A stretch of 64,000 bases of DNA, taken from the NCBI GenBank assembly GCA_043826565.1, contig JBDRPX010000038.1, positions 70,334 to 134,333 of the forward strand, in the 5' to 3' direction. The stretch comes from Candidatus Omnitrophota bacterium. Its GTDB lineage: Bacteria; Omnitrophota; Gorgyraeia; B26-G9. The notes under the pieces are model-generated. The model was not told where the DNA came from. It saw only the letters and a list, made by a program, of their open reading frames with translations, and made no database searches. The position numbers and the translations under genes are program-made. Of this stretch, positions 1 to 64,000 are shown piece by piece; within the stretch, counting starts at the first letter, position 1, and every line of letters begins with the position of its first letter.

Positions 1-79
1 AGATGCTCATGGGCTGCGTGCCGCTATCGGGCAGTCAGAAAAGATTATTGAAAAATTTCTAAAAGAACTGGAGTAAGCA

Positions 80-1300
80 ATGAAAGTCGTAAGATTTACC
101 GGGAAGACCTTGGAGAATATTTATAGCCGATCGGCAAAAAGAAAATTGCGGGTAAAAAATACTGTGGAAAGAATCCTCCATGATGTAAGCGTTAATGGAG
201 ATAAAGCTTTGATTAAATATACCAAGAAGTTTGACCGAGTTTCCTTAACTGCCCGGCAAATTAAAGTTAGTGAAGCGGAGACTAATGGGGCTTATCAGAA
301 TATTGATGCTGAACTCATTTCCAGTTTAAAGCTGGCGATTAATAATATTACGAGTTTTTATAAAAGACAGCTTAAAAAATCCTGGAGAATAAAACAGGAT
401 GACGGTGTTGTCTTAGGTGAAATCCTCCGGCCTATTGAAAAAGTAGGAGTATATGTTCCGAGTGGAACAGCGCCGTTGGTATCTTCCGTTTATATGAGTG
501 TTTTGCCGGCAAAAATAGCCGGAGTTAATGAAATATATTTGGCTACTCCGCCGAATGCTAACGGGGAAGTCAACCCCTATATTTTAGCTGTAGCAAATCT
601 TTTAAAGGTAAATGCGGTTTATAAAATCGGCGGGGCTCATGCTATCGCAGCTTTAGCTTTTGGAACAAAAGTTGTTCCCAAGGTAGATAAGATTGTCGGG
701 CCGGGTAATGACTATGTGACCGAAGCAAAGCGTCAGGTTTTTGGTTATGTTGATATAGATATGCTGGCCGGGCCAAGTGAAGTTGTGGTAATTGCTAATA
801 ATTTTGCTAATCCGGCTCATGTTATAGCTGATTTGCAATCTCAGGCTGAGCATACGCGGGGTATTGGGATTTTGATAACTACTTCCAAGAAATTAGCACG
901 GATTGTCCGCAATGAAGTTATAAACGGATATTGTATACTTGTTAAAAACCTAGATGAAGCGGTCGAGGTATCTAATAAAATTGCGCCGGAACATTTAGAA
1001 ATTTTGGTAAAACAACCCAATACATTGCTGAAAAAAATTAAAAATGCCGGAGCTGTTTTTGTGGGGCCGTATTCGCCGGTGGTTGTCGGTGATTATATCT
1101 CCGGGCCGAGCCATGTACTGCCGACATCCGGCACAGCTAGATTTTTCTCAGGGCTAGGGGTTAATGATTTTATCAAGAGTACACATCTAATAAGCTATAA
1201 TAAGAAAGCGTTGGAGAAAGTAGCTCCGGCAGTTGAGAAAATTGCGTCGCTTGAGGGTATGAAGAAACATATTGCTTCCTTAAAATCAAGGTTTGAATAG
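80..1300 (+). CDS. hisD: histidinol dehydrogenase
   Basis: 406 aa ORF with typical HisD length and conserved Zn-binding region (…QAEHT…). GGAG RBS upstream of the ATG. First gene of the his cluster. Confidence 0.85.
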   Translation: MKVVRFTGKTLENIYSRSAKRKLRVKNTVERILHDVSVNGDKALIKYTKKFDRVSLTARQIKVSEAETNGAYQNIDAELISSLKLAINNITSFYKRQLKKSWRIKQDDGVVLGEILRPIEKVGVYVPSGTAPLVSSVYMSVLPAKIAGVNEIYLATPPNANGEVNPYILAVANLLKVNAVYKIGGAHAIAALAFGTKVVPKVDKIVGPGNDYVTEAKRQVFGYVDIDMLAGPSEVVVIANNFANPAHVIADLQSQAEHTRGIGILITTSKKLARIVRNEVINGYCILVKNLDEAVEVSNKIAPEHLEILVKQPNTLLKKIKNAGAVFVGPYSPVVVGDYISGPSHVLPTSGTARFFSGLGVNDFIKSTHLISYNKKALEKVAPAVEKIASLEGMKKHIASLKSRFE

Positions 1301-1313
1301 ACGGGGTGATACG

Positions 1314-1946
1314 ATGATAGAAAAAAGAAGTTCGGAAATTATAAGAAAAACAAATGAAGTCGATATAAATGGGCAGTTGGTTATTGATGGCTGCGGACAG
1401 GCACAGATTAGTACAGGGTTTGAACCATTGAATCATTTGCTTACTCTTTTTGCATTTCATGGTTTGTTTGATTTGAAAATCCAGGCATCCGGTGATTTAC
1501 CGCATCATATAATTGAAGATTTGGGAATCGCTTTAGGTAAGGCCTTTAAACAGGCTCTGGGTGAAAAGGAAAGTATTAACCGGTATGGTTGTTTTACTGT
1601 AGCTATGGATAAGGTAGCTGTTGAAGTTGCTTTAGATATAAGCGGGAGACCGTCATTACAGGGAATAAAGTTAGGAAACAATGATGATGCTCAAGGTATT
1701 ATTCATGTTTTAGAGAATTCAACTTTTGATAATACGGATTTTACCTTTAAACATGCTGAGGAATTTTTGGAATCTTTCCTCCAGCACGCAGGGATTAGTC
1801 TTGTTTATATAATTAAATCAGGAGAAGGTGATTTGCATCATATTTTAGAGGCATTGTTTAAAGCCATGGGTAAGGCTCTTGATCAAGCAACAATGATAGA
1901 TATCCGAAGAAGCGGTGTTCCCTCAACAAAAGGGATAATTGATTAA
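1314..1946 (+). CDS. hisB: imidazoleglycerol-phosphate dehydratase
   Basis: IGPD motifs (DLxIQASGDLxHHIIEDLGIALG, HxxEAxFKAxG). The ORF opens at 1293, but the ATG at 1314 (MIEKR) avoids overlap and is the preferred start. Confidence 0.8.
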   Translation: MIEKRSSEIIRKTNEVDINGQLVIDGCGQAQISTGFEPLNHLLTLFAFHGLFDLKIQASGDLPHHIIEDLGIALGKAFKQALGEKESINRYGCFTVAMDKVAVEVALDISGRPSLQGIKLGNNDDAQGIIHVLENSTFDNTDFTFKHAEEFLESFLQHAGISLVYIIKSGEGDLHHILEALFKAMGKALDQATMIDIRRSGVPSTKGIID

Positions 1947-1951
1947 CGATT

Positions 1952-2713
1952 ATGATTGTTATACCAGCTATAGATATTAGAAATGGGCGGGTTGTACGTC
2001 TTCTGCGGGGAGAGTATGATAAAGAAACCGTGTATGAGGAGTATCCGCTTACCATAGCTCAGAGATGGGCTAATGACGGTGCGGAGTTAATTCATATTGT
2101 TAACTTAGATGGTGCTCTTACCGGAGATCTTAAACAAATTAGTGTTGTTAAGCAGATTGTAGATGTTTTAAAGGTTAAGGTTCAATTCGGCGGCGGGATT
2201 AGGTCTGTCGATAATGTTAAAACAGTTTTTGATACCGGTGTATATAAAGTCATAGTTGGAACAAAAGCTTTTGTGGATGATAATTTTTTACCAATTGTTG
2301 TTAAAGATCCCCAATTGCAGGACAAAGTGGATAGAATTATTATCAGTATTGACTGCAAAAAAGACGTTTCTAGCGATGAGTATATCGTACAGCATACTGG
2401 TTGGACGGATGCTACTGATTATACTGCTAAGCAGGCATTGAAATATTTACAGGAGATGGGTATAAAAACTGCTGTGGTTACAGATATCAGTAAAGATGGA
2501 ACATTATCCGGTCCGAATTTCCAGTTTTTGGAGCAAGTACTTAAGGCAACGACATTAGATATTATCGCATCAGGCGGAGTGTCTAGTATTGAAGATATCG
2601 AAAATTTAAATATACTAGGTAATAAATACAGTAATCTTCAGGGAGTAATCATCGGCAAAGCTCTATATGAAGGAACAATTAATCTCAAGGAGGCTATTGA
2701 ATTATGCAGGTAA
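1952..2713 (+). CDS. hisA: ProFAR isomerase (HisA)
   Basis: N-terminus [20 protein letters not shown] is the HisA signature rather than HisF. 253 aa with two (βα)4 halves. Confidence 0.75.
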
Positions 2714-3069
2714 AACGACCGTTGTGCAAACCGTTAAAATTAAAAAACATCAAATCTGTAAATGATCTTAAATTTGATGATAACGGGTTGATCCCAACTA
2801 TTGTGCAGGATATAAAAGATAAGCAGGTTTTAATGGTTGCTTATATGAGCAAAGAATCATTAAAGAGGACTCTAAAAACCGGACTGGCTACTTACTGGTC
2901 AAGATCCCGAAAATGCTTTTGGTTAAAAGGTGATACTTCCGGTCATTTTCAAGTAGTGAAGAAAATATATTTTGACTGTGATAAAGACACTATTTTGCTG
3001 GAGGTTAAACAGCTCGGGGTTGCTTGTCACACGGGGGAAAGGTCATGTTTCTTTACGCGCATGGCGTAA
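2704..3069 (+). CDS. hisI: phosphoribosyl-AMP cyclohydrolase
   Basis: 121 aa with the HisI motif (…GLIPTIVQD…[16 protein letters not shown]…WSRSR…). Overlaps the hisA stop. Confidence 0.8.
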
Positions 3070-3148
3070 GAGTTCATGGCTCATAGCTGATAGCTTATAG
3101 GAAAAACAGGATTATGGTTTTATTTTAGAATTTTTGTTTTTAGTCTTA

Positions 3149-3174
3149 TAACTTGGAACCTGTAACTTGTAACT
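3149..3174. repeat. AACTTG / TGTAACT tandem motif in trpE leader
   Basis: TAACTTG at 3149-3155, then TGTAACTTGTAACT at 3161-3174, about 15 nt upstream of the trpE ATG. Confidence 0.5.
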
Positions 3175-3188
3175 TTTAATTTAAAATT

Positions 3189-4685
3189 ATGTATTATCCA
3201 TCAAAAAAAGAATTTAAAAAACTAAGTAAAAAAGGAAATTTAATTCCGGTTTATCGGGAGCTGGTTGCGGATTTGGAAACTCCAGTGTCGGCTTTTATGA
3301 AAATCGATACGGGAAGGTATTCTTATTTACTTGAATCAGTGGAAGGGCAGGAGAAAATTGCCCGGTATTCTTTTTTAGGCAGCAATCCGTCGTTATTGCT
3401 TAAAATAAAAGACAATAATGTTTGGATACATGAAAAAAGCGGATCTAAATTCAAAGAAAAAAAGTATAAGCTGGAAAAAGACCCTATTGAAGAAATAAAA
3501 AAAATTATTCAGCAGTATAAATTTGTTGATGTGCCCGGATTGCCCCGTTTTTGCGGCGGGCTTGTCGGTTATATTAGTTATGATACCGTAAGGTTTTTTG
3601 AAAAAATTCCCGATAAAAATCCGGATGATTTAAAATTACCGGATGCAGTTTTTATGCTAACTGATACAATTTTAATCTTTGATCATATCGCGCATAAAAT
3701 TAAAATCGTTTCCAATGTCCATATTCAGGATAAATCTGCTTCCGGCTTAGATGATATATACGAAAAATCCATAAAGAAAATTGATCATATTGCGGATATG
3801 CTTAGCCGTAAACTTAAGGCTCATCGTAAATCTAAACGATCCGGTGCGGTTAAAGTAAAGTCTAATATGACCAAAAGTGAGTTTAAGAAAGCTGTAGAAA
3901 AGGCAAAGAAATATATTATTGCCGGAGATATTATTCAGACAGTTATTTCACAGAGATTTAGTGCGAAGATCAGTATGCCGGCGATTGACTTATATCGTGC
4001 GTTAAGGACAATCAACCCTTCCCCGTACATGTATTATTTGAAATTGGGGGATATGAAAATTGTCGGGGCATCTCCGGAAGTTATGGTGCGTTGCGAGGCG
4101 AATATTGCGGAAGTCAGGCCCATAGCCGGCACGCGAAAAAGAGGTAAAGATGAAGATGAAGATAAAAAATTAAGTATTGAACTGCTGAATGATCCTAAAG
4201 AAAGAGCTGAGCATATTATGCTTGTGGACTTAGGGAGGAATGATCTGGGCAGGGTTTGTAAATTTGGAAGTGTGGTTGTTGAAGATCTGATGACTATTGA
4301 GAAATACTCTCATGTTATGCATATTGTCAGTGATGTGCATGGACAGATTGAAAAAGGAAAGAACGCTTTTGATGTTATTAGGGCAACTTTTCCTGCCGGA
4401 ACAGTATCCGGAGCTCCGAAAATTCGGGCAATGGAAATTATTGATGAGTTGGAAAATGTGCGGCGCGGCCCATATGCAGGAAGTATCGGATATTTTAGTT
4501 TTTCCGGCAATATAGATACATGTATTACGATCAGGACTATTGTTTGTAAAGGGAATAAAGCGTATGTCCAGGCCGGTGCCGGTATTGTTGCTGATTCTGT
4601 GCCGGAAAAAGAATATCAGGAAACAGTGAACAAGGCCCAAGCTATGTTAAAATCTATTGAAGTGGCTCAAGAGGGATTGTTATGA
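3189..4685 (+). CDS. trpE: anthranilate synthase component I
   Basis: 498 aa. Chorismate-binding domain motifs (…SPEVMVRC…RPIAGTRKRG…GAPKIRAMEII…). Confidence 0.9.
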   Translation: MYYPSKKEFKKLSKKGNLIPVYRELVADLETPVSAFMKIDTGRYSYLLESVEGQEKIARYSFLGSNPSLLLKIKDNNVWIHEKSGSKFKEKKYKLEKDPIEEIKKIIQQYKFVDVPGLPRFCGGLVGYISYDTVRFFEKIPDKNPDDLKLPDAVFMLTDTILIFDHIAHKIKIVSNVHIQDKSASGLDDIYEKSIKKIDHIADMLSRKLKAHRKSKRSGAVKVKSNMTKSEFKKAVEKAKKYIIAGDIIQTVISQRFSAKISMPAIDLYRALRTINPSPYMYYLKLGDMKIVGASPEVMVRCEANIAEVRPIAGTRKRGKDEDEDKKLSIELLNDPKERAEHIMLVDLGRNDLGRVCKFGSVVVEDLMTIEKYSHVMHIVSDVHGQIEKGKNAFDVIRATFPAGTVSGAPKIRAMEIIDELENVRRGPYAGSIGYFSFSGNIDTCITIRTIVCKGNKAYVQAGAGIVADSVPEKEYQETVNKAQAMLKSIEVAQEGLL

Positions 4686-5260
4686 TTTTATTAATCGATA
4701 ATTATGATTCATTTACTTATAATCTTGTGCAATATTTTGGTGAATTAAAACAAAAAATAAGTGTGGTAAGAAATGATAAAACAACTCTAGATAAGATTAC
4801 CAGGCTTAAGCCGGATCATATTGTGATTTCTCCCGGGCCTTGTACTCCGAAAGAAGCCGGCTTATCCTGTGCTATTGTGAAAAAATTTGCCGGAAAAGTC
4901 CCTTTATTGGGCGTTTGTCTGGGGCATCAATGTATTGGGTATGCGTTCGGAGCAAAAATAGTCAAAGCCAATGTTTTAATGCACGGGAAAACTTCAAGAA
5001 TTTTCCATGATAAGAAATCAATTTTTAAAAATATTCCCAATCCGTTTGTTGCCACTAGATACCATTCGCTTATTATTAAGGAAAATACATTGCCGGATGT
5101 TTTTAAGATAACGGCGCGTACTAAAGAGGGTACAATTATGGGGATCGAGCACCGTAAGTTTCCAATTTGGGGAGTGCAATTTCATCCGGAAGCGATATTA
5201 ACAGTTGAGGGCAAACACATTCTGGCAAACTTTTTAAACGAGAGGCAGGAGAATGATTAA
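4682..5260 (+). CDS. trpG: anthranilate synthase component II / glutamine amidotransferase
   Basis: Class I glutamine amidotransferase with the catalytic GVCLGHQ motif. ATGA overlap with trpE. Confidence 0.85.
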   Translation: MILLIDNYDSFTYNLVQYFGELKQKISVVRNDKTTLDKITRLKPDHIVISPGPCTPKEAGLSCAIVKKFAGKVPLLGVCLGHQCIGYAFGAKIVKANVLMHGKTSRIFHDKKSIFKNIPNPFVATRYHSLIIKENTLPDVFKITARTKEGTIMGIEHRKFPIWGVQFHPEAILTVEGKHILANFLNERQEND

Positions 5261-6272
5261 AGACGGAATCAAGAAAGTTGTCGTTAAGGAAAGTTTGTCT
5301 CAAGGAGAAATGGAGCAAATTTTTTCTCAAATCATGAATGGAGAAACAACTCCTGCGCAAATTGCCGCTTTTATTGTCGGATTACGGATGAAAGGGGAGA
5401 CAGTTGATGAAATTACCGGAGCGGCTAAAATAATGAGGGAGTTTGCGTCAAAGGTAAATGTCAAGAGTGCTATTATATTGGATACTTGCGGAACCGGGGG
5501 GGATCGAAAAAATACGATCAATATCTCTACTTTAACCGCATTGGTGGCCAGCGGTGCCGGAGTAACTGTTGCCAAGCATGGGAATCGCAGTGTTTCTAGT
5601 AAATCAGGAAGTGCGGACTTACTCGAAGAATTAGGAGTTAATCTTGGAGTTGATGTCAGTGTAGTCGAAAAATGCGTAAATGATATCGGTATCGGTTTTT
5701 TGTTTGCGCCTAATTTGCATAAAGCAATGAAATATGCTATTGGCCCAAGAAGAGAAATCGGGGTCAGGACGATTTTTAATATTCTCGGCCCGCTGACTAA
5801 TCCGGCAGAGGCTACGCATCAACTGCTGGGGATATTCGATCGGGATTTGTGTGCGCCGATTGCTAATGTTTTAAAAAATCTGGGGGTAAAACATGCGGTT
5901 GTGGTGCACGGTGTTGATGGAGTTGATGAAGTAAGCACTGTTGCTGAAACACACGTTTGTGAATTAAAGGACGGGGAAATAACTAGTTATGAAGTAACTC
6001 CTGAGCAATTTGGTATCAAAAGAACAACTATCGAGAGTTTACAGATTTCCAGTCCCGCAGAAGGTGCGGAAAAAGCATTGGAAATTTTAGACGCAAAGAA
6101 GGGGCCGATGTATGATGCGGTTCTTTTAAATTCAGCATTTGCTATATATGCGGCTGATCAGACGGTGACCGTGGAAGAGGCTATGTTGCTTGCTCAAGAA
6201 AGTTTAGATGAAGGAAAGGCAAAAGAAAAACTTAACCTGCTAATAAAATATACTAATGAAAACAATTCTTGA
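5253..6272 (+). CDS. trpD: anthranilate phosphoribosyltransferase
   Basis: Has the GTGGD motif and the GPLTNP motif. 339 aa. Confidence 0.9.
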   Translation: MIKDGIKKVVVKESLSQGEMEQIFSQIMNGETTPAQIAAFIVGLRMKGETVDEITGAAKIMREFASKVNVKSAIILDTCGTGGDRKNTINISTLTALVASGAGVTVAKHGNRSVSSKSGSADLLEELGVNLGVDVSVVEKCVNDIGIGFLFAPNLHKAMKYAIGPRREIGVRTIFNILGPLTNPAEATHQLLGIFDRDLCAPIANVLKNLGVKHAVVVHGVDGVDEVSTVAETHVCELKDGEITSYEVTPEQFGIKRTTIESLQISSPAEGAEKALEILDAKKGPMYDAVLLNSAFAIYAADQTVTVEEAMLLAQESLDEGKAKEKLNLLIKYTNENNS

Positions 6273-7047
6273 TAAAATAGTTGAAGAGAAAAAAAAAGAG
6301 ATAAAGATCGCAAAACAAAATATTTCTCGAGCTGAGATATTAGAGAAGCTAAGTAAAAAGAAAATTAACTGCCGGGATTTTAAAAAGTGCCTGGTTGCCG
6401 GTAATCGGATTAATTTTATTGGTGAGCTTAAGAAAGCTTCTCCGGTTAAGGGGGTTTTGCGCAAAGAGTTTGACCTGATTAAAACAGCATTAATATATGA
6501 AAAAGAAAATATTAGTGCTATTTCGGTTTTAACTGATAAACATTTCTGCGGGAGTCTTTCGGACGTCAAAAAAGTCAAAAATGCAACAACTTTACCTGTT
6601 TTACGCAAAGATTTCATTATCGAAGAGTATCAATTATATGAGTCCTTGCTGGCGAGAGCGGATGCAGTGCTTTTGATCGCTTCGATTTTACCAAAGAATA
6701 CGCTTACTAAAATGCTTAAAATTGTCCATTCATTAGGGATGAGTGCCTTGGTGGAAGTGCATAATCAACATGATATTGAAAAAGTTGATTTTAGACATGC
6801 AGATATTATAGGTATAAATAATCGAGATCTTAGGAATTTTAAAACTGATTTACATATAACTGAAAAATTATTAAAAAAGATTCCTTTTGGTAAGATTGTT
6901 ATTAGTGAAAGCGGAATAAAGAGCCGGGCACAGGTACGTTTTCTGGAGGATTTGGGGGTCAATGCCCTGCTTATTGGCGAAGGTATTGTTCGGTCGAAAG
7001 ACATAACCGCGAAGATCCGAAATCTACAAGGGAGAAAAAATGCCTAA
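6256..7047 (+). CDS. trpC: indole-3-glycerol phosphate synthase
   Basis: IGPS motifs (IGELKKASP…, LRKDFIIEEYQ, GINNRDL). Confidence 0.85.
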   Translation: MKTILDKIVEEKKKEIKIAKQNISRAEILEKLSKKKINCRDFKKCLVAGNRINFIGELKKASPVKGVLRKEFDLIKTALIYEKENISAISVLTDKHFCGSLSDVKKVKNATTLPVLRKDFIIEEYQLYESLLARADAVLLIASILPKNTLTKMLKIVHSLGMSALVEVHNQHDIEKVDFRHADIIGINNRDLRNFKTDLHITEKLLKKIPFGKIVISESGIKSRAQVRFLEDLGVNALLIGEGIVRSKDITAKIRNLQGRKNA

Positions 7048-7663
7048 GGTCAAAATTTGCGGTATAACCAATAAGCGCGATGCCCTTAATGCTGTAAAAT
7101 TGGGGGCTGATGCAATTGGTTTTATGTTTGCCAAAAGTCCTCGCAGAATATCTGTTGACACAGCGGCAGGTATTATTAAAGAATTACCGCCGTTTGTTTC
7201 TACGGTTGGTGTTTTTGTTGATGCGGATAAAGAGAAGGTTTTGTCTATACTTAAAAAGTGCAAATTGGATGTACTGCAATTCCATGGGCAGGAAAATGAT
7301 AACTACTGTCTTTTCTTTAAAAAATATTGTAAAATAATAAAAGCATTCCGGCTGCAGGATCATAATTCCTTAAAACTGATCCGCAAGTATAAAAACATTG
7401 ATGCTATTCTTTGTGATAGCTTTGATGCGAAAAAGATCGGAGGGACCGGTAAGGTTTTTAAATGGGATTTGCTAAAAGGGGTTAAATTTAATAAACCTTT
7501 AATAATTGCCGGAGGTGTTTCTTCTATAAATGCAAAGGGAATAGTTGGGTTATTAGCACCTTTTGCCTTGGATATTTCCAGCGGAGTGGAATCGTCTCCG
7601 GGAAAAAAAAGCGAGAGAATGATGCGTGATTTTATGAACGAGGTTAACAAAATAACACTTTAA
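7040..7663 (+). CDS. trpF: phosphoribosylanthranilate isomerase
   Basis: Starts MPKVKICGIT; 207 aa; matches the PRAI fold. Confidence 0.85.
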   Translation: MPKVKICGITNKRDALNAVKLGADAIGFMFAKSPRRISVDTAAGIIKELPPFVSTVGVFVDADKEKVLSILKKCKLDVLQFHGQENDNYCLFFKKYCKIIKAFRLQDHNSLKLIRKYKNIDAILCDSFDAKKIGGTGKVFKWDLLKGVKFNKPLIIAGGVSSINAKGIVGLLAPFALDISSGVESSPGKKSERMMRDFMNEVNKITL

Positions 7664-7724
7664 AAGCAAAAAAGTGAGAGTTGAGAATAGATGATTGAAA
7701 ATTGTAAAAGCCAGTCAGTGATTT

Positions 7725-7759
7725 TTCAATATTCAATATTCAATGCTCAATTTTCAAAC
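7725..7759. repeat. five tandem heptads TTCAATA/TTCAATG/CTCAATT/TTCAAAC
   Basis: Read directly from the sequence. Bracketed by a 10-bp inverted repeat, TTGAAAATTG (7695-7704) and CAATTTTCAA (7748-7757). Confidence 0.6.
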
Positions 7760-7774
7760 TTGATGAGGTGATTT

Positions 7775-8536
7775 ATGAATGAAAGAAAAGAAAAGATGAA
7801 TGTGAAAAAATTCTCTGAGAATGATATTCAAAAGAAGCTTTATGGTGATACCGGATTTAAAAAGAAAACAATCGCTAAAGAAAAAGAGGATATGCACGAG
7901 AATAATGAGGCTTATTTGGATAAGGATATTCAGGAAGAGATAGATGCCTTAAAGACGGCGATAACAAATCTTGAGCAAACACTTAAAAAAACAGAAGGGC
8001 AAAAAGAACGGTTAAAGAAGAAGCTTGTACAGCGAAGATTTGTGATAAATTTGAAGGATCGAGTTCTAAATAATATTATAAGCAAAGTTCCTGAAAAAGT
8101 TATAATTCTGATTCCGGTGTTGGTTATTATCTTGCTTATGATTATAGTTTTTAACTTGCACAATGAAACTGCCCCGGTTACAACAACTGATGTTACTGTA
8201 GTAGAGGAAGTTATAAATGTTCCCCAAAAGAAAATAGCGGTTGCTTCGGCAAAAGAACCTGATTCCGAAAAAGTTGGTATTGGTGAAAAAAAGTATACAC
8301 TTCAGGTTGCCGAATATTCTAATGAGCAGGCCGCAGTTAAGTTTGTTGGCGACTTGGAACAACAAGGATTCACCGTGGCACTTAAGACAATATATCGCGG
8401 GGATGATAAAAGTCGTCCATATTTTAAAGTTAATGTGGGCGTATTCGGATCTTTTAATGAAGCCAAGAAGTTCATGGAAGCATTTGAAAGAAAAACAGGA
8501 ATAAAGGATTCTTTCATAAAACAGGAGATTAACTAG
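7775..8536 (+). CDS. SPOR-domain membrane protein inserted in the trp operon
   Basis: N-terminal coiled coil, one TM helix, and a C-terminal SPOR peptidoglycan-binding domain ([18 protein letters not shown]…[18 protein letters not shown]). Confidence 0.7.
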
Positions 8537-8538
8537 AG

Positions 8539-9723
8539 ATGGCAATAATGCCTGATTATAACGGATATTTTGGTCCTTTCGGCGGTAAGTTTGTCCCGGA
8601 AACCTTGATGGCGGCCTTAAAGGAGCTTGAAATTTATTATAAAAGTTCGCAAAAAGATCGTCATTTTCAAAAACAATTACAATTCTATTTGAAAGAGTTT
8701 GCCGGAAGGCCGACGCCTTTATATTATGCGCAAAGGCTAAGTTCATATCTGGGAATCAAAGTTTATTTAAAAAGAGAAGATTTGCTTCATACCGGTGCGC
8801 ATAAAATTAATAATACTCTCGGGCAGGTACTGTTGGCGATGAAAATGAAAAAAAAACGTATCATCGCAGAAACCGGAGCCGGGCAGCACGGAGTGGCAAC
8901 TGCGGTTGCTGCGGCACGTTTTGGTTTTGAGTGTGAAGTTTTCATGGGAGAAGAAGATATGCATCGGCAGGAATTAAATGTTTTTCGGATGAAGCTGCTT
9001 GGGGCAAAAGTCTCTTGTGTGTCTTCCGGAAGCAAGACTTTGAAAGATGCTACTAATGAAGCTATCCGTAATTGGGTGAGTAATGTTCGAACTACACATT
9101 ATATCCTGGGATCAGTTGTCGGACCACATCCTTATCCGGTTATGGTACGTGATTTTCAGTCGGTTATCGGCAAGGAAGCGCGAGTGCAGATATTAAAAAA
9201 AGAAAACAGGCTTCCGGATTATTTACTTGCGTGTGTCGGCGGCGGAAGTAATGCGATTGGACTTTTTCATGCGTTCTTTAATGATAAGAAAGTAAAAATA
9301 TGCGGTGTAGAAGCTGCCGGCTGTGGATTATCTTCAGGCAAGCACTCTGCCAGTTTATCTTGTGGCAGAGTCGGAGTGCTCCATGGAAATAAGAGTTATC
9401 TTTTACAGGACGCTGACGGTCAGATAAAAATTGCACATTCTGTTTCCGCGGGACTAGATTATCCCGGGGTCGGCCCGGAGCATTCTTATTATAAAGATAT
9501 CGGGAGGGCAACATATGTTGGGATAACAGATAAGGAAGCTTTGGGGGCTTTAAAGAAACTTTCTCAGCTGGAAGGAATTATCCCGGCACTTGAATCGGCA
9601 CATGCAGTTGCTTATTTACTTAAGGCGGCAAAAAAGATGAGAAAAAATAGTGTTGTAATATTATGCTTATCCGGCAGAGGGGATAAAGACATGGAAATGG
9701 TTTCAACTTTGAAGGTGCTCTAA
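8539..9723 (+). CDS. trpB: tryptophan synthase beta chain
   Basis: PLP-lysine region [11 protein letters not shown] and a GGGSNA motif. AGGAG RBS. Confidence 0.92.
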
Positions 9724-10520
9724 TGAATAGAATTGATGCGAAAAATGCATTACTTAAAAAAAATAAGAAAAAAGCTTTTGTTGCCTATATTACTGCCGGA
9801 TTCCCTAATACGGCTGTTACGGAAAAACTAATCCCTGTTCTCGAGAAAAATGGAGCGGATTTTATTGAATTGGGTATGCCGTTCTCGGACCCGATAGCCG
9901 ATGGCCCGACGATCCAGAAATCTTCATACATTGCTTTAAAAAACGGCATGACCATGAATAAATTTTTCAGGCTGGTAAGAAATGTGCGCAAAAAGTCACA
10001 GGTACCGCTGATAATGATGACCTATTATAATCTTATTTACAATTATGGATTTAAAAGATTCGCGGAAATTGCCAGGAAATCAGGACTTGATGGGGTAATT
10101 GTCCCGGATTTGCCGATTGAGGAAGCGCAGGATTTAAATGAAAATTTAAGGTCAGAAAAAATATCATTAATTTTTCTAATTTCTCCGGTAACCGAAAAAT
10201 CGCGCATGAAAAAAATCTCTAAAGTTTCCGAAGGATTTATTTATTATGTTTCTTTAACCGGAGTAACCGGTGTTCGGGATAAGCTTCCGGATGATTTAGT
10301 TGAAAATGTGAGGCTCATAAAAAATGTTACCAAGAAACCTGTTTATGTCGGTTTTGGAGTGTCTACCTCGGAACAAGTCAAGCAGGTTTCCGAGACGGCA
10401 GATGGGGTTATTGTCGGTAGCGCGATAATAAAAGCGATTACGGAAAATTACGGGAAAAAGGATTTTTTAAAAAAAGTTGGCCGATTTATTGCGGCGCTTA
10501 GTAAGGGAGTTAACGGATGA
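9723..10520 (+). CDS. trpA: tryptophan synthase alpha chain
   Basis: TrpA motifs (ELGMPFSDPIADGP, GFGVS). TAATG overlap with trpB. Confidence 0.88.
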   Translation: MNRIDAKNALLKKNKKKAFVAYITAGFPNTAVTEKLIPVLEKNGADFIELGMPFSDPIADGPTIQKSSYIALKNGMTMNKFFRLVRNVRKKSQVPLIMMTYYNLIYNYGFKRFAEIARKSGLDGVIVPDLPIEEAQDLNENLRSEKISLIFLISPVTEKSRMKKISKVSEGFIYYVSLTGVTGVRDKLPDDLVENVRLIKNVTKKPVYVGFGVSTSEQVKQVSETADGVIVGSAIIKAITENYGKKDFLKKVGRFIAALSKGVNG

Positions 10521-12223
10521 CTGATTATGATCGCCTGGGTGAATTACTAATCCAGAAAAAGATTATAACTGAGGAGCAGCTTGAAAATGCATTAATCAGG
10601 CAGAAAAAGTCTAATTTAAGACTTGGCGAAGAGCTCATTCGCAGTGGGATGGTAAATGAGGAAAGTGTTTTATCTATTCTTGCGGAATCGATGAATATAC
10701 CGTTTATAAAATTAAGAGACGAAACAATAGACGAACAGCTTATTGAAAAGATTCCCGCCCGTTTTGTTACTCACTATAATTTCATGCCTTTACGTGAGGA
10801 TGGGGGAATTCTCGCTATTGCGATTAGTGACCCCCATGATTTATATACCATAGATGAGATAAGATTATTATTAAAACAGCCGTTGAAAATATTTTTGGCA
10901 ACTTCTTTAGAAATAAGTGAGGCGATAAAGAAATTTTATGGGGTGGGAGCCAAAACTATGGCCCAGATGTTTGAAGATTCCCAACAGCTGGAAATTATTC
11001 CTCAGAAAGAAAAAGACATTACCCAAGAAAGTGCCGATGGAACAGACGACCCTTCGGTAATAAATTTTATAGATCAGGTTATCCGCCAGGCAGTAAAGGA
11101 AAGAGCTACTGATATACATATTGAGCCTTATGAAGGTAATTTGCGTTTAAGGTATAGGATTGATGGTTTGCTTTACGATGTGCCTGTTCCTTCGACAATA
11201 CATCATTTTCAATCGGCAATTTTTATTAGGTTAAAAATTATGTCGGATTTGGATATTGCCGAAAAAAGATTACCGCAAGACGGCAGGATAAAAGTTAGGG
11301 TCGATGGTGAGTTTTATGATTTGAGAATTTCAATTTTGCCGACAAATTTCGGGGAAAGTATAGAAATAAGAATACTTTCCAGGAAACAGATATTTTTTAA
11401 TTTAGAACAACTAGGGCTGGATAAGATCGGCTTAGCTATCCTTAATAGCATGATAAAACGGCCGCATGGGATAATTCTGGTTACCGGGCCCACTGGCAGC
11501 GGAAAAACCACCACGTTGTATTCATGTTTAAACAAGATTAACGCTGCCGAAAGAAAGATTATAACGATTGAAGATCCTATAGAATACCAGCTTCAGGGAG
11601 TTACGCAAGTACAGGTTAGGCCTAAGATCAATCTTACCTTTGCGGATGGTTTGCGCTCTATGCTCAGACATGATCCGGATATCATGATGGTCGGAGAAAT
11701 TCGTGATTTAGAAACAGCAGAGTTGGCCATAAGAACGGCCTTGACCGGTCATTTGGTGTTCAGTACTTTGCATACTAATGATGCTCCGGGAGCGGTTGCC
11801 CGTTTATTGGATATGGGAATTGAGCCATATTTGGTAGCATCTTCACTTGATTGTGTGATTGCTCAGCGTTTGGTGCGTTTGGTATGTCCGCATTGCAAAG
11901 AAAAAATCAAGCTTCATGAAGAGTTGCTTAGGGAATTTGGAATAAGCACGGAAAAACTCATTGCCCAGGAGTTCTGCCAAGGACGTGGATGTGAAAAATG
12001 TAACTTCACCGGGTATCATGGCCGTACGGCTATTTTTGAAGTGCTTAATATCGATGATTCCATTAAAGAAATGATCCTTAATCGTATCCCGACTAATACA
12101 ATTAAACAAAAAGCTATTGAAAATAAATTAAAAACACTTAGACAGTCAGGATGGGAAAAAGTGATTGCCGGATTGACAACTCCTGAGGAAGTAATTCGTG
12201 TAACGCAGGAAGATACTATATAA
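10517..12223 (+). CDS. gspE: GspE/PilB-type secretion ATPase with N-terminal MshEN-like motifs
   Basis: Walker A GPTGSGKTTT and a C-terminal tetracysteine (CPHC…CEKC). The N-terminal GSPII_E_N carries two RLGxxLxxxGxIxxxxLxxALxxQ-like repeats (RLGELLIQKKIITEEQLENALIRQ, RLGEELIRSGMVNEESVLSILAE). Start overlaps the trpA stop (ATGA). Confidence 0.88.
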   Translation: MTDYDRLGELLIQKKIITEEQLENALIRQKKSNLRLGEELIRSGMVNEESVLSILAESMNIPFIKLRDETIDEQLIEKIPARFVTHYNFMPLREDGGILAIAISDPHDLYTIDEIRLLLKQPLKIFLATSLEISEAIKKFYGVGAKTMAQMFEDSQQLEIIPQKEKDITQESADGTDDPSVINFIDQVIRQAVKERATDIHIEPYEGNLRLRYRIDGLLYDVPVPSTIHHFQSAIFIRLKIMSDLDIAEKRLPQDGRIKVRVDGEFYDLRISILPTNFGESIEIRILSRKQIFFNLEQLGLDKIGLAILNSMIKRPHGIILVTGPTGSGKTTTLYSCLNKINAAERKIITIEDPIEYQLQGVTQVQVRPKINLTFADGLRSMLRHDPDIMMVGEIRDLETAELAIRTALTGHLVFSTLHTNDAPGAVARLLDMGIEPYLVASSLDCVIAQRLVRLVCPHCKEKIKLHEELLREFGISTEKLIAQEFCQGRGCEKCNFTGYHGRTAIFEVLNIDDSIKEMILNRIPTNTIKQKAIENKLKTLRQSGWEKVIAGLTTPEEVIRVTQEDTI

Positions 12224-12256
12224 AAAATCCTGTTCAGGCAGGAAGAAGGAACTATA

Positions 12257-13462
12257 ATGCCTGTTTTTATCTACAAAGCTAAAGTTAAGCCAAATGTTTT
12301 TAAAACAGGAACTATTGAAGCTGATAGTGAAAAATCCGCCGTAAATAAATTATTACAGTTAAATTACCACCCCATTTCGATAACCCTTGAAGCCGGAAGA
12401 AAATTTAAAAAACACAATTTTTTTCAGAATTTGACCGGAAAGGAAACATATATATTTCTGCGACAATTGTCAAATCTAATCCAGGCGGGGCTTCCGCTGG
12501 TAAAAGCATTGCAAAATATCAGCGTGCAAAGCAGCAACATTAAATTAAGAGTTATCGTGCAGTCGTTGAAAGAAAAAGTCCAAAAAGGAAAAACTTTATC
12601 CGAGGCATTGTCGGATTTTTCGAATTTGTTCAGTTCTCTGGAAATAAGTATGATTAAGGCGGGAGAAGCCAGTGGAACGCTTTCTGAAGTTATTGGAAAA
12701 CTTGCGGATTTAAAAGAAAATGAAATTGCTTTTTCATCAAAAATCAGATCGGCTTTGGCTTATCCGGTCCTTTTATTAGTTGTCGGATTATTAACATTAT
12801 TCATATTAACTACTTTTGTGCTGCCCAAATTCATTGTCCTCTTTCAAGATCTGGGACAGGAACTGCCGTTAATAACCCAAATTTTGATTGCGGTAAGTCT
12901 CTTTTGTAAAAACTGGTGGACAGTTATTATTGCGGTAGGTATATTTGTGGGATTCTCATTAACCGGCTATTTTAAAACGGCCGGTGGAAAACTATGGCTT
13001 GATGCTCTACAGCTGAAGACCCCGATATTAAAGGATGTCGTAACAAAAGTCCAGATTAGCCGATTTTCCCGGACCTTAGGAAGTTTAATAGAGCATGGGG
13101 TGCCTATTCTTAGTTCTCTCCAGGTTGTCGGGGAAATTGCTAGTAATAAGGTTTTTGCTTTGGAGATAAAACGGATACATTCTCAGGTTGCTAAAGGGAA
13201 AAGTATCAGTGAATGCTTGAGAGGGAGCAATATTTTTGATAAAAATACTTTAGATTTAATCTCAGTTGGCGAAGAAGGAGGGCAATTAGAAGAAATGCTT
13301 TTGCGTATAGCAAAGATGAACGAGAGTGAGTCAGCACAAAAGATTGAATCTTTGGTATTTATGCTTGAACCTACATTAATACTAATTCTTGGCGGAGTAG
13401 TTGCGCTTATTGTTGTAGCAATTTTAATGCCGATTTTTCAGATGAATATTTTAATACAATAA
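12257..13462 (+). CDS. gspF: GspF/PilC platform protein
   Basis: 401 aa polytopic protein with the duplicated GspF domain architecture. Confidence 0.85.
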   Translation: MPVFIYKAKVKPNVFKTGTIEADSEKSAVNKLLQLNYHPISITLEAGRKFKKHNFFQNLTGKETYIFLRQLSNLIQAGLPLVKALQNISVQSSNIKLRVIVQSLKEKVQKGKTLSEALSDFSNLFSSLEISMIKAGEASGTLSEVIGKLADLKENEIAFSSKIRSALAYPVLLLVVGLLTLFILTTFVLPKFIVLFQDLGQELPLITQILIAVSLFCKNWWTVIIAVGIFVGFSLTGYFKTAGGKLWLDALQLKTPILKDVVTKVQISRFSRTLGSLIEHGVPILSSLQVVGEIASNKVFALEIKRIHSQVAKGKSISECLRGSNIFDKNTLDLISVGEEGGQLEEMLLRIAKMNESESAQKIESLVFMLEPTLILILGGVVALIVVAILMPIFQMNILIQ

Positions 13463-13485
13463 TATTATTTAATAAGGGGGGGCGA

Positions 13486-13929
13486 ATGCTAAGTGGAAAA
13501 ACAGGATTTACCCGGACAGAGGCAGGGTTTACTTTGATTGAATTAATGCTTGTTGTAATCATCATCGGAACATTGGCGGCGATAGTTATTCCGCGTTTTA
13601 CTGGTCGAGCTGAGCAGGCTCGTAATACCGCGGCAAAGGCTGATCTACTTTCTAACATACCGCTTGCTCTTGATTTATATGAATTGGATAATGGGAGTTT
13701 TCCTACTACTGAGCAGGGGTTGGCTTCACTTGTGCAAAAGCCAAACATTTCGCCTTTACCTAAAAACTGGAATGGCCCATATCTTAAAAAAAAGCCGGTA
13801 GACCCTTGGGGGCAGCAATATGTCTATGTTAGTCCGGGAGTGCATAATAAAGACGACTATGATCTGCATTCGCTGGGTAAAGACGGCGTTGCCGGAGGCG
13901 GGGATGACCTTACCAATTGGGAAGAATAA
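13486..13929 (+). CDS. gspG: major pseudopilin GspG
   Basis: Prepilin leader and cleavage motif G|FTLIELMLVV with Glu at +5. GspG-type C-terminal region (…DPWGQQYVY…). Confidence 0.85.
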   Translation: MLSGKTGFTRTEAGFTLIELMLVVIIIGTLAAIVIPRFTGRAEQARNTAAKADLLSNIPLALDLYELDNGSFPTTEQGLASLVQKPNISPLPKNWNGPYLKKKPVDPWGQQYVYVSPGVHNKDDYDLHSLGKDGVAGGGDDLTNWEE

Positions 13930-14398
13930 TCATGGATTTACATTAATTGAATTACTTGCGGTCATATTAATAATTTCTGTATTAATAAGCCTCAGTATTC
14001 CCACGATAACTAAAACAGCCAGAAAATTTTATTTTATTAATAAAATAAAAACAATAGCTTGCCTTTTTAAATATGTGCGTAATTTGGCGGTATTAGAACA
14101 GAGGGAGTATGAAGCGATTATTGATAGTGACGCTAACACCCTGGAAATTAAACGCCTTGATGAGAATGAATTTACGGAAAAAGAGTTTAAGGCGATCAAT
14201 GATTCTATTTTAAGAGCTCGCAATCTTCCGGATGGATTTTTTATTAAAATGGGAAATGATGATCTAAAGACCAAAGAGATATTCTTTTATCCAAACGGCA
14301 GCTTAACAAGCACAGATATCTATGTTTATGATAAAAAGAACCATGCCGCCCGGATTACGTTGACTGTTAGCGGGCAAATTGTCATGGAGTTTTTATGA
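13904..14398 (+). CDS. minor pseudopilin (GspH-like)
   Basis: ATG at 13904, then KNNHG|FTLIELLAVILI prepilin motif. Overlaps the gspG end by 26 nt. Confidence 0.7.
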   Translation: MTLPIGKNNHGFTLIELLAVILIISVLISLSIPTITKTARKFYFINKIKTIACLFKYVRNLAVLEQREYEAIIDSDANTLEIKRLDENEFTEKEFKAINDSILRARNLPDGFFIKMGNDDLKTKEIFFYPNGSLTSTDIYVYDKKNHAARITLTVSGQIVMEFL

Positions 14399-14757
14399 TT
14401 AAAAAAAAACCGGGGTTTATTTTATTAGAAGTGTTGGTATCTTTGGTTATATTGACTGCGGGTATCTTGGTTCTGATTAGGTCGTTATCCAATATAGTTA
14501 AGAGTAATACAATAATACAAACAAATACTGTTGCCGTTCTATTAGTCGATAATTTATTTACCCGAATTGATTCTGATGAAAAAATTGATGATGAAAATAG
14601 TATGGAAATATTAGGTAAGCAATTTTTTTGGCAGCAGCAGACAACAACCATAAAAGATGATCTTAAAAAAATGATGCTCACTGTTTCTACGGGGGAAAAC
14701 AGCCGGGGAATCAAAACTATTTTTAGCAGCACTTTTATAGACACAGAAGATCAGTAA
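14395..14757 (+). CDS. minor pseudopilin (GspI-like)
   Basis: KKPG|FILLEVLVSL prepilin motif; 120 aa. ATGA overlap with the preceding gene. Confidence 0.65.
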   Translation: MIKKKPGFILLEVLVSLVILTAGILVLIRSLSNIVKSNTIIQTNTVAVLLVDNLFTRIDSDEKIDDENSMEILGKQFFWQQQTTTIKDDLKKMMLTVSTGENSRGIKTIFSSTFIDTEDQ

Positions 14758-14812
14758 ATTAAATTTTAAGCGGATTGACATTTTTAGAGAGTAGATATAA
14801 ACTATTAATACT

Positions 14813-16003
14813 ATGACGATTTCAGTAGGGATTGGGAAAAGCAAGGAGATTGATTCATTTGCCGCCGGAGCTTTGGCAGTTGCCGAAGCTCTTGATATGA
14901 TGGGCAGCAATGATCCGGATATATTATTTTGCTTTGCTTCATCCAGGTTTGAGCATTTTGAACTTATTCGCGGTGTGAAAAGTACGGTATCTTCAGCACC
15001 GCTTATCGGCTGTACAACAGCAGGCGAAATAACATCTAAAGGACCGGATACAAAGTCAGTTGTTATTTTAGCGCTAAAATCTGATAATCTTCATGCGGCG
15101 ATTGGAATAGGTAAGAATATTAGCAAACAATCCCGAACTGCGGGACAAGAAGTAGCCCGGGACACAGTTATTAAAACAAGGCGGGGAGCAATACGTCATG
15201 CTTTTATGATGTTTCCGGATGGGTTAAAAGGTAATAGCGCTGATATTATTAGAGGTGTTCAGGAGGTCCTGGGAACTAGTTTCCCGATTGTCGGTGGAGC
15301 CGCGGCAGATGATTTTCTCTTTCAAAAGACTTATCAGTATTATGATGACGGCGTGTTTGATGATAGTGTCGGAGGTGTTTTATTCTCCGGGGATATTAGT
15401 TTCGGTATTGGAGCGCGTCATGGCTGGTATCCTTTGGGAAAACCAAGGATTGTAACTGCTGCCGAGCATAATATAATCAAAAAACTTGATGGAAAGCCGG
15501 CGGCGAGGATTTATGAGGATTATTTTGGGAAGCGTGTGGCTGATTTGCAAAACGAACCGATGGCCCGGATGTCAGTCATGTATCCTTTGGGTATGAGTAT
15601 TCCCGGCGAGGAAGAGTGTATTGTTAGAAATGCTTTAAGAGTTGATGCGGAGGGATCTTTGATTTGCGCTGGTGAAGTCCCCAAGGGCTCTGAGATCAGG
15701 GTAATGATGGGATCAAAGGAAACCGCATTAAAAGCAGCAAAAAAAGCGTCTCAAATAGCCTTGGGTGCTTTACGTAAATCCAAGGCCGAAGTGGTGTTTG
15801 TTTTTGATTCTGTATCCCGGGGAAGGTTGTTTGGAAGAAATGCTTCTCAGGAGATTGATGTAGTTAAGGAAATTTTCGGAGTAAATACCCCGATAATCGG
15901 GTTTTATACTTATGGGGAACAAGCTCCGTTGGGTGCGACGATTAATTTGGGGCAGACATTTTTTCATAATGAAACAATTGTTGTTTTTGCATTAGGAGAG
16001 TAA
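14813..16003 (+). CDS. FIST-domain sensor protein
   Basis: 396 aa with the FIST_N/FIST_C layout (…GFYTYGEQAPLG… C-terminal signature). Confidence 0.7.
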   Translation: MTISVGIGKSKEIDSFAAGALAVAEALDMMGSNDPDILFCFASSRFEHFELIRGVKSTVSSAPLIGCTTAGEITSKGPDTKSVVILALKSDNLHAAIGIGKNISKQSRTAGQEVARDTVIKTRRGAIRHAFMMFPDGLKGNSADIIRGVQEVLGTSFPIVGGAAADDFLFQKTYQYYDDGVFDDSVGGVLFSGDISFGIGARHGWYPLGKPRIVTAAEHNIIKKLDGKPAARIYEDYFGKRVADLQNEPMARMSVMYPLGMSIPGEEECIVRNALRVDAEGSLICAGEVPKGSEIRVMMGSKETALKAAKKASQIALGALRKSKAEVVFVFDSVSRGRLFGRNASQEIDVVKEIFGVNTPIIGFYTYGEQAPLGATINLGQTFFHNETIVVFALGE

Positions 16004-16008
16004 AGTTT

Positions 16009-17589
16009 GTGAAAATCAATATTTGGTTAATACTGATAATCGGGGCTGCTGTACTTAGCGTAGTGGTTATTGTTGATAGCATGGTTGCTAAGCTAATGGG
16101 CGGGTTTATACTTTTGGTATTATTAGCATATCTGGCGGAACTTTCCCGAGAGGAAAGAGAGCAGATCTATAAAATGCAGCGTGCTTTGGATAAATTAAGA
16201 AATGCATATAGTGAACTGGATGAACAGGCAAAAATTATTATTCGCACTGACTTAGAACTAAATCGCACACAAGAAGAGCTGGATAAGAAAATTAACGGTT
16301 TATATACGCTGCATGAACTTGGAAAACTAATGAGTTCCGCGCTTGATGTTCAAAAGCTTTTTGCCCAGATAACTGAACCGCTTATTCTTAAACTTGGGTT
16401 TGAGAAAACTATTATATTTCTTAACGAAGGTATTCCTCCTAAAGCCGAATGTAAGGCTTGTATCGGACTTAGCCATTCCCGCATTGAGGAGCTTAAGCAG
16501 GAGCATCTAAAAAGCGAGTTCCTTAAAGGGGTTTTTGAAAGCGGTAGTTCTATTCTTGTTAAAAGCCGGGAGTCGGCAAACCCGGAAGAACGCATATGGC
16601 TTAAATTCTTTGATGTTTCTTCATTTGTAATTGTTCCGATTGTTATAAAAGAGCAGGTGGAAGGGTATATCTTCGTCGGGAACAATAATCCTTATGTGCA
16701 TATTTCCGAGGGTGATATTGATTTAATGTTTATTTTATCAAATCAGGTTGCCGTTGCTTTGGAAAATGCCCGTCTTTATGAAGAATTAAAACGCTCTCAT
16801 GATGAGCTGGAAATTCGCGTGGAAGAAAGAACCCGTGAATTGGCGGAAGCGAATACTAAACTTGTAAAACTTGACAAGATGAAGTCTGACTTTGTGTCTG
16901 CTGTTTCGCATGAATTACGTACTCCGCTTACTTCCATAAAAGGATATGCGGCAATTCTTGGTGCCGGCCGGCTGGGGGATGTCTCAGATGTACAAAAAGA
17001 AAAATTAAATAAAATCAATGTGCATAGTGATGAATTGATTAAGCTGGTAAATGATCTTTTAGATATCGCGCGGATAGAATCCGGCAAAATCGGCATGAGT
17101 ATTAAACATTCATCATTAACTGATATAATTAAGAGTGTGGCTGACTTATTCTTTCCTCAGACTGATGAAAAGAATATTAATTTAGTGCTCAATATGCCGG
17201 AGGAAGCATTATTGGTTTGGATGGATCCGAGCCAAATATCCCGTGTTTTTATAAATTTAATTGGTAATGCATTGAAATTCACGCCTCAAGGCGGTGAAAT
17301 AGCCATACGTGTTTTACCGGGTGATGATTTTATAACTGTTGAAGTTGCCGACTCAGGTATCGGGATAAGTAGAGAAGATTTAGCCCGGGTTTTTGATGAG
17401 TTTTATCGGGTTGACAACGCAATTAATGTTGAGAAAAAAGGAACTGGTTTAGGTTTGCCGCTGGTCAGTAAAATTGTGGCTGCACATAAAGGAAAAATCT
17501 GGGTTTCAAGTGAACTGGGTAAGGGGACAACATTTCATTTTACGTTATCCACTAATAAGGTGGAAGATTCACAGATAAATGTTGCTTGA
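16009..17589 (+). CDS. membrane GAF-domain sensor histidine kinase
   Basis: GTG start 5 nt after the FIST stop. Two TM helices, a GAF domain, an H-box SHELRTPL, and HATPase_c motifs (GNALKFT, DSGIGI, GTGLGL). Confidence 0.85.
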   Translation: MKINIWLILIIGAAVLSVVVIVDSMVAKLMGGFILLVLLAYLAELSREEREQIYKMQRALDKLRNAYSELDEQAKIIIRTDLELNRTQEELDKKINGLYTLHELGKLMSSALDVQKLFAQITEPLILKLGFEKTIIFLNEGIPPKAECKACIGLSHSRIEELKQEHLKSEFLKGVFESGSSILVKSRESANPEERIWLKFFDVSSFVIVPIVIKEQVEGYIFVGNNNPYVHISEGDIDLMFILSNQVAVALENARLYEELKRSHDELEIRVEERTRELAEANTKLVKLDKMKSDFVSAVSHELRTPLTSIKGYAAILGAGRLGDVSDVQKEKLNKINVHSDELIKLVNDLLDIARIESGKIGMSIKHSSLTDIIKSVADLFFPQTDEKNINLVLNMPEEALLVWMDPSQISRVFINLIGNALKFTPQGGEIAIRVLPGDDFITVEVADSGIGISREDLARVFDEFYRVDNAINVEKKGTGLGLPLVSKIVAAHKGKIWVSSELGKGTTFHFTLSTNKVEDSQINVA

Positions 17590-17597
17590 AAGGAAAA

Positions 17598-18536
17598 ATG
17601 AGGAAGCAGAAAATTCTTATTGTTGATGATGAGCCGGATATTCGTGATGTGTTAAAGATTACGCTTGAGTGCGAAGGATATGATGTCGTTGAATCTACCG
17701 ATGGGATAGACGGTCTTTCCAAAGTGCATAAAGCAGCTCCGGATCTTGTAATTTTGGATAATAAGATGCCGAAGATGACCGGGCAAGAAGTGTGTGAGAT
17801 ATTAAAAAAAGATATCCTTCTGAGGCATATGCCGATTATTATGCTGACCGGAAAAGGAGAGATCCAGGATAAAATTAAAGGAATTGACGCCGGAGCAGAT
17901 GATTATATAGTAAAGCCGTTTGAGCCGCAAGAGCTGGTTGCGAGAATAAAAATGATTTTACGTAGAAGTTCACGAGATTTGGATGCTAATCCGTTAAGTC
18001 GTTTGCCGGGAAATGCGACAATCTTAAGTGAATTGGAAGATGCGATAAAAAGTAATAAACCCTTTGCCATATGCTATCTGGATCTTGACAAATTTAAATC
18101 TTTTAACGATACTTATGGATTTGAACATGGAGATGAGGTTATCCGGGAAACCGCCAGAATTATTCTCATGACAGTTATCGAAATGGGGAACAAAGAGGAC
18201 TTTGTCGGACATATCGGTGGTGATGATTTTGTTGTACTTACTACTTTGGATAAAGCAGAGCCTATTTGTAAAAAAATAATTGAGGCTTTCGACAAAGTTG
18301 CTCCGGCTTTTTATAATTTAGAGGACCGGCAGCGAAAATATATTCTGGCTAAAGATCGGAAGGGGAATGCGGAAAAGATTCCGCTGATTTCAATCTCGAT
18401 AGGAATTGTAACGAATGAGTTTCGGACGATTACCCATGTGGCGGAAATTGGCGAAATCGGAGCGGATTTAAAGAAACTGGCAAAGGCAACTCCGGAAAGC
18501 AATTATGTCCGAGACAGCCGTAAAACTGAAGCATAA
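17598..18536 (+). CDS. response regulator: REC + GGDEF-like domain (GGDDF variant)
   Basis: REC domain (ILIVDDEPD…LDNKMP). The GGDEF fold is recognisable (LDLDKFKSFNDTYGFEHGDEV…HIGGDDFVV), but the signature reads GGDDF and the I-site RxxD is replaced by KED. Confidence 0.75.
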   Translation: MRKQKILIVDDEPDIRDVLKITLECEGYDVVESTDGIDGLSKVHKAAPDLVILDNKMPKMTGQEVCEILKKDILLRHMPIIMLTGKGEIQDKIKGIDAGADDYIVKPFEPQELVARIKMILRRSSRDLDANPLSRLPGNATILSELEDAIKSNKPFAICYLDLDKFKSFNDTYGFEHGDEVIRETARIILMTVIEMGNKEDFVGHIGGDDFVVLTTLDKAEPICKKIIEAFDKVAPAFYNLEDRQRKYILAKDRKGNAEKIPLISISIGIVTNEFRTITHVAEIGEIGADLKKLAKATPESNYVRDSRKTEA

Positions 18537-18766
18537 AATATCCAATGTCTAAAAAACCTCCTAAACCAACAGACCATGATTTTTGGTTTATTAATAATGT
18601 CCGCCACAGTAATTCAATAAATAAACTTAATAAGCGACAAGAGCGTATCCTGAAAAAAGTTCGTTTGTGGGAAAAATACCATGGAGCTTTAGATCAAAAA
18701 GAGTGGAAATTCTGATGCTGAATATAAGTACTTATCCTTATAAAATGTTTTTGGTATAATAATTTT

Positions 18767-19126
18767 ATGCGATTAAATAGAATACAACTAATTTCAGTTC
18801 TCCTAATTCCCGTCCTTTGTGCGGCATTTATTGTCTTTATGTCGGCTTATGAAAAAAAGAATTCTGAAGTTCTTACTTTGCAGATGCAGATACTTAAAGC
18901 AGACCTGGATAATCTATCCCAAAAGATTGAGACAGATAACCGGCAGCTGACAAAAATGAAAGAGCGTCTTGTTCATTCAAAATTACTGAGAATGGACTAT
19001 CGAAAGTACACTGAATTACAGGATAAATATGTGGACCTGCAGGGAATTTCTAAGAACGATTTTGACCGGTATTCTCAGCTTTTGAATAAATACACTGATA
19101 TTGTTTTGAAACTGAAAAGAAAATAA
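18767..19126 (+). CDS. hypothetical membrane-anchored coiled-coil protein
   Basis: N-terminal TM helix followed by a coiled-coil region. No recognisable family. Confidence 0.4.
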   Translation: MRLNRIQLISVLLIPVLCAAFIVFMSAYEKKNSEVLTLQMQILKADLDNLSQKIETDNRQLTKMKERLVHSKLLRMDYRKYTELQDKYVDLQGISKNDFDRYSQLLNKYTDIVLKLKRK

Positions 19127-19203
19127 AGAATAAGGTTGACAAAAATAATTGACTTTTTTATGAAATAACAGAATATATTTGGAGAAAATTTAAATCACAA
19201 TGG

Positions 19204-19510
19204 TGTAGGGACAGCCCTTGCGGCTGTCCGTATAGAATTATCAGTAATTGGACAAATAATAGAAAAACAATTAAAGAACCTACCTGTGGAATACAAAAAT
19301 ATAAAATTAGACACATATACAATCATGCCAAATCATATCCATAAGATATTGGTTATTCATGATGATGATATATTGATCCTGACATTGAACCGGACAGCCG
19401 CAAGGGCTGTCCCTACGATATCAGATATTATTGGTTCATTAAAATCGAAAATATCTGTGGAATATATTCGGCACATAAAAAATAACGATTTGAAGGTATT
19501 AACGTGTTGA
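19204..19510 (+). mobile_element. IS200/IS605-family (Y1/RAYT-like) transposase remnant bracketed by 26-nt inverted palindromic hairpins
   Basis: ORF fragment YTIMPNHIHKILVI matches the HuH motif region of Y1 transposases. GTAGGGACAGCCCTTGCGGCTGTCCG at 19205-19230 recurs as its exact reverse complement at 19391-19416. Each copy is itself an 8-bp-stem hairpin. Confidence 0.6.
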
Positions 19511-19570
19511 AAATAAAGATGTTGTGATATCTATATTCAAATTATCCTATTAAGAAATTAATTAGAACCA

Positions 19571-19599
19571 TTGACAATACAACCATTTGATTGTATACT
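19571..19599 (+). promoter_or_regulatory. sigma70-like promoter with embedded operator-like palindrome for the TA operon
   Basis: TTGACA, 17-nt spacer, TATACT. The spacer contains ATACAAccatttgaTTGTAT. Confidence 0.5.
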
Positions 19600-19622
19600 T
19601 TAAATGAAGGGATGAAAGAAGA

Positions 19623-20018
19623 TTGAAGAAAATTGCTTGTTACTATTTTTTAACTGATTCTAACGCATCCCCTGTTGAGGATTTTGTTGATTCATTAAGT
19701 TACAAGGGACAAAGAAAATTTTTCACAAAGAAAGGTTTGATAGAGGAATTTGGACATAGACTTCTTCAGCCCCATGCTAAATATATAGGAAATGGAATAT
19801 TTGAGCTAAGATTTCGAGACGATGGGGATACCATCAGGGTTTTGTATTTTTTCTTTCACCAAGATCGAGCGATATTTACCAATGGATTTATTAAAAAGAC
19901 TGATAAAACACCCAAAAATGCATTAAAAATTGCAATTGAAAGAAAAAAGTTATATTTGAAGGAGCAAAAGGCAAAAAAGGTTATTTTTAAAGAGCAAAAA
20001 GGAAAGAAGGTAGAATGA
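19623..20018 (+). CDS. type II toxin, Gp49/HigB-like (RelE/ParE superfamily)
   Basis: …NGIFELRFRDDGDTIRVLYFFFHQDRAIFTNGFIKKTDKTPKNALKIAIERKKLY matches the Gp49-like toxin family. TTG start is uncertain. C-terminal tandem KEQKAKKV/KEQKGKKV. Confidence 0.7.
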   Translation: MKKIACYYFLTDSNASPVEDFVDSLSYKGQRKFFTKKGLIEEFGHRLLQPHAKYIGNGIFELRFRDDGDTIRVLYFFFHQDRAIFTNGFIKKTDKTPKNALKIAIERKKLYLKEQKAKKVIFKEQKGKKVE

Positions 20019-20019
20019 A

Positions 20020-20361
20020 ATGCCTATCAAAAAAGTAGATCTACATTTAAGCGAAAAATTAAAAGACCCTTATTTTAATGAGCTATATGAGCTTGAACAA
20101 CAAAAACTTGATATTGTAAAACGAATCATCGGTTATCGCATACAACATAAGTTAACTCAAGAACAACTAGCTAAAAAGGCTGGAGTTACACAGCAACATA
20201 TATCTAAAATAGAAAATGGAGAATTTAGTAGCATTCTTACACTTGAAAAAATTTTACTATTAATTGGTTTAACGGTGAAAATAAAGGTTGTGCCACTAGA
20301 CGTCAAGATTAAAAAAAATATTTTAAAAGTTTTTTCTAAAGATAAACTCCAAATCGCTTAA
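20020..20361 (+). CDS. HTH XRE-family antitoxin (HigA-like)
   Basis: HTH region LTQEQLAKKAGVTQQHISKIENGE. Starts 1 nt after the toxin stop. Confidence 0.75.
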   Translation: MPIKKVDLHLSEKLKDPYFNELYELEQQKLDIVKRIIGYRIQHKLTQEQLAKKAGVTQQHISKIENGEFSSILTLEKILLLIGLTVKIKVVPLDVKIKKNILKVFSKDKLQIA

Positions 20362-20875
20362 TTTAAAAGGAGTTTTTAACCCTGCACCTCATAAAACATT
20401 ATTCGATTTTCCCTTCCGCTCACAACTCTTTTTTATTTGACTAACTTATAGCAAGAGAGTATTATTTATACATCACAATGGCAGAACTTAGGCAAGTCCT
20501 AAAAATGGCTTTTAAAAGGCACCTTTAGTGCAATCTTCCGCATAACTGGTGGAGAACGAGTAGTTCTAACGATAGTATGAATAAAAAACAATGCATAACA
20601 TAGTTTAAATGAATGGCCACAAATAATTATATTCAAAATGTCAAAAATAATAATTGAAAACCGTTCAATAAACGTTTTTGGCAACGCAATTACCATGATC
20701 ATATTATCCGCAATACTAAATCATTGAATAAAATCCGTGAATATATTGTAAATAATCTTGCAACGTGGGATAATACTGAAAACAACCTGAATAATAAAAA
20801 TTATTAGACGCAATCAGAGGTTAAACCCGTTGACTTTTCCCGGCAAAAACCTTAAACTAATACTAGTATAAATTT

Positions 20876-20951
20876 GGGGTCATAGCTCAGCTGGGAGAGC
20901 GCCTCGTTCGCAACGAGGAGGCCGGGGGTTCGAGTCCCCCTGACTCCACCA
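20876..20951 (+). tRNA. tRNA-Ala(CGC)
   Basis: Manual cloverleaf: 7-bp acceptor stem with the G3:U70 Ala identity pair, anticodon loop TTCGCAA, T-loop GGGGG-TTCGAGT-CCCCC, CCA encoded. Confidence 0.85.
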
Positions 20952-20976
20952 GTTTAAAATAAGAAAAGGCGAATAT

Positions 20977-21870
20977 ATGAAAATACTAAACTATATAATT
21001 AACCTTATATTGATTATCATAATATTGTCATTTCCTTTAGAGAGTAGCGCAGAAATAAATGTCGGGGATAGCCGGGAAGAAGTTATTATGCAATTAGGCG
21101 TTCCCTCAGGTCAATTAAAGAGTGATTCTGAAGAGATCCTTACATATTCTCAGGGATTTGTTACTATTTTAAACGGTAAAGTAATAAATATGAGCGATAA
21201 TTTTAAAAGTGTAGCTTCAACGGAGCATGACGATGTTTCTATTGGCAGTACCCGGGGAGATGTTATTGCTGTATATGGTCAACCCTCCGGAGAACTTCAA
21301 AGCGGAGAAGAAGATATCCTCACTTATCCCGGGGGAATTATTACGATAAAAGATGATAAAGTTATTTATATGGATGATGATTTTAACGCCCGCTTAGATG
21401 ACCGCAAAAAAGATGATGCGTTTAAAGAGCAGCAAAAAGCCAAAGGCCTGGTTTGGTATTACGGCAGATGGGTTACTCAGCAGGAACAGAGTGAAATGGA
21501 AAGAAAACTTTCCCAGGACAAAGCGAAAAAGAATTTGGAAGCTCAGCCTATACTCATTTTTTCTTCCGGTGGACAGGCTCTAGATATTAAAGAAGTTCTT
21601 GTCCCGAATAAAATTACAATAATTGATTTTTATGCCGATTGGTGCGGGCCCTGCCGGCAAATCTCTCCATATCTTGAGCAGATCGCTCGTAATGACCCGG
21701 ATGTTTATTTAAGAAAGATTGATATTGTAAATTGGCAGACCCCGATAGTCGCGCAATACAGCATCAAAAGTGTCCCCAATATTCGTGTTTTTAACCGAAG
21801 CGGGAAAATGGTTGGTCAGCCGACATATGATTTAAATAAAATCCAGGAATGGGTCCAAAGTTCAAAATAA
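20977..21870 (+). CDS. secreted thioredoxin-domain protein with two N-terminal ~50-aa repeats
   Basis: Signal peptide. Internal repeats (VGDSREEVIMQLGVPSGQLKSDSEEILTY… and IGSTRGDVIAVYGQPSGELQSGEEDILTY…). C-terminal WCGPC thioredoxin motif. Confidence 0.7.
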   Translation: MKILNYIINLILIIIILSFPLESSAEINVGDSREEVIMQLGVPSGQLKSDSEEILTYSQGFVTILNGKVINMSDNFKSVASTEHDDVSIGSTRGDVIAVYGQPSGELQSGEEDILTYPGGIITIKDDKVIYMDDDFNARLDDRKKDDAFKEQQKAKGLVWYYGRWVTQQEQSEMERKLSQDKAKKNLEAQPILIFSSGGQALDIKEVLVPNKITIIDFYADWCGPCRQISPYLEQIARNDPDVYLRKIDIVNWQTPIVAQYSIKSVPNIRVFNRSGKMVGQPTYDLNKIQEWVQSSK

Positions 21871-21908
21871 TTTGCTTTTAATATTTTTCGCTAACTTTAG
21901 GAGGATAA

Positions 21909-22445
21909 ATGATAAGAAGAATTGCCCTGTTCATATTGGCGGTAATGTTCTGTGTCCCTTTGCTGGGATTAAACGGGTGTACAAAAAAAGAAAAAGACCC
22001 GGATAGATTCTACAGCAGTATCTATGGATTTTCCATAAAATTCCCTCAAGGATGGCAGACAACTCAGGATAAGGATACAGTTGTTAGTGCCCTAAGCCCC
22101 TTTGAGGATGATCAGGATATTCTACAGGAAGCTGTCGGCGTCATTGCTCAAAATCATTATTTGCCGATTTTACTTGATGATTGGTTTGCTTCGGTGCGGA
22201 GTGAAGCACGAGAAACTATTTTGCGATATCGTGAAATTGAAACCGGCCAGATGGTTATCGGAGATATTAATCTCAAATGGATAAAACGCAGCTATTTTGA
22301 CGATATTGGTGAGATTGTGGATAAATCCTATTGTTTTGTTAAAGGAAATCGAGGCTATATTATTTCCTGCAATTCCCAGCCTGATAAATTCAGTAAATAT
22401 GAAAAACTATTTGAAGAATCTGTAAAAACATTCCGATTTGAGTGA
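21909..22445 (+). CDS. putative lipoprotein (PsbP-like fold?)
   Basis: Signal peptide with LNGC lipobox-like cysteine. AGGAGG RBS. Confidence 0.5.
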   Translation: MIRRIALFILAVMFCVPLLGLNGCTKKEKDPDRFYSSIYGFSIKFPQGWQTTQDKDTVVSALSPFEDDQDILQEAVGVIAQNHYLPILLDDWFASVRSEARETILRYREIETGQMVIGDINLKWIKRSYFDDIGEIVDKSYCFVKGNRGYIISCNSQPDKFSKYEKLFEESVKTFRFE

Positions 22446-22451
22446 TTTGAA

Positions 22452-22661
22452 ATGATTCCGCTTATTATACTACTATTTGCTATTCTTGTAATCGTGCTTA
22501 AAAATGCCGGATTAATTCACAACCCCATAGTTGTCTTCGTAATCGCTTCAGTAATTATTATCTGCTCAGCATTTCTTCTAAAAGATAATTTGACTATTTC
22601 TTCGGATACTGATAAATCCATTAAATCGGAGGCGTGTTCATGCAAGAGCTCGAATCATTAA
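22452..22661 (+). CDS. small hydrophobic protein
   Basis: 69 aa with two predicted TM helices. Overlaps the next gene's start. Weak call. Confidence 0.3.
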   Translation: MIPLIILLFAILVIVLKNAGLIHNPIVVFVIASVIIICSAFLLKDNLTISSDTDKSIKSEACSCKSSNH

Positions 22662-23242
22662 ATATGTTGATGGTTTCTCAAAAAAAAGAATGGGGTGAGA
22701 TTCTCAGCGGTTTTGAAACAAAAAATAAATATGTTATTAAGGATCAAAACGGTAGCAATATTTATTGTGCCGGTGAAGTCGGCGGGAATTGGTTTTTACG
22801 TGTTTTTCTGAAAGCGTTTCGACCATTCACATTGGATGTAAGAGGATTTGATAATCGGCCGATTATTCGTTTAATTAGGCCTTTTCGATTTTATTATCAT
22901 AAAGCAGACATTTTTAAGTCGGATGGCGGCCTGCTGGGGACAATAAAAAAAAACTTTTCTTTTTTGGCAAGAAAATACTCTATATTCAATGATTCGCAGG
23001 AAGAGATCTATCAGCTTTTTGGCCCGATATTCCATCCTTGGACTTTTATAATTAAGCAGAATGGGAGGGAAGTCGGAAAAATTGCAAAAAAATGGAGCGG
23101 GCTTTTCAAAGAGGGCTTTACGGATGCGGATAATTTCGCGGTTGTGTTTCCTGCCGAAGCAGATCTAACAGATAAAGGACTGCTTTTAGGAGCAGTGTTT
23201 TTAATTGATTTTGTCCATTTTGAAAATACCGGTAATAGTTAA
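22640..23242 (+). CDS. scramblase/LURP-one-related (tubby-like, DUF567) family protein
   Basis: Family resemblance (…KNKYVIKDQNG…RPFTLDVRG…YSIFNDSQEEIYQL…). GGAGG RBS before the ATG at 22640. Confidence 0.5.
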   Translation: MQELESLNMLMVSQKKEWGEILSGFETKNKYVIKDQNGSNIYCAGEVGGNWFLRVFLKAFRPFTLDVRGFDNRPIIRLIRPFRFYYHKADIFKSDGGLLGTIKKNFSFLARKYSIFNDSQEEIYQLFGPIFHPWTFIIKQNGREVGKIAKKWSGLFKEGFTDADNFAVVFPAEADLTDKGLLLGAVFLIDFVHFENTGNS

Positions 23243-23268
23243 TTTAGTAAAAAAGGAGAAATACAATA

Positions 23269-23772
23269 ATGAGAATACTAGATCCAAAATTCAACCAGAA
23301 CAAAGCTAGCTATTTTTTGCAAAGTTTGCTGGCAACATTAGCGATCTTTGTCGTTCTGATATTGCTTGATGCCCGAACAAACTCAGCAGTTATCGCTGCT
23401 TTGGGGGCAAGTTCGTTTATTGCTTTTACCATGCCGCACGCTGAGCTTTCCCAGCCAAAATTTTTGATTGGAAGCTACCTGTTGGGGATTATATCTGCCG
23501 GTATTTGTTATTATTTGTCGATACTGCCGTTTATTAAGCAAATCCCTTTTGTTTCTGACTTTTCCTGTATTATTTTTGGCTCTATTGCTGTCGGTCTGGT
23601 AATATTTTTAATGGTCATTACCAATACTGAACATCCTCCGGCAGCCAGCTTGGCTTTAGGACTTGTTTTTAATTTATTTAATCTTAAGTCAGTATTCATT
23701 GTTTTTAGCGGCATTGTGTGTCTTTCGATTATTAAAGCCATATTAAAACCGGTTCTGAAGGATTTGATATAG
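23269..23772 (+). CDS. HPP-family integral membrane protein
   Basis: Four-TM HPP-like profile (…AALGASSFIAFTMPHAELSQP…). Confidence 0.5.
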   Translation: MRILDPKFNQNKASYFLQSLLATLAIFVVLILLDARTNSAVIAALGASSFIAFTMPHAELSQPKFLIGSYLLGIISAGICYYLSILPFIKQIPFVSDFSCIIFGSIAVGLVIFLMVITNTEHPPAASLALGLVFNLFNLKSVFIVFSGIVCLSIIKAILKPVLKDLI

Positions 23773-23776
23773 AGTC

Positions 23777-24898
23777 ATGCAAAGGGAATCATTTAAAAAA
23801 ATCAATAGAAGAGATTTTTTAAAACTATGCCTGGGAACAACCGGGTACTTGGTTGCTGAAGATGTCCCGGAATTATTTGCGTATGATGCTCCTGTAGAAG
23901 CATTACACTATATAAAAGATCCTAAAAATACAATTAAATGTGTGCTTTGTCCTCATCAGTGTATTATCAGCAGCGGGGAAAGAGGCTTCTGCCGGGCCAG
24001 GGAAAATAAAAACGGAAAATTATACAGTATTGTTTACGGAAAACTTTGTGCGGTGCATAGCGACCCCATAGAAAAAAAACCGCTTTTTCATGTTTATCCC
24101 GGCTCGAACTCTTTTTCTTTAGCTAGTGTAGGCTGTAACCTGCGCTGTAAATTTTGTCAGAATTGGCAAATTTCCCAAGCAAAGCCAGCGGATGTTCAAG
24201 CCGTAAAACTTACTTCCGATGTTTTAGTCGCCAAAGCCGTTCAGTCCGGCTGTAAAACAATTGCGTATACCTATACTGAGCCGACAGTATATTATGAATA
24301 TATGCTTGATGTGGCGAAAATAGCGAAAAAAAATAATATCGCCAGTGTATTACATTCAAATGGATTTATAAATCCCGATCCTTTACAGGAGTTATTACCG
24401 TATGTAACAGCGATGAATGTCGATCTTAAAGGATTTACGAATGAATATTATGCTGAAATTTGTTCGGGGAATCTGCCAAGTGTCTTAAATAGTCTGAAGA
24501 TTATTAAGCAGATGGATGTTTGGCTTGAATTAACAAACCTGGTCATACCTACTTTAAATGACCAAAGTGATAATATAAAAAGAATGAGCGCCTGGATATT
24601 AAAGGAATTAGGGGATGATGTTCCGGTTCATTTTTCCCGCTTTTTCCCTATGTATAAATTAGCCAAGCTGCCGCCAACAACACTTAGTACACTAGAACAG
24701 GCAAGAAATACCGCGATGAGTGAAGGACTTAAATTTGTGTATATAGGTAATGTTCCCGGACACTCGGCAGAAAATACTTATTGCCCAAATTGCAATAATA
24801 TGATTATTAAGAGAGTAGGGTATTCGGTTGTGGAAAATAACTTGATCAATAATATGTGTTCCGGTTGCAAAACGAAGATATCCGGGGTATGGTCATGA
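23777..24898 (+). CDS. amrS: AmmeMemoRadiSam system radical SAM enzyme (AmrS) with predicted Tat signal
   Basis: Radical SAM motif CNLRCKFCQNW typical of AmrS. N-terminal NRRDFLKLCLGTTGYLVA twin-arginine motif. Confidence 0.75.
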   Translation: MQRESFKKINRRDFLKLCLGTTGYLVAEDVPELFAYDAPVEALHYIKDPKNTIKCVLCPHQCIISSGERGFCRARENKNGKLYSIVYGKLCAVHSDPIEKKPLFHVYPGSNSFSLASVGCNLRCKFCQNWQISQAKPADVQAVKLTSDVLVAKAVQSGCKTIAYTYTEPTVYYEYMLDVAKIAKKNNIASVLHSNGFINPDPLQELLPYVTAMNVDLKGFTNEYYAEICSGNLPSVLNSLKIIKQMDVWLELTNLVIPTLNDQSDNIKRMSAWILKELGDDVPVHFSRFFPMYKLAKLPPTTLSTLEQARNTAMSEGLKFVYIGNVPGHSAENTYCPNCNNMIIKRVGYSVVENNLINNMCSGCKTKISGVWS

Positions 24899-26391
24899 AA
24901 ACCAATAGATTAATAATTTTGTTCTTCTTAAGTGGGATATTTTTAATTATTTGTTTTTCCCCGTGGGGCTGGACTGCGCAAACCGGAAATATTAAAAAAC
25001 CTGATTTTGCGGAATTGTTCTATCCTGCCGACCCGCAAAGATTAGAAAATGCAATTGAAAGTTATATTAGTAAAGCATACTTAGCTGAAGTTCCGCACGA
25101 TATCCGGGGACTTATCAGTCCGCATGCCGGATATGTCTATTCCGGGCCGGTTGCTGCCTATGGATACAAATCTTTACTTGGGAAAAAATACAAAACGGTT
25201 ATTATCCTTGCGCCCTCACACAATAAATTCCTTGAGCATATTGCGGTCTACGCAAATGGTGCTTTTGAGACACCTTTAGGAAAAGTAAAAATAGATACTG
25301 AATTTACCCGTGCCTTAATGGCGGATAATCGTGATGTTCAACACATCCCGGATGTTTTTAATAATGAACATTCCCTGGAAGTTCAAATACCGTTCTTACA
25401 AAAAGTACTTATTGATTTCAAAATCGTACCGATTATAATCAGCAGTCATTCTCTATCTATGTGTGATAGTTTAGCGAAAAGCCTTGTAAAAACAATGGGC
25501 GAAAGGAATGATGTGCTGATCCTTGCCAGTTCCGACATGTCTCATTTTCACAATCAGGAAATAGCCGCGCAAATTGATCAGGAAACAATATCTCTGATTG
25601 AAGATTTTAATGTTTCTAAGCTTTTCCAGCAGATTCAAGCACGCAAATCAGAGCTTTGCGGAGGGGATCCGGTTATTGCTCTTTTGCTGGCGATGAAAAG
25701 TCTTAATGCTACTGATGTTCAATTGTTGAAGTACGCAACATCATATAATACTACTGGTAGTAACGATAAAAGGGTTGTCGGTTACAGCAGTATCATTTTT
25801 TCCTTAAGTGCTAATCTTTCCGGAAGAGAAGGGAGTTCTCATATGTTAACTCAAGAGCAAAGAACTAAGCTGTTAAAAATCGCCAAAGATTCAATCCGGG
25901 AGTATGTTTTGACTCATAAACGAATTATAATTGAAGAAAATGATCCGGCATTATTGCAAAAACAAGGTGCTTTTGTAACAATTAAAAAGAATGGGCAATT
26001 AAGAGGATGTATCGGGCGTATTGTTGCCGATACTTCATTGGCCAATACTGTTAGTGAGATGGCTATTCAAGCGGCTACCAGTGATCCCCGTTTTGCGGCT
26101 TTGGATAAAAATGAATTAGATTTAATTACTTTGGAGATATCAGCAATGTCGCCGATAAAACAAATTGATACTATTGAAGAGATAGTCGTTGGTAAGCATG
26201 GGCTGATTATCCAAAAAGGTTTTTCTTCGGGACTATTATTGCCCCAGGTAGCTACGGAATACAATTGGACACGTGAGGAGTTTTTACAGCAAACCTGCCG
26301 TAAGGCCGGGCTGAGAGCTGAGGATTGGAAAAATAATGCACAAATATATATATTTAGCGCAGAGGTTTTTAAAGAGAAGGAGTTAAAATGA
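24895..26391 (+). CDS. amrBA: fused AmmeMemoRadiSam protein B (Memo-like) + protein A (AMMECR1) with Sec-type signal peptide
   Basis: N-terminal hydrophobic signal. Memo-like half (ISPHAGYVYSG…ILAPSHN…). AMMECR1 half (GAFVTIKKNGQLRGCIG…). ATGA overlap with amrS. Confidence 0.75.
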   Translation: MKTNRLIILFFLSGIFLIICFSPWGWTAQTGNIKKPDFAELFYPADPQRLENAIESYISKAYLAEVPHDIRGLISPHAGYVYSGPVAAYGYKSLLGKKYKTVIILAPSHNKFLEHIAVYANGAFETPLGKVKIDTEFTRALMADNRDVQHIPDVFNNEHSLEVQIPFLQKVLIDFKIVPIIISSHSLSMCDSLAKSLVKTMGERNDVLILASSDMSHFHNQEIAAQIDQETISLIEDFNVSKLFQQIQARKSELCGGDPVIALLLAMKSLNATDVQLLKYATSYNTTGSNDKRVVGYSSIIFSLSANLSGREGSSHMLTQEQRTKLLKIAKDSIREYVLTHKRIIIEENDPALLQKQGAFVTIKKNGQLRGCIGRIVADTSLANTVSEMAIQAATSDPRFAALDKNELDLITLEISAMSPIKQIDTIEEIVVGKHGLIIQKGFSSGLLLPQVATEYNWTREEFLQQTCRKAGLRAEDWKNNAQIYIFSAEVFKEKELK

Positions 26392-26777
26392 ATCATAAGA
26401 TCTTAGTTGTTGATGATGAAAAAGAAATGGTAGAAGTTCTGAGCACCACTCTTAAACGGGCTGGTTATGATGTGGACACGGCAAATAATGGGAGAGAGGC
26501 TCTGGGAGCGTATTTAGAATCTCTGCATCGAGAACCTTTTTCATTAATGACTCTGGATATAAAGATGACGGGGATAGATGGCTTGGAAGTGCTGGAAATC
26601 ATCAGAAAAGAGGAGGAATTAAGAGGGATCCCCCTCGGTAAAGGTATTCCGATCATTATGAGTACTGCGTTTGCTACTCCTTGGCCGGAAGCATTTAAAA
26701 AAGGCTGCGACGACTATATCTTAAAGCCTTACAAAATGGAAGACCTTTTAGGCAAGATAGAAGATAAGATCAAATAG
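26388..26777 (+). CDS. single-domain response regulator (CheY-like REC)
   Basis: ILVVDDEKE … LDIKMTGIDG…; 129 aa with no output domain. ATGA overlap with amrBA. Confidence 0.75.
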   Translation: MNHKILVVDDEKEMVEVLSTTLKRAGYDVDTANNGREALGAYLESLHREPFSLMTLDIKMTGIDGLEVLEIIRKEEELRGIPLGKGIPIIMSTAFATPWPEAFKKGCDDYILKPYKMEDLLGKIEDKIK

Positions 26778-26884
26778 GCACTTATGCGGCCATGCTCTAT
26801 TTTCTTGTTTTTTAACGTGTATATATGTTATTATAATTAAAAATTTAGTTTTGATTGAATAATAATTCGGTTGAGGAGGTAGGT

Positions 26885-27325
26885 ATGCCAAAAATACTAG
26901 TTATCCACGGGCCTAATTTAAATTTGCTGGGGGAAAGAGAGCCGGAAATATACGGAGTAGTTACCTTGGAAAGTATTAATAAAAAGGTAGTTGAATGGGG
27001 AAATACACATAATATAGAAGTTGATACTTTTCAATCTAATCATGAAGGTGAAATCGTTGATATTATCGGTAAATCAAAGAGGGATTATACCGCAATTGTA
27101 ATTAATCCGGCAGCGTATACCCATACCAGTGTAGCGATTCGGGATGCAATTAGTGCGGTGGGTATTCCGACTGTAGAAGTACATCTTTCCAATATTCATG
27201 CGAGAGAAGATTTTCGCCATACCTCAGTTATTGCTTCAGTAAGCTGTGGCCAAATATGCGGGTTTGGAGAAGACAGCTATATGCTCGGGCTTGAAGCTGT
27301 ACTCAGCGTGATAAAAAAATCTTAA
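26885..27325 (+). CDS. aroQ: type II 3-dehydroquinate dehydratase
   Basis: ILVIHGPNLNLLG…INPAAYTHTS…HLSNIHARE signature. GAGGAGG RBS. Confidence 0.88.
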   Translation: MPKILVIHGPNLNLLGEREPEIYGVVTLESINKKVVEWGNTHNIEVDTFQSNHEGEIVDIIGKSKRDYTAIVINPAAYTHTSVAIRDAISAVGIPTVEVHLSNIHAREDFRHTSVIASVSCGQICGFGEDSYMLGLEAVLSVIKKS

Positions 27326-27330
27326 TTAAA

Positions 27331-28371
27331 ATGGAAAATCAGCGAATTTTAAAAGTGAGAGGTTTTTTAAGACGTCACGGGTTTGATGCTTTTTTAATTA
27401 CTTCCTTGGCAAATATTAGGTATCTAAGCGGGTTTACCGGAGGTGACTGTTATATATTATTAACAAAAACAGAAAATATTTTTATTGGTGACTTCCGCTA
27501 TACACTCCAGGCGGAAAAAGAGCTTGATAAATCTTTTCGGATTGAAATGATAAAAAATGGATTGTCTTCGCTCCTTAAGGAATTTATTTCGGGAAAAAAA
27601 CTTCATTCTCTGTGTTTTGAAGATAAACATATAACTGTATCTTTTTTTAACAGGATAAAAAAAAGCCTGCCAAAAATTCACCTTATTCCGACTAGTAATG
27701 TGATTGAGAAGCAGCGTATAATTAAGACAGATAAAGAGATTGCCCTAATTTCTAAAGCAGTCGATATTACCAAACAGGCTTTAAACAAATTAAAACCATT
27801 TATTAAGCCGGGAATAACTGAAATATGGATTAAAAATAAACTGGATTATTTATTGAAAAGCTTTGGCGGACAGCAGCCCTCTTTTGATATTATTGTTGCG
27901 TCAGGGCCTAACGGAGCAATGCCGCATGCTGGGACAACGACACGCCAAATTCAAAAGAACGAACCGATTATTGTGGATGTCGGAACTGTTTTTGAAGGTT
28001 ATAAATCCGACTTGACAAGGACATTTTTTTCAGGTAAAATGACGCAATATGCTCATTACTATAAACTTATTGCTGCAGCGCAAAAAAAGGCAATAAGTTT
28101 AATCCGACCCTCGGTGAAAATTCGAGACATCGACCTGGCTGCTCGTAATTATTTAAAAAGAAACAAGGTAGATAAGTATTTCGGGCATGCTTTAGGCCAT
28201 GGTGTTGGGTTGGAAGTACATGAGGAACCAAGAATATACTGGAAAAACAGTCAGCGGTTAAAACCCGGCATGGTTTTTACAGTGGAGCCGGGTATATATA
28301 TCCCTGAATGGGGCGGCATTAGAATTGAAGATATGGTTTTAGTGACTAAGAAAGGGTGTAAGGTTTTATAG
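27331..28371 (+). CDS. pepP: Xaa-Pro aminopeptidase (M24 family)
   Basis: M24 metal ligand motifs (HGxGHGVGLEVHE, EPGIY). Confidence 0.8.
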   Translation: MENQRILKVRGFLRRHGFDAFLITSLANIRYLSGFTGGDCYILLTKTENIFIGDFRYTLQAEKELDKSFRIEMIKNGLSSLLKEFISGKKLHSLCFEDKHITVSFFNRIKKSLPKIHLIPTSNVIEKQRIIKTDKEIALISKAVDITKQALNKLKPFIKPGITEIWIKNKLDYLLKSFGGQQPSFDIIVASGPNGAMPHAGTTTRQIQKNEPIIVDVGTVFEGYKSDLTRTFFSGKMTQYAHYYKLIAAAQKKAISLIRPSVKIRDIDLAARNYLKRNKVDKYFGHALGHGVGLEVHEEPRIYWKNSQRLKPGMVFTVEPGIYIPEWGGIRIEDMVLVTKKGCKVL

Positions 28372-28373
28372 CG

Positions 28374-28931
28374 ATGATAACAACAAGTCAGTTTAAAAGC
28401 GGATTAACCCTGGAAATTGAAGGTGATCTGTATTCTGTTATTGAATATCAACATGTTAAGCCTGGAAAAGGCGGTGCTTTTGTACGTACAAAAATGAGAA
28501 ACATGCGGACAAAAAAGGTGTTGGAAAGAACGTATCGACCAGACGAAAAATTCCAGGAAGCATTTATTGAAGAAAAAACAATGCAATATATGTACCGGGC
28601 AGGAGATTCTTTCCATTTTATGGATCAGGAGACTTTTGAAGAAGTCGTCATTGATAAAGAAAGAATAAGTGATATTGAGGGGTTTTTAAAAGAAACAATG
28701 GATATCACGATTATTAGTTATAAAAATGAATACATTGAAGTTAATCTCCCCATGTTTATTGAACTGAAGATTGCTCATACTGAGCCAGGAATAAAAGGGG
28801 ATACGGCAAAATCTTCTTTTAAGCCGGCTACACTTGAAACCGGAGCAACGATACAAGTGCCGCTTTTTATTGATCAAAATGATGTGATTAAGATTGACAC
28901 TCGTAGCGGAGCTTATGTGGAGCGCGTTTAA
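28374..28931 (+). CDS. efp: elongation factor P
   Basis: 185 aa with the KPGKG loop (VKPGKGGAFVRTKMRN). Confidence 0.9.
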   Translation: MITTSQFKSGLTLEIEGDLYSVIEYQHVKPGKGGAFVRTKMRNMRTKKVLERTYRPDEKFQEAFIEEKTMQYMYRAGDSFHFMDQETFEEVVIDKERISDIEGFLKETMDITIISYKNEYIEVNLPMFIELKIAHTEPGIKGDTAKSSFKPATLETGATIQVPLFIDQNDVIKIDTRSGAYVERV

Positions 28932-28961
28932 AGTAGGCAATATTAGAATAAGGAGTCCCTT

Positions 28962-29426
28962 ATGAATGCAAAAGAAATCAAAGAAATGATTAAGTTAATG
29001 GAGGATAATAATCTGACTGAGTTCGAGTTAGAAAGGGAAGGTTTTAAAATCCGTCTTAGTCGGGCAGGGATGGCAGTAAATTCCCCGCAAAACTTTATTG
29101 TCGAGAGAGTAAATTCTTCGCAGGAACATGCCGGCGGATATAATATCCCCCAATCGGCTCCGGCTGTACCGGAAGTCAATGCTAATTACCAGGAAATAAA
29201 AGCTCCGATGGTGGGAACATTTTATCGTTCACCTTCTCCGGAAGCAGCGTCTTTTGTGGAAGTGGGGGCAGAAGTTGAAATTGGACAAGTGGTGTGTATT
29301 ATTGAGGCAATGAAATTAATGAATGAAATTAAGTCTGAGATTAAAGGTAAGATAAAAGAAATTCTAATTGAAAATGGAGATCCGATTGAATTTGGTCAAA
29401 TTTTATTTAGAATAGAGAGCAAATAG
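28962..29426 (+). CDS. accB: biotin carboxyl carrier protein
   Basis: Biotinyl-lysine motif EAMKLMNEI. Confidence 0.88.
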   Translation: MNAKEIKEMIKLMEDNNLTEFELEREGFKIRLSRAGMAVNSPQNFIVERVNSSQEHAGGYNIPQSAPAVPEVNANYQEIKAPMVGTFYRSPSPEAASFVEVGAEVEIGQVVCIIEAMKLMNEIKSEIKGKIKEILIENGDPIEFGQILFRIESK

Positions 29427-29432
29427 AAAAAT

Positions 29433-30782
29433 ATGTTTTCAAAAATTTTAATAGCAAATCGCGGGGAAATCGCCTTACGTATTATCAGAGCTTGTAAGGA
29501 GATGGGTATAAGAACTGTCGCGGTATTTTCTGAAGCTGATGCTACTTCAATGCATGTACAGTTTGCTGATGAAGCTGTTTGCATTGGTCCTGCTTCTGGG
29601 GCAGCAAGTTATCTGAATATCGCGGCCATTATGAGCGCCGCAGAAATTACTGATGTTGAAGCTATTCATCCCGGATATGGCTTTCTCGCGGAAAATGCTC
29701 ATTTTGCGGAAATATGCGAATCTTGCCATATTGCTTTCATTGGACCGACCCCGGAAAACATTAGGTTGCTCGGGGATAAAATGGCCGCTAAAGAGACGAT
29801 GCGGAAGGCTGGTGTCCCGATAATTCCCGGGTCTGATGACATAATAAACAAAAAGGAAGACGCAATCAAGATTGCCAAAAAGATAAAATACCCGATAATA
29901 ATCAAAGCTTCCAGCGGCGGCGGCGGAAAAGGGATGAGAGTGGCTCATAACGACGTTAGACTGGTAAGTTCAATTTTAACTGCTCAGTCGGAAGCAGAAG
30001 CAAATTTTGGAAATCCTAATGTGTATCTGGAAAAATACTTTGAAAAACCCCGGCATGTGGAAATCCAAATAATGGCTGATAAATATAATCATGTGTTGCA
30101 CTATGGTGAACGTGACTGCACTGTTCAGAGAAGACATCAAAAACTTATTGAAGAAACACCGTGTCCGGTTATTGATGCGAAAACTAGACGAAAAATGTGC
30201 GAGGCTGCGGTAAGAGTTGCTAAGGCGGTTAATTACGTTAATGCCGGAACCATTGAATTCCTTTTAGATACTGACGGAAAGTTTTATTTTATGGAAATGA
30301 ACACGAGAATTCAGGTAGAACATCCGGTATCTGAGATGGTAACAGGAATAGACTTGATCCAAGAGCAGATAAGAGTGGCTGCTGGGGAACGCCTTAAAGA
30401 ATCTCAGGATGAAATTAAAATGCAGGGAGTTGCTATTGAGTGCCGGATCAATGCTGAAGACCCGGACAATAATTTCATGCCGTCTCCGGGAGTAATTGAA
30501 ACTCTTCATTTCCCGGGGGGACGAGGTGTTCGCGTAGATTCACATGTTTTTACCGGATATAAGATTTCGCCCTATTATGATTCAATGATTGCGAAACTGA
30601 TTGTGCATGGTAAAGATAGAAAAGAAGCAATTAAAATAATGCAGAGGGCTTTAGATGAATTTGTTATCGGCCCGATTAAAACAACAATACCGTTTCATAA
30701 ACAAGTTTTTAATAATCCTCAATTTCTCCGCGGTAAATATTATACAAATTTCGTTGATGGTCTCTTAGCTAAAAAAACTTAA
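29433..30782 (+). CDS. accC: biotin carboxylase
   Basis: ATP-grasp fold; 449 aa with typical AccC motifs. Confidence 0.92.
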
Positions 30783-30794
30783 AAAGGAGGCATC

Positions 30795-31160
30795 GTGTCA
30801 AATAAAGAAAAAAAGACAGATTTGGGCATACTTAAAATAAATAATGAAGTAATTGCTTCTATCGCAAAGAATGCTGCCTTAGAGGTAGATGGAGTATGCG
30901 GAGTTAAAGCCGGCCCTCTGTCCATAATTTTGGATTTTTTCAATAAAGGGTATAATAATAAAGGAATTTCTTTGGAAATAACTGAACGTGATGTAAAAGT
31001 CGGGATAACAATTATTGTTAGTTATGGGATTAGTATCCCGGATGTAGCCAGTTTAGTTCAAGAAAATATACGTACTGCTATTGAAGAAATGACCGGGCTG
31101 ATGGTTTCCGAAGTAAACGTTAGTATCGGAGATCTGCACTCTAAAATAATCGAAGCTTAA
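30795..31160 (+). CDS. Asp23/Gls24 alkaline-shock family protein
   Basis: Family resemblance. GTG start with AAGGAGG RBS. Confidence 0.7.
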   Translation: MSNKEKKTDLGILKINNEVIASIAKNAALEVDGVCGVKAGPLSIILDFFNKGYNNKGISLEITERDVKVGITIIVSYGISIPDVASLVQENIRTAIEEMTGLMVSEVNVSIGDLHSKIIEA

Positions 31161-31175
31161 CAAAAGGGGGGAAGT

Positions 31176-31757
31176 ATGCGAACTTTTAATAAAATCATTG
31201 TTTTCTTCTACACTTTAATTTTTTCACTTATCGGCACATGCTTTATTTTTATTGCTTTCCATCTGGCGGGAAAAATTGATTTAACTACAATTTTTGAATA
31301 TGTTCAGGGATATCCGAACCTGCATGTGTTGATGCTTTTAAGCGGGCTATTGTTAATCCTGGTGAGCCTATCTCTAGCAAGTTTGTCATATAAAAAATTT
31401 CAAGAAGAAAAAACAATTGGGTACGCGGCTAATGGCGGGCAGGTAATTATTTCTTTAAGTGCAATTGAGGACTTTATCCGTCGTATTTCACAGCAATTAG
31501 TAGAGGTAAAAGAACTGCGTTCTGAAGTTTTTGTCAGCAGAAAAGGTATTGAGATTGAAAGCCGGGTGATTTTGTGGTCAACCCCGAACATACCGAGTAT
31601 TACCGAAACAATTCAGCAAAGTATAAAGGGGCAAGTTCAGGAACTTCTTTCCGGAATTGACAAACCGGTCATGGTAAACGTTCACGTTGTGAAAATAATG
31701 CAAAAAGTATCTGAAAAAGAAAATAAAGATAAACCGGAAATACCATTTTTGAGATAA
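31176..31757 (+). CDS. AmaP-like membrane anchor for Asp23
   Basis: Two N-terminal TM helices, and the conserved position directly after Asp23. Confidence 0.5.
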   Translation: MRTFNKIIVFFYTLIFSLIGTCFIFIAFHLAGKIDLTTIFEYVQGYPNLHVLMLLSGLLLILVSLSLASLSYKKFQEEKTIGYAANGGQVIISLSAIEDFIRRISQQLVEVKELRSEVFVSRKGIEIESRVILWSTPNIPSITETIQQSIKGQVQELLSGIDKPVMVNVHVVKIMQKVSEKENKDKPEIPFLR

Positions 31758-31761
31758 TCGC

Positions 31762-32334
31762 ATGAAAAACAAAATAATAGCTAGAATAAATGATTCAATT
31801 AGCGTAAAACAATCCTTGGCCGCCGACCAAGAGCAGTTACAGCAGATAGAAGCAGCGGTAACTGCAATAATTAAGACATACAAAAAAAATGGGAAAATCT
31901 TGATTTTTGGTAATGGCGGAAGCGCTGCCGATAGCCAGCATTTTGCCGCTGAATTTGTCGGTAGATTCTTAAAAGAACGCCGTGCTTTACCAGCCATTGC
32001 TTTAACGGCTAATTCCTCAACCTTAACAGCTCTAGCTAATGATTACACCTATGAATATGTCTTTGAGCGGCAAATTGAAGCTTTTGGTCAAAAGGGGGAT
32101 ATCGCGATAGGCATTTCCACTAGCGGCGGGGCAAAAAATGTTATCGCCGGGCTTAAACAAGCTAAAAAGATGGGGTTGATCTGTATCGGATTAACTGGAC
32201 AAAAAGGGGTAAATTTAAAAGAGCATACTGATATTTGCCTGTTTGCGCCATCCAAAGAAACTCCTCGAATTCAGGAAGCACATATAGTAATTATCCACAT
32301 AATATGTGACCTAGTTGAGGAAGCACTGGCATGA
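31762..32334 (+). CDS. gmhA: phosphoheptose isomerase (SIS domain)
   Basis: SIS motifs (GNGGSAADSQHFAAE…GISTSGG). Confidence 0.8.
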   Translation: MKNKIIARINDSISVKQSLAADQEQLQQIEAAVTAIIKTYKKNGKILIFGNGGSAADSQHFAAEFVGRFLKERRALPAIALTANSSTLTALANDYTYEYVFERQIEAFGQKGDIAIGISTSGGAKNVIAGLKQAKKMGLICIGLTGQKGVNLKEHTDICLFAPSKETPRIQEAHIVIIHIICDLVEEALA

Positions 32335-32819
32335 TATTTAAAAAAAAAATCAAAAGTCTGAATAGTCTGGAACAGGTCATTGCTGTTTTAAAGAAAAATG
32401 GCAAAAAAATTGTTTTTACAAACGGTTGTTTTGATCTTATTCATTACGGGCATGTTACATATTTAGAGCAGGCTAAAAAACAAGGTGATGTACTGGTAGT
32501 TGGCTTAAATAGTGATGCATCAGTAAGAAAACTAAAAGGCAAAACAAGGCCGGTAGTTTGTGAAAAAGAACGCGCTGGGGTATTAGCATCTTTGCAAAGT
32601 GTCGATTATGTTGTAATTTTTGGCCAGGACACGCCACTAAAAGTAATAAAAAAGCTTAATCCCGATGTCTTAATTAAGGGGTCTGACTGGAAAAATGAAA
32701 ATATTGTCGGGGCAGATCATTTAGCCAGCTATGGCGGTAAGGTAAAACGCGCCCGCTTTATAGAGGGGTGTTCAACTACACAACTCCTAAAAAAAATTGT
32801 CAAAACAAAATATTTATAA
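32331..32819 (+). CDS. D-glycero-beta-D-manno-heptose-1-phosphate adenylyltransferase (HldE C-domain / RfaE-II)
   Basis: Cytidylyltransferase motif FTNGCFDLIHYGH. Confidence 0.8.
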   Translation: MIFKKKIKSLNSLEQVIAVLKKNGKKIVFTNGCFDLIHYGHVTYLEQAKKQGDVLVVGLNSDASVRKLKGKTRPVVCEKERAGVLASLQSVDYVVIFGQDTPLKVIKKLNPDVLIKGSDWKNENIVGADHLASYGGKVKRARFIEGCSTTQLLKKIVKTKYL

Positions 32820-33246
32820 TAAAACCCTATTAAGGCTTATTGACGCGAACTCTAATCGGTTAAAGGAAGGATTGAGGGTTCTTGAAGATATTGTTCGCTT
32901 TCTGCTGAATGATAAAAAGCTCACGCGAGAACTTAAAAGTATCCGTCATGAGTTTACTGAATGTTTGAAACACAGCACATCAGCTCAGGCAGTAGCTTTA
33001 TTAAAAGAGCGAAAAATTGAGAAGGATGTCGGAAAAGGATCCATAAAAACTGAAATGCTCAGATGTACGGTACTGGATATTTTTCTCGCTAATGCGCAAA
33101 GAGTGAAAGAATCAATCCGTGTTTTAGAAGAGTTTTTTAAACTTATCGATAAGAAAAATGCCAAGAAATTAAAAGCATTGCGTTATAAAGTATATTATCT
33201 GGAGAAGTGTTCAGTTGAAAAACTTATCGATATATGCAATAGTTGA
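32797..33246 (+). CDS. hypothetical protein coupled upstream of thiE
   Basis: 149 aa ORF overlapping both neighbours. Start uncertain. Confidence 0.35.
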   Translation: MSKQNIYNKTLLRLIDANSNRLKEGLRVLEDIVRFLLNDKKLTRELKSIRHEFTECLKHSTSAQAVALLKERKIEKDVGKGSIKTEMLRCTVLDIFLANAQRVKESIRVLEEFFKLIDKKNAKKLKALRYKVYYLEKCSVEKLIDICNS

Positions 33247-33847
33247 CAAGGATTATATTGGAAGCAATCAGCGGGTAATTAAAATAACTCGGCAGCTGAT
33301 TAATGCGGGAATAGATATCATCCAGTTACGGGCAAAAACAGCAACTGGACGGGAGTTTGTCAGAATAGCTGAATCTATTAAAAAACTATGTATTGCCGGT
33401 CATGTACCACTAATTATTAATGATCGTGTAGATGTGGCAATGATAATTAATGCTGACGGGGTGCACTTAGGTCAGGATGATGTTCCGGTTGGTTCAATAA
33501 GGAAGATATTTAAAAATAAAATTATCGGGAAATCTACGCACACTCTTAAACAGGCGATTACAGCTGAAAGAGAGGGTGTTGACTATATAGGAGTTGGACC
33601 GGTTTTTAAAACGCAGTTAAAGCCCCAAGCAAAGGCGGTAGGCCTTAATCTTATATCAAAAGTAGATCAACAGATCAAAATTCCTTATTTTGTAATAGGC
33701 GGAATAAACTTAAAAACATTAAAATGTGCAGTTGATGCCGGAGCAAACCGATGTGCCATTTGCCGCGGCTTAATAAACACTAAAAACAAAAAAAGTGATA
33801 TCGCACAACTTCGAAGGATTTTATCTAAAAATGAAAACATTAATTGA
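33215..33847 (+). CDS. thiE: thiamine-phosphate synthase
   Basis: TMP-TENI motifs (IQLRAK…, GVHLGQDD, IGVGPVF, IGGI). TTG start. Confidence 0.8.
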   Translation: MKNLSIYAIVDKDYIGSNQRVIKITRQLINAGIDIIQLRAKTATGREFVRIAESIKKLCIAGHVPLIINDRVDVAMIINADGVHLGQDDVPVGSIRKIFKNKIIGKSTHTLKQAITAEREGVDYIGVGPVFKTQLKPQAKAVGLNLISKVDQQIKIPYFVIGGINLKTLKCAVDAGANRCAICRGLINTKNKKSDIAQLRRILSKNENIN

Positions 33848-35120
33848 ATCAGCACGCGCAGAAAAGATCATCCCTTTAATTAAAACAGTAGCTAAAAAGG
33901 AAAAAATCGATCCGAATAAATTAGCAAGATTAATCGCGCAAGGCAAAGTAGTTATTCCGGCAAATTCCACACGCTATGTGAAAACTCCTTGTGGTATTGG
34001 AAAATCCTTGCTTGTAAAAATCAATGCTAATCTGGGGACTTCTCCCGACAAATCAAATAATAAGGATGAATTAAAAAAACTAAAAACCGCGATTCATTTT
34101 GGCGCGGATACGGTAATGGACCTTAGTGTCGGGAAAGATATTGTTAAAACTCAGAAGTTGTTAATAAAACACTCCACGGTTCCCTTGGGAACAGTTCCTA
34201 TTTATGAAGCTGTTGTGAATGCCGAAAAAAGAAGAGGTTCTTTTTTTAAAATGACTAAAGATGATATTATGGATGTTTTAATATCTCAGGCTAAAAACGG
34301 AGTTGATTTTTTTACTATTCATAGTGGAATCACGAAAAAAACTTTACTAATTCTTAAAAAAAATCCCCGCTTAATGGGAATTGTAAGCCGGGGAGGAGCA
34401 TTGTTAGCTAGTTGGATATCTAAAAATAATAAAGAAAATCCTTTATTCGAATATTTTGATGATGTTTTAGATCTCGCTAAGCGTTATGACATTACGCTTA
34501 GCTTGGGAGACGGATTGCGCCCCGGGACGATTAATGATGCTACGGATATAGCTCAGATAGCGGAATTAAAATTGCTGGGTAATTTGGCACAGAAAGCGTT
34601 AAAAGCTGGTGTGCAGGTTATGATTGAAGGCCCCGGACATGTCCCTTTAAATCAGATTAAGAAAAATATTGAGTTACAAAAACGTTACTGTCATGAAGCC
34701 CCGTTTTATGTTTTAGGCCCGTTGGTAACTGATATTGCGATGGGGTATGATCATATTAGCGCGGCTATCGGATCAAGCCTGGCGGCTGCTTACGGCGCTG
34801 ATTTTTTGTGTTTTGTAACTCCTGCGGAGCATGTAAAGTTACCGGATTTAGAAGATATAAAATTAGGCGTGATTGCAAGTCGAATTGCCGCACATAGCGG
34901 TGATTTAGCCAGAGGGAATAGTATCGCCTGGGAAAAAGATAAGCAGATGAGTCTTGCCCGGAAAAAAAGAGACTGGGCAAAGCAAATAAGCTTATCTTTA
35001 GATCCCCATAAAATCAGGGTTGAACGTGCTAAATCTAAGGCTAAAATGAAGGATGTATGCACTATGTGCGGCTCATTCTGTTCGATGAAACTTATGGAAG
35101 AAAATTCAAAGCGGGCGTAG
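33831..35120 (+). CDS. thiC: phosphomethylpyrimidine synthase
   Basis: ThiC core (…DTVMDLS…GDGLRPG…) and C-terminal CxxC motif (CTMCGSFCS). Confidence 0.88.
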   Translation: MKTLIESARAEKIIPLIKTVAKKEKIDPNKLARLIAQGKVVIPANSTRYVKTPCGIGKSLLVKINANLGTSPDKSNNKDELKKLKTAIHFGADTVMDLSVGKDIVKTQKLLIKHSTVPLGTVPIYEAVVNAEKRRGSFFKMTKDDIMDVLISQAKNGVDFFTIHSGITKKTLLILKKNPRLMGIVSRGGALLASWISKNNKENPLFEYFDDVLDLAKRYDITLSLGDGLRPGTINDATDIAQIAELKLLGNLAQKALKAGVQVMIEGPGHVPLNQIKKNIELQKRYCHEAPFYVLGPLVTDIAMGYDHISAAIGSSLAAAYGADFLCFVTPAEHVKLPDLEDIKLGVIASRIAAHSGDLARGNSIAWEKDKQMSLARKKRDWAKQISLSLDPHKIRVERAKSKAKMKDVCTMCGSFCSMKLMEENSKRA

Positions 35121-35184
35121 TTCAGTGGTAGAACATCAGCTTCCCAAGCTGAATATGAGGGTTCGATTCCCTTCGCCCGCTCCA
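35110..35184 (+). tRNA. tRNA-Gly(CCC)
   Basis: Manual cloverleaf: acceptor GCGGGCG/CGCCCGC, anticodon loop TTCCCAA, T-loop TTCGATT, CCA encoded. Confidence 0.8.
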
Positions 35185-35202
35185 GTTTAGATTACGGTAG
35201 AG

Positions 35203-35967
35203 ATGAATACAAAAAAATTTTTGCTTCAATCGATATGTAAATCTCTCAAGGAAGAACAAGCACGAGTTAAGGATAAGGACGATAGATACGCAGGATATAT
35301 TCTGATTTCTATTGTCTTTTGTATTTTCATTTCCGGATGTGGTGCCCATAGACATACAGAGGATATGCTTACGCCTAAGGTTTTTGTGGAAACCAACTCA
35401 TCCGGGATTTATCATACTCTCAAGAGAGGCGAAACCTTATGGAAAATAAGCCGGCTCTATGCCGTTGACTTATCTAGACTTGTAGAGTTTAATAATATTC
35501 CTGATGCAACAAAAGTAAGGACCGGACAAAAAATATTTATCCCTGATTCATTGCGATTATTCTCAACAGGAGAGGGTGAACATACTGTGTTTAAGGGTGA
35601 CTTCTTATGGCCTTGCCAGGGAGCAGTCACAGTATTCTTTAACCAGGATAAACAGTATGTGAAAAATTGCGGTTTAGATATAAAAACAGCGGAAAAAGCT
35701 CCCATAATTGCCGCAGCACATGGTAAAGTTATTTTTACTTCTGAAAATATGCGCGGCTATGGAAAAACGATTATTGTTGATCATAGCCATAGTTTTTACA
35801 CGATATATTCTTCTAATAAAAAAAACTTGGTAAGAACAGGGGATTACGTCTCGCAAGGGCAAGTTATTGCCCTTGCCGGAACAACGGGAAGGGCAGCGGA
35901 GAGTATTTTGCATTTTGAGGTAAGGGAAAAAAACAAGGCTAAAAACCCGTTACATTATTTACCTTAA
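35203..35967 (+). CDS. LysM + M23 peptidase
   Basis: LysM region (YHTLKRGETLWKISRLYAV). M23 motifs (…HxxxD…, HFEV). Confidence 0.8.
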   Translation: MNTKKFLLQSICKSLKEEQARVKDKDDRYAGYILISIVFCIFISGCGAHRHTEDMLTPKVFVETNSSGIYHTLKRGETLWKISRLYAVDLSRLVEFNNIPDATKVRTGQKIFIPDSLRLFSTGEGEHTVFKGDFLWPCQGAVTVFFNQDKQYVKNCGLDIKTAEKAPIIAAAHGKVIFTSENMRGYGKTIIVDHSHSFYTIYSSNKKNLVRTGDYVSQGQVIALAGTTGRAAESILHFEVREKNKAKNPLHYLP

Positions 35968-35992
35968 GTAACTTAATCTCACAAGGATTGAT

Positions 35993-37615
35993 ATGGTTTT
36001 TCAAAGCGCGTTAAAAACTGAATTTTTTGCACGACAGGATGTCCTGGATCTTCTGCAGAAAAGGATTGAAGCTTCCCAGAAAAGATATCGTCAGAATATT
36101 TCTATTTTAGGTTATCAAAGTTTGGGTAAAACTTCATTAATACTTGAGTTGCTGCGCCGGACGAAAAGCCCGGATATTATTCCTATCTATATAGAAATAA
36201 AACCAAAGTCAATTAAAGATTTAGCTAAGAATTTTATCGGAGTATTGTTATACCAATATTTAAGTATTGATAATCAGGTTTTAGAAGAAGATTTTGAATA
36301 TTTAGTAAAAACAAGCAAGCAAAAAATTCCCCGGACAATTAATCATATAAATCAAATAAGAAAGCTTCTGAAAGACAATAAATCTAACGATGAGGTTTAT
36401 GGAATGCTTTTAGACTTATCCCAGGTACTCTATGAGGAAACACAGAAAACAATTTTGGTAATTCTCGATGAGTTCCATAACATTGAATATCTGGGGTTGC
36501 GTAATCCCTTTCTTGAATTAAGCAATAAAATAATGGTACAGAAACATACAATGTATATATTAATTAGTTCTGCTGTACATGCGGCACAGGAGCTTTTAGC
36601 AGAAAAACTGAGTCTTCTCTTCGGAAATTTTGAGACCATAACTTTACAGCCGTTTAATGCGGTTACGGCAAAACAGTTTATAGATAGAAAAATTCGGAAT
36701 ATTTATATGGCCGAGGATCTCAAGAATTTCCTTATTCAGTTTACCGGAGGGTATCCATTTTATTTAGATGTAATAACAGAGCAGTTAAAAACTTCATGTT
36801 TGGAGAGTAAATCTGAAAGTATTACTGAAGAAATTCTGCTTTCGAGCCTGGCGGAAACAATGTTTAATGACCATGGAATATTAAATCAGTTTTTTAATAA
36901 CAAATTTTATCGTTTTCTGAACAATAGTAATATGACTGTTTTTGCCTCGATTCTTTTAGCGATCGCGAAAGGACATAAGAAACCTTCTCAGATGGGAAGT
37001 TATCTTAATCGAAAAACGCCGGATATAAATAGATATCTTAACAAACTTCTCCAAATGGATATTATCAGTAAAAAAGGAATATTCAACCATATTAATGATA
37101 CACTTTTTGAAAATTGGTTAAAATTTGTACTTCAGAGAAAACAAAATTCATTTGATATTGATATGCAATTGGCAACTCAAAAGTTTAAGGATGATATAAA
37201 ACAAAATGTTGATAACTTTATGAATGAATCCCGGAAAGATATCACCCTGAGATTAAAAGAAGCCTTTGAATGCTTTGAAAATGATATAGTGGAATTAGAT
37301 AAAAAAAGGTTTATGTTGACACGGTTCGATGAAATAGTTATAAAAGATAGTAAGAGCATTAGAGTAGTTAATGCTCGACGCTCTAATAAATACTGGCGCT
37401 GTTATATAGAAAGCGACTATATTGATGAGTTGAAAATTAATGATTTATTAAAAGATGTAACGGCAAGGGATTGCATTAAAAAAATACTAATTGCGCTCGA
37501 CGGTATTGATGTAAATGCCCGCCTAAAAGCTTTAGAAGCTCGTCTTTGGATTTGGGATCTGGAAGTGCTCAATCAATTGTTATCACTATTTGAAAAACCA
37601 AGGTTTATAAAATGA
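35993..37615 (+). CDS. Arch_ATPase (PF01637-like) AAA+ ATP-binding protein with DUF234-like C-terminus
   Basis: Walker A GYQSLGKTSL and Walker B ILDEFH. 540 aa. Confidence 0.6.
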   Translation: MVFQSALKTEFFARQDVLDLLQKRIEASQKRYRQNISILGYQSLGKTSLILELLRRTKSPDIIPIYIEIKPKSIKDLAKNFIGVLLYQYLSIDNQVLEEDFEYLVKTSKQKIPRTINHINQIRKLLKDNKSNDEVYGMLLDLSQVLYEETQKTILVILDEFHNIEYLGLRNPFLELSNKIMVQKHTMYILISSAVHAAQELLAEKLSLLFGNFETITLQPFNAVTAKQFIDRKIRNIYMAEDLKNFLIQFTGGYPFYLDVITEQLKTSCLESKSESITEEILLSSLAETMFNDHGILNQFFNNKFYRFLNNSNMTVFASILLAIAKGHKKPSQMGSYLNRKTPDINRYLNKLLQMDIISKKGIFNHINDTLFENWLKFVLQRKQNSFDIDMQLATQKFKDDIKQNVDNFMNESRKDITLRLKEAFECFENDIVELDKKRFMLTRFDEIVIKDSKSIRVVNARRSNKYWRCYIESDYIDELKINDLLKDVTARDCIKKILIALDGIDVNARLKALEARLWIWDLEVLNQLLSLFEKPRFIK

Positions 37616-38094
37616 AAATCGGTGTTATTTCAGACACACATATTCCCATGGCTTGTGATTATTTACCGGAATCAGTGGGAGAGGCTTTTAAGGATGTTGA
37701 TATGATTTTGCATGCTGGTGATATTGTAACTATGAAGGTTATCGATCAGCTTAAGCAGATTAATAGTAATATCGAAGTAGTTAGCGGAAACATGGATGCG
37801 CCCGACGTACAAGCCCGCTTTCCGGATAAAAAAATTATTACCGCCGGAAAGTTTAAAATTGGCTTGATCCATGGATGGGGAGATCCAGCGACACTTCCGG
37901 AACGGGTATTAGACGAGTTCAAAAAAGTGGATATAATTGTTTTTGGGCATTCGCATATTCCCTATAACAAAGAGAAAAAAGGTGTTTTACTCTTTAATCC
38001 CGGAAGCCCCACGGATATGATCCATGCACCTTACAATTCTGTTGGAATTTTAGAGTTGGCTAACTCTAAAAAAGGTACTATAATAAGAATTTAA
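37612..38094 (+). CDS. YfcE/MJ0936-type metallophosphoesterase
   Basis: Motifs DTH…GD…GNMD…GHSH. ATGA overlap with the upstream ATPase. Confidence 0.75.
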   Translation: MKIGVISDTHIPMACDYLPESVGEAFKDVDMILHAGDIVTMKVIDQLKQINSNIEVVSGNMDAPDVQARFPDKKIITAGKFKIGLIHGWGDPATLPERVLDEFKKVDIIVFGHSHIPYNKEKKGVLLFNPGSPTDMIHAPYNSVGILELANSKKGTIIRI

Positions 38095-38152
38095 GCTCTT
38101 GCTGCGATTACTATTCGGGTTAACTACAGTTAAATGAATTCAAGGAAAAATC

Positions 38153-38620
38153 ATGAATAAATTGTGGGCTCCATGGCGAATTAAATATATTCAAGGGAAA
38201 AAAACTAAAAGTTGTATTTTTTGCCAGAAACCAAAACAAAAAAAAGACAGTGAAAATTTCATTATAAAACGAAAAAAATATTCATATTCAATGCTGAATA
38301 CTTTTCCGTACAATAATGGCCATGTCATGGTAATCCCTTATCGGCACGTTGCTGAATTAGAAGATTTAAAGGCAGGAGAAATTAAGGAAGTAATGGAGCT
38401 GGTTAAAGAATCTATAAAAACTTTAAAGAAGTACTTAAAGCCGCAAGGCTTTAATATGGGGATTAACATGGGGAAGGTTGCCGGGGCCGGGATAGATAAG
38501 CACATACATGTCCACATTGTCCCACGCTGGAGTGGTGATACAAACTTTATGTCCACGGTATCGCAAACAAAAATAATTTCACAATCACTTCAAGAACTGT
38601 ATAGGCTGGTAAAATCATGA
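38153..38620 (+). CDS. HIT-family nucleotide hydrolase/transferase
   Basis: Histidine triad HIHVHIVPR. Confidence 0.75.
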
Positions 38621-40155
38621 GAGAAAGAATTGTTATAATCGATTTTGGGTCACAGTATAGTCAGCTAATTGCCCGGAGGATAAGAGAGTATAATGTTTAT
38701 TGCGAAGTTTATCCCCCGAGTATTACGGCGGAAAAAATCCAAGATATGAACCCGCAGGGCATAATTTTTTCCGGCGGGCCGAAAAGCCTGACTCAGAAGC
38801 ACGCGCCGCGCTGTGATAAAAGAATATTTGACCTGGATATCCCGATTTTGGGCATTTGTTACGGAATGCAGTTAATTGCCCATCATTTCAAGGGAATAGT
38901 GGGGAAGTCCGCAGCTCGAGAGTATGGCCGCACAGAACTTTTTATAATTAATAATAACTCCATTTTCCATAAACTGGGTAAACATATGATAACCTGGATG
39001 AGCCATGAGGATAAAGTGAAAAAGCTTCCTAAAGACTTTATTTCTTTGGCACATACAAAAAATTCGCGGATTGCAAGTTTTGCACATAAAAACCGTAAAA
39101 TCTACGGAGTTCAGTTCCATCCGGAAGTTGTACATACACCTCGGGGAAAAGAGATTTTAAGAAATTTTATTTTTCGCGCTTGTGGCTGTCAGGGGTTATG
39201 GACTATGCAATCTTTTGTCAAGGAATCTGTTAAATTAATCCGGAAAACTGTAGGTCAAGATTCAGTTGTTCTGGGATTAAGCGGCGGTGTTGACTCATCT
39301 GTCGGCGCTGTTCTTCTCCATAAGGCCCTAGGCAAACGTTTACACTGTATTTTTGTTAATAATGGGGTGTTGCGTAGTGGCGAAGCTAATCAAGTGTGTC
39401 ATACTTTTAAAAAACACTATAATATGAATTTTCACTATGTTGACGCAGAGAATTTGTTTTTGAAGAAATTATCCGGGGTAACAGATCCCGAGAAGAAGCG
39501 TAAGATTATTGGCAAGCTTTTTATCCAAGTTTTTGACGCGCAAGCAAAAAAACTTAAAAACATAAAATTTCTTGCGCAGGGAACACTTTATCCTGATGTT
39601 ATTGAAAGTCAATCTGTTTTTGGCGGGCCTTCCGCAGTGATTAAAAGTCACCATAATGTCGGAGGGCTGCCTAAAAAAATGCGGTTAAAACTAGTTGAAC
39701 CGCTTCGTTTTCTATTTAAGGATGAAGTTCGATTACTCGGCGAAACACTCCGGATACCTGCTGAAATTATCCACCGCCACCCGTTTCCCGGACCTGGTTT
39801 AGCAATTAGGATACTTGGTGAGATAACAAAAACACGTTTGGACATACTTAAGCAGGCAGATAAAATATTCATTGATGAGATTAAGTCTGCCGGATGCTAT
39901 CGCCAAGTATGGCAGGCATTGAGTGTTTTACTACCGGTTAAAAGTGTTGGGGTTATGGGGGATGAACGGACATATGAAAATGTCGTTGCTTTACGGGCTG
40001 TTACGAGTGTGGACGGGATGACCGCTGATTGGGCAAAATTACCTATGGAACTTTTAGGAAAAATCTCTAATCGAATAATAAATGAGGTCAAAGGGGTTAA
40101 TCGGGTTGTTTATGATATAAGTTCAAAACCACCCGCTACTATAGAATGGGAATAG
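38617..40155 (+). CDS. guaA: GMP synthase (glutamine-hydrolysing)
   Basis: Glutamine amidotransferase domain (GICYGMQ), ATP-PPase SGGVDSS motif, and a C-terminal dimerisation domain. Confidence 0.92.
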
Positions 40156-40156
40156 G

Positions 40157-43100
40157 ATGAAACATGCCGACTTTGTTCATCTTCACGTACATAGTCAGTA
40201 CAGCTTATTGGACGGAGCCTGCCAAGTAGGTAAACTGGTTGATTTAGCGCAGACAATGCGTATGCCGGCACTAACCATCACCGATCATGGGAACATTTTC
40301 GGTGCTGTAGAATTTTACATTGAAGCGATGAAGAAAGGTATAAAGCCGATTATCGGATGTGAAACCTATGTTGCAAAAACAAGTAGATTTAAAAAGATAG
40401 AAGCTGGAATAAGAGAACAATCTCACCATTTAACTCTCCTGGTAAAAAATGAACAAGGTTATAAAAATTTAATACGCCTGGTTACTATCGCGTATCTGGA
40501 AGGGTTTTATTATAAGCCAAGAATAGATAAAGAAGTTCTGGGGCTATATATCAGCGGATTAATCGGTCTTTCCGGATGTTTAAAAGGGGAAATTTCTTCT
40601 TTATTTACAGAAGGTAAAGAAAAAGAAGCTTATGATGTTGCCCAGCAGTATAAAGAACTGTTTGAGCCGGAAAGCTTCTATTTAGAACTCATGGATCACG
40701 GCATTCCTGAACAAAAGAAAGTAAACCGGCAATTAATAAAACTTGGTAAAGATCTGAATATTCCTTTAGTTGCTACTAATGATGTTCATTATTTAAAAAA
40801 GGATATGGCGCATGCTCATGAGGTATTGCTTTGTATCCAGACCCAGACAAATCTTGATGACTCAACGCGGATGAAATTAAAAACTGATGAATTTTATTTT
40901 AAGTCAGCTGAAGAAATGAAGAAATTATTTGCGGAAGTTCCGGAAGCAATTTCAAATACGATCAAGATAACGGAAATGTGTAATCTGGAAATTGATTTTA
41001 GTAAAACGCATTTACCGCAGTATAAACTCCCCGGAGGTCTAACGGCAATTGAAGCTTTAAAACAGGAATGCCTGAAAGTAATTGATTCTAAATATACTAC
41101 GAATCGGGAAGTTGCCGGGAATAGACTGGAGCAGGAGCTGTCGGTTATAAAAAATTCAGGATTCGCCAGCTACTTTTTAATTACTGCGGATTTTGTGCAT
41201 TTTGCTAAACGCAATAGTATCCCTGTTGGTCCGGGAAGAGGATCAGCCGCCGGCAGTATTGTAAGCTACCTTATGGGTATAACTGAGATTGATCCTTTGA
41301 AATATGATCTTCTCTTTGAAAGATTTCTGAATCCGGAAAGAGTCACGTTCCCGGATATTGATATTGACTTTTGTTATGAAAGACGTGATGAAGTTATTAA
41401 ATATGTAACCGAAAAGTATGGGGAAGATAATGTAGCACAAATTATTACTTTTGGAACTATGGCCGCAAAAGGAGTGCTTCGGGATGTCGGAAGAGTAATG
41501 GGCATTCCTTATGCTGATGTTGATAAAATCGCCAAGCTGGTGCCTAATGATCTGAATATAACACTAGCCCAGGCTGTGGAAGCGGAGCCGGAACTAAAGT
41601 TACTTTATCGTTCAGATAAAACTATTAAAGATCTTATCAACACATCCTATGTTCTTGAAGGACTAACTCGACATGCCTCAACTCATGCTGCGGGAGTGGT
41701 TATAAGTGATAAGCCTCTTTATGAATACATTCCGCTTTTTAAGTCTTCTGAGGGACAGATAACTACCGGTTTCACCATGAAATCACTTGAAAAAATCGGT
41801 TTGCTGAAAATGGATTTTTTGGGCCTTAAGACGCTTACAGTTATAAATGAAGCTCTTAAAATTGTCAAGCGTACTAAAAATACAGCTATTGATATTCAGA
41901 ATATCAGTTTAGAAGATAATAAAACTTATGAGTTGTTCGCTAATGCTGAAACCGCCGGTGTTTTTCAGCTGGAAAGTTCCGGAATGAGGGAATTGCTAAA
42001 AAAATTAAAACCGGATAAATTTGAAGACATTATCGCATTACTTGCGCTTTATCGTCCCGGCCCCTTGGGCAGTGGAATGGTTGATGACTTTATCAATAGA
42101 AAAAGAAAAGGCGCAAAGGTTCGTTACGATCATAAGCTGCTTGAGCCGGTACTAAAAGATACGTATGGAATTATACTTTATCAGGAGCAGGTCATGCGTA
42201 TTACTAATGTACTAGCGGGTTTTACATTAGCTCAGGCTGATTTACTGCGTCGAGCTATCGGGAAAAAGATACCTGAGGTAATTGAGAACCAGCGAAAATC
42301 ATTTATAGACGGTGCGCAAAAAAATAATATCGGCAAGAAAATCGCCGAAAGAATTTTTGATCTTATTGAATATTTTGCCGGATACGGTTTTAATAAAAGC
42401 CATTCTGCAGCATATGCGATGATTTCTTACCAAACAGCTTTTCTTAAAGCTAACTTTCCTGTAGAATTTATGGCCGCATTGCTATCGAGCGAAAAAGATA
42501 ATACTGATAAAATAGCTCGTTATATAAATGAAATGAAGCGTATGAAAATACGCATATTACCACCTGATGTTAATGAAAGTTTCTCTCAGTTCACTGTGGT
42601 CGGAGATGATGCGATAAGATTCGGACTTTCGGCAGTTAAAAACGTAGGAAAAGGGGCTGTTGAAGCAATTATTCAGGCTAGAAAATCCGGCGGACCGTTT
42701 ACTTCTCTGGTGAATTTTTGTGAAAGAGTAGATATGAAATCAGCAAACAAAAAAGTCTTAGAAAGTTTAATTAAGTGCGGTGCTTTCGACGGAAAAAGCG
42801 CAAATAGAGCGCAATTGATGGCGGGGTTGGAAAAAATAATGAGTCTTGCCAGTTCTCTTCAGAGAGATCGGCAAAGTGGTCAATTATTGCTTTTTCAAAA
42901 TCCCCAGGAGTCTAAAGGATTGCAAAGTGACTTGCCTGATGTTGAAGAATGGCCGATGTTACAATTACTGTCAAATGAAAAGATGATGTTAGGCTTTTAT
43001 ATTACCGCCCACCCCTTAGAACAATATGATAAAATACTTAAAAGATATGCAATCTTAACAATAACGGAGCTTTTGAATAAAAAAACCATTCCTAATGAGA

Positions 43101-43597
43101 TCTATGTTGCCGGGATTTTAGAAAAAGTAAAAGTAACACTTACAAAAAGGTCTGCGGAAAAAATGGCAATTATTAGAATGGAAGACTTAGAAACATCCCT
43201 GGACCTTTTAGTCTTTCCGGAAACATATCGGAAGACTTCTTCCTGTATTGAAGAAGATAAACTTGTTGTTGTTCAGGGTAAGCTGGATTTAAGGGAAGAT
43301 ACTCCCAAAATCATCGCTTCGAATATTATACCTATTGAAGATATATCTGCAGCATTAGTCAGCAGTATAAATCTGAATATTTCTGGTTTAGCCGCTAAGA
43401 AAAAAGAACTGGCAAAGTTAAAAGAAACAATCCTGTCTCACCCGGGGAAAACCCCTGTCCATCTGGCAATGGGTGCGGCGGCAGGAAGAAAAATCAAGAT
43501 CAAGGCAGAAGCTAGTGTTAATGTTAATAATGAACTGCTCGCTCAACTGGAAGATATCCTGGGAAAAGAAGATGTTTGTATATCTATAAAAAAATAG
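40157..43597 (+). CDS. dnaE: DNA polymerase III alpha subunit
   Basis: 1146 aa with PHP domain (HLHVHSQYSLLDG), polymerase core and OB fold. Confidence 0.92.
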   Translation: MKHADFVHLHVHSQYSLLDGACQVGKLVDLAQTMRMPALTITDHGNIFGAVEFYIEAMKKGIKPIIGCETYVAKTSRFKKIEAGIREQSHHLTLLVKNEQGYKNLIRLVTIAYLEGFYYKPRIDKEVLGLYISGLIGLSGCLKGEISSLFTEGKEKEAYDVAQQYKELFEPESFYLELMDHGIPEQKKVNRQLIKLGKDLNIPLVATNDVHYLKKDMAHAHEVLLCIQTQTNLDDSTRMKLKTDEFYFKSAEEMKKLFAEVPEAISNTIKITEMCNLEIDFSKTHLPQYKLPGGLTAIEALKQECLKVIDSKYTTNREVAGNRLEQELSVIKNSGFASYFLITADFVHFAKRNSIPVGPGRGSAAGSIVSYLMGITEIDPLKYDLLFERFLNPERVTFPDIDIDFCYERRDEVIKYVTEKYGEDNVAQIITFGTMAAKGVLRDVGRVMGIPYADVDKIAKLVPNDLNITLAQAVEAEPELKLLYRSDKTIKDLINTSYVLEGLTRHASTHAAGVVISDKPLYEYIPLFKSSEGQITTGFTMKSLEKIGLLKMDFLGLKTLTVINEALKIVKRTKNTAIDIQNISLEDNKTYELFANAETAGVFQLESSGMRELLKKLKPDKFEDIIALLALYRPGPLGSGMVDDFINRKRKGAKVRYDHKLLEPVLKDTYGIILYQEQVMRITNVLAGFTLAQADLLRRAIGKKIPEVIENQRKSFIDGAQKNNIGKKIAERIFDLIEYFAGYGFNKSHSAAYAMISYQTAFLKANFPVEFMAALLSSEKDNTDKIARYINEMKRMKIRILPPDVNESFSQFTVVGDDAIRFGLSAVKNVGKGAVEAIIQARKSGGPFTSLVNFCERVDMKSANKKVLESLIKCGAFDGKSANRAQLMAGLEKIMSLASSLQRDRQSGQLLLFQNPQESKGLQSDLPDVEEWPMLQLLSNEKMMLGFYITAHPLEQYDKILKRYAILTITELLNKKTIPNEIYVAGILEKVKVTLTKRSAEKMAIIRMEDLETSLDLLVFPETYRKTSSCIEEDKLVVVQGKLDLREDTPKIIASNIIPIEDISAALVSSINLNISGLAAKKKELAKLKETILSHPGKTPVHLAMGAAAGRKIKIKAEASVNVNNELLAQLEDILGKEDVCISIKK

Positions 43598-43629
43598 GTA
43601 TAATAAATAATTAACACAAGGAGAATAAA

Positions 43630-45024
43630 ATGGAAGAAACCTTTGACCTATATAATGAACTGCGAGCAAATACACGGATACGCGCCCGATTAAAGGTCCA
43701 AATACAGCAAGTCAATACTGATGGGTCTTTAGCCCAAACGGTGCTGACAATGGCTAAGGATATCAGTACTACCGGAATACTAGTCGACCTGGATAATGCC
43801 TTACCATTACATTCGAAGATAAAAGTATCCTTTAGGCTGCCCCAAGTGCAACTACCAGTTGAAATAATAACCAAGGTTGTTCGTGTAGAGGAATTTAAAA
43901 ATGGTAGGTTTGGCATTGGAATGATATTTGAAGATATTCTAAATGATAATAAAGAGGAGATAATTAAGAGAATTGAAGTGATGGATATTCTGAAGCTCTT
44001 ACAGGTTACTTATCAAAGAAAAGCCTCAGATTTACATCTTACTTATAACCGCCCGCCAACTTTACGATTGCATGGGCGATTGATTCCTATGGAAACAGAC
44101 CCGTTAGGAACATTAGAATTAAAGAATTTGATTTACAGTATTCTTACTGATGAACAAATAGCCCGCTTTGAAAAATTTCGCGAGCTGGATTTTGCTTTCT
44201 CACCAAACCCTGAGCTGAGATTTAGAGTTAATGTCCATGTGCAAAGAGGCAATGTCGAAGCTACTTTTCGCGTAATTATGCCGGATTTAAAGACATTACA
44301 AGAGCTTGGCTTACCAACTGTAGTAGAGGATTTGGCTTTACGAAAAAAAGGTATTGTTGTGATTGCCGGACCTACAGGGAGTGGAAAAACAACAACTCTG
44401 GCCGCGATGGTAGATATAATTAACCGGAAAAGAGAAGCAGTAATATTGTGCCTTGAAGATCCTATAGAATACATACACAAAAATCTGAATTCTATTATTA
44501 AGCAAAGAGAAATAGGTTCTGATACACTATCTTTTTCCGTAGCGCTTAAAAGAACGCTTCGTCAAGATCCTGATGTTATTGTAGTAGGAGAGTTACTTGA
44601 CGCGGAAACGGTACGTACAGTAGTAACTGCTGCGGAAACCGGGCATTTAGTTCTTACCTCACTGCATGCTCCGGATACAGTACAGGCTATCGACCGACTC
44701 ATAAGCATCTTTCCTCCTCAACAACGTCACCAGGCATGTGTACAGCTGGCAAATAGTTTGCAGGGGATCGTAACACAACTACTTGTTCCTAAAAAGGATA
44801 GGGAAACACGGGTTATTGCTACAGAGGTTATGGTAATGACTGATGCTATTCGCAATCATATTCGCGAAGGACAAACCATACAAATTCCTTCAACTATTCA
44901 AACTGGAGCCAAATATAGAATGCATACAATGGCAGAAAGCTTTAAACGTTTATATTACAACAACATAATCTCTAAAGAGACCGCTCTTGACAATTGTCCG
45001 GAGTTGGCCCAAATAATAACTTGA
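43630..45024 (+). CDS. PilZ-domain fused to PilT/PilU-type retraction ATPase
   Basis: N-terminal ~110 aa has PilZ motifs RANTR (RxxxR) and DISTTG (DxSxxG). The remainder is a PilT ATPase (GPTGSGKTTT Walker A; LxxAxxTGHLVLTSLHA). Confidence 0.75.
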   Translation: MEETFDLYNELRANTRIRARLKVQIQQVNTDGSLAQTVLTMAKDISTTGILVDLDNALPLHSKIKVSFRLPQVQLPVEIITKVVRVEEFKNGRFGIGMIFEDILNDNKEEIIKRIEVMDILKLLQVTYQRKASDLHLTYNRPPTLRLHGRLIPMETDPLGTLELKNLIYSILTDEQIARFEKFRELDFAFSPNPELRFRVNVHVQRGNVEATFRVIMPDLKTLQELGLPTVVEDLALRKKGIVVIAGPTGSGKTTTLAAMVDIINRKREAVILCLEDPIEYIHKNLNSIIKQREIGSDTLSFSVALKRTLRQDPDVIVVGELLDAETVRTVVTAAETGHLVLTSLHAPDTVQAIDRLISIFPPQQRHQACVQLANSLQGIVTQLLVPKKDRETRVIATEVMVMTDAIRNHIREGQTIQIPSTIQTGAKYRMHTMAESFKRLYYNNIISKETALDNCPELAQIIT

Positions 45025-45086
45025 CATAAAAAATGCGATATGATAAAATTTTTCAGTAGTCATTGATAAATGGAAGGATACGAAAA

Positions 45087-45572
45087 ATGATAGATCGGAA
45101 TTTAGAAAGTAAAATAAACCAAATCAAGGATTTTATTGTTTTATGGGAACAATATTATAAACTATACAAACAAACGGCAAATTCCCCAACGTTTACGGAA
45201 GAAGACGAAAAAAACTTTTTGGAACTTAAAAGTAGTTTAGCTAGAAAATATCAGGGTTTAATGGATTCCTTGGGAATTAAACCTACTGCTGAGGACAGAA
45301 CATTTGATGTAATTTCGCAAGTGATGAGTTTAAAAGGTGCTGCGTCCATGTCCCCATTACAGTTACAGAAATTAGAAAATGATTGGCATAATTCATACAT
45401 TACTTTAAATAAGATCATGGGATCCCTCGAAAACCGCAAATCTGAACTAGCTAAAGTCAATGTAATGGGAGAGTTTTTAAAAAAAATATTCACCAATCCG
45501 TTTTTTAATTTGGTGTTAATCATTGTTGTAATTTATTTTATATATTACGTTGTGACAACCATATTAAAGTAA
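45087..45572 (+). CDS. hypothetical tail-anchored membrane protein
   Basis: Soluble helical domain plus a single C-terminal TM helix (FFNLVLIIVVIYFIYYVV). GGAAGGA RBS before the ATG at 45087. Confidence 0.4.
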   Translation: MIDRNLESKINQIKDFIVLWEQYYKLYKQTANSPTFTEEDEKNFLELKSSLARKYQGLMDSLGIKPTAEDRTFDVISQVMSLKGAASMSPLQLQKLENDWHNSYITLNKIMGSLENRKSELAKVNVMGEFLKKIFTNPFFNLVLIIVVIYFIYYVVTTILK

Positions 45573-45606
45573 CCTTAATCAACGGTGGAAAGGAGGCTGA
45601 GCCGGT

Positions 45607-45879
45607 ATGACAAAGAAAGATATTGTGCTCAAAATCGCGAGTGAGACCAAGATGAAACAACAGGACATTAAGAAAATAGTGCAAAAAACTCTGGATACAA
45701 TCATTGAAAGCCTTGTAAATGACAAGACAGTTGAGTTGCGTAACTTTGGAATTTTCAAAGTAAAATCCAGAAGAGGAAGAACAGGGCGTAATCCCAGAAC
45801 CGGTCAGGTAGTCCCCGTACCCCCTAAAAAGGTGGTAGTATTCAAACCTGGGTTGGAAATGAAAAAATTAGTTAAGTAG
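45607..45879 (+). CDS. HU/IHF-family DNA-binding protein
   Basis: 90 aa with the conserved arm RNPRTGQVVPVPPKKVVVFKPG. Confidence 0.85.
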   Translation: MTKKDIVLKIASETKMKQQDIKKIVQKTLDTIIESLVNDKTVELRNFGIFKVKSRRGRTGRNPRTGQVVPVPPKKVVVFKPGLEMKKLVK

Positions 45880-45921
45880 GTGTATTACTAACGCTGAAGA
45901 ATATTTAGGTTATGCATAGAG

Positions 45922-45946
45922 CCCCAATTATTTTAATGGGGTTTTG
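45922..45946 (+). terminator. rho-independent terminator after the HU gene
   Basis: CCCCA-loop-TGGGG stem followed by TTTTGTGCTTTTGG. Confidence 0.55.
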
Positions 45947-45973
45947 TGCTTTTGGTAAAAGAAGAGTGTACTT

Positions 45974-47242
45974 ATGAAATTTAAAGCCTTAAAAGGAGTG
46001 CAAGACATTCTGCCGGGAGAAATTGATAAGTGGGAATATCTCGAAGACTGTGCCAAAGAACAATTTTCTTTATACGGCTTTAATCAAATAAAGATTCCGG
46101 TTATTGAGGAAACCGGTCTTTTTGTGCGCAGTATCGGGCAGCAAACAGATATTGTAGAAAAAGAGATGTACTCTTTTGTAGACAGAGGAAAGAGAGAAAT
46201 ATCACTAAGGCCGGAAGCAACCGCCTCAGTAGTACGAGCCTATCTGGAACATAACCTTACCCAGCTTGGAGTAGCAAAATTATACTATATCGGACCTATG
46301 TTTCGGGGGGAAAAGCCGCAATCCGGAAGAAACCGGCAATTTTACCAGATGGGGATTGAAGCTTTGGGATCCTATGACCCATATTTTGATGCGGAAGTGA
46401 TTACCTTAGCTGTTGAATATCTTACTGAGATCGGTATAAAAAATTTCGATTTAGTATTGAACACCGTTGGATGTTCCCATGATAAAGCTGCGTACGCAAA
46501 ACTCCTAAAAACATATCTTAAAACTGAAGAAAAATCACTATGTGAAAATTGCCAAAACCGCTTAGAAAGAAATGTCCTGAGAGTTCTTGATTGTAAGAAC
46601 CCAAATTGTAAAAAAGTTATTCACTCCGCGCCAATTATTAATGATCACTTATGCTCAGAATGTAATGATCATTTCAAGTCAGTTAAACAATATTTAGATT
46701 TATCCGGAATAGCCTATAATTTAAGTCCTTACCTTGTACGTGGCCTGGACTATTATACTAAAACAGTTTTTGAGATTACACATCAAGGACTGGGTTCGCA
46801 AAATGCAATTTGTGCCGGCGGACGATATGATAATCTAATTAAGGATATGGGCGGGCTTGCTCAGGGCGCAACTGGATTTGCTTTTGGAATTGAACGTTTA
46901 TTATTAGCTGCTAGCGCTGAAGAAATAGTTTTCCCGATTCAGAAAAAAACGGTTATTTATGCTATTGGATTAGGTGAAGATAACTGTAAAGAACTTTTTA
47001 AAATTGTGGCTGTTTTAAGGAGGAAAAAAAATTGTGTTATCAATGGTTTTGAGCAGAAATCATTAAAAGCTCACATGAAGCAGTCCCATAAGCTCGGCAG
47101 TGATATCACCCTGATTTTAGGTGAAGAAGAATTTAAAGATAATTGTATTCTTATCCGCGATATGCAAAGCGGAGAGCAGGAAAAAGTTAAGCTTAACGAA
47201 GTTGTTGCGATACTGGAAAAAAAAATAAAGAATAAGGTCTAA
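45974..47242 (+). CDS. hisS: histidyl-tRNA synthetase
   Basis: Class II aaRS motifs and an inserted Cys-rich segment. 422 aa. Confidence 0.88.
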   Translation: MKFKALKGVQDILPGEIDKWEYLEDCAKEQFSLYGFNQIKIPVIEETGLFVRSIGQQTDIVEKEMYSFVDRGKREISLRPEATASVVRAYLEHNLTQLGVAKLYYIGPMFRGEKPQSGRNRQFYQMGIEALGSYDPYFDAEVITLAVEYLTEIGIKNFDLVLNTVGCSHDKAAYAKLLKTYLKTEEKSLCENCQNRLERNVLRVLDCKNPNCKKVIHSAPIINDHLCSECNDHFKSVKQYLDLSGIAYNLSPYLVRGLDYYTKTVFEITHQGLGSQNAICAGGRYDNLIKDMGGLAQGATGFAFGIERLLLAASAEEIVFPIQKKTVIYAIGLGEDNCKELFKIVAVLRRKKNCVINGFEQKSLKAHMKQSHKLGSDITLILGEEEFKDNCILIRDMQSGEQEKVKLNEVVAILEKKIKNKV

Positions 47243-47243
47243 A

Positions 47244-48398
47244 ATGCCTCATCAAACTACCAAAGATCCAGAAGCAGGTCAACTTGCCCCTTATGCGATG
47301 ACAAGTGCGTGGTCGAAAGGAAGATGTTTTAAGGAAGAAGAGCATCCCTATCGTTCAATATTCCAAAGAGATAGAGACCGCATTATTCACTCCAGTGCCT
47401 TTCGCAGGCTTCAATACAAAACCCAGGTTTTTGTTAATCATGAAGGTGATCAGTACCGGACCCGATTAACACATACTCTGGAAGTAGTTCAAATAGCCCG
47501 CACAATCGCTAAAGCTTTGAGGCTTAACGAAGAACTTGTTGAAGCAATTGCTTTAGCTCATGATATTGGGCATACACCTTTCGGACATGCCGGAGAAGAT
47601 GCTTTGCGCGATATCATGAAAAACCATGGTGGCTTTGAACACAATCAGCATGGCTTACGCGTGGTTGATGTTCTTGAAGAACGTTATCCTGATTTTAAAG
47701 GGCTTAATTTAACTTGGGAAGTAAGAGAAGGCATCATCAAACATGCAACAACTTTTGATGCGCCGACACCCCCCCAAGAATTTGAACCAAAGTTGATGCC
47801 GACCTTAGAAGCTCAAATAGTTGATGTCGCTGATGAGATTGCTTATAATAATCACGATCTTGATGACGGAATTAGGAGCGGATTCATAAAAGAGAAGGAT
47901 TTGGTTGATATTGAACTTTGGCGCTTGGCCAAAAAAATTGTACGGGAAAAATATTCTAATCCGGATGAACACATTGAAAAATATCAAATTATCCGGACTT
48001 TAATTAATATTCAGGTAACGGAACTTCTCGACGCGACAATAAAAAAAATTAATGACCTTAGGATTGATTCACCGGAAAAATCCAGAACCCAAAAAGAAAA
48101 AATTATTACTTTTAAGGATTTGCCGATTAATCCAAAATTAAAAGAACTATCGAATTTTCTCTATAAAAATCTTTACCGTCATTTTAAAGTTGTGCGTATG
48201 TCCAGCAAAGCCAAGCGTTTTATAAAAGAAATGTTTGAGGTTTATCTGGAAAACCCTGAACAGCTGCCAAATCTTCCCAAGGAAAATCTTAACGAAAAGC
48301 AGAAATACTGCTTAGTCTGCGATCATATAGCCGGAATGACTGATCGCTATGCCCTGGATGAATACAAAAAATTATTTCATCCCTGGGAAAAAGTTTAA
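47244..48398 (+). CDS. dgt: dGTP triphosphohydrolase-like HD-domain protein
   Basis: HD motif (THTLEV…HDIGHTPFGH). Confidence 0.8.
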   Translation: MPHQTTKDPEAGQLAPYAMTSAWSKGRCFKEEEHPYRSIFQRDRDRIIHSSAFRRLQYKTQVFVNHEGDQYRTRLTHTLEVVQIARTIAKALRLNEELVEAIALAHDIGHTPFGHAGEDALRDIMKNHGGFEHNQHGLRVVDVLEERYPDFKGLNLTWEVREGIIKHATTFDAPTPPQEFEPKLMPTLEAQIVDVADEIAYNNHDLDDGIRSGFIKEKDLVDIELWRLAKKIVREKYSNPDEHIEKYQIIRTLINIQVTELLDATIKKINDLRIDSPEKSRTQKEKIITFKDLPINPKLKELSNFLYKNLYRHFKVVRMSSKAKRFIKEMFEVYLENPEQLPNLPKENLNEKQKYCLVCDHIAGMTDRYALDEYKKLFHPWEKV

Positions 48399-48453
48399 TG
48401 CACTAACCCTAATAAACACAGTATATAGCGGCTAATAATTTCACATAAATATC

Positions 48454-48482
48454 TTGACAAGCATTGGTACAGAAATTATAAT
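48454..48482 (+). promoter_or_regulatory. consensus sigma70-type promoter
   Basis: TTGACA, 17-nt spacer, TATAAT, 67 nt upstream of the PilZ gene. A G-rich RBS follows. Confidence 0.6.
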
Positions 48483-48548
48483 AGAAATCAGAAAGAATTT
48501 TAATGATTTTAAAAAACATAAAAAAACTTTGTAGCGGGGGGGGGAGTT

Positions 48549-48920
48549 ATGGATAACCACAGGCCCTTTGACGAAAGAAGGAGCTTTTCGAGAATAAATA
48601 TTCCAGAAGTCAGGGCAAATTTCAAATTGCTTAATTTGCGCACCTATTCGACCTACCTTGAAAAAAATCCAGAGCCGGTAGAAAATATTAGTCTTGGCGG
48701 AATGTTATTAAAGAGTTATAATCATTTAGAGAAAAAAACTCCGGTGGCAATCGATTTGAAAGTCGGAACTGAAAATTATTTGATGAGGATTTTCGGCCGG
48801 ATTGCCTGGATAAAGGAAGTAGAAAAAAATGATTACTTGATGGGTATTAGTTTTTCTTGGTGGAATAAGGAAGAGGACAAGAAAAGAATACGAGAATTAA
48901 TAGTAAAAAATAAATTCTAA
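48549..48920 (+). CDS. standalone PilZ-domain protein
   Basis: RRSFSR (RxxxR) and NISLGG (D/NxSxxG) motifs. Confidence 0.7.
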   Translation: MDNHRPFDERRSFSRINIPEVRANFKLLNLRTYSTYLEKNPEPVENISLGGMLLKSYNHLEKKTPVAIDLKVGTENYLMRIFGRIAWIKEVEKNDYLMGISFSWWNKEEDKKRIRELIVKNKF

Positions 48921-48941
48921 TGCTCAGGAGATAAACTTTCA

Positions 48942-50441
48942 ATGAAAGTTTCATATAAAGAAGAAACATTTAACAAGCTAATTGAACATCCTAGCTGGAA
49001 AATAGAGCTTGATTGCTTTTCGAAAATTATTGGTAATGCTGAATGGGCGGTGATTTCGGATAATAAGAAGAATTATAAAAGTCTAGGTAAAAACAGCAAG
49101 CTTAAAGCTTTATCATCAAAAGATTCCGTTAAGCATATTAATAAACTTATTCCTCTGGCGCAAAAAAGCCGAAAAATTCAGAAAAAAATATCATCTGACG
49201 GAAGCTGTTTCTATTGCGTACCTGTAATCCGTGGTGATCAAATCTACGGATATATTGGTATTCGCAGTATGAAATCTGAAATCCCACCAAAGTTTTTAGA
49301 ATTATTTCATGCTTTTACGTCTACCACATTAGAAAGCGCTCAAAAGGAGTTGGAACTTGCAAAACTTTCCGAATCCATCAGACCCCGAGCCATAGCTTTA
49401 TCTACGGTACATACAGTTAATCGAATTATTAGTTCAACTCTGGAAATCGAAGAATTGCTTCCGCGAATTGCCCGGCTAAGCTTGCAGGTTTTACGTGCTA
49501 GACGCTGCACAATTATGATGGTTGATAAAAACAAACGATCTTTAGTCCCTCTGGCCGTTATTGATCTTCAGCAAAAAAAACCAAAACAAGCAATTTTAAA
49601 AATGGGACAAGGTCTTCCGGGAAAAGTAATACGGGATGGGAAAACCATTGTTCGAGATCAATATTTATGCGTGCCGTTTGTTTCTGAGGAAAGCATAATT
49701 GGGGCAATAAGCATTTACAATCAAATCGATAATAAGCCTTTTACAATTTTTGATAAGGAGATCCTGACAACACTTGCGGAGCAAGCTGTAATCGCAATTA
49801 AAAATGCGCAGTTATATGATGAGCAGGAAAAATTAACCTTAAACAGCATTAAGGCTTTAGCATCGGTGTTAAGTTCCGGAGTTACTTTTAATTATGGCAG
49901 AACAAATATATTTATAAACATAACAATGTCTATTGGAATGGAGCTTAAACTCAGGTCTGATGAAATGAGAATTTTGTATTACGCCGCCCTGTTGCATAAT
50001 GTCAGCCAGATGAGTTTACCTGAGAAGCTTTTAAAGAAATCAACTAAACTTACCGGAAAAGACTATAAGATAATCAGAGAGCACCCTTTAGTTGGAGCGC
50101 AGATCATCCGACCTATTGGCGGACGGTTAAAATCCGTGTTGCCGATCATAATTTATCATCATGAAAGATATGACGGGGAGGGATATCCCAGTGGGTTAAA
50201 GGGGGATGATATCCCTTTGGGCGCCCGCATCTTAACAGTTGCGGATTCATTCGAGGCAATGCTTTCAATGCGACCTTATAGAAAAAAAATGACTGTATCA
50301 CAAGCCGTAACTGAAATTGTGAAAAACAGTGGTGAGCAGTTTGACCCGGTTATCGTAGATGCTTTTGTTCGTGTCATAAAAAGATTCCGAAATAAAATTT
50401 TCAAAACCGGCAAAAACGCTTGGGTATGGAAAAACTTTTAA
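48942..50441 (+). CDS. GAF + HD-GYP domain c-di-GMP phosphodiesterase
   Basis: HD-GYP signature (HHERYDGEGYP) with an upstream HD motif and a central GAF-like region. Confidence 0.8.
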   Translation: MKVSYKEETFNKLIEHPSWKIELDCFSKIIGNAEWAVISDNKKNYKSLGKNSKLKALSSKDSVKHINKLIPLAQKSRKIQKKISSDGSCFYCVPVIRGDQIYGYIGIRSMKSEIPPKFLELFHAFTSTTLESAQKELELAKLSESIRPRAIALSTVHTVNRIISSTLEIEELLPRIARLSLQVLRARRCTIMMVDKNKRSLVPLAVIDLQQKKPKQAILKMGQGLPGKVIRDGKTIVRDQYLCVPFVSEESIIGAISIYNQIDNKPFTIFDKEILTTLAEQAVIAIKNAQLYDEQEKLTLNSIKALASVLSSGVTFNYGRTNIFINITMSIGMELKLRSDEMRILYYAALLHNVSQMSLPEKLLKKSTKLTGKDYKIIREHPLVGAQIIRPIGGRLKSVLPIIIYHHERYDGEGYPSGLKGDDIPLGARILTVADSFEAMLSMRPYRKKMTVSQAVTEIVKNSGEQFDPVIVDAFVRVIKRFRNKIFKTGKNAWVWKNF

Positions 50442-50615
50442 GAACGAAAAATGGTGCATTCTTGGCACGTAACATGTGTTAACGCAATAAGATAAAATTC
50501 TTAATCGTGTTTTTGCAAAAAGTTTTACAAAAATCGTTGTGTTTATGGTATTTTTTGATATAATATATATTTAGCTGAATATAATTTCATGCATTCTGAT
50601 ACAGGAGGTATCTTA

Positions 50616-51224
50616 ATGAGTTATAAGAACACGGAGGTTCAACCGGAGCTTTTTAACGGTATAACAAAAAAGCAACGCCAGAAAGCGTTCAGAAGGAACG
50701 CTTTTTCAATTAATTACAAGTCAGCAATAACCGTATCGGTAGATACTCTGATTGTTATAGCCCTAACACTGGTAATGGTAAATTTGCTGTGTTTTGTTGT
50801 TGGGATGGAAAAAGGGAAGCAATTTGCCAAGCTGCAGGATAATGAAGCAATAATAAAAGTTGTCCCCGAGAAAATTCAAGCAAAGCAAAACATTATAACT
50901 AAGAATCAGGAACCAGAAACAAACGAGGAAATTAAAAAAGATAAACTGGAACATGATGTCGTAGTAAAGCCCGTAGAAACAGCCCCGAATTCATCAAATC
51001 AGGGATATGCTATTCAGTTGGCAAGTTACAATAAAAACGGCATAGCGGAAAAAGAAGCTCAACTGCTAAAGCAAAAAGGTTTTGAGAGTTTTGTATTAAA
51101 AAAAGGAGATTTTTACGTTGTCTATACCGGGGTTTACCTCGAAAAGACAACCGCAATAAAAAACCTGGATAATTTCAAAAAACGTTATAAAGATTGCTTT
51201 GTACGCTTTCTTGAAAAATCTTAA
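50616..51224 (+). CDS. SPOR-domain protein
   Basis: TM helix and a C-terminal SPOR domain (GYAIQLASYNKNGIAEKEAQLLKQKGF…YVVYTGVY). AGGAGG RBS before the ATG at 50616. Confidence 0.7.
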   Translation: MSYKNTEVQPELFNGITKKQRQKAFRRNAFSINYKSAITVSVDTLIVIALTLVMVNLLCFVVGMEKGKQFAKLQDNEAIIKVVPEKIQAKQNIITKNQEPETNEEIKKDKLEHDVVVKPVETAPNSSNQGYAIQLASYNKNGIAEKEAQLLKQKGFESFVLKKGDFYVVYTGVYLEKTTAIKNLDNFKKRYKDCFVRFLEKS

Positions 51225-51253
51225 GTAATATCGTAAGAAAGGAGAACTGAAAA

Positions 51254-51499
51254 ATGTCGATTCATCCAAGCTTATCTGCCACTAAAGGCAATAAACACCG
51301 CAGTGTTCTTAAGCGGTTCGAGCGTGTGGAAAAGCTCAAAAAATCCGGAAAATGGAGCGAAGAAACAAAAGCTTTTGGCCTGCCAAAAGTAAAGATTATT
51401 AAAATGAAGCTCAAAAAAACCAAAGAAGCTAAAGCTACTACGGCAGAAGGCGCAGCCGCTGGTGAGAAAACCGCAGCGGATAAGACTGCTTCCAAATAA
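51254..51499 (+). CDS. small basic hypothetical protein
   Basis: 81 aa, K/A-rich tail. Good RBS. Confidence 0.4.
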   Translation: MSIHPSLSATKGNKHRSVLKRFERVEKLKKSGKWSEETKAFGLPKVKIIKMKLKKTKEAKATTAEGAAAGEKTAADKTASK

Positions 51500-52389
51500 T
51501 GTCATTCCAGAAAATAATGCGAAAAATAAAAACATGTTTTTTCTTAATTAGTATAAGTTTTGGAATATTAAGTATTACGCATACTGCATTTGCGCAATCT
51601 GCGGAGGCTAAGGACACTTATACGGGAATCATCACCGCAGATGCTGTCAATGTGCGCAGCGGCCCCAGCCTGAATCATGAAATCATTACTAAGCTTGATA
51701 AGGATTTCCTGGTTTTAGTGGAGGATCAAACAGCCGAATGGATTAAGATTAAGCTGCCTCCTTCAAGCAAAGCTTATGTTTATAAAAACTTTGTCCTTAA
51801 AGACAGTTCCGGGAATATCACAATTTCCGGGAATAGAGTCAATATCCGGGCAGAGAAGGGGACTAATTCTAATATAGTCGGACAACTAAACACAGGAGAT
51901 CCTATTGAGTTAATTAATACCGAAGGTGACTGGTATTGGATTTTTCCTTTAAAAAATTGCGTGGCCTGGGTCAACAAAAATTATGTCGTAAAATTTGGAA
52001 AACCCGAGCTTTATTATGAAGAAGAAAACAAGTATCGTCTTAAAATAAGTTCTTTCCCTAGACTAAAGGAGGAGAAAAAAACTATTTCTCCGGCAGCTGT
52101 ACCCGAAAATATCACAGATATTCCTAAAAAACAAGAACTAAGCGTGGTTAATTATTCAAATGTTCCACCGACAGTTAAAGGAAAAGTCATGGATATGGGG
52201 CGGGTCTTGCAACGCCAGGGTACCCATAAATTACTCGCAGATAAAAAACTTGTGTATTATTTAAAAAGCGACGATATTAATCTTAACGATTTTATTTATC
52301 ACAAAGTTAATATATGGGGAAACATAACTAATCACAAAAAATCTAAAATTCCTATTATTGAAGTAAAGCATATTCAAAAATTGAACTAA
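51499..52389 (+). CDS. secreted tandem SH3b-domain protein
   Basis: Signal peptide and two bacterial SH3-like segments (…AVNVRSGPS…; …RVNIRAEKGT…). Confidence 0.65.
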   Translation: MSFQKIMRKIKTCFFLISISFGILSITHTAFAQSAEAKDTYTGIITADAVNVRSGPSLNHEIITKLDKDFLVLVEDQTAEWIKIKLPPSSKAYVYKNFVLKDSSGNITISGNRVNIRAEKGTNSNIVGQLNTGDPIELINTEGDWYWIFPLKNCVAWVNKNYVVKFGKPELYYEEENKYRLKISSFPRLKEEKKTISPAAVPENITDIPKKQELSVVNYSNVPPTVKGKVMDMGRVLQRQGTHKLLADKKLVYYLKSDDINLNDFIYHKVNIWGNITNHKKSKIPIIEVKHIQKLN

Positions 52390-52401
52390 AAAAAGAATAA
52401 T

Positions 52402-52983
52402 ATGACCAGCGGAGGCTCTCTAATTTTAAGCTTTATTGTAAACCTGCCTGCATTTCTGGGAGCGTTGGTTGTGCATGAATATGCTCATGGATATGTCGCG
52501 AATAAGCTTGGGGATACTACCGCAAAAAGCTTAGGCCGGCTGACTTTTAACCCCTTAGCACACATCGACCTCTTTGGAACAATTTTATTACCTTTATTTC
52601 TTATAATATCCCGCTCACCGATAGTCATCGGCTGGGCAAAACCCGTACCGGTTAATTTTTACAACTTAAATAATCCCAAAAAAGATATGATTTGGGTCGG
52701 ATTAGCCGGGCCGGTGGCAAATTTCATTGCCGCAACAATAACATATATAATTCTTCGTCTGGGAATTGTGGGGAATGTTATTCTGTTTGACTTTTTAACA
52801 AATCTGCTCATAATAAATATTGTGTTGGGAGTTTTTAATCTTATCCCGATTCCACCGCTTGACGGATCAAGAGTCCTCATGGGGCTGTTGCCGCCAAAGA
52901 TGGCCATAGCGTATAGCCGATTAGAACCTTACGGGATGATTATTTTAATTGTTTTATTAATGTTACTTAGGAATAGTTTTTAA
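52402..52983 (+). CDS. site-2 protease family (M50-like) membrane metalloprotease
   Basis: HEYAH HExxH motif within a TM helix. Polytopic; 193 aa. Confidence 0.65.
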   Translation: MTSGGSLILSFIVNLPAFLGALVVHEYAHGYVANKLGDTTAKSLGRLTFNPLAHIDLFGTILLPLFLIISRSPIVIGWAKPVPVNFYNLNNPKKDMIWVGLAGPVANFIAATITYIILRLGIVGNVILFDFLTNLLIINIVLGVFNLIPIPPLDGSRVLMGLLPPKMAIAYSRLEPYGMIILIVLLMLLRNSF

Positions 52984-54071
52984 TGAAAAAAATAATCGTA
53001 GATTTAAAAGAAAAAAGTTATCCTATAATTATTGAAGGAAAAAGTTTTAATCCACTGGCGGGTATATTAAAAAAAACGAGGCTGGGAACCGATGCTTTTA
53101 TTATAACCAATGCGCGGATATTTAATCTATATGCATCATCTATAAAAAAATCATTAAAATCAGCGGATATCCGTACATATTTTTATAAGGTCAAAGATTC
53201 TGAAGAAAGCAAGTCAATATCCACATACATCAAAACAATTCAGGCCTTATCTAAAATAGATGTTAAAAAGCGTATATTCCTTATTGCGCTCGGAGGGGGG
53301 GTGATTGGAGATCTTTGTGGGTTTGTTGCCGCTACATATAAGCGAGGTGTCAGTTATATCCAGATTCCCACAACATTGTTGGCACAGGTTGATTCAAGTA
53401 TCGGCGGAAAAACAGCTATAGATTTAGAATCCGGGAAAAACCTCGTTGGGGCAATCTTTCAGCCGAAACTGGTCTATTCGAATACAACAGTATTAAAAAG
53501 CTTACCCCTGCGTCAAGTTAGAAGCGGGCTTGCTGAAGTAGTTAAATACGGAATCATTGATGATAAAAATCTATTTTCTTTTTTAGAAAAAAATTATAAT
53601 AAAATCTTAAGATTAGATATAAAAAGCCTTGAATATATCATAAGCTGCTCCAGTAAAATTAAAGCGCAAGTTGTCTCATTTGACGAAAATGAAACAAAGG
53701 GATTGCGGACAATTCTAAACTTCGGACATACCATCGGACATGCTTTAGAAACAGCCACTAAATATACAAAACTCAATCATGGTGAAGCTGTTAGCATCGG
53801 TATGGTTTGTGCTTCCGAAATCGCGCTTAATTTAGGGCTTTTAGAACCTAATGAATTTGCGCGCATAGTTTCCCTTATTCGCGGCCTAAACCTTCCGGTA
53901 GAGGCCAAAAATATTAGTTTAAATACAGTATTTGAAGCTTTCTATAGGGATAAGAAGTTTGTGAACGGGAAAATCCGCATGGTTATACCTACAAGAATCG
54001 GACATGTGATAGTTACTGAAGATATACCATTTAAGGAAATCAAAAAAGTAATAAAAAAGCGGGTGAAATAA
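52983..54071 (+). CDS. aroB: 3-dehydroquinate synthase
   Basis: DHQS motifs (GGGVIGD…, metal-binding His residues). Confidence 0.88.
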   Translation: MKKIIVDLKEKSYPIIIEGKSFNPLAGILKKTRLGTDAFIITNARIFNLYASSIKKSLKSADIRTYFYKVKDSEESKSISTYIKTIQALSKIDVKKRIFLIALGGGVIGDLCGFVAATYKRGVSYIQIPTTLLAQVDSSIGGKTAIDLESGKNLVGAIFQPKLVYSNTTVLKSLPLRQVRSGLAEVVKYGIIDDKNLFSFLEKNYNKILRLDIKSLEYIISCSSKIKAQVVSFDENETKGLRTILNFGHTIGHALETATKYTKLNHGEAVSIGMVCASEIALNLGLLEPNEFARIVSLIRGLNLPVEAKNISLNTVFEAFYRDKKFVNGKIRMVIPTRIGHVIVTEDIPFKEIKKVIKKRVK

Positions 54072-54072
54072 A

Positions 54073-54555
54073 ATGGATATAAAAATCAGAAAAGCGAAAA
54101 AAGAAGATCGAAAACAAATATATACATTAATTACCTCGGTATTAAAAAAAGAGTTTGGACTAAATGAAGCAACATATCCGGAAGCTGATCTTGCTGATGT
54201 AACTAAGGCGTATGGCGGAAAAAAAGATATCTTTTTTGTAGCGGTCATCGGTAATACAATAATCGGAACTATTGCGGTAAAAGAAGATGATAAAAATACT
54301 GCTTTATTAAGGCGAATCAGCGTATCTCCAGAATTTAGGGGGATTGGATTAGGTAAAAATCTGATTATCAAGGCGATTGAATTTTGCCAGAAGCAGGGAT
54401 ATCGAATCGTCAATTTCCGGTCTACGGAAAAAATGGAAGCGGCTAACAGCCTGTGTCAGAAAAACGGGTTTAAAATCAGGGCCTCAATGGACATTGGACA
54501 TACTACGATCTTAAAGCTTACACGGCGGTTGCGAGCTCAAAAAAGAGTTGTTTAA
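54073..54555 (+). CDS. GNAT family N-acetyltransferase
   Basis: Acetyl-CoA motif RxxGxGxG-like (RGIGLGKNL). Confidence 0.75.
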   Translation: MDIKIRKAKKEDRKQIYTLITSVLKKEFGLNEATYPEADLADVTKAYGGKKDIFFVAVIGNTIIGTIAVKEDDKNTALLRRISVSPEFRGIGLGKNLIIKAIEFCQKQGYRIVNFRSTEKMEAANSLCQKNGFKIRASMDIGHTTILKLTRRLRAQKRVV

Positions 54556-54562
54556 AACTTAG

Positions 54563-54613
54563 GCTCCCGTAATTACTATTGCCAGACAATAGAACGCGGG
54601 AGCGCTTTATTTT
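54563..54613 (+). terminator. rho-independent terminator after the GNAT gene
   Basis: GCTCCCG … CGGGAGC stem with an internal sub-hairpin, then GCTTTATTTT. Confidence 0.5.
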
Positions 54614-54617
54614 AATT

Positions 54618-55187
54618 ATGAAAAAATTATCACAAAAAATTTTATATAAGGGTAAGTGGATAAACCTCCTTGATTCTGAATTTGTTAATGACAGGGGGGA
54701 GGTATTTAATTGGGAATCTACAGAACGTAATAATGCCCATCAGATAATCATAATTCTCGCCAAACTAGTTCCCTCAAATCAATATATTTTGATCAGACAG
54801 TTCCGGCCGGCAATAAACAAATGCGTAATCGGATTACCCGCCGGGATTGTCCATGATGGAGATATCAATGATGCGGCAATACGTGAACTTAAGGAAGAAA
54901 CCGGTTATTACGGCATAATCAAAGAAATAAGTCCGGTACTGGCCCTAAATCCAGCCCTGACCAGTGAAAAGGTTCAAATAATCACTATGGAAGTAGATGA
55001 ACATGATTCCCGGAATAAATCTCCGGAACAAGACCTTGAACCTGAGGAAGAAATCGAAACCCTGCTGGTACCAGCACTCCGGACTAAAAAATACCTATTA
55101 GAAGAAAAAGCCCAAGGTCATGAAATCGGCGCCTCACTATGGTTTTTATTTGGAGACATTATCCAGGAAGAAGCCACCCAAAGGTAG
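54618..55187 (+). CDS. NUDIX hydrolase
   Basis: NUDIX box GIVHDGDINDAAIRELKEETGY. Start moved downstream of the terminator. Confidence 0.8.
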   Translation: MKKLSQKILYKGKWINLLDSEFVNDRGEVFNWESTERNNAHQIIIILAKLVPSNQYILIRQFRPAINKCVIGLPAGIVHDGDINDAAIRELKEETGYYGIIKEISPVLALNPALTSEKVQIITMEVDEHDSRNKSPEQDLEPEEEIETLLVPALRTKKYLLEEKAQGHEIGASLWFLFGDIIQEEATQR

Positions 55188-55486
55188 AAGTACAAAACAA
55201 ACGCAAAAGGAATTCCCATACCAGCTTGTTATACATGATTCCAAATAGGCATATCCTTGAACTGTCGACTGAGACCATAATACAATTAAGTTAACATAAG
55301 ATATATTATAGGAAGGTAGCAAAGGGTGGGAAAATGCCGTTGGTTTGGGTGTTTTTATGGGTTGTTGTGGTTTTCTGGGCTGTTAATTTTTTTAAACACA
55401 TTTTAACTGAACTGTCTATTCCCTTTAATATTTTCTGTGTTTTTAAAAATCACTTTATATAGCTTAATCCATCATATCAATTATAA

Positions 55487-55825
55487 CTACATTATAAACT
55501 GAAGCTGTTTATGGCCTTGTTGTTTGGGTGTATTTTTGAGGCCTTTTAAGGCCTTTTTGGCTTGAGTAAGGCTATGCCCTTCTGTTAGCGCTTTTAAAGG
55601 CTTAGGGGTTTCCTTAGGGGTATTTTCGCACTCGCCTACATTGCCGTACAAATGCTCGAGAATTGTTTTTCTTATAAAAACTGAGGGTTCTAAATGACAC
55701 CTGTGAGCTAAAACCTGAATGTTCAGCCATTGCTCATGTGTAAATCTAACATTTATAGTTTTAGTATACTTGATATGCTTTTTAGGTCTGCCCCGGGCTG
55801 GCTTTTTGGCTTCTTGATGCATCAC
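55487..55825 (-). CDS. MobC-like ribbon-helix-helix mobilisation accessory protein (orphan)
   Basis: INVRFTHEQWLNIQVLAHRCHLEPSVFIRKTIL resembles the MobC family core. AGGAGG RBS. No relaxase gene nearby. Confidence 0.5.
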   Translation of the reverse strand: MMHQEAKKPARGRPKKHIKYTKTINVRFTHEQWLNIQVLAHRCHLEPSVFIRKTILEHLYGNVGECENTPKETPKPLKALTEGHSLTQAKKALKGLKNTPKQQGHKQLQFIM

Positions 55826-56004
55826 AAAACCTCCTTGAAATTAAACATGGTAATCGTCCTGACAACCTGTACATAGTGTTATTATATAGTAGATCTATTT
55901 TTAAGGCAACAAAAAATCACAAAAAAACACAAATATTATATAGTCTGATTGAGTGTGGTTTATTGGCTGGATTATTTTGATTTAGTTTTATTGCAGATTT
56001 TTCT

Positions 56005-56817
56005 CTATATTTCATTCCAAGAATCTGTAGCAGTGTCTTCTTGAGGAATATTGCCTTCTAAATCCTTAATTAGGACTTTTTCAGGAAGATTAGATTTAAT
56101 GCATATTGTGTTTCGACCGGTTTTTTTATAATTTACCGGAATAGCAAAAACTACAAAAGCTGTCGCGCTGCCGGTATTACTAAGAACTTCATGATAGTAA
56201 TAACCGTTAAAAGCGCTGGCTATATCACGAGCGGAATTTAGATTCCCCAGCTGCGGATCAATAATCTCAAATTTCCCTTCTTTGTTTATAATTAAATCTT
56301 CAGACCTGGCATATTTACCGTAATGTTCATAATATGTTTTTTGGGCAGAACTATATCTTTTTAGCAATTCGATAGCTTCGGCTTCATTTTTCTTGATTAC
56401 AGCCTCCCCTTCCCTTACAAATCGAGAAGACGATGTGTCTAAGCCTGCTATAGTAACTTCTTGCGTATCCTGAGTATCTGCATTCCGTTTTACTAGAATA
56501 ATCTTTTCCGGAACCTCGCGTTTTTTCTTATGATGTTCTTCGCCATCTTCTCCATAGAAACTTTGAACCACACCTAATTTTCCAATAATTCCGGAAGTTT
56601 TAGATTTTTCCATATCCAGGTCTTTTTGAATTTCTTCAATATTCCGGCTGGCCACCAGTGATTTTTCTTCTCCCCCAATAAAGATTTTTCTGTAAGCTGC
56701 CAACAAAGAATCAAAGGCTTGCCATGCCGCGGCGCAAGCAAGTACTAGGGAAAAAACTATCAGGAAACTCATAATACTAACGCGACCTTTGTTGTTTTTA
56801 CTATTTATGAGTCGCAT
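56005..56817 (-). CDS. membrane-anchored hypothetical protein, paralog A
   Basis: N-terminal TM helix. The C-terminal domain aligns with its neighbour (AIELLKRYSSAQKTYYEHYGKYA / IAALLRRYAAAQELYHAQYGVYA; IIDP; AIPVNY/AIPVDY). Confidence 0.55.
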   Translation of the reverse strand: MRLINSKNNKGRVSIMSFLIVFSLVLACAAAWQAFDSLLAAYRKIFIGGEEKSLVASRNIEEIQKDLDMEKSKTSGIIGKLGVVQSFYGEDGEEHHKKKREVPEKIILVKRNADTQDTQEVTIAGLDTSSSRFVREGEAVIKKNEAEAIELLKRYSSAQKTYYEHYGKYARSEDLIINKEGKFEIIDPQLGNLNSARDIASAFNGYYYHEVLSNTGSATAFVVFAIPVNYKKTGRNTICIKSNLPEKVLIKDLEGNIPQEDTATDSWNEI

Positions 56818-56820
56818 CTT

Positions 56821-57603
56821 TTAAAACTCTTCCCAGGTATTATTTATCTCTTTTGAATAAAATATAGGTCTGGCTCCGTTATTCTTCATCATAACCACAT
56901 TTCCGGTCCTTGAAGAAATACATAAAGTATGAAAACCCGTCACACCATAGTCCACCGGTATAGCGCATAGAATATATTCATCTTCTTTATCTTTATATCG
57001 AGAGCCGTTATTAATTGATTCCATGAAATAGTATCCATTGCGGGTATGTTCTTTACTGTCGGCTAGATCTATTACAAAAATATACGGGTCAATAATGCCC
57101 GGGTACCCATCATCTTCAAGTATAAGGTTTTTAGCGGTCATCGCATAGACCCCATACTGAGCATGATATAATTCCTGAGCCGCCGCATAACGTCTTAATA
57201 ATGCGGCAATACTCAGCTCATTAGAGACCAGCTCCAGTCCATTCGCACTTTTCTTACTTCTTTCGTTGATAAAATTATTTAAAATCTCCTCGAGTATCTC
57301 AGGGGAAGCATTGTCGGATTCTTTTTGCTCAAACACATCATTAATGTAAAATTCATCCAAAGCCTGCCGAATTTTTTGTCTTGACGCTTTAGTATATAAA
57401 TGCGCGTTAGTCTTTGGATAGGAGAATGTCTGTCCTTGCTCCGCAGATTCAGGTATGGCCTTCTCCGGGATAACTACAGCATTCATTGTTCTCATAATTC
57501 CCTGAGTTTTTAAATTATAAATATAGGTTGCCGCAGCAAGGCTTATAAGGAATATCATTAAAACCAATAATACCGAATGCAGTTGTGTACTACCTCTTAT
57601 CAT
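56821..57603 (-). CDS. membrane-anchored hypothetical protein, paralog B
   Basis: Paralogous to 56005-56817 (see that entry). Separated from it by 3 nt. Confidence 0.55.
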   Translation of the reverse strand: MIRGSTQLHSVLLVLMIFLISLAAATYIYNLKTQGIMRTMNAVVIPEKAIPESAEQGQTFSYPKTNAHLYTKASRQKIRQALDEFYINDVFEQKESDNASPEILEEILNNFINERSKKSANGLELVSNELSIAALLRRYAAAQELYHAQYGVYAMTAKNLILEDDGYPGIIDPYIFVIDLADSKEHTRNGYYFMESINNGSRYKDKEDEYILCAIPVDYGVTGFHTLCISSRTGNVVMMKNNGARPIFYSKEINNTWEEF

Positions 57604-57628
57604 ACAAAATCACCTCACGGATAAACAC

Positions 57629-58015
57629 TCAGCCACTCTTGTTTAATATGGCTTTTCTAGCAGCTTCTAATATTTGCTCAACTTCGAAAGGCTTATATAA
57701 ACCATAGGTTTTTCCTCCCGCTTCAATAAACGCCTTTTCTTTTTCCGGCAAACCGATATCTATATGCCCAGTCATTAAAATTATTTCCGTCTCCGGATTG
57801 ATTTCCTTCGCTGCCCTACATGTTTCGATCCCATCTATTCCCGGCATAACCAGGTCAACAAATATTACATCATATTTTACATCACGTATTTTTTCTAGGC
57901 CAGCTTCTCCGCTTAGAGCAGTATCAACACTATATCCCTCATGCTCCAGCACCGCCCTAAGTCCGGTACAGATTACTTTTGTATCATCTATTACTAAAAT
58001 TTTTTCTCCTGACAT
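57629..58015 (-). CDS. single-domain response regulator (REC)
   Basis: ILVIDD … FVDLVMPGIDG … K. 128 aa. Confidence 0.8.
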   Translation of the reverse strand: MSGEKILVIDDTKVICTGLRAVLEHEGYSVDTALSGEAGLEKIRDVKYDVIFVDLVMPGIDGIETCRAAKEINPETEIILMTGHIDIGLPEKEKAFIEAGGKTYGLYKPFEVEQILEAARKAILNKSG

Positions 58016-58025
58016 AACAGGTCAC

Positions 58026-59861
58026 CTACTTAGCTCCAGGAAGAATTAATTCAAACCTGGTTCCCTTCCCGACATGGCTATCCACAAACACCTCGCCATG
58101 ATGTTTTTTTATTATACCATGCGAGATCGACAAACCAAGTCCGACACCTTTTCCCGGGCCTTTTGTTGTAAAGAACGGATCAAATATTTTTGTCAAATTA
58201 TCCCCCGCAATTCCTTCCCCATTATCTATAAACTCTACCATAATTTTAGTGTTATTTTCAATGTTTTTTGTTTTTATTATGATTTCTCCTCCTTGAGGCA
58301 TAGCATCTATAGCATTGCTTATCATATTAAGCACTACCTGCTGCAAAGAGGATTTATGGCCTTTAATGGAAATCAGTTTTCCGTCATATTTTCTTAACAC
58401 TCTTATATTACTATTTTTAAATTGGTGCTGGACAAAGCTTAACGTTGATTCAATAACTATATTGAAGTTTACGTCAACAAATTCCCCTTTTGACTGTCGT
58501 GAAAAGGATATCAGACCTTTTACTATATTTGCCATATACTCAGCTGCTTCAGTCATGATTTGCAATTCTTCACGTTGCCGGGAATCCGGTTGGGCTTTGC
58601 GCAGATAAGTCTTTAATAAGCTCAAAAGTCCGGTTAAGGGACTGTTTAATTCATGGGCAACCCCAGCCGCAAGCTGCCCAATTCCGGAAAGTCGTTCTGC
58701 TTCCACTAGTTGAGCTTGTGCCTTTTTAAGCTTTTCGTAAGCAGCTGTAAGCTCTTGGGCCTTTTTGCTCTCGACAGCCGCAGAAGCGACCTTAGCGGCA
58801 AGTTCTTTTTTCTTTTCCTCATCTTTTTTACGGTCAGTAATATCCTCACCGGAGCTAATAATTCCGATAATCTTTCCATTGTCATCTTTTAAAGGTGAAT
58901 TATGCCAAGCAATGATTCTTTCTTCTCCACTTTTTGTAACGACCGGGTTTTCGAAATATTCAGTAAATCTCAAGTCTCCACTCATCAGTTTATTAAAAAC
59001 TCCCCGCATATCTTTTTTAAACCTTTCCGGCAAAAAATTCTCAAACCAGTTTTTTCGCAGAACCTCCTGTTCTGTATACCCTAATATTTGATGTCCTTTT
59101 TTGTTAATTAAAGTAATACTACCTTGCTCATCCAGAACAAGAAATATTATCGGAGCAATTTCAAGATATAATTTCATTCGATTACGTTCATTAAACAGAG
59201 TCTGCTCCATTAACTTCTGCTCTGTAACATCCCGATTGATCCCGCTATACCCGACACAGACTTTTCCCATTTCATCAAAGACAGGAACAGCACTTGTCTC
59301 CATAATTATCAGACTTCCGTTTTTATGAACAAAAATGCTTTCAAAACGTTTAATTTTTTTGTGGCAGGATATTAGTTTTTGAAATTCTTTGTGACGATGT
59401 TCTAAATCATGAGAAAGCATTAAATCCAACAGATTTTTTCCTATGATTTCTTCAGCATCGTATCCGATAATTTCCCGGCACTGAGGACTGGAATAAATAT
59501 AAAAACCATTCTGATCGGTTTGCCAAAGCCAATTAATAGTGTTTTCAACCAAAGACCGGAATTGTTCCGTTTTATGATAAATTTGATTTTTAATGTCTTC
59601 CTGAATAAAAGCGTAAAAAAAGAAGCTCCAAACTAAAGGAACCAATACTTGGAAATAGTTTTCCCAAACCAAAAAAACTGAATCATAACCAGACCATTCA
59701 ATAATATTACTCAAACTATGAAGGCTTAAAACAGCAATCAAAGCTGCTAAAAAAAACTTAACATTCCCCCAAGATACACGTTTCCAGCCCTTAATCATGA
59801 AGCATGCCGCCATGATCATGATGAACAGATTTATAATGTCCAGCAATAAAATAGTACTCAT
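58026..59861 (-). CDS. PAS/PAC sensor histidine kinase
   Basis: N-terminal TM helices, three PAS-like segments, H-box HELNSPL, and an HATPase_c domain. Start placed at M14 to give an ATGA overlap with the upstream small ORF. Confidence 0.8.
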   Translation of the reverse strand: MSTILLLDIINLFIMIMAACFMIKGWKRVSWGNVKFFLAALIAVLSLHSLSNIIEWSGYDSVFLVWENYFQVLVPLVWSFFFYAFIQEDIKNQIYHKTEQFRSLVENTINWLWQTDQNGFYIYSSPQCREIIGYDAEEIIGKNLLDLMLSHDLEHRHKEFQKLISCHKKIKRFESIFVHKNGSLIIMETSAVPVFDEMGKVCVGYSGINRDVTEQKLMEQTLFNERNRMKLYLEIAPIIFLVLDEQGSITLINKKGHQILGYTEQEVLRKNWFENFLPERFKKDMRGVFNKLMSGDLRFTEYFENPVVTKSGEERIIAWHNSPLKDDNGKIIGIISSGEDITDRKKDEEKKKELAAKVASAAVESKKAQELTAAYEKLKKAQAQLVEAERLSGIGQLAAGVAHELNSPLTGLLSLLKTYLRKAQPDSRQREELQIMTEAAEYMANIVKGLISFSRQSKGEFVDVNFNIVIESTLSFVQHQFKNSNIRVLRKYDGKLISIKGHKSSLQQVVLNMISNAIDAMPQGGEIIIKTKNIENNTKIMVEFIDNGEGIAGDNLTKIFDPFFTTKGPGKGVGLGLSISHGIIKKHHGEVFVDSHVGKGTRFELILPGAK

Positions 59862-60133
59862 GATTTTTTCCCCGGGGAGATAAAGGTCTTCCAGCACCAT
59901 AAGCAGACCAGGCCTGATGAAATTATATAGAAAACATGTTCCAGATAATTTAAAAAATCAGCCCAGAAGATTCCTTCCAAAACCGTCGCTAAAGTACTTA
60001 CAAGAAACACGATCAATCCGGAAAGAATCAATTTGTTATCCGGTAAAACTTTTAGCTGACGCAGATTACCTAAGACAAAAACTACAGCAGCAACACAAAA
60101 TATAAGAGCAAAAAACTCACTGCTATCAATCAC
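59858..60133 (-). CDS. small three-TM membrane protein translationally coupled to the histidine kinase
   Basis: 91 aa hydrophobic ORF whose stop overlaps the HK ATG. Confidence 0.4.
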   Translation of the reverse strand: MIDSSEFFALIFCVAAVVFVLGNLRQLKVLPDNKLILSGLIVFLVSTLATVLEGIFWADFLNYLEHVFYIISSGLVCLWCWKTFISPGKKS

Positions 60134-60306
60134 TTTTTTCTCCTTTAGCGCAAAAAAAGCAACCCCTCCATGAATTGAGAAAATTGCTTAGTGTCACCAT
60201 ACTACAGCCTTGTAGATTTTTTTAAACCTAAATTAATAATACTGCTAAAAATCGCATAAGTCAAACAAATCTATTGGATAACGTCTATTACATCTAAGTT
60301 ACCATA

Positions 60307-60780
60307 TTATTTTTTGAAGATTTCCGGCATGACGATAAAGATAAGCTGCCAATCCCCAAAAGGTGTCTTTTCCAGACAGACAACACCCGAGGGTTTAAAA
60401 GACAGCCAGGTATCCATTTCTTGACCAGTTAAAAGACGGCTGGCAAGTCGGGAAACAAACGGAAGATGCCCTACGATCATAACATCCTTGTCCTGGGCAT
60501 TAAGTTCTAAACAGATATTTTCTACCGGATCATTGGGGCCCAAGTCCTTGCGCTCAAAGGAGCCTTCCTTGGGCCACAATTCTTCGGAAAAAATTTGAGC
60601 GGTTTGTAAAGCCCGGTTTTTTGTACTGCTGTAAATTATATTGATGTTTGCATTAATGGATTTTAAAAAATATGCTACTTTTAAAGTATCTTGCCGTCCT
60701 TGATCAGTAAGCGGCTGTTCCGGGTTCTCTTCCCCAGCAAAGGCTTCTCCATGCCGTGTTATATAAATTTTCATTTCCAT
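60307..60780 (-). CDS. sixA: phosphohistidine phosphatase SixA-like (histidine phosphatase superfamily)
   Basis: RHGEA catalytic motif near the N-terminus. 157 aa. Confidence 0.7.
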   Translation of the reverse strand: MEMKIYITRHGEAFAGEENPEQPLTDQGRQDTLKVAYFLKSINANINIIYSSTKNRALQTAQIFSEELWPKEGSFERKDLGPNDPVENICLELNAQDKDVMIVGHLPFVSRLASRLLTGQEMDTWLSFKPSGVVCLEKTPFGDWQLIFIVMPEIFKK

Positions 60781-61418
60781 CTCCGCAGGTTATAAAAAAA
60801 ATTATTCCGAGAAAATAAGGCATAAAAACAACCAATTATCCATAAAATTACCCCGGATGGTTCAGGTATAATATTTTGAGTACCCGGTGTTCCAAAATCC
60901 CCATCACCATACATGTTTTCCGGCATGGGGGAAGTTGCGATCCAACTCTCAGGATTATTTAGCAATCCCTGGCCGGTAAAAGCCATCGATCTTCCGCTAT
61001 AAACAGGCCAATAATCATTTATATATTCAACCCGGGAAATCTCTACACCGTAACTATTTTCCAATATAATTTCATCTTCAGTATTAGATAGAACAAAGTC
61101 ATTGTAAACGTAGCCTGGGGCATACCCGCCGTTTTCTTCCGTATTACCATTTCTGCCAAGGACTAAGAACCCCTTTGCCGGGATAACCAATACCGATCCA
61201 TTATTTATTTGATGATAATTCGTATCGGCATCTTTTATGGTCCAATTAGTTATATCAATCGCAAAATTTTCATCATTATATAATTCAAGCCATTCTCCCA
61301 GCGCATCGGAAACAGCATTTGGGTCGGCCATGATTTCATTAATAGTTATCCCGGCATATACCGGAAACACGTAAATAACCGCCATTACCAAAACAATCCC
61401 AACTAATCGTTTTTTCAT
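60771..61418 (-). CDS. lamin-tail-domain (LTD) protein with PEP-CTERM sorting signal
   Basis: Signal peptide and LTD motif ITINEIMADP…GEWLELYN. C-terminal PEP + hydrophobic helix + RRWK. Confidence 0.7.
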   Translation of the reverse strand: MKKRLVGIVLVMAVIYVFPVYAGITINEIMADPNAVSDALGEWLELYNDENFAIDITNWTIKDADTNYHQINNGSVLVIPAKGFLVLGRNGNTEENGGYAPGYVYNDFVLSNTEDEIILENSYGVEISRVEYINDYWPVYSGRSMAFTGQGLLNNPESWIATSPMPENMYGDGDFGTPGTQNIIPEPSGVILWIIGCFYALFSRNNFFYNLRRWK

Positions 61419-61453
61419 AAGCCCCTATCTCCCCCCTATGTCCCTTAATCTTT

Positions 61454-62071
61454 TTAAAAAACATAACTCAGTCCGATTATCAAGAGCAAGCCTCCGGAAA
61501 GCCGTATGAGATTTTGATAAGCAAAATCAGTAAGATAAACTTTCCCCTTACTTACTCCATATCCTAATAAACCATACCAAAAAATATCCGCAAGCCAATG
61601 TCCCATTAAAAGCATAGTTACTCCCATAAGACCGGATATTGAAGCTTTGCTAATTGTCGATAAACCGATAGTTGCCCACCAGATAAAAAACCCCGGGCTG
61701 GCAATACTAAAAATTACCCCACCGGCAATTAAGCTTTTTTCAAATTTTTTATTTTCGTCCTTTATTACGGAAAGGCTTAATTTAGGAGATTTTAAAAAAA
61801 ATATTCCCCCCATCAGCATCAAAGCTGCTCCGCCAATAAGTGATATTCCTCTTAAGAAACTATCATCGACAAATAATCGCTTAAACCCGAACAAAATTAT
61901 CAAAATTATAATGAGTTCTATAATTATATGTCCGGTAATAGTTTTGATCCCGGCAAATTTATTGGTTCTCAGGGCACCGGAAACAGTAAAAAAAGTTAAA
62001 GGTCCCGGGATCATCGCCCCGGTAAGGCCAATCATAAATCCGGTAAACAAAATAAATAGAAACGAAGCCAT
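61454..62071 (-). CDS. LysE/RhtB-family amino-acid exporter
   Basis: Six-TM profile. Start placed at the internal Met to avoid overlap. Confidence 0.55.
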   Translation of the reverse strand: MASFLFILFTGFMIGLTGAMIPGPLTFFTVSGALRTNKFAGIKTITGHIIIELIIILIILFGFKRLFVDDSFLRGISLIGGAALMLMGGIFFLKSPKLSLSVIKDENKKFEKSLIAGGVIFSIASPGFFIWWATIGLSTISKASISGLMGVTMLLMGHWLADIFWYGLLGYGVSKGKVYLTDFAYQNLIRLSGGLLLIIGLSYVF

Positions 62072-62103
62072 CCTTGCTATGTTTAACCTCCGATCACACT
62101 CTA

Positions 62104-62529
62104 TTAAAAAGCGCCTTCTTTTTTTAAAGAAAGCGCTAAAACTAAATCCCGAAGCCAAACAATCATACCTTTGTAAAATTCAACAACCGGCACATAGCTA
62201 TTTTTCGGCAGCTGCTCTAAAAAATCATTTAAAGATAGACTTTTTACAACGAGCGAATCATACCAGTTAAAAACCGTCACGAAAATTAACGGCACAACAA
62301 AAAACAAGAGAAACAAATATACGATTACTCTACCCCATTCGATAATATTTTTAAAAATTAAAACAATCGACTTTGTCTTTTCTTCTTTTTTGATGTTTGC
62401 AGAAGTCTTTACATCCGGAGCTTCTGATTCGACAGTCCCGGGAACAACTCCCTGCAAATTAATACCGCACACCAAACAACTTTGACATTTGTCTAAAAAA
62501 GTTCTGTTACACTTTGGGCATATTCTCAT
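62104..62529 (-). CDS. zinc-ribbon + TM hypothetical protein
   Basis: CPKC…CLVC N-terminal zinc ribbon and one TM helix. Confidence 0.45.
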   Translation of the reverse strand: MRICPKCNRTFLDKCQSCLVCGINLQGVVPGTVESEAPDVKTSANIKKEEKTKSIVLIFKNIIEWGRVIVYLFLLFFVVPLIFVTVFNWYDSLVVKSLSLNDFLEQLPKNSYVPVVEFYKGMIVWLRDLVLALSLKKEGAF

Positions 62530-62555
62530 TAGATATCCTGCCTAAGAAGCTAGGG

Positions 62556-62987
62556 CTATTGCACAAATTGTGTATCCAGAACCGCCTGACTCCAAAATTT
62601 CCAAACATCCCCCTCCTGTTTAAAAACATAGATAAAGTCCACAATATTATTCTGAAATGCCGGACCTTGAACTTTTGTAGTTCTTTGCTTACCCCGCGCC
62701 AAAGCATACTCATCATCTTTTCCAATATAGTTAAAGCTAAGCAGCGTATATCTTAAATCATAATAAGGGAATAGCTGCTTACTTAATTCCATGGTTTGTA
62801 AATATCCCGGAGCTTGCGTATGGATTGTCCGCATCGCCCCGTCAATATCTTCGTTCTCAAGAGCCACGAAATTTGACTCCACCACACCACGCAAAATATC
62901 GCTAATTTTTTTTTCCTGCGCAAACACAGGCTTACAAATTAAAACCATTAAAACTAAAACACTAAACAAAATACCAATTTTTTTCAT
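62556..62987 (-). CDS. secreted hypothetical protein (NTF2-like?)
   Basis: Signal peptide. 143 aa. Confidence 0.45.
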   Translation of the reverse strand: MKKIGILFSVLVLMVLICKPVFAQEKKISDILRGVVESNFVALENEDIDGAMRTIHTQAPGYLQTMELSKQLFPYYDLRYTLLSFNYIGKDDEYALARGKQRTTKVQGPAFQNNIVDFIYVFKQEGDVWKFWSQAVLDTQFVQ

Positions 62988-63008
62988 ACCTCCCCCTCTG
63001 TTTTAATA

Positions 63009-63209
63009 TTATTGTGAAGATTTCATTTTTTCCCACACAAAAAGAATGAATTTACCTAAAAGCCATATCGCCACGATCAATAGTGCCAACATAACTACAA
63101 CGCGCAATAAAAAAGCTAAAACCAATAACAAAGGAATAATTAAAACTCCAATCCCCGCCATGACAATAACCGCAATTAAAAATATAAGTCCGATTAAAAA
63201 TGCTTTCAT
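63009..63209 (-). CDS. small two-TM membrane protein
   Basis: 66 aa, highly hydrophobic. Confidence 0.35.
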   Translation of the reverse strand: MKAFLIGLIFLIAVIVMAGIGVLIIPLLLVLAFLLRVVVMLALLIVAIWLLGKFILFVWEKMKSSQ

Positions 63210-63230
63210 AATTATTTTATTTAAATTTCA

Positions 63231-63938
63231 TTAATCAACAACAATAAGTTGTTCTAAAATTTCATCTTTTTCTTCTTTTTTTTCAAAACGTTTCTTTTTA
63301 AAATCTTCTATACTTTTTACTGTTTTTTCAAATTGTTCTTTTAAAGCGGCCCCATTTCTCACTGCCTGCCTTAAATATGCTCTCCTTGCTTCAATTGTAA
63401 ACACAGGATTTCTCGCATTATCAATAAAGTTCTGAATAATCTTTAGATTGCAATATATATCAACAATCCCATCCATCAACTCAAACTTATCAATAGTTGC
63501 ATTATTCATATTCGCCTGATAAGCCTCATAAGAAAATGTTATCTGGGGAAATGTCCAGCGTTCCTCCAACTCTTTCTCTTGCATTTTATCAAGGTGCCTT
63601 ATCGCGTCCAGGTTATTGGAACATTCATTTACTAAGGCGATCAATAAAGCTCTCTTACGATTTAACTCTACCTCCCGAAGAGTTGCCAAATATTCCTTAA
63701 TACTTCTCTGGTGAGCTTCTATCTTAGCCTCTGTCACTTCTTCAATCGTAGAAATTTTCTCGGAAGCGGAATCTTTTTCAAAACTTATTTGGCGAGATGT
63801 TGTATTTTCAAGTTTTTCAATATACCCCTTAAAAGCTGAATTATTTTCATTAAGAGTTAGAATGAGCATTACAAGAATTACAATAACCGCAATTATTTCA
63901 ATATTATTAATAACAGCAAAAATTTTTTTAATAATCAT
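63231..63938 (-). CDS. membrane-anchored coiled-coil hypothetical protein
   Basis: N-terminal TM helix and a charged helical region. Confidence 0.4.
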   Translation of the reverse strand: MIIKKIFAVINNIEIIAVIVILVMLILTLNENNSAFKGYIEKLENTTSRQISFEKDSASEKISTIEEVTEAKIEAHQRSIKEYLATLREVELNRKRALLIALVNECSNNLDAIRHLDKMQEKELEERWTFPQITFSYEAYQANMNNATIDKFELMDGIVDIYCNLKIIQNFIDNARNPVFTIEARRAYLRQAVRNGAALKEQFEKTVKSIEDFKKKRFEKKEEKDEILEQLIVVD

Positions 63939-64000
63939 GTTTTGCTCTCCTCCTTAAAAGTTAGATCAATACCGCTTGGGTAACTCTAATAATAGTTATA

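Follow-up and report, generated by a model that had tools for sequence, protein, structure and literature searches.

The first 18.5 kb of the analysed window (a 64-kb stretch of DNA from the uncultured phylum Omnitrophota) probably represents four modules chained together in a compact, strand-biased genome rather than one functional super-operon, a reading that includes a c-di-GMP switch on GspE. A preliminary description had listed twenty open reading frames on the + strand; all are present where it had placed them, and Pfam and NCBIfam confirmed their identities. Head to tail, the order is hisDBAI, trpEGDCF-(SPOR)-trpBA, gspE-F-G-H-I and FIST / GAF-kinase / REC-GGDDF. The block consists of known parts in a new arrangement, and this layout is real and inherited.

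The first two modules are ordinary biosynthetic operons. The partial his operon (80..3069, +) comprises hisD (80-1300), hisB (1293-1946) and hisI (2704-3069), assigned with Pfam, and hisA (1952-2713), for which NCBIfam TIGR00007 scores 240 bits, above its cut-off of 229; an assignment of this last gene as hisF was rejected on that match. As another gene stops 4 nt upstream of hisD, the gene chain extends past the start of the window. In the trp operon (Pfam, + strand), trpE (3189-4685), trpG (4682-5260), trpD (5253-6272), trpC (6256-7047) and trpF (7040-7663) overlap by 4-17 nt at every junction (3189..7663), and trpB (8539-9723) and trpA (9723-10520) complete it. The 119-nt spacer between hisI and trpE (3070..3188, +) contains two period-7 tandem arrays, found by tandem-repeat search (TCATAGC at 3074-3100 and CTTGTAA at 3145-3179), and its length varies from about 18 to 194 nt among relatives, judging from gene calls. 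Its fold has a z score of +0.9, and no Rfam leader, T-box or Trp-rich leader peptide was found in it.

The trp operon is interrupted by a SPOR-domain gene (7775-8536, +; Pfam) located between trpF and trpB and ending 2 nt upstream of the latter. Its product is a bitopic membrane protein that carries the SPOR domain (septal peptidoglycan-binding) at its C-terminus, and the insertion occurs in exactly those contigs that carry the trpA-gspE junction discussed below. In contig L086, the gene call gives a trpF-SPOR fusion. The 111-nt trpF-SPOR spacer holds an imperfect 32-nt inverted repeat (7670..7754, +), a hairpin (-29.5 kcal/mol, z -2.8) that occurs once in the window and whose 3' arm is a period-7 array of TTCAATA (TRF). 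This hairpin is specific to the window, as the spacer measures just 12-19 nt in L002, L084 and L085.

The stop codon of trpA overlaps the start codon of gspE as ATGA at 10517-10520 (+), as had been described. This start is backed by the N-termini of homologues (568-569 aa, MxxxxxLGELL) and has a GGGAG Shine-Dalgarno sequence 7 nt upstream, within trpA. The adjacency is kept in 11 Omnitrophota contigs of one clade, at a spacing of -4 to +21 nt and with identities of 66-100% for GspE and 51-100% for TrpA; it is therefore more than the accident of one genome, and the absence from all relatives that the preliminary description had considered was not what I found. The ATGA overlap itself recurs in L089, the other nine clade contigs being spaced by +9 to +21 nt, so that the proposed translational coupling does not hold as a conserved feature (two of 11 contigs). 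Outgroups lack the junction, at about 60 trpA loci as well as at about 78 gspE loci (<=57% identity), a distribution that indicates a single origin; since it arose once, its conservation alone is no argument for function.

The gspE Shine-Dalgarno sequence, present in all 11 contigs, is the sole feature in the gap. trpA does not end in a terminator or terminator-like hairpin, and over its last ~100 nt and the spacer no promoter-like motif is conserved across six genomes, nor did inspection of five further junctions reveal one. The promoters of Omnitrophota are uncharacterised, and matches to a sigma-70-like consensus occur at chance rate (63 vs. 62 expected). Given a gap this short, with a Shine-Dalgarno sequence and neither terminator nor conserved promoter motif, the co-transcription of trp and gsp suggested earlier appears likely.

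The gsp genes are a truncated T2SS-type set of assembly ATPase, platform and pseudopilins. The GspE/PilB-family ATPase (10517..12223, +; Pfam T2SSE and MshEN) scores just below the NCBIfam cut-offs for both GspE (616/630) and PilB (605/676), and the GspF/PilC-type inner-membrane platform protein (12257..13462, +; two Pfam T2SSF domains) reaches 342 bits for GspF, below the cut-off of 424. Three pseudopilin genes follow (13486..14757, +; NCBIfam, N_methyl motifs), encoding GspG (13486-13929; 158 bits, above the cut-off of 89), a GspH/ComGD-like protein (13904-14398; N_methyl motif) and a GspI-like protein (14395-14757; 42.2, just below the cut-off of 44.35). A start at 13820 for the first minor pseudopilin was replaced by 13904, following the Logan gene call. 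The genes stand in the canonical order of the T2SS gsp operon (gspC-O), and GspG passes its equivalog model. However, GspJ, K, L, M, C, the secretin (GspD) and the prepilin peptidase, contiguous in the full gsp cluster of Omnitrophota contig L087, were not found among the open reading frames scanned in the window.

At its N-terminus, the ATPase resembles the c-di-GMP-binding assembly ATPases of the MshE / PilB2 / PilF type, whose MshEN domain provided the motif definition (Wang et al. 2016, PMC5013675). Its N-terminal 53 residues form a tandem 24-residue motif at residues 6-58 (nt 10532-10690), RLGELLIQKKIITEEQLENALIRQ, a 5-residue spacer and RLGEELIRSGMVNEESVLSILAES, placed before a GSPII-type domain and the T2SSE ATPase. 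Unlike in the MshE-type ATPases, Lys replaces Gly10 in motif 1 and Ser replaces Gln24 in motif 2, and the protein is about as close to GspE as to PilB, reaching neither equivalog cut-off. Residues 6-57 nevertheless pass the NCBIfam model of the MshE-type domain (c-di-GMP_motif, 63.2 bits, cut-off 38), which predicts c-di-GMP binding. Across the clade, the motif scores 58-63 bits and exceeds the curated cut-off, except in one genome, the one with a relocated FIST cassette, where it fails (27 bits).

The fourth module starts with a stand-alone FIST_N + FIST_C protein, a NosP-like auxiliary sensor (14813..16003, +; Pfam), followed by a membrane-anchored GAF histidine kinase (16009..17589, +; Pfam; 2 TM, coiled coil, GAF, HisKA with H301, HATPase_c) and a response regulator with a REC and a GGDEF-family domain (17598..18536, +; signature GGDDF). 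The regulator start, previously TTG 17586, was replaced by ATG 17598, giving 312 aa identical to P0121 and hence no overlap with the kinase gene. Upstream of the FIST gene lies a conserved promoter-like element, TTGACA-N17-TAAACT (14775..14803, +). A stretch of 9 nt, lacking a Shine-Dalgarno sequence, separates the end of its -10 hexamer from the ATG, pointing to a start that is leaderless or nearly so. The pattern TTGAC-N17-TA.ACTA varies neither in sequence nor in spacing among the window, L002, L003, L084, L085 and L171, the last being the relocated cassette, and L005 and L104 have the element too. It is present at all seven clade loci checked and, in addition, in L171. In L003, a nitroreductase gene is inserted between gspI and the element, and in the genome of L086 and L171 the cassette has been relocated as a unit, adjoining Y1 transposase and toxin-antitoxin genes in L171. 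With a conserved promoter-like element of its own, no Shine-Dalgarno sequence, and a position that can be separated from gsp, the cassette argues against the single 18.5-kb operon that had been proposed.

The sole NCBIfam match of the FIST protein is NosP, at full length and 114 bits, below the equivalog cut-off of 450, and no PDB relative was found by sequence. NosP is a haem/NO sensor, typically encoded in nosP-HK-RR operons with c-di-GMP outputs (PMC12570481, PMC8846402). Such nosP-nosK-nosR (NosP/NahK/NarR) operons are nitric-oxide/haem-responsive two-component systems of Pseudomonas, Legionella, Burkholderia and Vibrio, and they share with the cassette a stand-alone FIST_N + FIST_C gene beside a histidine kinase and a regulator with c-di-GMP-type output, in the order sensor-kinase-regulator (here with gaps of 5-8 nt). 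In contrast to these systems, the NosP score falls well short of the cut-off, so that haem/NO binding is putative and an analogy; the kinase, with its 2 TM and GAF domain, is not of the hybrid type; GGDDF is the sole output domain of the regulator, EAL and HD-GYP being absent; and the cassette adjoins pseudopilin genes. The last trait appears to be older than this clade, as it is also seen in outgroup L170, where gspG (69% identical), gspH and gspI precede FIST (67%), GAF-HK and RR (66%), with neither trp genes nor gspEF at the locus. The cassette is divergent from an RcpC-secretin-ATPase (Tad-like) cluster in L168, and convergent with gspEFG in L081. This proximity in outgroups rests on four contexts, and some of it is expected by chance, as T2SS/T4P genes are abundant in Omnitrophota. 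Together with the MshE-type N-terminus of GspE, it makes the suggested c-di-GMP link to the machine plausible.

Tight packing is general in this genome. The window contains 60 consecutive + strand genes (80-55187) with a median gap of 5 nt, 39 of the 59 gaps being <=25 nt. Among the eight 4-nt overlaps in this run, some join genes without evident functional link (Memo-AMMECR1>REC, HIT>guaA, ATPase>metallophosphatase), so the close co-directional spacing is the norm here and nothing special. Similarly, a PilZ-T2SSE ATPase gene follows dnaE by 32 nt in the window, and in outgroup L087 gspE comes after rpoA-rplQ. The 18.5 kb looks like operon concatenation. A precedent for a trp operon within a longer co-directional read-through unit, with overlapping stop and start codons, internal promoters and linked His- and Trp-pathway genes, is the aromatic supraoperon of Bacillus subtilis, trpEDCFBA-hisC-tyrA-aroE. 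Its downstream genes are metabolically related (aromatic amino acids), however, whereas here they are envelope and secretion genes, and no TRAP- or T-box-type leader was found.

The preliminary description had instead proposed that Trp biosynthesis and the pseudopilus form one regulated unit, in which sensing of an amino acid or indole by the FIST protein controls the pilus by way of c-di-GMP. The original proposal for FIST domains, made from gene neighbourhood, was amino-acid sensing; His and Trp biosynthesis belong to the small number of amino-acid pathways reported to be complete in a collection of 176 complete Omnitrophota genomes; and the tight junction is kept in 11 of 11 clade contigs. 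The his-trp-gsp block is unbroken in each of the six long contigs, with flanks that diverge beyond the regulator gene, a pattern also expected under selection on a functional unit. I nevertheless consider this quite improbable. The junction arose once, 4-nt overlaps elsewhere join genes with no evident link, and a search for a Trp-responsive leader, T-box or attenuator found none. The FIST gene lacks a Shine-Dalgarno sequence for read-through translation, its cassette is separable from gsp and accompanies pseudopilin genes without trp genes in L170, and the only curated match points to haem/NO, so that amino-acid or indole sensing finds no support here. Alternatively, the adjacency may be nothing but undisturbed ancestral synteny, with gsp driven by an unrecognised promoter in the 3' part of trpA (or in trpB). 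The chance-level sigma-70-like matches in a phylum with uncharacterised promoters would allow this, as would the Shine-Dalgarno sequence of gspE in every contig and the precedent of an internal promoter upstream of FIST. I regard it as unlikely, because the trpA end shows no conserved motif, as opposed to the invariant element upstream of FIST, and no terminator-like hairpin, and because stop and start codons overlap in two contigs.

A further alternative concerns the regulator, which, instead of a diguanylate cyclase, could be an effector or receptor under phosphorylation control that works through protein contact or nucleotide binding; the cassette would then control the machine without making c-di-GMP, which is compatible with the rest of the preferred reading. 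Its REC domain carries DD14-15, D58, T88 and K110, and its GGDEF-family domain has no RxxD I-site. The signature GGDDF, usually treated as degenerate, does not fit the regular REC-GGDEF cyclase assumed earlier. The fourth signature residue is Asp in all 120 homologues listed (GGDD[FY] in 120/120), and the Pfam alignment of the GGDEF-family domain spans profile positions 12-108 of 161 only. On the other hand, the regulator retains DLD, the N in FNDTYG and the D in HGDEV, which I take to be metal- and guanine-binding residues as in PleD-type cyclases. The 63-83% identity among the 120 homologues listed, which mostly bear the name Omnitrophota or Omnitrophica in their sources, indicates strong purifying selection over the whole domain, as fits an enzyme, and the window encodes several c-di-GMP readers and one GAF-HD-GYP-like protein. 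The literature points both ways: [G/A/S]G[D/E]E[F/Y] is the motif accepted as active, inactivity is reported for PA3258 and similar GGDDF proteins (PMC8835794), and degenerate output domains do occur in NosR proteins (PMC12570481), yet the GGDDF domain of GSU1937, the sole active example reported, makes cGAMP and c-di-GMP (PMC8835794). A non-catalytic regulator is thus possible, though I lean against it.

Under the chained-module reading, gspE-F-G-H-I would have become welded to the 3' end of trpA in one clade, and, as the junction leaves no space for a separate promoter, the set would most likely be transcribed by read-through from the trp, or perhaps the his, promoter. This dependence could preserve the junction even if trp and gsp are functionally unrelated. 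The FIST, kinase and regulator genes would form a nosP-nosK-nosR-type sensory cassette under its own promoter at leaderless distance. By analogy with NosP systems, the ligand of the soluble FIST protein is presumably of a haem, NO or redox type. The FIST protein would modulate the kinase, and the kinase would phosphorylate the response regulator, whose GGDDF domain may make c-di-GMP or act as a non-catalytic effector. Any c-di-GMP would be read by the MshE-type N-terminus of GspE and by the PilZ proteins of the window, and may so switch on pseudopilus assembly or secretion.

All 20 open reading frames claimed in the preliminary description between positions 80 and 18536 of the window are found by ORF calling on the + strand, and Pfam and NCBIfam models agree with their identities, except that the gene named hisF there is hisA. 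On this strand hisD, hisB, hisA and hisI are followed by trpE, G, D, C and F, a gene for a SPOR membrane protein, trpB and trpA, and then by genes for a GspE/PilB-family ATPase, GspF, GspG and the GspH/ComGD-like and GspI-like pseudopilins. A cassette of three signalling genes comes last, encoding a solo FIST_N+FIST_C protein (14813-16003), a two-TM GAF histidine kinase (16009-17589) and a regulator of REC plus a GGDEF-family output domain (17598-18536). Most of the gene starts stand as originally placed, but the GspH-like start is at 13904 and the regulator starts with the ATG at 17598, from where it measures 312 aa and is identical to the homologous protein P0121. The window belongs to a metagenome-assembled genome of Candidatus Omnitrophota, and its GspE has identical counterparts in an Omnitrophota protein at NCBI and in a protein on a Logan contig. 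The ATGA overlap of trpA and gspE at 10517-10520 is real, and the start of gspE agrees with the N-termini of its homologues. The SPOR gene (7775-8536), encoding a septal peptidoglycan-binding, bitopic protein, lies between trpF and trpB and ends 2 nt before the latter; in the related locus L086 trpF and SPOR are called as a single 523-aa fusion, and a second SPOR paralogue is present in the window at 50589-51224.

How much such tight spacing reveals about function depends on the rest of the genome. In the window, 60 consecutive genes lie on the + strand (80-55187) under a strong positive GC skew, and their 59 junctions have a median gap of 5 nt, with 39 gaps of at most 25 nt and 20 overlaps, eight of which measure 4 nt. 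Such 4-nt overlaps also join pairs that look functionally unlinked (Memo-AMMECR1 to REC, HIT to guaA, an ATPase to a metallophosphatase). A PilZ-T2SSE ATPase gene starts 32 nt after dnaE, and in an outgroup locus gspE is located downstream of rpoA-rplQ. As tight co-directional junctions are the norm in this genome, co-directionality and overlap carry little functional information here. This calls for caution in gene-neighbourhood inference, as compact, strand-biased genomes overlap the stop and start codons of seemingly unconnected genes.

The conservation of the trpA-gspE junction can be read from relatives. The order his - trpEGDCF - SPOR - trpBA - gspEFGHI is found on the long contigs of L002, L003, L084, L085 and L086 (GspE 66-84% identical), and L089-L093 came in through a second, independent scan, made with a TrpA alignment. 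The synteny that had been proposed as a check on the arrangement is thus kept in 11 contigs, but these belong to one clade only. The spacing of trpA and gspE is -4 nt in the window and in L089 and +9 to +21 nt in the others, and every spacer of the 11 contigs holds a Shine-Dalgarno sequence and nothing else. The SPOR insertion is present in exactly the contigs with the junction; among ~60 outgroup trp operons (TrpA at most 56% identical) neither the insertion nor a downstream gspE was observed, nor was an upstream trp gene at any of ~78 GTDB gspE loci of 45-57% identity. As the junction is limited to one clade and the outgroups are without it, it arose once, together with or near in time to the SPOR insertion, and its conservation, as judged from the gene orders compared, shows inheritance rather than recurrent selection. 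In the literature searched, I found no described linkage of trp genes with gspE or pilB. An exact look-up of HisD, intended to extend the locus upstream, matched no record. The modules are of known types, and their concatenation is new and specific to the lineage.

No terminator was found at the trpA/gspE junction, and the final ~100 nt of trpA showed no conserved promoter-like motif among the relatives compared. With gaps of 21 nt at most, read-through is the likeliest state, and co-transcription of the trp and gsp genes is, on this evidence, likely. The translational coupling that had been proposed along with it finds no support as a conserved feature of the clade, as the -4 overlap is restricted to the window and L089. 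If the gsp genes relied on the upstream promoter, the junction would be hard to break, and such dependence could account for a block that is kept whole although the sequences past the regulator gene differ between contigs. A junction conserved throughout a clade may thus go back to a single past event together with promoter dependence.

Two gaps within 80-18536 are larger than the others, at 119 and 111 nt. Riboswitch, T-box or attenuator control was considered and rejected, as a scan with Rfam gathering thresholds found two tRNAs only; the hisI-trpE spacer folds no better than its shuffles (z +0.9), contains no leader ORF with Trp codons, and is conserved among relatives in neither length nor sequence. 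A search of the gaps for intrinsic terminators yielded no convincing one, the sole strong hairpin being specific to the window. This hairpin (7670-7754, in the trpF-SPOR spacer) is a 32-nt imperfect inverted repeat (-29.5 kcal/mol, z -2.8) that occurs once in the window and is absent in the relatives, where the spacer measures 12-19 nt. The only three period-7 arrays of the 64-kb window (TCATAGC, CTTGTAA and TTCAATA, 4-5 copies each, at 3074-3100, 3145-3179 and 7725-7757) all lie within the two large his-trp spacers, and arrays of TAACTTG-like heptamers fill other spacers of the block in relatives (hisI-trpE in L003, gspE-gspF in L084). I take these arrays to resemble the cyanobacterial STRR heptamer repeats. 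Many of the outgroup trp operons (L095-L167) have trpB-trpA gaps of 300-1200 nt, and some (L117, L123, L146) carry a second trpB-like gene before trpF, which suggests other small insertions within these operons.

The signalling cassette shows a different pattern. Directly upstream of the FIST start codon lies a promoter-like element, TTGAC[AT]-N17-TA[AG]ACT, which in the window reads TTGACA-N17-TAAACT (14775-14803), and whose core is invariant in the window, L002, L003, L084/L104 and L085. In the window, the FIST ATG follows 9 nt after the end of the -10 hexamer, and this interval holds no Shine-Dalgarno sequence; in L005 the element recurs with a 36-nt leader. In L003 a nitroreductase gene is inserted between gspI and the element. 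In the assembly GCA_023819605.1, genes for a sigma-54 regulator, unrelated to the cassette, and for a HATPase/FGE-sulfatase kinase protein lie behind gspI of the trp-gsp block (L086); the three cassette genes, preceded by the same element, are on a separate contig (L171), where a Y1 transposase and several toxin-antitoxin pairs are their neighbours. By its predicted promoter and its changing neighbours, the cassette is a mobile, self-promoted three-gene unit. Such a separable unit contradicts the single 18.5-kb operon that had been proposed for 80-18536. The cassette mRNA is probably leaderless or near-leaderless, and the missing Shine-Dalgarno sequence behind the element suggests that leaderless translation may occur in Omnitrophota.

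The regulator gene is followed by a variable island of low GC content (0.30-0.33; 18537-20977), the content of which differs in relatives. It contains a perfect 26-nt inverted repeat made of GC-rich palindromes (19205-19230 / 19391-19416), a Gp49/HTH toxin-antitoxin pair (19623-20361) and a tRNA (20876-20948), and its non-coding stretches look, by eye, like remnants of IS200/RAYT-type Y1 transposases (IMPNHIH..., ...YHDHIIRN...).

The FIST protein had been proposed to sense an amino acid or indole; sensing of tryptophan or indole finds no support, as the protein's only curated match is to a haem/NO sensor. It measures 396 aa, with Pfam FIST at 37-228 and FIST_C at 230-372, within the solo architecture of ~370-400 aa. 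Its single NCBIfam match is NosP (NF041558), over the full length at 113.9 bits, far below the equivalog cut-off of 450, and a PDB sequence search with the protein returned no relative. NosP proteins are haem-based NO sensors of solo FIST-FIST_C architecture, and their genes typically stand with those of a kinase and of a regulator whose output domain metabolises c-di-GMP (PMC12570481, PMC8846402). The cassette, with gaps of 5 nt between FIST and kinase and 8 nt between kinase and the regulator with its REC and GGDEF-family domains, has the same architecture as these operons; its putative haem/NO ligand is assigned by analogy only.

The regulator itself departs from the REC-GGDEF protein first described, as its signature is GGDDF (residues 211-215, with the ORF numbered from 17586) and does not fit [G/A/S]G[D/E]E[F/Y]. 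This is not an isolated deviation: GGDD[FY] is present in all 120 homologues inspected (P0121-P0240). The homologues listed, most of them named Omnitrophota or Omnitrophica, are 63-83% identical, and there are 3839 matches at E<=1e-30. The receiver residues are canonical. Aligned with PleD, the output domain retains DLD, N and the D of GD, which are presumably the metal- and guanine-binding residues; the RxxD I-site is absent, with NKED in its place. Although a GGDDF signature is usually taken to mark an inactive domain, there is one such domain, that of GSU1937, which synthesises cGAMP and c-di-GMP (PMC8835794). The REC-GGDD[FY] proteins constitute a large natural family, and thus a test case for GGDDF domains as active cyclases.

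A possible receptor lies within the same block. The MshE-type motif consists of two tandem 24-residue stretches, RLGxx(L/V/I)(L/V/I)xxG(L/V/I)(L/V/I)xxxxLxxxLxxQ, with a 5-residue spacer (Wang et al., PMC5013675). GspE carries both, at residues 6-29 and 35-58 with the 5-residue spacer, although Gly10 of the first is replaced by Lys and Gln24 of the second by Ser, and it scores 63.2 bits with the NCBIfam model c-di-GMP_motif (cut-off 38). The clade GspEs with an adjoining cassette score 58-63 bits and the full-T2SS outgroup GspEs 31-34 bits. I considered the motif as a clade-specific, co-evolved feature, and rejected this as a general rule, as two outgroup GspEs (P0037, P0107) also pass the model. 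A strict regular expression for the tandem motif detected too few outgroups and plays no part in this comparison. In L086, from which the cassette has moved away to L171, GspE scores 27 bits, a coincidence in one genome that fits co-evolution of cassette and receptor. Control of the GspE ATPase by c-di-GMP is plausible given the predicted MshE-type motif, so that this part of the preliminary description keeps some support, without the proposed link to tryptophan or indole. Signalling by c-di-GMP is plainly in use, as the window also encodes a PilZ-T2SSE fusion ATPase, a small PilZ protein and a GAF-HD_5 (HD-GYP-like) protein (43630-45024, 48549-48920, 48942-50441).

GspG scores above its NCBIfam equivalog cut-off, and GspE (616 against 630) and GspF (342 against 424) below theirs; the E-F-G-H-I order together with GspG indicates a set of T2SS type. 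Among ~70 ORFs scanned in the 64-kb window there was no GspD secretin, GspC/L/M, GspJ/K or prepilin peptidase, whereas these components are present contiguously in the T2SS of outgroup L087. The cassette also occurs near filament genes in loci outside the clade. L170, which has neither trp genes nor gspEF, carries gspG (69% identical), gspH and gspI directly ahead of the FIST (67%), GAF kinase and regulator (66%) genes. The cassette is oriented divergently from a rotamase-RcpC-secretin-ATPase cluster in L168 and convergently with gspEFG in L081, and in L169 its only context is that of a mobile element. Judged by these contexts, the cassette and filament genes were associated before the trp junction arose. 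As Omnitrophota have many T2SS/T4P-like loci, such proximity has a high background rate, and four contexts are a small number. The strongest point for the predicted association is the direct adjacency of gspI and FIST in the clade and in L170. A PilT-like ATPase gene of 346-347 aa follows the regulator gene convergently, on the minus strand, in L084 (18447-19487) and L085 (18118-19161), and there is none at the corresponding position of the window.

It could be supposed that this clade placed its pseudopilus/secretion genes under a starvation-responsive his/trp promoter, so that amino-acid limitation would induce the filament and the NosP-like cassette would act as a second, post-translational c-di-GMP gate on the same ATPase; I consider this a long shot. 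If true, a putatively host-dependent nanobacterium would control its type-4 filament machine in two layers, by hunger plus an environmental cue, and the induced attachment or secretion filament could serve, for example, in contact with prey or a host. Three findings lend themselves best to reuse: the NosP-like cassette with its own predicted promoter, the conserved family of REC-GGDDF regulators and the MshE-type GspE. Taken together, they offer a model, open to testing, of how Omnitrophota may switch a type-4-filament machine. The lifestyle proposed for these bacteria, predatory or host-dependent, relies heavily on T2SS/T4P-like machines, and the model suggests a route by which such machines may be switched.

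Follow-up and report, generated by a model that had tools for sequence, protein, structure and literature searches.

We judge it slightly better than an even chance that the locus studied here, within a 64-kb window (the whole 64,000-nucleotide stretch of Candidatus Omnitrophota DNA that was analysed), encodes an extracytoplasmic variant of the AmmeMemoRadiSam system, periplasmic or membrane-proximal, in which the radical SAM enzyme AmrS would be exported folded through the Tat pathway and a fused Memo-AMMECR1 protein (AmrB-AmrA) through Sec. This reading draws on gene content, sequence motifs, their conservation among relatives, the co-occurrence of signals and a set of conserved partners, all of which were observed directly (table 1). 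Because they depend on SAM, on a low-potential reductant and on Fe-S assembly, radical SAM enzymes are regarded as strictly confined to the cytoplasm; we know of no radical SAM enzyme that works outside the cytoplasm, nor, to our knowledge, are SAM and a low-potential reductant available there. A conserved clade of AmrS proteins with predicted export signals and exported or membrane partners challenges that view. In the searchable literature on AmmeMemoRadiSam and on radical SAM enzymes together with Tat we found no treatment of an exported AmrS; a 2019 JBC paper by Burroughs et al. reportedly deals with the gene contexts of Memo and may touch on signals.

Table 1. Features of the AmmeMemoRadiSam locus and its surroundings, in window coordinates
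Feature	Position	Strand	Detail
Exported thioredoxin-domain protein	20977..21870	+	Signal peptide, WCGPC motif; PF00085 match
Scramblase/LOR-like protein, upstream	22634..23242	+	PF03803 at 7.8e-49
HPP-family membrane protein	23269..23772	+	Ends 4 nt before amrS; PF04982 match
amrS, AmmeMemoRadiSam radical SAM enzyme, 373 aa	23777..24898	+	TIGR04337 match, residues 48-372
Predicted Tat-type signal peptide of AmrS, residues 1-35	23777..23881	+	Putative cleavage L-F-A↓Y-D; outside family profile
Twin-arginine consensus N-R-R-D-F-L-K, residues 10-16	23804..23824	+	Direct sequence reading
h-region LCLGTTGYLVA, residues 17-27	23825..23857	+	11 uncharged residues, weakly hydrophobic; maximum KD10 1.46
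Radical SAM cluster motif C120-x3-C124-x2-C127	24134..24157	+	Invariant in alignment A1
ATGA overlap, amrS stop/amrB-amrA start	24895..24898	+	Direct reading
amrB-amrA fusion, 498 aa	24895..26391	+	ATG at 24895; Memo ~25000-25794, AMMECR1 ~25873-26370
Predicted Sec-type signal peptide or anchor of AmrB-AmrA, MKTNRLIILFFLSGIFLIICFSPWGWTA↓Q	24895..24978	+	Maximum KD12 3.05
Stand-alone CheY-like receiver, 129 aa	26388..26777	+	Response_reg (PF00072) 79 bits

The three AmmeMemoRadiSam modules are co-localised in adjacent, overlapping genes, an arrangement shared with five syntenic relatives (loci L081-L085). AmrS reaches 359.4 bits in the family profile search with TIGR04337 (curated cut-off 220), also matches Pfam Radical_SAM and is 100% identical to an Omnitrophota MAG protein at NCBI. 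Its AF2 model has a core with pLDDT >90, for which the top PDB fold match is the pyruvate formate-lyase (PFL)-activating enzyme 3cb8 (TM-score 0.78 on the target), and the best sequence match of solved structure is 3c8f (E = 2e-7). Besides the cluster motif, alignment A1 groups the C-terminal cysteines C336/C339/C361/C364 as invariant, and among the N-terminal cysteines C55, C58 and C72 are invariant and C62 is present in at least 90% of sequences. In the partner protein, the AmrB module scores 274 bits against TIGR04336 (cut-off 26) and 232 bits against Pfam Memo (PF01875, residues 36-300), and the AmrA module 190 bits against TIGR04335 (cut-off 99) and 189 bits against Pfam AMMECR1 (PF01871, residues 327-492), with 1zq7 and 1vaj as its PDB relatives. 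The Memo module keeps PHAG, PSH, SSDxxH and CG, motifs that align with the metal-site residues of MEMO1, and an LRGCIG motif is found in the fusion. The ATGA overlaps reported at both junctions in the first-pass annotation were confirmed directly, that between amrS and amrB-amrA and a second at 26388-26391, where the receiver gene begins; the same 4-nt amrS/amrB-amrA overlap occurs in L081, L083, L084 and L085, and in L082 the overlap of the called genes is 34 nt.

Since the family profile match begins at residue 48, AmrS carries ~41-45 extra N-terminal residues, a segment that reads MQRESFKKINRRDFLKLCLGTTGYLVAEDVPELFA↓YD. The Tat consensus S/T-R-R-x-F-L-K within the first ~35 residues is found here as N-R-R-D-F-L-K at positions 10-16, and among the 86 window ORFs of 100 aa or more, no other has an RRx-hydrophobic motif at its N-terminus. 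The h-region of 11 residues (clade median 14, IQR 12-16; ~12-20 uncharged, moderately hydrophobic residues expected of a Tat substrate) is too short for a bilayer span or membrane anchor, contains a C-L-G-T-x-G-Y-L motif that is kept across the window's AmrS subclade, and is followed by L-F-A↓Y, where a Tat substrate would have a small-x-small site. The flanking charges are strongly asymmetric, with a net charge of about +5 on the N-flank and no K/R and five D/E on the C-flank, and the AF2 model renders residues 1-40 at low confidence as a detached helix at 11-27 and then a disordered linker ahead of the core. The predicted signal is textbook in its RR motif and borderline as a whole: the AmrS N-terminus stays below both curated Tat models (16.5 vs 16.7 bits for TIGR01409; 15.1 vs 22.7 for PF10518), and three of nine relative N-termini tested exceed the TIGR01409 cut-off (P0012, 17.5 bits; P0026, 20.5; P0037, 25.4). 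No tat genes (tatA, tatC) lie within the 64-kb window; in an Omnitrophota relative (L002, a MAG), tatA-tatC lie 2.5 kb from a Tat-type amrS.

An N-terminal extension of this kind could be an annotation artefact, with the real amrS start downstream and the RR segment untranslated. The Shine-Dalgarno before the ATG at 23777 is indeed weak or distant, and an in-frame TTG exists at codon 25; however, this TTG, the only such candidate, has no Shine-Dalgarno of its own, and no in-frame ATG occurs in amrS before about residue 178. Conservation at the protein level is decisive, as the extension is present in 113 of the 119 nearest AmrS relatives and a 15-mer within it (RRDFLKLCLGTTGYL) is identical in P0012, a relative with 57% overall identity to AmrS. 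Orthologs lacking the extension, combined with an alternative downstream start, had been named beforehand as the mark of a mis-called start, and the near orthologs instead retain it; the conserved extension rules out such a start, and we regard the artefact as effectively refuted.

The AmrB-AmrA fusion begins with a hydrophobic, Sec-type segment, with MKTNR as its n-region and W-T-A↓Q as its c-region. Alanine occupies -1 and a non-canonical tryptophan -3, and the predicted signal may for this reason be an uncleaved anchor. A comparable signal-like N-terminus is present in 100 of 114 homologous Memo-AMMECR1 fusions (19 of them lipobox-like), and canonical AxA sites or lipoboxes are seen among these homologues. 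The first-pass claim of export signals on all three modules amounts to two signals on two polypeptides, with AMMECR1 riding on that of Memo.

These N-termini are not peculiar to the window. A perfect RRxF[LI]K with low hydrophobicity occurs in 39 of the 119 nearest AmrS relatives (F at +3 in 39/39, L/I at +4 in 39/39, K at +5 in 35), the remainder being mostly very hydrophobic and Sec-like. Median KD10 is 1.75 in N-termini with the motif versus 3.16 in those without (Mann-Whitney p = 8e-15), and the classic Tat/Sec dichotomy, as predicted from these features, holds among AmrS N-termini. An N-in/C-out charge bias is seen in 40/44 Tat-type AmrS, 62/64 Sec-type AmrS and 93/100 Memo-AMMECR1 proteins. 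The signals reach as far as the domain boundary, with AxA-like sites coming after them in 43/44 and 65/69 sequences. Both AmrS and Memo-AMMECR1 are signal-bearing in 22 loci, and the pairing of a Tat-type AmrS with a Sec-type Memo-AMMECR1, first noted in this locus, recurs across phyla. On a neighbour-joining tree of 255 AmrS cores, signal state changes 16 times, versus 105 +/- 4.5 after shuffling, with ~9 gains or losses of the signal and ~8 Tat/Sec switches; the predicted export-signal trait follows phylogeny and is heritable. It is found in >12 bacterial phyla and in 0/6 archaeal loci, and most of the distant AmrS representatives have no N-terminal signal.

The same variability lends itself to a second explanation, that the N-termini are membrane tethers and not export signals, keeping AmrS and Memo-AMMECR1 on the inner membrane, on its cytoplasmic side (monotopic or N-out/C-in), where SAM, Fe-S assembly and reductants would be at hand and the substrate could be lipid-linked or membrane-bound, with polytopic partners. 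Tat-like, Sec-like and absent N-termini interchange among proteins of 55-60% identity, as might be expected of tethers, and the Sec-type AmrS proteins, ~60% of the nearest relatives, keep all Fe-S cluster cysteines; we know of no maturation route for an Fe-S enzyme exported by Sec. We nevertheless consider tethering unlikely. Conservation of the RRxFLK consensus goes well past the needs of a tether, the short and weakly hydrophobic h-regions of RR-type AmrS (median 14 residues; 11 in the window) cannot anchor a protein, the N-in/C-out charge bias holds for more than 90% of sequences, and AxA sites and lipoboxes are present.

The partners and fusions of AmrS in related loci bear on the same choice. 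DUF362 genes adjoining amrS, some of them overlapping it, also begin with RRxFLK-type signals, and AmrS is fused behind a signal and a beta-propeller in P0244 and behind a signal and a CBM-like domain in P0248, in both cases with no intervening TM helix; Tat signals on neighbours and fusions to extracellular-type domains without a second TM helix both speak against a cytoplasmic tether. Other fusions are less one-sided. AmrS is joined to FMN_bind domains in which the ApbE motif DxxSGAT is present, but in P0259 and P0274 the charge bias is ambiguous or inverted, for which reason we gave the FMN_bind-AmrS fusions less weight as evidence that AmrS lies outside; in these two and in the triple fusion P0255, K/R is more frequent behind the helix than ahead of it, in keeping with a tether. 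Fusions to NapH-like (Fer4_5) domains (P0241, P0242), for which crude TM counts disagree, could likewise put AmrS on the cytoplasmic side. DsbD_2 occurs as a neighbour in six loci or as a fusion partner of AmrS; together with the FMN_bind fusions and the exported thioredoxin upstream in the window's subclade, it makes up a redox setting in keeping with extracytoplasmic action. A polytopic spermidine-synthase-like (SpeE-like) partner, whose SAM-fold domain is predicted to be periplasmic, adjoins amrS in 39/69 export-type loci and 0/12 others; no such partner was found in the 64-kb window.

Closer to home, the coupling of the system to an orphan receiver that had been proposed for this locus proved to be specific to the genome. 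The receiver gene is overlapped by amrB-amrA, is preceded by a strong AAGGAG Shine-Dalgarno and encodes the residues of its family (acidic pair DD9-10, D57, S/T and K). None of the five syntenic relatives (0/5, L081-L085) has a receiver downstream of AmrB-AmrA, the position being taken by aroQ, glycosyltransferases or convergent T2SS ATPase genes, and receiver matches in 80 other loci have no consistent position relative to the system. Because it is not conserved beside the system, the receiver is probably a local neighbour standing outside it, and we rejected it as a component on synteny. Upstream, the HPP-family gene occupies the same slot in L081, L082 and, by a weak match, L084, the Scramblase/LOR-like gene is kept in L081 and L083, and thioredoxin homologues lie at most 3 kb upstream of amrS in L081, L082 and L084. 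All three were rejected as general partners, being confined to the window's own subclade, where their presence may be plain vertical synteny. A promoter and terminator scan of positions 20500-27600 was uninformative, with 35 promoter-like sites (24.6 expected) and no terminator between genes.

From these data we infer how export, cleavage, the substrate and the supply of electrons and SAM might fit together in an extracytoplasmic system. AmrS, a PFL-activase-like radical SAM enzyme with three predicted Cys-ligated metal sites, would fold and receive its Fe-S clusters in the cytoplasm and then be exported folded through Tat by its RRDFLK signal, with cleavage probably near L-F-A↓Y. Memo and AMMECR1 would need no cytoplasmically assembled cofactor and could leave as one polypeptide on a single Sec-type signal, with the ATGA overlap providing translational coupling of amrS and amrB-amrA and hence matched amounts. 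Outside the cytoplasm the three modules would then act jointly on a substrate of the envelope or periplasm; in relatives, reducing power may cross the membrane by way of DsbD-like, thioredoxin or FMN-binding/NapH-like modules.

The genetic coupling would also fit a 1:1 relation of enzyme and substrate, and AmrS could conceivably be a cytoplasmic maturase that modifies an exported substrate, the Memo-AMMECR1 precursor or another, before export, its own signal being secondary (e.g., for co-targeting to the translocon). A signal-less AmrS is paired with an exported (Sec or lipoprotein) Memo-AMMECR1 in five loci, and the nearest solved fold is that of a protein-activating enzyme, PFL-AE; the HXS system offers a precedent, its radical SAM maturation being a cytoplasmic step that precedes product export (PMC13128918). 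This account leaves unexplained, however, both the complete and conserved signals that most AmrS proteins of the clade carry themselves and the AmrS proteins fused behind signal-bearing extracellular-type domains, and we hold it to be quite improbable. Cytoplasmic-type systems comprise the same three modules with none exported, so that export of the partner does not define the function of AmrS.

Returning to extracytoplasmic action, the distribution of the signals suggests, as a prediction only, that SAM-dependent radical chemistry takes place outside the cytoplasm in many bacterial phyla. In its widest form, which we advance tentatively and give somewhat less than an even chance, a large, multi-phylum AmrS clade would work there, exported with its Fe-S clusters, with SAM either co-exported (tightly bound and regenerated) or supplied through the SpeE-like partner and with electrons delivered by DsbD-like, thioredoxin or flavinylated FMN modules. 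If true, it would be the first case of radical SAM chemistry outside the cytoplasm, and it would point the function of Memo and AMMECR1 toward modification of an envelope component. The triad has eukaryotic homologues linked to disease, and a handle on its function that narrows the substrate search to the envelope would be of corresponding value.

Compared with known systems, the locus agrees with the canonical AmmeMemoRadiSam system (TIGR04335/TIGR04336/TIGR04337) in having all models far above cut-off, adjacent genes and intact radical SAM and Memo/AMMECR1 motifs. It differs in that AmrS bears a predicted Tat-type signal, whereas the archaeal AmrS proteins of L046, L065, L072 and L075 have no N-terminal signal, in the fusion of AmrB and AmrA behind one Sec-type signal, and in the SpeE-like, DsbD_2 and DUF362 membrane or periplasmic partners that its relatives add. 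AmrS relatives with fusions to ApbE-motif FMN_bind domains, NapH-like Fer4_5 membrane domains or DsbD_2 resemble the extracytosolic flavinylated electron-transfer modules (PMC8238504); however, the survey of those modules names neither radical SAM enzymes nor Memo or AMMECR1 among their partners (PMC8238504), and none of the FMN_bind, NapH-like or DsbD domains is present on the window's own AmmeMemoRadiSam proteins. With PFL-activating enzyme and the other glycyl-radical activases AmrS has in common the CxxxCxxC cluster and partial TIM barrel, but PFL-AE is cytoplasmic and signal-free, AmrS has additional N- and C-terminal four-Cys sites, and a glycyl-radical substrate is known for no AmrS. 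A parallel is offered by Fe-S proteins that leave through Tat (hydrogenase small subunits, NrfC, Rieske), with an RRxFLK motif, a weakly hydrophobic h-region, a cofactor-bearing passenger that has to fold before export and, putatively in AmrS, an AxA-like site, although the AmrS passenger is a SAM-dependent radical enzyme instead of an electron-transfer subunit and its signal falls slightly under the curated TAT HMM cut-offs. Finally, the anSME/AtsB-sulfatase and HxsBC-HxsA systems likewise pair a radical SAM enzyme genetically with a signal-bearing protein. In these systems (for HxsBC-HxsA, PMC13128918) the radical SAM enzyme remains cytoplasmic and only the product is exported, whereas in the window it is the radical SAM enzyme itself that bears a predicted export signal.

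The Pfam matches at the locus are to Radical_SAM, Memo, AMMECR1 and Response_reg, and reading of the open reading frames returned exactly the coordinates of the first-pass annotation for all three, with both of the ATGA overlaps it had described (amrS with amrB-amrA, and amrB-amrA with the receiver gene) present in the sequence. The closest solved relative of the radical SAM enzyme AmrS, by sequence and by fold, is the PFL-activating enzyme; the Memo module retains motifs aligning with the metal-ligand residues of the MEMO1 metal site, and the AMMECR1 module retains LRGCIG.

The AmrS family profile begins only at residue 48, leaving the extension MQRESFKKINRRDFLKLCLGTTGYLVAEDVPELFA followed by YD; AmrB-AmrA begins with MKTNRLIILFFLSGIFLIICFSPWGWTA followed by Q. 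Of the 86 ORFs of 100 aa or more in the window, AmrS alone has an RRx-hydrophobic N-terminal motif. An extension of at least 18 residues is present in 113 of the 119 closest AmrS homologues in which the first Cys motif could serve as an anchor, the motif R-R-x-F-[LI]-K recurs in 39 homologues (Phe in 39/39, Lys in 35), and one homologue that is only 57% identical overall (P0012) carries the identical 15-mer RRDFLKLCLGTTGYL. AlphaFold2, run on a 20-sequence alignment, gave the AmrS core a pLDDT above 90 from residue 41 and rendered residues 1-40 as a low-confidence detached helix (11-27) and then a disordered linker; there is no in-frame ATG in amrS before about residue 178. The first-pass annotation had proposed an exported three-module system with a Tat signal on AmrS, open to the objection that orthologs without the extension, together with a downstream start, would expose a mis-called start. 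Given the conserved extension, the shared 15-mer, the detached helix and the lack of an early in-frame ATG, that objection fails: the extension is genuine, and a mis-called start is ruled out by its conservation and the missing ATG.

Several independent features agree in identifying the N-termini of AmrS and Memo-AMMECR1 as predicted export signals. Median maximum hydrophobicity (KD10) is 1.75 for RR-motif AmrS N-termini versus 3.16 for motif-less ones (p = 8e-15), weak hydrophobicity with the RR motif and strong hydrophobicity without it being the known Tat/Sec dichotomy. An N-in/C-out charge bias is found in 40/44 Tat-type AmrS, 62/64 Sec-type AmrS and 93/100 Memo-AMMECR1 N-termini, 43/44 and 65/69 AmrS sequences have a small-x-small site after the h-region, lipobox-like sites (e.g., L-S-A-C) occur in 19 Memo-AMMECR1 fusions, and predicted cleavage sites fall a few residues ahead of the conserved domains. 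The uncharged h-region of the window AmrS spans 11 residues (clade median 14), a length too short for a membrane anchor. This N-terminus scores below curated cut-offs (TIGR01409, 16.5 vs 16.7 bits; PF10518, 15.1 vs 22.7), and three of nine relative N-termini tested exceed that of TIGR01409 (17.5, 20.5 and 25.4 bits). The c-region of the window AmrB-AmrA has Trp at position -3, and its signal could be an uncleaved anchor instead of a cleaved one. The AmrS h-region (window 23825-23857; homologues P0003-P0025) is also conserved in sequence, as C-L-G-T-x-G-Y-L, beyond hydrophobicity alone. Signal peptides do not usually show this, and it might reflect a dedicated signal-binding chaperone.

Window genes, and partner genes and fusion proteins in relatives
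Feature	Location (window, locus or protein)	Strand	Assignment
amrS	window 23777-24898	+	TIGR04337, 359 bits (cut-off 220)
amrB-amrA, fused gene	window, ATG 24895, end 26391	+	TIGR04336, 274 (cut-off 26); TIGR04335, 190 (cut-off 99)
Receiver, 129 aa	window 26388-26777	+	Pfam Response_reg
SpeE-like examples	L062:3826-5976, L037:7150-9393, L009:3498-5795, L004:1300-3411, about 35 more loci		
DUF362 with RRxFLK-type Tat signal	L006:4997-6001; L080:4857-5867, 11048-12064; L033:4781-5869		
DsbD_2	L009:2890-3558, L023:7027-7707, L005, L008, L013, L015		
AmrS fusions with FMN_bind, NapH-like Fer4_5, propeller or CBM	P0241, P0242, P0259, P0272, P0274, P0244, P0248		
Triple-fusion examples	P0254, P0255, L060:5946-8390; P0334, P0335, P0345, P0348, P0370, P0374, P0380, P0388		

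A pattern scan that took one genome from each GTDB species yielded at least 600 confirmed relatives, of which the best 80 loci were kept and analyzed with our own HMMs for the three modules. Among these best 80 of at least 600, Tat-type AmrS occurs in Omnitrophota, KSB1, Acidobacteriota, Bacteroidota, Ignavibacteriota, Desulfobacterota, Planctomycetota, Verrucomicrobiota, Zixibacteria, Myxococcota and other phyla, and none of the six archaeal loci has the extension. When sequences are reduced to representatives at 50% identity, AmrS has matches in 1542 clusters at E <= 1e-30, the best 150 of which include about 31 Tat-like, 15 Sec/TM-like and 88 signal-less. Mapped onto a neighbour-joining tree built from 255 AmrS cores, the none/Tat/Sec state takes 16 changes versus 105 +/- 4.5 with tips shuffled; N-terminal type is thus a stably inherited character, although it has switched several times. 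Tat-type, Sec-type and signal-less AmrS all conserve the SAM-cluster cysteines together with two additional four-Cys sites. One locus (L001) has two tandem amrS paralogues, of which the first (~4700-5700) lacks any signal and the second (5973-7146) carries an RRDFLK signal.

Among loci with a complete Memo(+AMMECR1) gene inside the fetched flank, 22 have signals on both AmrS and Memo(-AMMECR1), five combine a signal-less AmrS with a Memo-AMMECR1 of the Sec or lipoprotein type (L004, L042, L048, L053, L061) and one or two have neither; the exported forms are Memo-AMMECR1 fusions behind a single signal. Single-chain triple fusions also exist, as Memo+AMMECR1+AmrS and AmrS+Memo+AMMECR1, with an N-terminal TM segment (none in L060), and proteins of ~900-1150 aa ordered AmrS+AMMECR1+Memo are signal-less.

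Five syntenic relatives (L081-L085) share the order amrS, amrB-amrA with the window, with a 4-nt overlap in four of them and a 34-nt one in L082. None of the five has a receiver downstream of amrB-amrA, where aroQ, glycosyltransferase or convergent T2SS ATPase genes lie instead; the window receiver, whose residues are canonical and whose AAGGAG Shine-Dalgarno sequence is strong, is therefore probably an insertion specific to this genome with no conserved link to the system, and its earlier-proposed coupling to AmmeMemoRadiSam is not borne out. Its nearest kinase is a histidine kinase and receiver-GGDEF pair ~8 kb upstream (window 16009-18536), syntenic with L081:538-3094. Upstream of amrS, a scramblase-like gene (window, L081, L083), an HPP membrane protein (window, L081, L082) and an exported thioredoxin (window, L081, L082, L084) are conserved in the window's subclade only and may thus reflect plain synteny. 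Window 20977-23772 holds envelope-type genes throughout, abutting or overlapping on one strand: the thioredoxin (with BamE-like repeats), a putative lipoprotein (21909-22445), a small membrane protein (22452-22661) and the scramblase-like and HPP proteins. GC skew is positive over 1-56 kb and negative over the remainder of the window. The few ORFs seen beyond ~56000 (57629-59900) lie on the minus strand, a hint that the coding strand changes there.

Beyond the window, export-type loci have recurrent partners. A protein of ~700-790 aa adjoins amrS, often overlapping it, in 39/69 export-type versus 0/12 other loci (Fisher p = 2e-4; best loci of at least 600). It is SpeE-like (PF01564; NF037959 'fused MFS/spermidine synthase'; PRK03612-like), with ~7 TM helices, a spermidine-synthase-like domain and ~6 TM helices. 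In the consensus of 32 sequences, read by the positive-inside rule, the 309-residue SAM-fold domain lies opposite all K/R-rich loops, which means that it is predicted to be periplasmic. The L009 copy has GGGVGG in place of the canonical SpeE GGGDGG. No SpeE-like gene occurs within the 64-kb window. DUF362 genes directly upstream of amrS likewise start with RRxFLK-type signals and overlap it in L006 and L033. In an Omnitrophota MAG (L002), a Tat-type amrS has tatA (9440-9637) and the start of tatC (9648-9935; PF00902, 80 bits) 2.5 kb downstream, with nothing but a SpeE-like gene on the other strand in between.

In six Omnitrophota loci (best loci of at least 600), DsbD_2 membrane proteins directly follow an amrS of the Sec type, never one of the Tat type, and they are fused to the AmrS N-terminus in P0246, P0266 and P0272. 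AmrS is also fused behind FMN_bind domains with the ApbE flavinylation motif DxxSGAT (a topology that is ambiguous), behind NapH-like Fer4_5 membrane domains and, with no second TM helix, behind a signal plus a beta-propeller (Reg_prop/PorZ-like; P0244) or CBM-like domain (CBM_11-like; P0248). According to a flavinylation survey in which radical SAM, Memo and AMMECR1 go unmentioned, FMN_bind, NapH-like and DsbD modules are extracytosolic electron conduits (PMC8238504).

A periplasmic variant of the AmmeMemoRadiSam system is the best-supported reading of these predictions, and one to which we give slightly better than even credence. Tat would carry AmrS, an Fe-S enzyme needing folding and cluster loading before export, and Sec the fused, cofactor-free Memo-AMMECR1; translational coupling would match their amounts, electrons would be supplied across the membrane, and we infer an envelope-located substrate. 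That radical SAM chemistry here genuinely takes place outside the cytoplasm, served by a dedicated membrane partner with a SAM fold, is a tentative proposal, somewhat more apt to be wrong than right. Three points sit badly with export: neither SAM nor a low-potential reductant is known outside the cytoplasm; ~60% of near AmrS relatives are Sec-type despite invariant cluster cysteines, and Fe-S insertion after Sec export has no known route; and the five loci with signal-less AmrS and exported Memo-AMMECR1 do not fit. These misfits keep two rivals alive: that the N-terminal segments merely tether the proteins while catalysis stays cytoplasmic, which we consider unlikely, and that AmrS is a cytoplasmic maturase like anSME or HxsBC, acting before its product's export (PMC13128918), which seems quite improbable. 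Each leaves unexplained the conserved full Tat consensus and short h-regions, as well as the Tat-signal DUF362 neighbours and extracellular-type domain fusions.

The window comes from a Candidatus Omnitrophota MAG, and public records already label the proteins of the system as parts of AmmeMemoRadiSam; AmrS matches at 100% identity an NCBI entry named 'AmmeMemoRadiSam system radical SAM enzyme', which lies on a 134.5-kb contig. The searchable literature, whose reach stopped short of Burroughs et al. 2019, yielded no discussion of export signals on these proteins; that study reportedly connects the contexts of Memo with the modification of nucleotide bases and isoprenoids. What is new here is a fused form of the system, tagged for predicted export and with conserved membrane and putative periplasmic partners of its own.

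Follow-up and report, generated by a model that had tools for sequence, protein, structure and literature searches.

The window, a stretch of 64,000 nucleotides from a Candidatus Omnitrophota bacterium (contig JBDRPX010000038.1), contains a PilZ–PilT fusion gene at 43630..45024 on the forward strand, as are all features given below with coordinates. The gene starts with ATG and encodes 464 aa followed by a stop codon. A Shine–Dalgarno motif, AAGGAG, is read from the sequence at 43618..43623, 7 nt 5′ of the ATG. The encoded protein is identical to a 464-aa fusion annotated in an Omnitrophota MAG at NCBI (P0001). The first-pass annotation had described a canonical PilZ module fused to the N-terminus of a PilT-type ATPase, and a Pfam search for PilZ and T2SE with the 464-aa protein matched both domains. 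The PilZ domain extends over aa 11–113 (43660..43968) and covers positions 2–98 of the 102 positions of the PF07238 profile (E 3.5e-10, 40.6 bits; gathering score 22.5). The T2SSE profile PF00437 matched with 137 bits. A PilT-type hexameric ATPase, consisting of N2D and CTD, occupies aa 118–464 (43981..45021) according to TIGR01420, Foldseek and phmmer. The match to NCBIfam TIGR01420 (pilT_fam) spans aa 120–457 and profile positions 2–339 of 343, with an E value of 1.1e-123 and 412.8 bits against a cut-off of 319.1. Both domains thus score above curated thresholds. The coordinates of all motifs in the fusion gene were checked by translation.

The neighbours of the fusion gene are dnaE, guaA, HU, hisS and the gene of a dGTPase-type HD phosphohydrolase, which rule out a mobile-element or defence context. 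Because the gene sits among housekeeping genes such as dnaE, HU and hisS, its position provides no operon-level functional link.

Two motifs of the PilZ module are expected to contact c-di-GMP. The RxxxR motif, R12-A-N-T-R16 (RANTR), is encoded at 43663..43677 and lies in a predicted disordered N-terminal loop. The (D/N)xSxxG motif, D44-I-S-T-T-G49 (DISTTG), is encoded at 43759..43776. In the alignment of the 51 full-length relatives (A1), R12 and R16 are invariant (51/51), and so are D/N44, the following isoleucine and G49 (51/51 each); S46 is found in 50 of the 51. A more diverse alignment (A2) has R or K at the first and R at the second position of RxxxR in all 31 sequences. Both motifs are also kept in eight more divergent 50%-identity cluster representatives with Pfam-confirmed PilZ and T2SSE domains. 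The mean identity across the relatives is 39% for the PilZ barrel versus 73–74% for the ATPase. The predicted c-di-GMP contact residues are accordingly under strong purifying selection across the fusion family, as judged from these alignments. A degenerate PilZ domain is ruled out by the invariance of the binding motifs, and an MshEN-type receptor by the lack of a PF05157 match on the protein in the Pfam search. A PilZN (YcgR-N) domain was likewise not matched by Pfam on the fusion protein, whose PilZ domain begins at aa 11. The closest solved sequence to the PilZ module is Bacillus subtilis YpfA (5vx6), the sole PDB match of the PilZ profile.

The ATPase module contains the complete set of catalytic motifs. 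The Walker A motif GPTGSGKT is encoded at 44368..44391, and its G, T, G, G and K residues are present in 51/51 sequences. The Walker B motif with the catalytic glutamate, DPDVIVVGE, is encoded at 44566..44592, with DPDVI..GE conserved in 51/51. The Asp box LEDPIEY and the His box ETGHLVLTSLHA are invariant or nearly so in the 51 sequences. The sequence AIRNHIRE (aa 406–413, 44845..44868) matches the PilT-specific AIRNLIRE, and its A, I, R and E positions are conserved in 50–51 of the 51. Comparison with the Geobacter PilT4 structures (5zfq, 6ojx) by Foldseek gave TM scores of 0.86–0.91 at 46–47% identity, and Pseudomonas aeruginosa PilT was matched by phmmer with an E value of 2.4e-94. The identity of the fusion ATPase to PilT proteins is 42–47%, as against 38% to PilU and 25–28% to DotB. 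Since AIRNHIRE is kept and the identity to Geobacter PilT4 reaches 46–47%, the ATPase is to be regarded on its sequence as PilT-like rather than PilU-like. The gene is best explained as encoding a putative PilT orthologue, the ATPase that retracts type IVa pili, with a PilZ domain carried on its first helix.

The architecture of the junction was derived from an AlphaFold2 model of the monomer. A barrel is predicted over aa 21–103, with strands at 21–28, 38–45, 49–54, 63–68, 77–88 and 94–103. These six strands are followed by a helix at aa 108–129 (43951..44016), in which the C-terminal helix of PilZ is continuous with helix 1 of PilT; the pLDDT in this region is 82–89. Residues 1–17 have a pLDDT below 50, and the RxxxR loop is predicted to be disordered. 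Residue 1 of P. aeruginosa PilT aligns to M118 of the fusion, and the junction is nearly free of indels in 31 diverse sequences, with one single-residue insertion only. In the model, PilZ and PilT are joined by one helix of constant length, with no flexible linker between them, an arrangement that would couple the two domains rigidly. The single ORF and the fixed-length junction recur in dozens of independent assemblies, ruling out a gene-call or assembly artefact that joined two genes.

A database survey of PilZ–PilT fusions yielded 51 full-length relatives and about eight more divergent clusters. Among 185,579 species-representative genomes the fusion was found at no fewer than 26 loci, all in MAGs and mostly in Omnitrophota; this count is a lower bound, as the junction pattern used for the search, ASDLHLTY[NG] (alignment A5), misses the most divergent fusions. 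Near-complete Omnitrophota MAGs with the fusion include GCA_024231215.1 and GCA_004196255.1. The junction alignment was used since no stretch of the diverse N-terminal alignment A2 was conserved enough for a locus search. The PilZ module alone gave no matches in an index of 5.8 billion proteins, with which it shares too few words, and an exhaustive search of the representatives took the place of this word-index search. Gene contexts were drawn from relatives, as the exact protein of the window is absent from the gene-position index. The fusion is a conserved family with members in two or more clades of uncultured bacteria. A literature search found no publication on the PilZ–PilT architecture, in agreement with the first-pass annotation, which did not recognise it as a characterised system; the design is apparently unstudied.

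A pilus-type cluster is located in the window at 10517..14757. According to Pfam and the ORFs, it encodes a PilB/GspE-type ATPase with an MshEN domain (10517–12223, 32 kb upstream of the fusion), PilC/GspF, a GspG-type major pilin and two minor pilins; no pilT was found within it. Its association with the fusion is presumed. The pilin of this cluster is of the GspG type, a T2SS-like pseudopilin, and does not by itself require PilT, which was counted against the best explanation. A stand-alone canonical PilZ protein (RSFSR, NISLGG) followed by a GAF-HD-GYP-type protein is encoded at 48549..50441, as determined by Pfam and motifs. The stand-alone PilZ gene recurs a few kb downstream of the fusion in 13/15 Omnitrophota loci, and is followed by the HD-GYP-type gene in two of the loci (L001 and L005). 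The c-di-GMP components of the window comprise REC-GGDEF-type, PilZ and GAF-HD-GYP-type proteins. Both turnover enzymes have non-canonical active-site motifs, GGDDF in one and HN in place of HD in the other, and this too was counted against the best explanation. In the Omnitrophota clade, no linkage of the fusion gene to pilus genes is seen. In the second clade, pilB (L029), pilB with a pilT fragment (L030) or pilB-pilT-pilC-pilS (L004, the same as L032) lies at a distance of 5–8 kb. These loci, and the pilB(MshEN)-pilC-pilin cluster of the window with its lack of pilT, count in favour of a link between the fusion and the type IV pilus. Since a canonical PilT coexists with it in the second clade, the fusion might there act as an additional paralogue and not as the principal motor of retraction.

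The gene downstream of the fusion (45087..45572) encodes a conserved hypothetical protein of 161 aa. Its start is assigned to the ATG at 45087, and every homologue begins with MID and has a length of about 161 aa. AlphaFold2 predicts (pLDDT 88.5) a helical bundle, presumably cytoplasmic, and one C-terminal transmembrane helix at aa 138–160 (PFFNLVLIIVVIYFIYYVVTTILK), followed by a single residue. This prediction bears out the soluble helical domain and single C-terminal transmembrane helix of the first-pass annotation; both of its descriptive parts, the fusion and the downstream membrane ORF, are correct far beyond chance. The term tail-anchored holds for the Omnitrophota clade and fails for distant homologues, in which a tail of 20–48 aa follows the helix.

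The downstream product had also been put forward as a candidate membrane partner, and its reading as a partner or anchor of the PilZ–PilT ATPase draws on the arrangement of the two genes: they lie on the same strand, are separated by a gap of 62 bp in which no terminator was found, and are adjacent in 15/15 Omnitrophota-clade loci. However, the members of this clade are closely related and share long-range synteny, from dnaE through hisS and beyond, and the adjacency is therefore uninformative. No co-occurrence beyond inherited synteny was observed: in contrast to the 15/15 of the Omnitrophota clade, none of the 11 loci of the second clade (0/11) has the 161-aa gene within 8–10 kb of the fusion, and the gene is absent beside the fusion in the divergent members L008 and L009. 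Divergent homologues of the 161-aa protein (L007 and the P0269 contig) keep their place beside HU-hisS with no PilZ–PilT nearby. Furthermore, the two genes are separated by a strong predicted promoter of the sigma-70 type at 45021..45049, TTGACA-17-TAAAAT preceded by the TG of an extended −10, which overlaps the stop codon of the fusion gene. With 11 of 12 positions matched it is the best in the region, and its hexamers are kept in the intergenic alignment of the window with L001, L005 and L006: all four sequences have an identical −35, and L001, L005 and L006 have TAATAT as their −10. Searches of Pfam and PDB found no relative by which the 161-aa protein could be tied to pilus machinery. Specific partnership with the ATPase is improbable, the protein is not regarded as part of the device, and we consider a role as membrane partner or anchor of the ATPase highly unlikely.

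The design of the fusion resembles several known systems in part. In BcsA, a PilZ domain in cis on the enzyme also gates activity allosterically; BcsA differs in being a glycosyltransferase, in the C-terminal position of PilZ and in the effect, which is activation. In YcgR and MotI (YpfA), PilZ turns c-di-GMP into mechanical inhibition of the flagellar motor, to which the brake proposed below can be likened, but these proteins act in trans with PilZN on the flagellar stator/rotor, whereas the fusion carries PilZ in cis on a pilus ATPase. Canonical PilT (P. aeruginosa, 3jvv; Geobacter PilT4, 5zfq and 6ojx) shares all catalytic motifs and AIRNxIRE, begins at the equivalent of M118 and, unlike the fusion, has no sensor domain. 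A review classes Vibrio cholerae PilT as a protein that does not bind c-di-GMP (PMC10333796). The control of pilus dynamics by c-di-GMP via the extension motor is established (PMC11656802, PMC5013675). In V. cholerae MshE, Clostridium perfringens PilB2 and Myxococcus xanthus PilB, an N-terminal c-di-GMP receptor sits on a hexameric motor of the PilT/VirB11 superfamily, on which the second messenger thereby acts without an intermediary, a design that the fusion appears to share (PMC5013675, PMC11656802). Their receptor is the helical MshEN with tandem 24-residue motifs, their motor is the extension ATPase and N1D and N2D are joined by a flexible linker, whereas the fusion has a PilZ beta-barrel with RxxxR and DxSxxG, a retraction ATPase and a rigid helix. 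By analogy, the fusion would work like the MshEN-type c-di-GMP-binding ATPases, but it is not a member of this group. Physical association of a PilZ-fold protein with a type IV pilus ATPase, which ties the ATPase to c-di-GMP signalling, is also known from the PilZ (PA2960/XAC1133)-FimX-PilB system (PMC8389850); there the PilZ protein, which lacks the motifs and does not bind c-di-GMP, is a trans partner of PilB, and the EAL domain of FimX is the entry point of the signal.

That pilus retraction would be under direct control of c-di-GMP is a reasonable inference from the sequence. With slightly more confidence than doubt, we propose that PilT retraction is gated directly by c-di-GMP through the PilZ domain, which would most likely act as a brake. 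In the proposed mechanism, an intercalated dimer is the probable form in which c-di-GMP would be clamped between the RxxxR loop (aa 12–16) and the DxSxxG face of the barrel, and the disordered loop would become ordered. Because the barrel is expected to be rigidly coupled to N2D, binding would alter the packing of the six peripheral PilZ modules on adjacent N2D/CTD units or on the PilC/PilM platform. This would reduce the open/closed transitions of the subunits that drive pilin extraction, so that at high c-di-GMP retraction would be braked and extended pili would persist for attachment. Such a brake would agree in sense with activation by c-di-GMP of the extension ATPase with an MshEN domain, whose gene lies 32 kb upstream. 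A further proposal, that the Omnitrophota PilZ–PilT is the sole retraction ATPase and forms with the MshEN PilB a two-sided switch that turns extension on and retraction off, is tentative and, in our view, rather doubtful.

The weakest step is the choice between brake and activator, whose direction we infer and which is not derivable from the sequence. With the opposite sign, c-di-GMP would activate the ATPase or recruit the motor to the pilus base, either through release of an autoinhibitory PilZ–N2D contact, as in BcsA, or through localisation of the motor. Retraction would then be set off by high c-di-GMP and might serve, for example, to draw the cell up to a host or prey once contact has been made. 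This reading shares its ligand-binding evidence with the brake, PilZ in cis can activate, as in BcsA and Alg44, and an additional, conditionally activated paralogue would be sensible where a canonical PilT coexists (L004, L030). Activation is nevertheless somewhat unlikely: the MshEN-type PilB nearby is expected to be stimulated by c-di-GMP, and the activation of both motors by one signal would be less coherent. Moreover, in the characterised systems, high c-di-GMP favours extended pili and attachment (PMC7096442, PMC11656802).

Two other explanations depart further from a c-di-GMP-gated retraction motor. The PilZ module might have become a protein-interaction adaptor that no longer takes part in c-di-GMP signalling, like PA2960/XAC1133 docking onto PilB. 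Although non-binding PilZ regulators of pilus ATPases are well documented (PMC8389850), PA2960/XAC1133 are without RxxxR and DxSxxG, while the fusion keeps both motifs invariant across more than 50 sequences in which the barrel drifts, and its PilZ scores above the Pfam gathering threshold; this makes an adaptor very improbable. Alternatively, PilZ could still be the c-di-GMP sensor of an ATPase with a PilT-like role other than type IVa pilus retraction, such as in a T2SS-like pseudopilus or secretion system, in DNA uptake or as a regulatory PilT paralogue. The GspG type of the sole pilin cluster in the window, the absence of linkage to pilus genes in the Omnitrophota clade and the coexistence of a canonical PilT in the second clade would fit such a role. 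We regard it as quite unlikely, in view of a score 90 bits above the TIGR01420 PilT/PilU cut-off, the closer identity to the Geobacter PilT4 retraction ATPases than to DotB, the preserved AIRNxIRE and the proximity of the fusion to pilB-pilT-pilC in three second-clade loci.

The known entry points of c-di-GMP into type IV pili are the extension motor, through MshEN of MshE/PilB, and adaptors such as FimX and PilZ, while PilT, which drives retraction, is considered blind to c-di-GMP (PMC10333796). If our proposal of a gated retraction motor is correct, direct gating of retraction would be demonstrated by a PilT that has its own, rigidly coupled PilZ sensor. It would also offer a compact single-polypeptide system for studying how a peripheral ligand controls the conformational cycle of the PilT hexamer. 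Were it, in addition, the sole retraction ATPase of this Omnitrophota lineage, it would constitute, together with the MshEN-type PilB, a two-sided c-di-GMP switch that acts directly on both pilus motors, and would represent the first class of PilT that is itself a second-messenger receptor; these ultra-small, possibly host-dependent cells might use it to lock their pili onto a partner cell. The fusion provides a concrete candidate for an output of c-di-GMP signalling in Omnitrophota, a phylum without cultured models.

The gene for the PilZ-PilT fusion protein lies at 43630-45024 (+), in an AT-rich window (G+C about 37%) in which nearly every gene up to about 55 kb is on the + strand. The 464-aa ORF begins with ATG, an AAGGAG ribosome-binding site can be read 7 nt upstream of it, and dnaE (40157-43597) directly precedes it. 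The first-pass annotation had proposed that a PilZ domain is fused N-terminally to a PilT-type ATPase. Domain searches agree, both domains scoring above the curated thresholds: Pfam places PilZ (PF07238) at aa 11-113 (E-value 3.5e-10, 40.6 bits, gathering score 22.5) and gives T2SSE (PF00437) 137 bits, and the NCBIfam model for PilT/PilU family type 4a pilus ATPases (TIGR01420) matches aa 120-457 with 412.8 bits (cut-off 319.1). The NCBIfam models for GspE, PilB, VirB11, DotB and TraJ all remained far under their cut-offs. Translation confirmed the coordinates of Walker A (GPTGSGKT), Walker B (DPDVIVVGE) and AIRNHIRE, and those of the two motifs that had been claimed for PilZ: RxxxR is RANTR (aa 12-16) and DxSxxG is DISTTG (aa 44-49). 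By each sequence-level criterion examined, the protein is a member of both families.

The ligand-contact residues of the PilZ domain are highly conserved. In an alignment of 51 full-length relatives, R12, R16, I45 and G49 are present in 51/51, position 44 is D or N in 51/51, and S46 is found in 50/51; the same conservation holds in a wider alignment of 31 diverse sequences. The PilZ barrel has a mean pairwise identity of 39% (minimum 18%), compared with 74% for the N2D and 73% for the CTD of PilT. Judged from these alignments, the PilZ domain is canonical-looking and under selection at its ligand-binding residues. These are constrained much more strongly than the remaining PilZ domain, which favours the view that c-di-GMP binding has been kept. 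The catalytic motifs are all invariant, as is the A..IRE core of the PilT-specific motif; the ATPase part is classed as a PilT orthologue with its catalytic motifs intact.

The AlphaFold2 model built on the 51-sequence alignment (mean pLDDT 82.4) comprises a disordered N-terminal loop carrying RxxxR (aa 1-17), a six-stranded barrel (aa 21-103) and a single continuous helix (aa 108-129) that turns into the first helix of PilT. The junction is essentially indel-free in the 31 diverse sequences, the sole exception being one 1-residue insertion. Together with the continuous helix, this shows that PilZ is joined to PilT rigidly and in a fixed register, with no flexible linker in between. M118 aligns with residue 1 of Pseudomonas aeruginosa PilT; this Met (codon at 43981) is kept inside the fusion, and D119 is invariant. 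An internal start at M118, which would give a PilZ-less PilT isoform, is conceivable; inspection by eye revealed no strong Shine-Dalgarno sequence near this codon. A Foldseek search of the PDB returned Geobacter PilT4 at the top (5zfq, 6ojx; 46-47% identity, TM-scores of 0.86-0.91 normalised to the target). Identity was about 42% to Thermus thermophilus PilT2 (5fl3) and likewise to P. aeruginosa PilT (3jvv), and 38% to PilU. None of the solved chains in that search covered aa 1-117, and the sole match of the PilZ-module profile was Bacillus subtilis YpfA (5vx6).

The identical protein is deposited in NCBI (P0001, from a Candidatus Omnitrophota MAG) under the name "PilT/PilU family type 4a pilus ATPase". 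Omnitrophota or the PVC group account for about 31 clusters at 70-82% identity, and a second tier at 52-57% comes from MAGs labelled merely "bacterium"; the precomputed pair PF07238 and PF00437 is found in all clusters of both tiers. When 1.84 billion cluster representatives were searched exhaustively by HMMER with only the PilZ module (aa 1-125), 94 matched, and 8 further representatives, full-length or truncated, proved to be PilZ plus T2SSE by Pfam; one of these clusters has a member from a Patescibacteria-labelled MAG. Scanning one genome for each of 185,579 GTDB species with the junction signature ASDLHLTY[NG] yielded 28 loci. The fusion is encoded in 26 of them, a lower bound since the most divergent members lack the signature, and the other two are ordinary PilT genes. 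Fifteen of the 26 form an Omnitrophota clade; the remaining 11, two of which are possibly halves of one gene, form a second clade labelled "bacterium", "Pseudomonadota bacterium" or Omnitrophota. Thus, the architecture is real, rare and recurrent in independent assemblies, so far only of uncultured lineages. Two divergent members depart from the ATPase consensus, P0134 reading IIVLDQ where the Walker B GE is expected and P0145 having GRTNNGKT as Walker A; parts of the family may, from such sequences, now be non-catalytic c-di-GMP receptors. Many relatives matched via the ATPase part only (P0035-P0120; Myxococcota, Bradymonadia, Victivallaceae and others) are about 700-800 aa long, about twice the size of PilT, and look like tandem PilT-PilT fusions, another unusual PilT architecture.

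In the Omnitrophota clade the fusion gene is embedded in a conserved housekeeping order: guaA, dnaE, the fusion, a 161-aa gene, HU and hisS, followed by a dGTPase-type HD phosphohydrolase, a stand-alone PilZ, a GAF-HD-GYP-type protein and a SPOR protein. The 161-aa gene (45087-45572, +; true start ATG 45087) encodes a conserved hypothetical protein without a Pfam match, confidently modelled (pLDDT 88.5) as a helical bundle with a TM helix at aa 138-160; its best PDB fold match was not significant (E-value 0.095). It had been put forward as a tail-anchored membrane partner of the ATPase. Tail anchoring holds for this clade; the divergent homologues P0274 (locus L007) and P0269 carry a further 20-48 aa beyond the TM helix. 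These two homologues retain the HU-hisS neighbours with no PilZ-PilT gene within 8 kb. Detectable homologues come from Omnitrophota-like MAGs only, and the family profile finds the gene directly downstream of the fusion in 15/15 loci of the Omnitrophota clade, and also in L001, L005 and L006, versus 0/11 in the second clade and none in L008, L009 and L010. The 62-bp spacer holds the best sigma-70-like promoter match in the region (TTGACA-17 nt-TAAAAT with an extended -10 TG; 11/12 positions), which overlaps the fusion stop codon. In four genomes, with protein identities of just 65-82%, the -35 hexamer does not vary and the -10 region is conserved (TAATAT in the other three). This distribution and the conserved promoter imply that the gene goes with the HU-hisS block and probably has a transcription start of its own; the proposed partnership with the ATPase is not supported.

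The sole pilin cluster in the window is GspG-type and lies 32 kb upstream of the fusion. It contains a PilB/GspE-type ATPase with an MshEN domain (10517-12223, +; c-di-GMP motifs at 10532-10690), PilC/GspF, a GspG-type pilin and two minor pilins, and no pilT. From its motifs, this extension motor may also sense c-di-GMP. Its tandem 24-residue motifs have the canonical 5-residue spacer (RLGELLIQKKIITEEQLENALIRQ-KKSNL-RLGEELIRSGMVNEESVLSILAES); motif 1 has K at the expected conserved turn Gly, and motif 2 ends in S, not Q. Directly after the cluster, genes for a FIST-domain protein, a GAF histidine kinase and a REC-GGDEF-type regulator (14813-18536, +) suggest a sensory cascade wired to the adjoining pilus or T2SS-like system. 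Active-site motifs are non-canonical in both c-di-GMP turnover-type proteins seen in the window: GGDDF in the REC-GGDEF protein (17586-18536, +), and HN (aa 352) in place of HD in the GAF-HD-GYP protein (48942-50441, +), whose HHE...GYP is intact. Judged by these motifs, the two may act as receptors or as altered enzymes instead of as an active cyclase and phosphodiesterase. Immediately upstream of the GAF-HD-GYP gene is the stand-alone canonical PilZ (RSFSR, NISLGG; 48549-48920, +). In 13/15 Omnitrophota-clade loci a stand-alone PilZ is again found downstream of the fusion, at a distance of a few kb, and in L001 and L005 it is followed by the HD-GYP-type gene; the pair may be a receptor-enzyme module. 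On the minus strand, two adjacent paralogous ORFs of 270 and 260 aa (56005-57603, -) precede genes for a response regulator and a PAS histidine kinase; both have a hydrophobic segment at the N terminus, and neither matches Pfam. The second clade has different fusion neighbours: a pilB(MshEN)-pilT-pilC-pilS cluster lies 5-8 kb from the fusion in L004 (the same locus as L032), and within that distance are pilB and a pilT fragment in L030 and pilB in L029. Canonical PilT coexists with the fusion there.

We propose that c-di-GMP would be gripped by the RxxxR loop on one side and the DxSxxG face on the other, in the manner of other PilZ domains, and would thereby order the loop. Binding would also make or break contact with either the adjacent N2D/CTD packing unit or the PilC/PilM platform, and so change the open/closed subunit cycle driving pilin extraction. 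By analogy, we commit to inhibition, high c-di-GMP acting as a putative brake on the retraction ATPase. An effect of opposite sign is a serious rival. We favour the brake over it because high c-di-GMP favours extended pili and attachment in studied systems (PMC7096442, PMC11656802), and because the same genome region encodes the MshEN-type extension ATPase, which the same signal would be expected to stimulate. The non-canonical turnover enzymes and the GspG type of the only pilin cluster in view are caveats to this mechanism. The first-pass annotation had suggested direct c-di-GMP control of retraction; gating stands as likely, with inhibition as its presumed direction.

The proteins themselves are not new, being in public databases under the generic PilT/PilU name. 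The architecture appears uncharacterised, as the first-pass annotation had supposed: full-text literature searches for "PilZ-PilT" or equivalent terms found no paper, and an ATPase fusion is absent from two surveys of PilZ architectures. In a review of PilB regulation from 2024 (PMC11656802) and in the MshEN paper (PMC5013675), c-di-GMP enters via extension ATPases and adaptors only, and V. cholerae PilT is listed as "no binding" in the table of a 2023 review (PMC10333796). The fusion resembles the MshEN-ATPases in that a receptor is joined to a motor, yet it falls outside that family. A sensor-bearing PilT would be noteworthy to a specialist and directly testable, although it follows logically from the known c-di-GMP control of pili and every carrier is uncultured.

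Follow-up and report, generated by a model that had tools for sequence, protein, structure and literature searches.

The locus considered here lies on the minus strand of a Candidatus Omnitrophota MAG, where two paralogous membrane-anchored proteins, A and B, are encoded directly behind a sensor histidine kinase and a receiver. A reading of the sequence alone had presented this arrangement as a candidate novel effector or signalling module next to a mobile-element remnant, and the question is whether the paralogs and the two-component genes belong together. The explanation favoured here, at a probability of roughly 60%, is that A and B are a membrane-tethered pair with DUF2950/pilin-head-like domains, and that the kinase block is a later insertion.

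Gene order and junctions

All five minus-strand open reading frames of the sequence-only reading are present in the window, which is the whole stretch of 64,000 nucleotides that was analysed. They are read in the order small three-transmembrane (3-TM) ORF, histidine kinase (HK), receiver (REC), B and A. The small hydrophobic ORF (59858..60133) encodes 91 amino acids with about three TM segments by eye. Its reported ATGA coupling to the kinase gene was read directly in the sequence, with the HK ATG at 59861-59859 and the TGA of the small ORF at 59860-59858. Because of this overlap and a GGGG run upstream, the HK gene is placed at 58026..59861; the mechanical ORF starts at 59900.

Ten nucleotides separate the HK stop from the start of REC (57629..58015, 128 aa), and 25 nucleotides containing a GAGGTG Shine-Dalgarno sequence separate the REC stop from the start of B (56821..57603, 260 aa). 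The junction between B and A (56005..56817, 270 aa) is TAA-aag-ATG, which agrees with the 3-nt spacing described earlier. No terminator-like site was found at the REC–B junction, and together with the short spacing this makes co-expression of A and B with the kinase likely in this genome, where the genes are probably co-transcribed; a functional link could thus have arisen locally. The gap of 173 nt ahead of the small ORF holds the region's best sigma-70-like promoter match (TTGACT-17-TATTAT, minus strand, 60236..60264). The match is to the consensus only, and promoter-like sites are no more numerous in the region than in shuffled sequence.

The annotation as a PAS histidine kinase with a receiver agrees with the Pfam domains. 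The kinase has two PAS domains (PAS_9, 7.9e-28; PAS_4, 1.9e-26), HisKA (1e-11) and HATPase_c (5.9e-25), and its hydrophobic N-terminus consists of about three TM segments by eye, with short loops and no periplasmic domain. REC is a stand-alone CheY-like protein (Response_reg, 4.2e-24, residues 6-119 of 128) without an output domain. With HisKA, HATPase_c and an adjacent receiver at 10-nt spacing, the two genes form a two-component pair of the ordinary kind; the sensor region is embedded in the membrane, and the receiver lacks DNA-binding output. For the small ORF there was no family match, and it did not detectably resemble the TM region of the kinase.

Architecture and family of the paralogs

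A and B are 36% identical over 101 aa (BLASTP, E=1e-13) and the C-terminal motifs quoted for them were found in both, as LL(R/K)RY..AQ..Y...YG.YA, IIDP and AIPV(D/N)Y, so their description as paralogs holds. B is a 100% match to NCBI ABII88_11660 from Candidatus Omnitrophota. It has a single N-terminal TM anchor at about residues 6-32, a stalk at about 41-118 and a C-terminal domain at 119-260 (57249..56824). The architecture of A is the same, with a DUF2950-like domain at 122-270 (56454..56008). The stalk between anchor and C-terminal domain comprises about 90 residues and is poorly conserved; in B it is partly helical. In the AF2 model of full-length B (pLDDT 78.6) the TM helix covers residues 6-40, followed by a low-confidence linker at 41-118 and a head helix at 120-150. 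Each paralog would be a single-pass membrane protein, and basic residues ahead of the anchor lead us to infer an N-in/C-out topology.

The N-terminus is conserved far better than the stalk in this subfamily and carries the motif [GA]-x-x-[ST]-[LI]-[YF]-[ST], which corresponds to G-STQLHS in B and G-RVSIMS in A. By regex, G or A comes after the basic stretch in 11 of the 14 members of the subfamily; in B the Gly is evident from the alignment. The NCBI start of A is Met16 (255 aa); the longer start at 56817 is favoured because the N-terminal motif is conserved upstream of Met16 in orthologs. In the B-type ortholog, identity is 44% and confined to the C-terminal 144 aa, against 52-65% over the full length of its neighbours.

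The sequence-only reading could not assign the paralogs to a characterised family, but they can be placed in a named one. An exhaustive HMMER profile search with the two C-terminal domains gave 117 relatives at E<=1e-3, and PF11453 (DUF2950) was present in 99 of the 107 relatives that were scanned (best E=8.5e-79). Six orthologs (P0003, P0004, P0005, P0006, P0007 and P0009) score 21.7-34.5 bits against DUF2950, for which the Pfam gathering threshold is 20.2 bits. A is below this cutoff with 15.7 bits at full length and 17.9 bits for the domain only (E=1.8e-3), as is B with 11.9 bits, and both match the profile collinearly. A also has a sub-threshold match to the ComP_DUS pilin family (E=1.1e-3). 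The N-terminal subdomain of DUF2950 (positions 1-108) is unmatched in A, B and the orthologs, where coverage is about 109-262 of 274. Judged by these profile matches, A and B belong to the DUF2950 superfamily as divergent members that appear specific to an Omnitrophota lineage.

Searches of the literature gave no DUF2950 protein with a known function. A set of motifs is common to all DUF2950 proteins (NE..A..L..Y..AQ..Y, GYYF, PAxYGx[ST]G..T, KD..G and W). It suggests that they share a surface that binds a ligand in the envelope or outside the cell, and the domain in A and B may accordingly serve as a binding module. B and A are tightly coupled in translation, in relatives as well, which suggests that the two proteins are synthesised jointly and function as a pair, possibly as a B/A heterodimer.

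Fold of the C-terminal domain

The C-terminal domain of B was modelled with confidence as a pilin-head-like structure in the AlphaFold analysis that had been proposed (AF2, pLDDT 89.1, pTM 0.85). One long helix is packed on an antiparallel β-sheet, which is the arrangement of the α1-C helix in the α/β head of pilins. In a Foldseek search of the PDB the first hit was PilA4 of T. thermophilus (6xxd_A), with a probability of 0.99 and TM-scores of 0.53/0.60 but a weak E-value of 0.05. The second was a Shewanella pilin (4d40), and EpsG and M. xanthus PilA ranked lower. The family profile also matched PDB sequences of PilA4 (E=4.3e-5), M. xanthus PilA (2e-3) and PilE1 (4.5e-3), in alignments of which a part runs through the hydrophobic helix. 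A comparison with the window's own GspG using hhalign reached a probability of only 19.6%. In two members of the family, P0102 and P0111, a canonical GFTL(M/V)EL prepilin leader is joined to the domain without a break. Sequence profile and predicted fold together indicate that the domain of A and B is a homologue of the globular type IV pilin head, and the earlier hedged guess of a DUF2950-like or pilin-like protein was right on both counts.

The paralogs could then be non-canonical (pseudo)pilins in which the N-terminal motif is an unusual class III signal cleaved by prepilin peptidase, and they would be built into, or prime, a fibre of the T2SS/T4P-like machinery that lies 42 kb away (10517-14757). 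The genome does encode GspE/F/G and two further N_methyl proteins, the head is pilin-like, and the N-terminus, with G or A after the basic stretch, is much better preserved than the stalk. Still, this is quite unlikely. The N_methyl Pfam match that is present in the true pseudopilins of the window, where GspG has the leader GFTLIEL, is absent from A and B. Neither has a class III signal peptide with Gly at -1, Phe or Met at +1 and Glu at +5. In the full-length model the membrane helix (α1-N) is not continuous with α1-C, since the partly disordered stalk is placed between them, unlike in any pilin with a solved structure, and assembly genes are not adjacent at any locus examined. The role of A and B is probably non-filamentous, and a membrane-tethered pair in which the stalk on its anchor would carry a pilin-head-like α/β domain at its end is preferred.

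Related loci and the origin of the kinase block

The co-occurrence of A and B with PAS kinase and receiver pairs was compared in 11 related loci carrying close relatives of A or B, several of them on short contigs, and orthologs of the kinase and receiver were linked in 0/11. The interpretation as a signalling module is therefore not sustained. Among the findings that the sequence-only reading had itself set against its proposal, membership in a known family and the lack of conserved linkage were both seen, whereas a well-known housekeeping family was not.

Other neighbours recur. The order is LysE–LTD–B-type–(337 aa)–RHH at L002 and LTD–B-type–A-type–RHH at L003, where LTD denotes a lamin-tail-domain protein and RHH a ribbon-helix-helix protein. 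L011 has a tandem pair; like A, the A-type orthologs P0006 and P0011 are second in a tandem pair. At L004, L005 and L012 the homolog follows aroB–GNAT–NUDIX, and at L013 a Zn-ribbon–homolog string is convergent with NUDIX–GNAT–aroB. SixA, the 3-TM ORF, the PAS kinase and the receiver were found at none of these seven loci.

In the window, the gene for a secreted LTD protein is found at 60771..61418 on the minus strand (Pfam LTD, 2.9e-18). The protein has a PEP-CTERM-like tail (IPEPSG, a TM segment and basic residues) and is 52% identical to its ortholog at L002. The end of this gene is overlapped by a gene for a SixA-type phosphohistidine phosphatase (60307..60780, minus strand; TIGR00249 sixA, 86.7 bits against a cutoff of 74.5) with the RHG motif (ITRHGEA). 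In the two nearest relatives with a visible upstream gene, no other gene stands between LTD/PEP-CTERM and the B-type gene (LTD orthologs directly upstream of P0003, with an 8-nt gap, and of P0004), and SixA is absent between LTD and the B-type gene at L002 and L003. The absence of the block in relatives and the direct succession of LTD and B suggest that SixA–3TM–kinase–receiver is a lineage-specific insertion. The ancestral gene string would have been LysE–LTD/PEP-CTERM–B–A(–RHH) beside aroB–GNAT–NUDIX, and the SixA–3TM–PAS-kinase–receiver block would have been inserted between LTD and B in this genome only. That the kinase lies next to the pair, and is probably co-transcribed with it, is therefore best seen as an incidental result of the insertion and not as the mark of a conserved signalling–effector module.

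It is doubtful that A and B work with the neighbouring two-component system, whether as extracytoplasmic co-sensors that serve the loop-less kinase alongside the 3-TM protein or as proteins targeted by the output-less receiver. The shared strand and the REC–B junction, with its Shine-Dalgarno sequence and no terminator-like site, are consistent with a partnership; a kinase without periplasmic domain would need an accessory sensor, and the receiver has no output domain of its own. Two-component genes also occur within two genes of a homolog at two of the related loci, as a HAMP-HK at L006 and a convergent REC at L012. However, with 24% and 36% partial identity these are no closer than unrelated paralogs in the window and are not orthologs. 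The missing linkage at all 11 loci and the position of the B-type gene in the nearest relatives speak against a partnership as well, and one insertion in this lineage is the more parsimonious account.

A bolder version is unlikely too. A and B would be pilin-head-derived extracytoplasmic receptors wired to the loop-less PAS kinase in a freshly assembled sensory module, with the detached pilin head as ligand-binding element, and the 3-TM protein, the SixA phosphatase and the output-less receiver could work along with them. In a variant of this, the paralogs are 'stalked' pilins and the conserved [GA]-x-x-S-L-Y-S N-terminus could be a new type of class III signal.

The ribbon-helix-helix neighbour

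Downstream of the B/A pair, a conserved neighbour gene on the minus strand (55487..55825) encodes the RHH protein, with a promoter-like site at 55909..55881. Its N-terminal 50 residues are nearly invariant in three genomes. The protein scores 27.7 bits against a NikA-like Pfam model with a threshold of 27.0 bits. It is nevertheless very unlikely that the B–A pair and RHH were carried as cargo by a mobile element that has since degraded, for instance to a mobilisation remnant. In addition to the NikA-like score, an IS200-type Y1 transposase that lies some 0.5 kb past RHH at L002 and a related RHH in an unrelated context at L010 point in that direction. On the other hand, no relatives of RHH were found on plasmids or phages, and the window contains no relaxase, integrase, transposase, tRNA target or flanking repeats. 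The association with a relaxase or oriT on a plasmid or ICE that would mark a NikA/MobC protein was not found for RHH. The base composition is uniform, and synteny of the locus next to aroB–GNAT–NUDIX extends to at least six genomes. What had been taken for a mobile-element remnant is better described as a conserved neighbour gene.

Significance

Recognising the kinase adjacency as a single-genome insertion removes a false lead, namely that of a conserved signalling–effector system. The analysis also links DUF2950 to the type IV pilin head by three lines of evidence, namely the sequence profile, the predicted fold and the presence of real prepilin leaders in some members, and offers the hypothesis that DUF2950 is a pilin-derived binding domain at the surface or in the periplasm. 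Furthermore, a subfamily of Omnitrophota proteins can be delimited by its conserved anchor motif, long stalk and fast-evolving head, features that fit a role in the envelope or in cell contact. The phylum is thought to include host-dependent nanobacteria (PMC10066038).

Comparison with known systems

In rhizobia, secreted DUF2950 proteins pair with DUF3300 (PMC4653623). A and B share the C-terminal motif set with proteins of this type, and in both the domain is predicted to be extracytoplasmic. They differ in having an uncleaved-looking TM anchor and a long stalk in place of a signal peptide, in lacking the N-terminal 100-residue subdomain and in forming a tandem paralog pair. No DUF3300 gene was found among the scanned neighbours in the window or in the precomputed Pfam families of related loci.

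Type IV pilins and pseudopilins (PilA4, 6xxd; M. xanthus PilA, 8tj2; GspG) have the same head architecture as that predicted for A and B, and the helix motif N-E/D...A..L......Q..Y......Y is common to both; a few family members are true prepilins. Unlike pilins, A and B have no G-F-T-L-x-E leader or N_methyl motif, their head is parted from the membrane helix by the stalk of about 90 residues, and there are no adjacent assembly genes.

Intramembrane-sensing histidine kinases of the LiaFS and SaePQRS type are accompanied by small membrane accessory proteins. The kinase described here has no sequence relationship to them, and it differs by its cytoplasmic PAS domains and receiver-only regulator. 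In general terms it resembles them in having only short extracytoplasmic loops and in its translational coupling to a small multi-TM ORF, for which a similar role is putative.

Gene organisation of the cluster

The cluster combines an unremarkable two-component pair with divergent representatives of a named family that has no characterised member, and the adjacency is attributed to a lineage-specific insertion. The window comes from the chromosome of a Candidatus Omnitrophota MAG and also holds dnaE, a T2SS-like cluster and a trp operon (3189-10520, plus strand). In the latter, trpE (3189-4685), trpD, trpC and trpF are followed by trpB and trpA, with a SPOR-domain gene (7775-8536) interrupting the operon between trpF and trpB.

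The five minus-strand ORFs described in the sequence-only reading are present, and their junctions were read from the sequence. A hydrophobic ORF of 91 aa (60133..59858), with about three TM segments by eye and no Pfam or NCBIfam match, shares the ATGA overlap ccccggggaaaaaatcATGAgt with a histidine kinase of 611 aa (59861..58026), which is followed by a receiver (REC) of 128 aa (58015..57629). The domains found, two PAS, HisKA and HATPase_c in the kinase and a bare receiver in REC, agree with the initial naming of both proteins. The REC stop is separated by 25 nt containing GAGGTG from the start of paralog B (57603..56821, 260 aa, 100% identity to NCBI ABII88_11660), and the junction between B and paralog A (56817..56005, 270 aa, 100% identity to NCBI ABII88_11655) is TAA-aag-ATG. 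The proposed paralogy of A and B is borne out by 36% identity over 101 aa (E=1e-13), with the motifs originally quoted found in both. NCBI starts A at Met16 (255 aa; region concerned 56772-56817, minus strand). The motif [GA]-x-x-S-[LI]-x-[ST], which is conserved and aligns with the orthologs, is encoded 5' of Met16 and makes the start at 56817, 45 nt before the annotated one, the more probable.

The gene order is a lamin-tail-domain (LTD) protein, SixA (overlapping LTD), a 173-nt gap, the 3-TM ORF, kinase, REC and B. The best promoter-like site sits in the gap, and an Rfam scan of the region gave no families. The LTD protein (60771-61418, minus strand) has a C-terminal sorting signal of PEP-CTERM-like type (IPEPSG, a hydrophobic segment and a basic tail), which implies a putative exosortase system in this organism. 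The SixA-type phosphohistidine phosphatase (60307-60780, minus strand) is translationally coupled to LTD and lies directly 5' of the kinase block. The kinase has no HPt domain, and SixA is not usually paired with a regulator that is only a receiver and a kinase of the simple HisKA type. The 3-TM ORF was suspected by eye to be a duplicate of the TM region of the kinase, and BLASTP shows no similarity; it may assist an intramembrane-sensing kinase as an accessory protein in the membrane.

Related loci and the kinase linkage

Eleven related loci with close A/B relatives were retrieved (L002-L008, L011-L014). L002 (GCA_024231215.1) has LysE, LTD/PEP-CTERM, a B ortholog (8-nt gap), a 337-aa protein and a ribbon-helix-helix (RHH) protein, and further on NUDIX and GNAT. 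L003 (ENA scaffold) has the end of LTD/PEP-CTERM, B and A orthologs with a 1-nt overlap, and RHH, and L011 (ENA scaffold) has a tandem pair; the tandem, translationally coupled pair is kept in relatives. The order M50, aroB, GNAT, NUDIX and homolog is found in L004, L005 and L012 (JGI / ENA). In L013 (GCA_016213925.1), PilZ, a 297-aa protein, a Zn-ribbon protein and the homolog are convergent with NUDIX, GNAT and aroB. The homolog follows a Zn-ribbon protein and a 139-aa protein in L007 (Logan) and a cupin in L008 (GCA_018826325.1); it precedes 65-aa and 97-aa (cut) proteins in L014 (ENA), and ABC_sub_bind and a HAMP kinase in L006 (GCA_023819605.1).

SixA, the 3-TM ORF, any PAS kinase and the REC of the window are missing from all 11 loci. 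The HAMP kinase of L006 and a convergent receiver in L012 are no nearer to the proteins of the window than unrelated in-window paralogs. The kinase and the paralogs had been put forward as one signalling module, with co-occurrence with PAS-HK/REC pairs as a check; with the linkage conserved in 0/11 loci, that proposal is not supported. In L002 and L003 an LTD ortholog is the immediate 5' neighbour of the B-type gene. Since the B-type gene of the nearest relatives follows LTD without the kinase block, the simplest history would be one insertion of a block of ~3.2 kb (60780..57629) into an older LTD-B-A operon. No direct or inverted repeats bounding the SixA-kinase-receiver block were found. Such an insertion makes it plausible that A and B are transcribed together with the kinase in this genome. 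A local functional coupling to the kinase, which co-transcription would favour and the 11 loci speak against, is considered unlikely.

Two genes 5' of LysE-LTD are conserved with L002 (6051-6703 there), a 66-aa all-hydrophobic protein (63209..63009, minus strand; 62% identity) and a 143-aa secreted protein without family match (62987..62556, minus strand; 65% identity). Because they stand in the same order, they appear to be part of the same conserved gene string. The 65-aa genes after the homologs in L005 and L014 were considered as relatives of the 66-aa TM gene and are unrelated. A PilZ-domain protein of ~225 aa is encoded a few genes 5' of the DUF2950-like gene in two relatives at greater distance, L008 (1604-2284) and L013 (2716-3390); this may point to c-di-GMP or be no more than local synteny.

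The RHH gene and the mobile-element question

The RHH protein downstream of A (55825..55487, minus strand, 112 aa) is NikA-like at threshold (27.7 vs 27.0 bits), and its orthologs in L002 (10135-10470) and L003 (1886-2245) occupy the corresponding end of the cluster. Its N-terminal 50 residues are near-invariant in the three genomes (RGRPKK.IKYTKTINVR.THEQWL..QV.AH..HLEPSVFIRKT.LE), while neighbouring genes are 35-65% identical, which suggests a constraint unusually strong for a small protein. A genome scan anchored on RHH rendered L002 again and an RHH domain in unrelated context (L010), nothing else.

The sequence-only reading saw a mobile-element remnant here, and A and B could accordingly be mobile-element cargo. 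No plasmid or phage relatives of RHH were found, its surroundings contain no relaxase, integrase, tRNA or repeat and the base composition is even, so the remnant is not retained and the cargo explanation is very improbable. The better reading of RHH is that of a small regulator which binds DNA and travels with the cluster; the cluster is a candidate for its regulatory target.

The locus was also assembled independently (L001, Logan contig SRR26275510_302020, 8838 bp). That contig ends just past the RHH gene and near 63.9 kb of the window. The NCBI contig runs on for 134 kb; strain variation or altered coverage at the convergent NUDIX/RHH junction may account for the difference.

A and B as divergent DUF2950 proteins

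In direct scans A (15.7-17.9 bits, profile positions 109-134) and B (11.9 bits, positions 221-252) are below the DUF2950 cutoff of 20.2 bits, and A matches the minor pilin family ComP_DUS at E about 1e-3. A profile built from both C-terminal domains, used in an exhaustive HMMER search, gave 117 proteins at E<=1e-3 and 25 at E<=1e-10. PF11453 (DUF2950) was found in 99 of the 107 relatives scanned (best E 8.5e-79), a few of which also have N_methyl, ComP_DUS, Pilin_GH or DUF1559. The nearest orthologs exceed the cutoff: P0003 and P0007 (23.8 bits each), P0004 (21.7), P0005 (34.5), P0006 (23.0) and P0009 (23.5). Because of these scores and the predominance of DUF2950 among the relatives, transitive homology at the sequence level places A and B as divergent members of DUF2950, as had been suspected. 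Both match the C-terminal part of the profile only, about positions 109-262 of 274.

Homology searches of word-indexed type, with A, B and an alignment of 27 sequences as queries, gave essentially the queries themselves and a few canonical DUF2950 proteins, and two metagenome scans with narrower alignments gave no relatives. No characterised DUF2950 member was found in the literature searched; the paper on the family reports no more than the presence of signal peptides, genes co-localised with DUF3300 and induction during symbiosis (PMC4653623).

Relation to pilins

In the model of full-length B, residues 6-40 form a helix, the linker is of low confidence and the C-terminal domain of high confidence; this full-length model gave no meaningful Foldseek match. 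The domain-only model, the AlphaFold check suggested at the outset (76-sequence alignment), is confident (pLDDT 89.1, pTM 0.85), with a helix of ~30 residues followed by β-strands in a pilin-head-like fold. This model alone gave matches, and pilins top its Foldseek list against PDB: Thermus thermophilus PilA4 (6xxd_A, probability 0.99, TM 0.53/0.60, E=0.05), then Shewanella pilin 4d40, with EpsG and M. xanthus PilA lower. Independently of the model, the family sequence profile matches the PDB sequences of PilA4 (E=4.3e-5), M. xanthus PilA (2e-3) and PilE1 (4.5e-3), the alignment passing through the α1-C helix; B alone or a two-sequence profile gave nothing or noise (SH3, cystathionine lyase). 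Two family members, P0102 and P0111, have canonical prepilin leaders (KGFTLMEL, GGFTLVEL) joined straight to the domain. From the structural matches, the profile matches and these leaders we conclude that the DUF2950-type domain is probably a pilin-head homolog, in line with the first guess of a pilin-like protein.

The N-terminus of the A/B subfamily consists of a basic stretch, [GA]-x-x-[ST]-[LI]-[YF]-[ST] (regex match in 11 of 14 members) and a hydrophobic segment ending in AAW. A weakly conserved, partly helical stalk of ~90 residues joins this anchor to the head in A and B. The basic residues ahead of the anchor point to an N-in/C-out topology, and the heads are presumably extracytoplasmic. 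Identity between B and its L002 relative is 44%, restricted to the C-terminal 144 aa, while neighbouring genes are 52-65% identical over full length; such fast evolution fits an exposed protein. A and B probably act together, and the invariant motif set (NE, AQ..Y, GYYF, PAxYGxSG, KD, W) is a predicted binding surface for an envelope or external ligand. The connection between DUF2950 and pilin heads and the anchored, stalked subfamily in Omnitrophota are a modest new insight.

The T2SS/T4P-like cluster of the window (10517-14757, plus strand) encodes a GspE-type ATPase with MshEN domain (10517-12223), GspF (12257-13462), GspG with N_methyl (13486-13929) and two further N_methyl pseudopilins (13820-14398, 14395-14757); a FIST protein, a GAF histidine kinase and a REC-GGDEF regulator follow (14813-18536). 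The DUF2950-like HMM weakly matches the GspG ORF (E=0.0028, local ORF set), and hhalign of the family against GspG gave 19.6% probability. Given the pilin-like head, A and B might be pilins of a non-canonical kind, with processing at the conserved G/A; their N-termini have no prepilin leader, and we regard this as improbable, even more so than coupling to the kinase. Unlike type IV pilins and pseudopilins, represented 42 kb upstream by genuine pseudopilins with the N_methyl motif, A and B lack this motif and have an anchor-stalk-head architecture.
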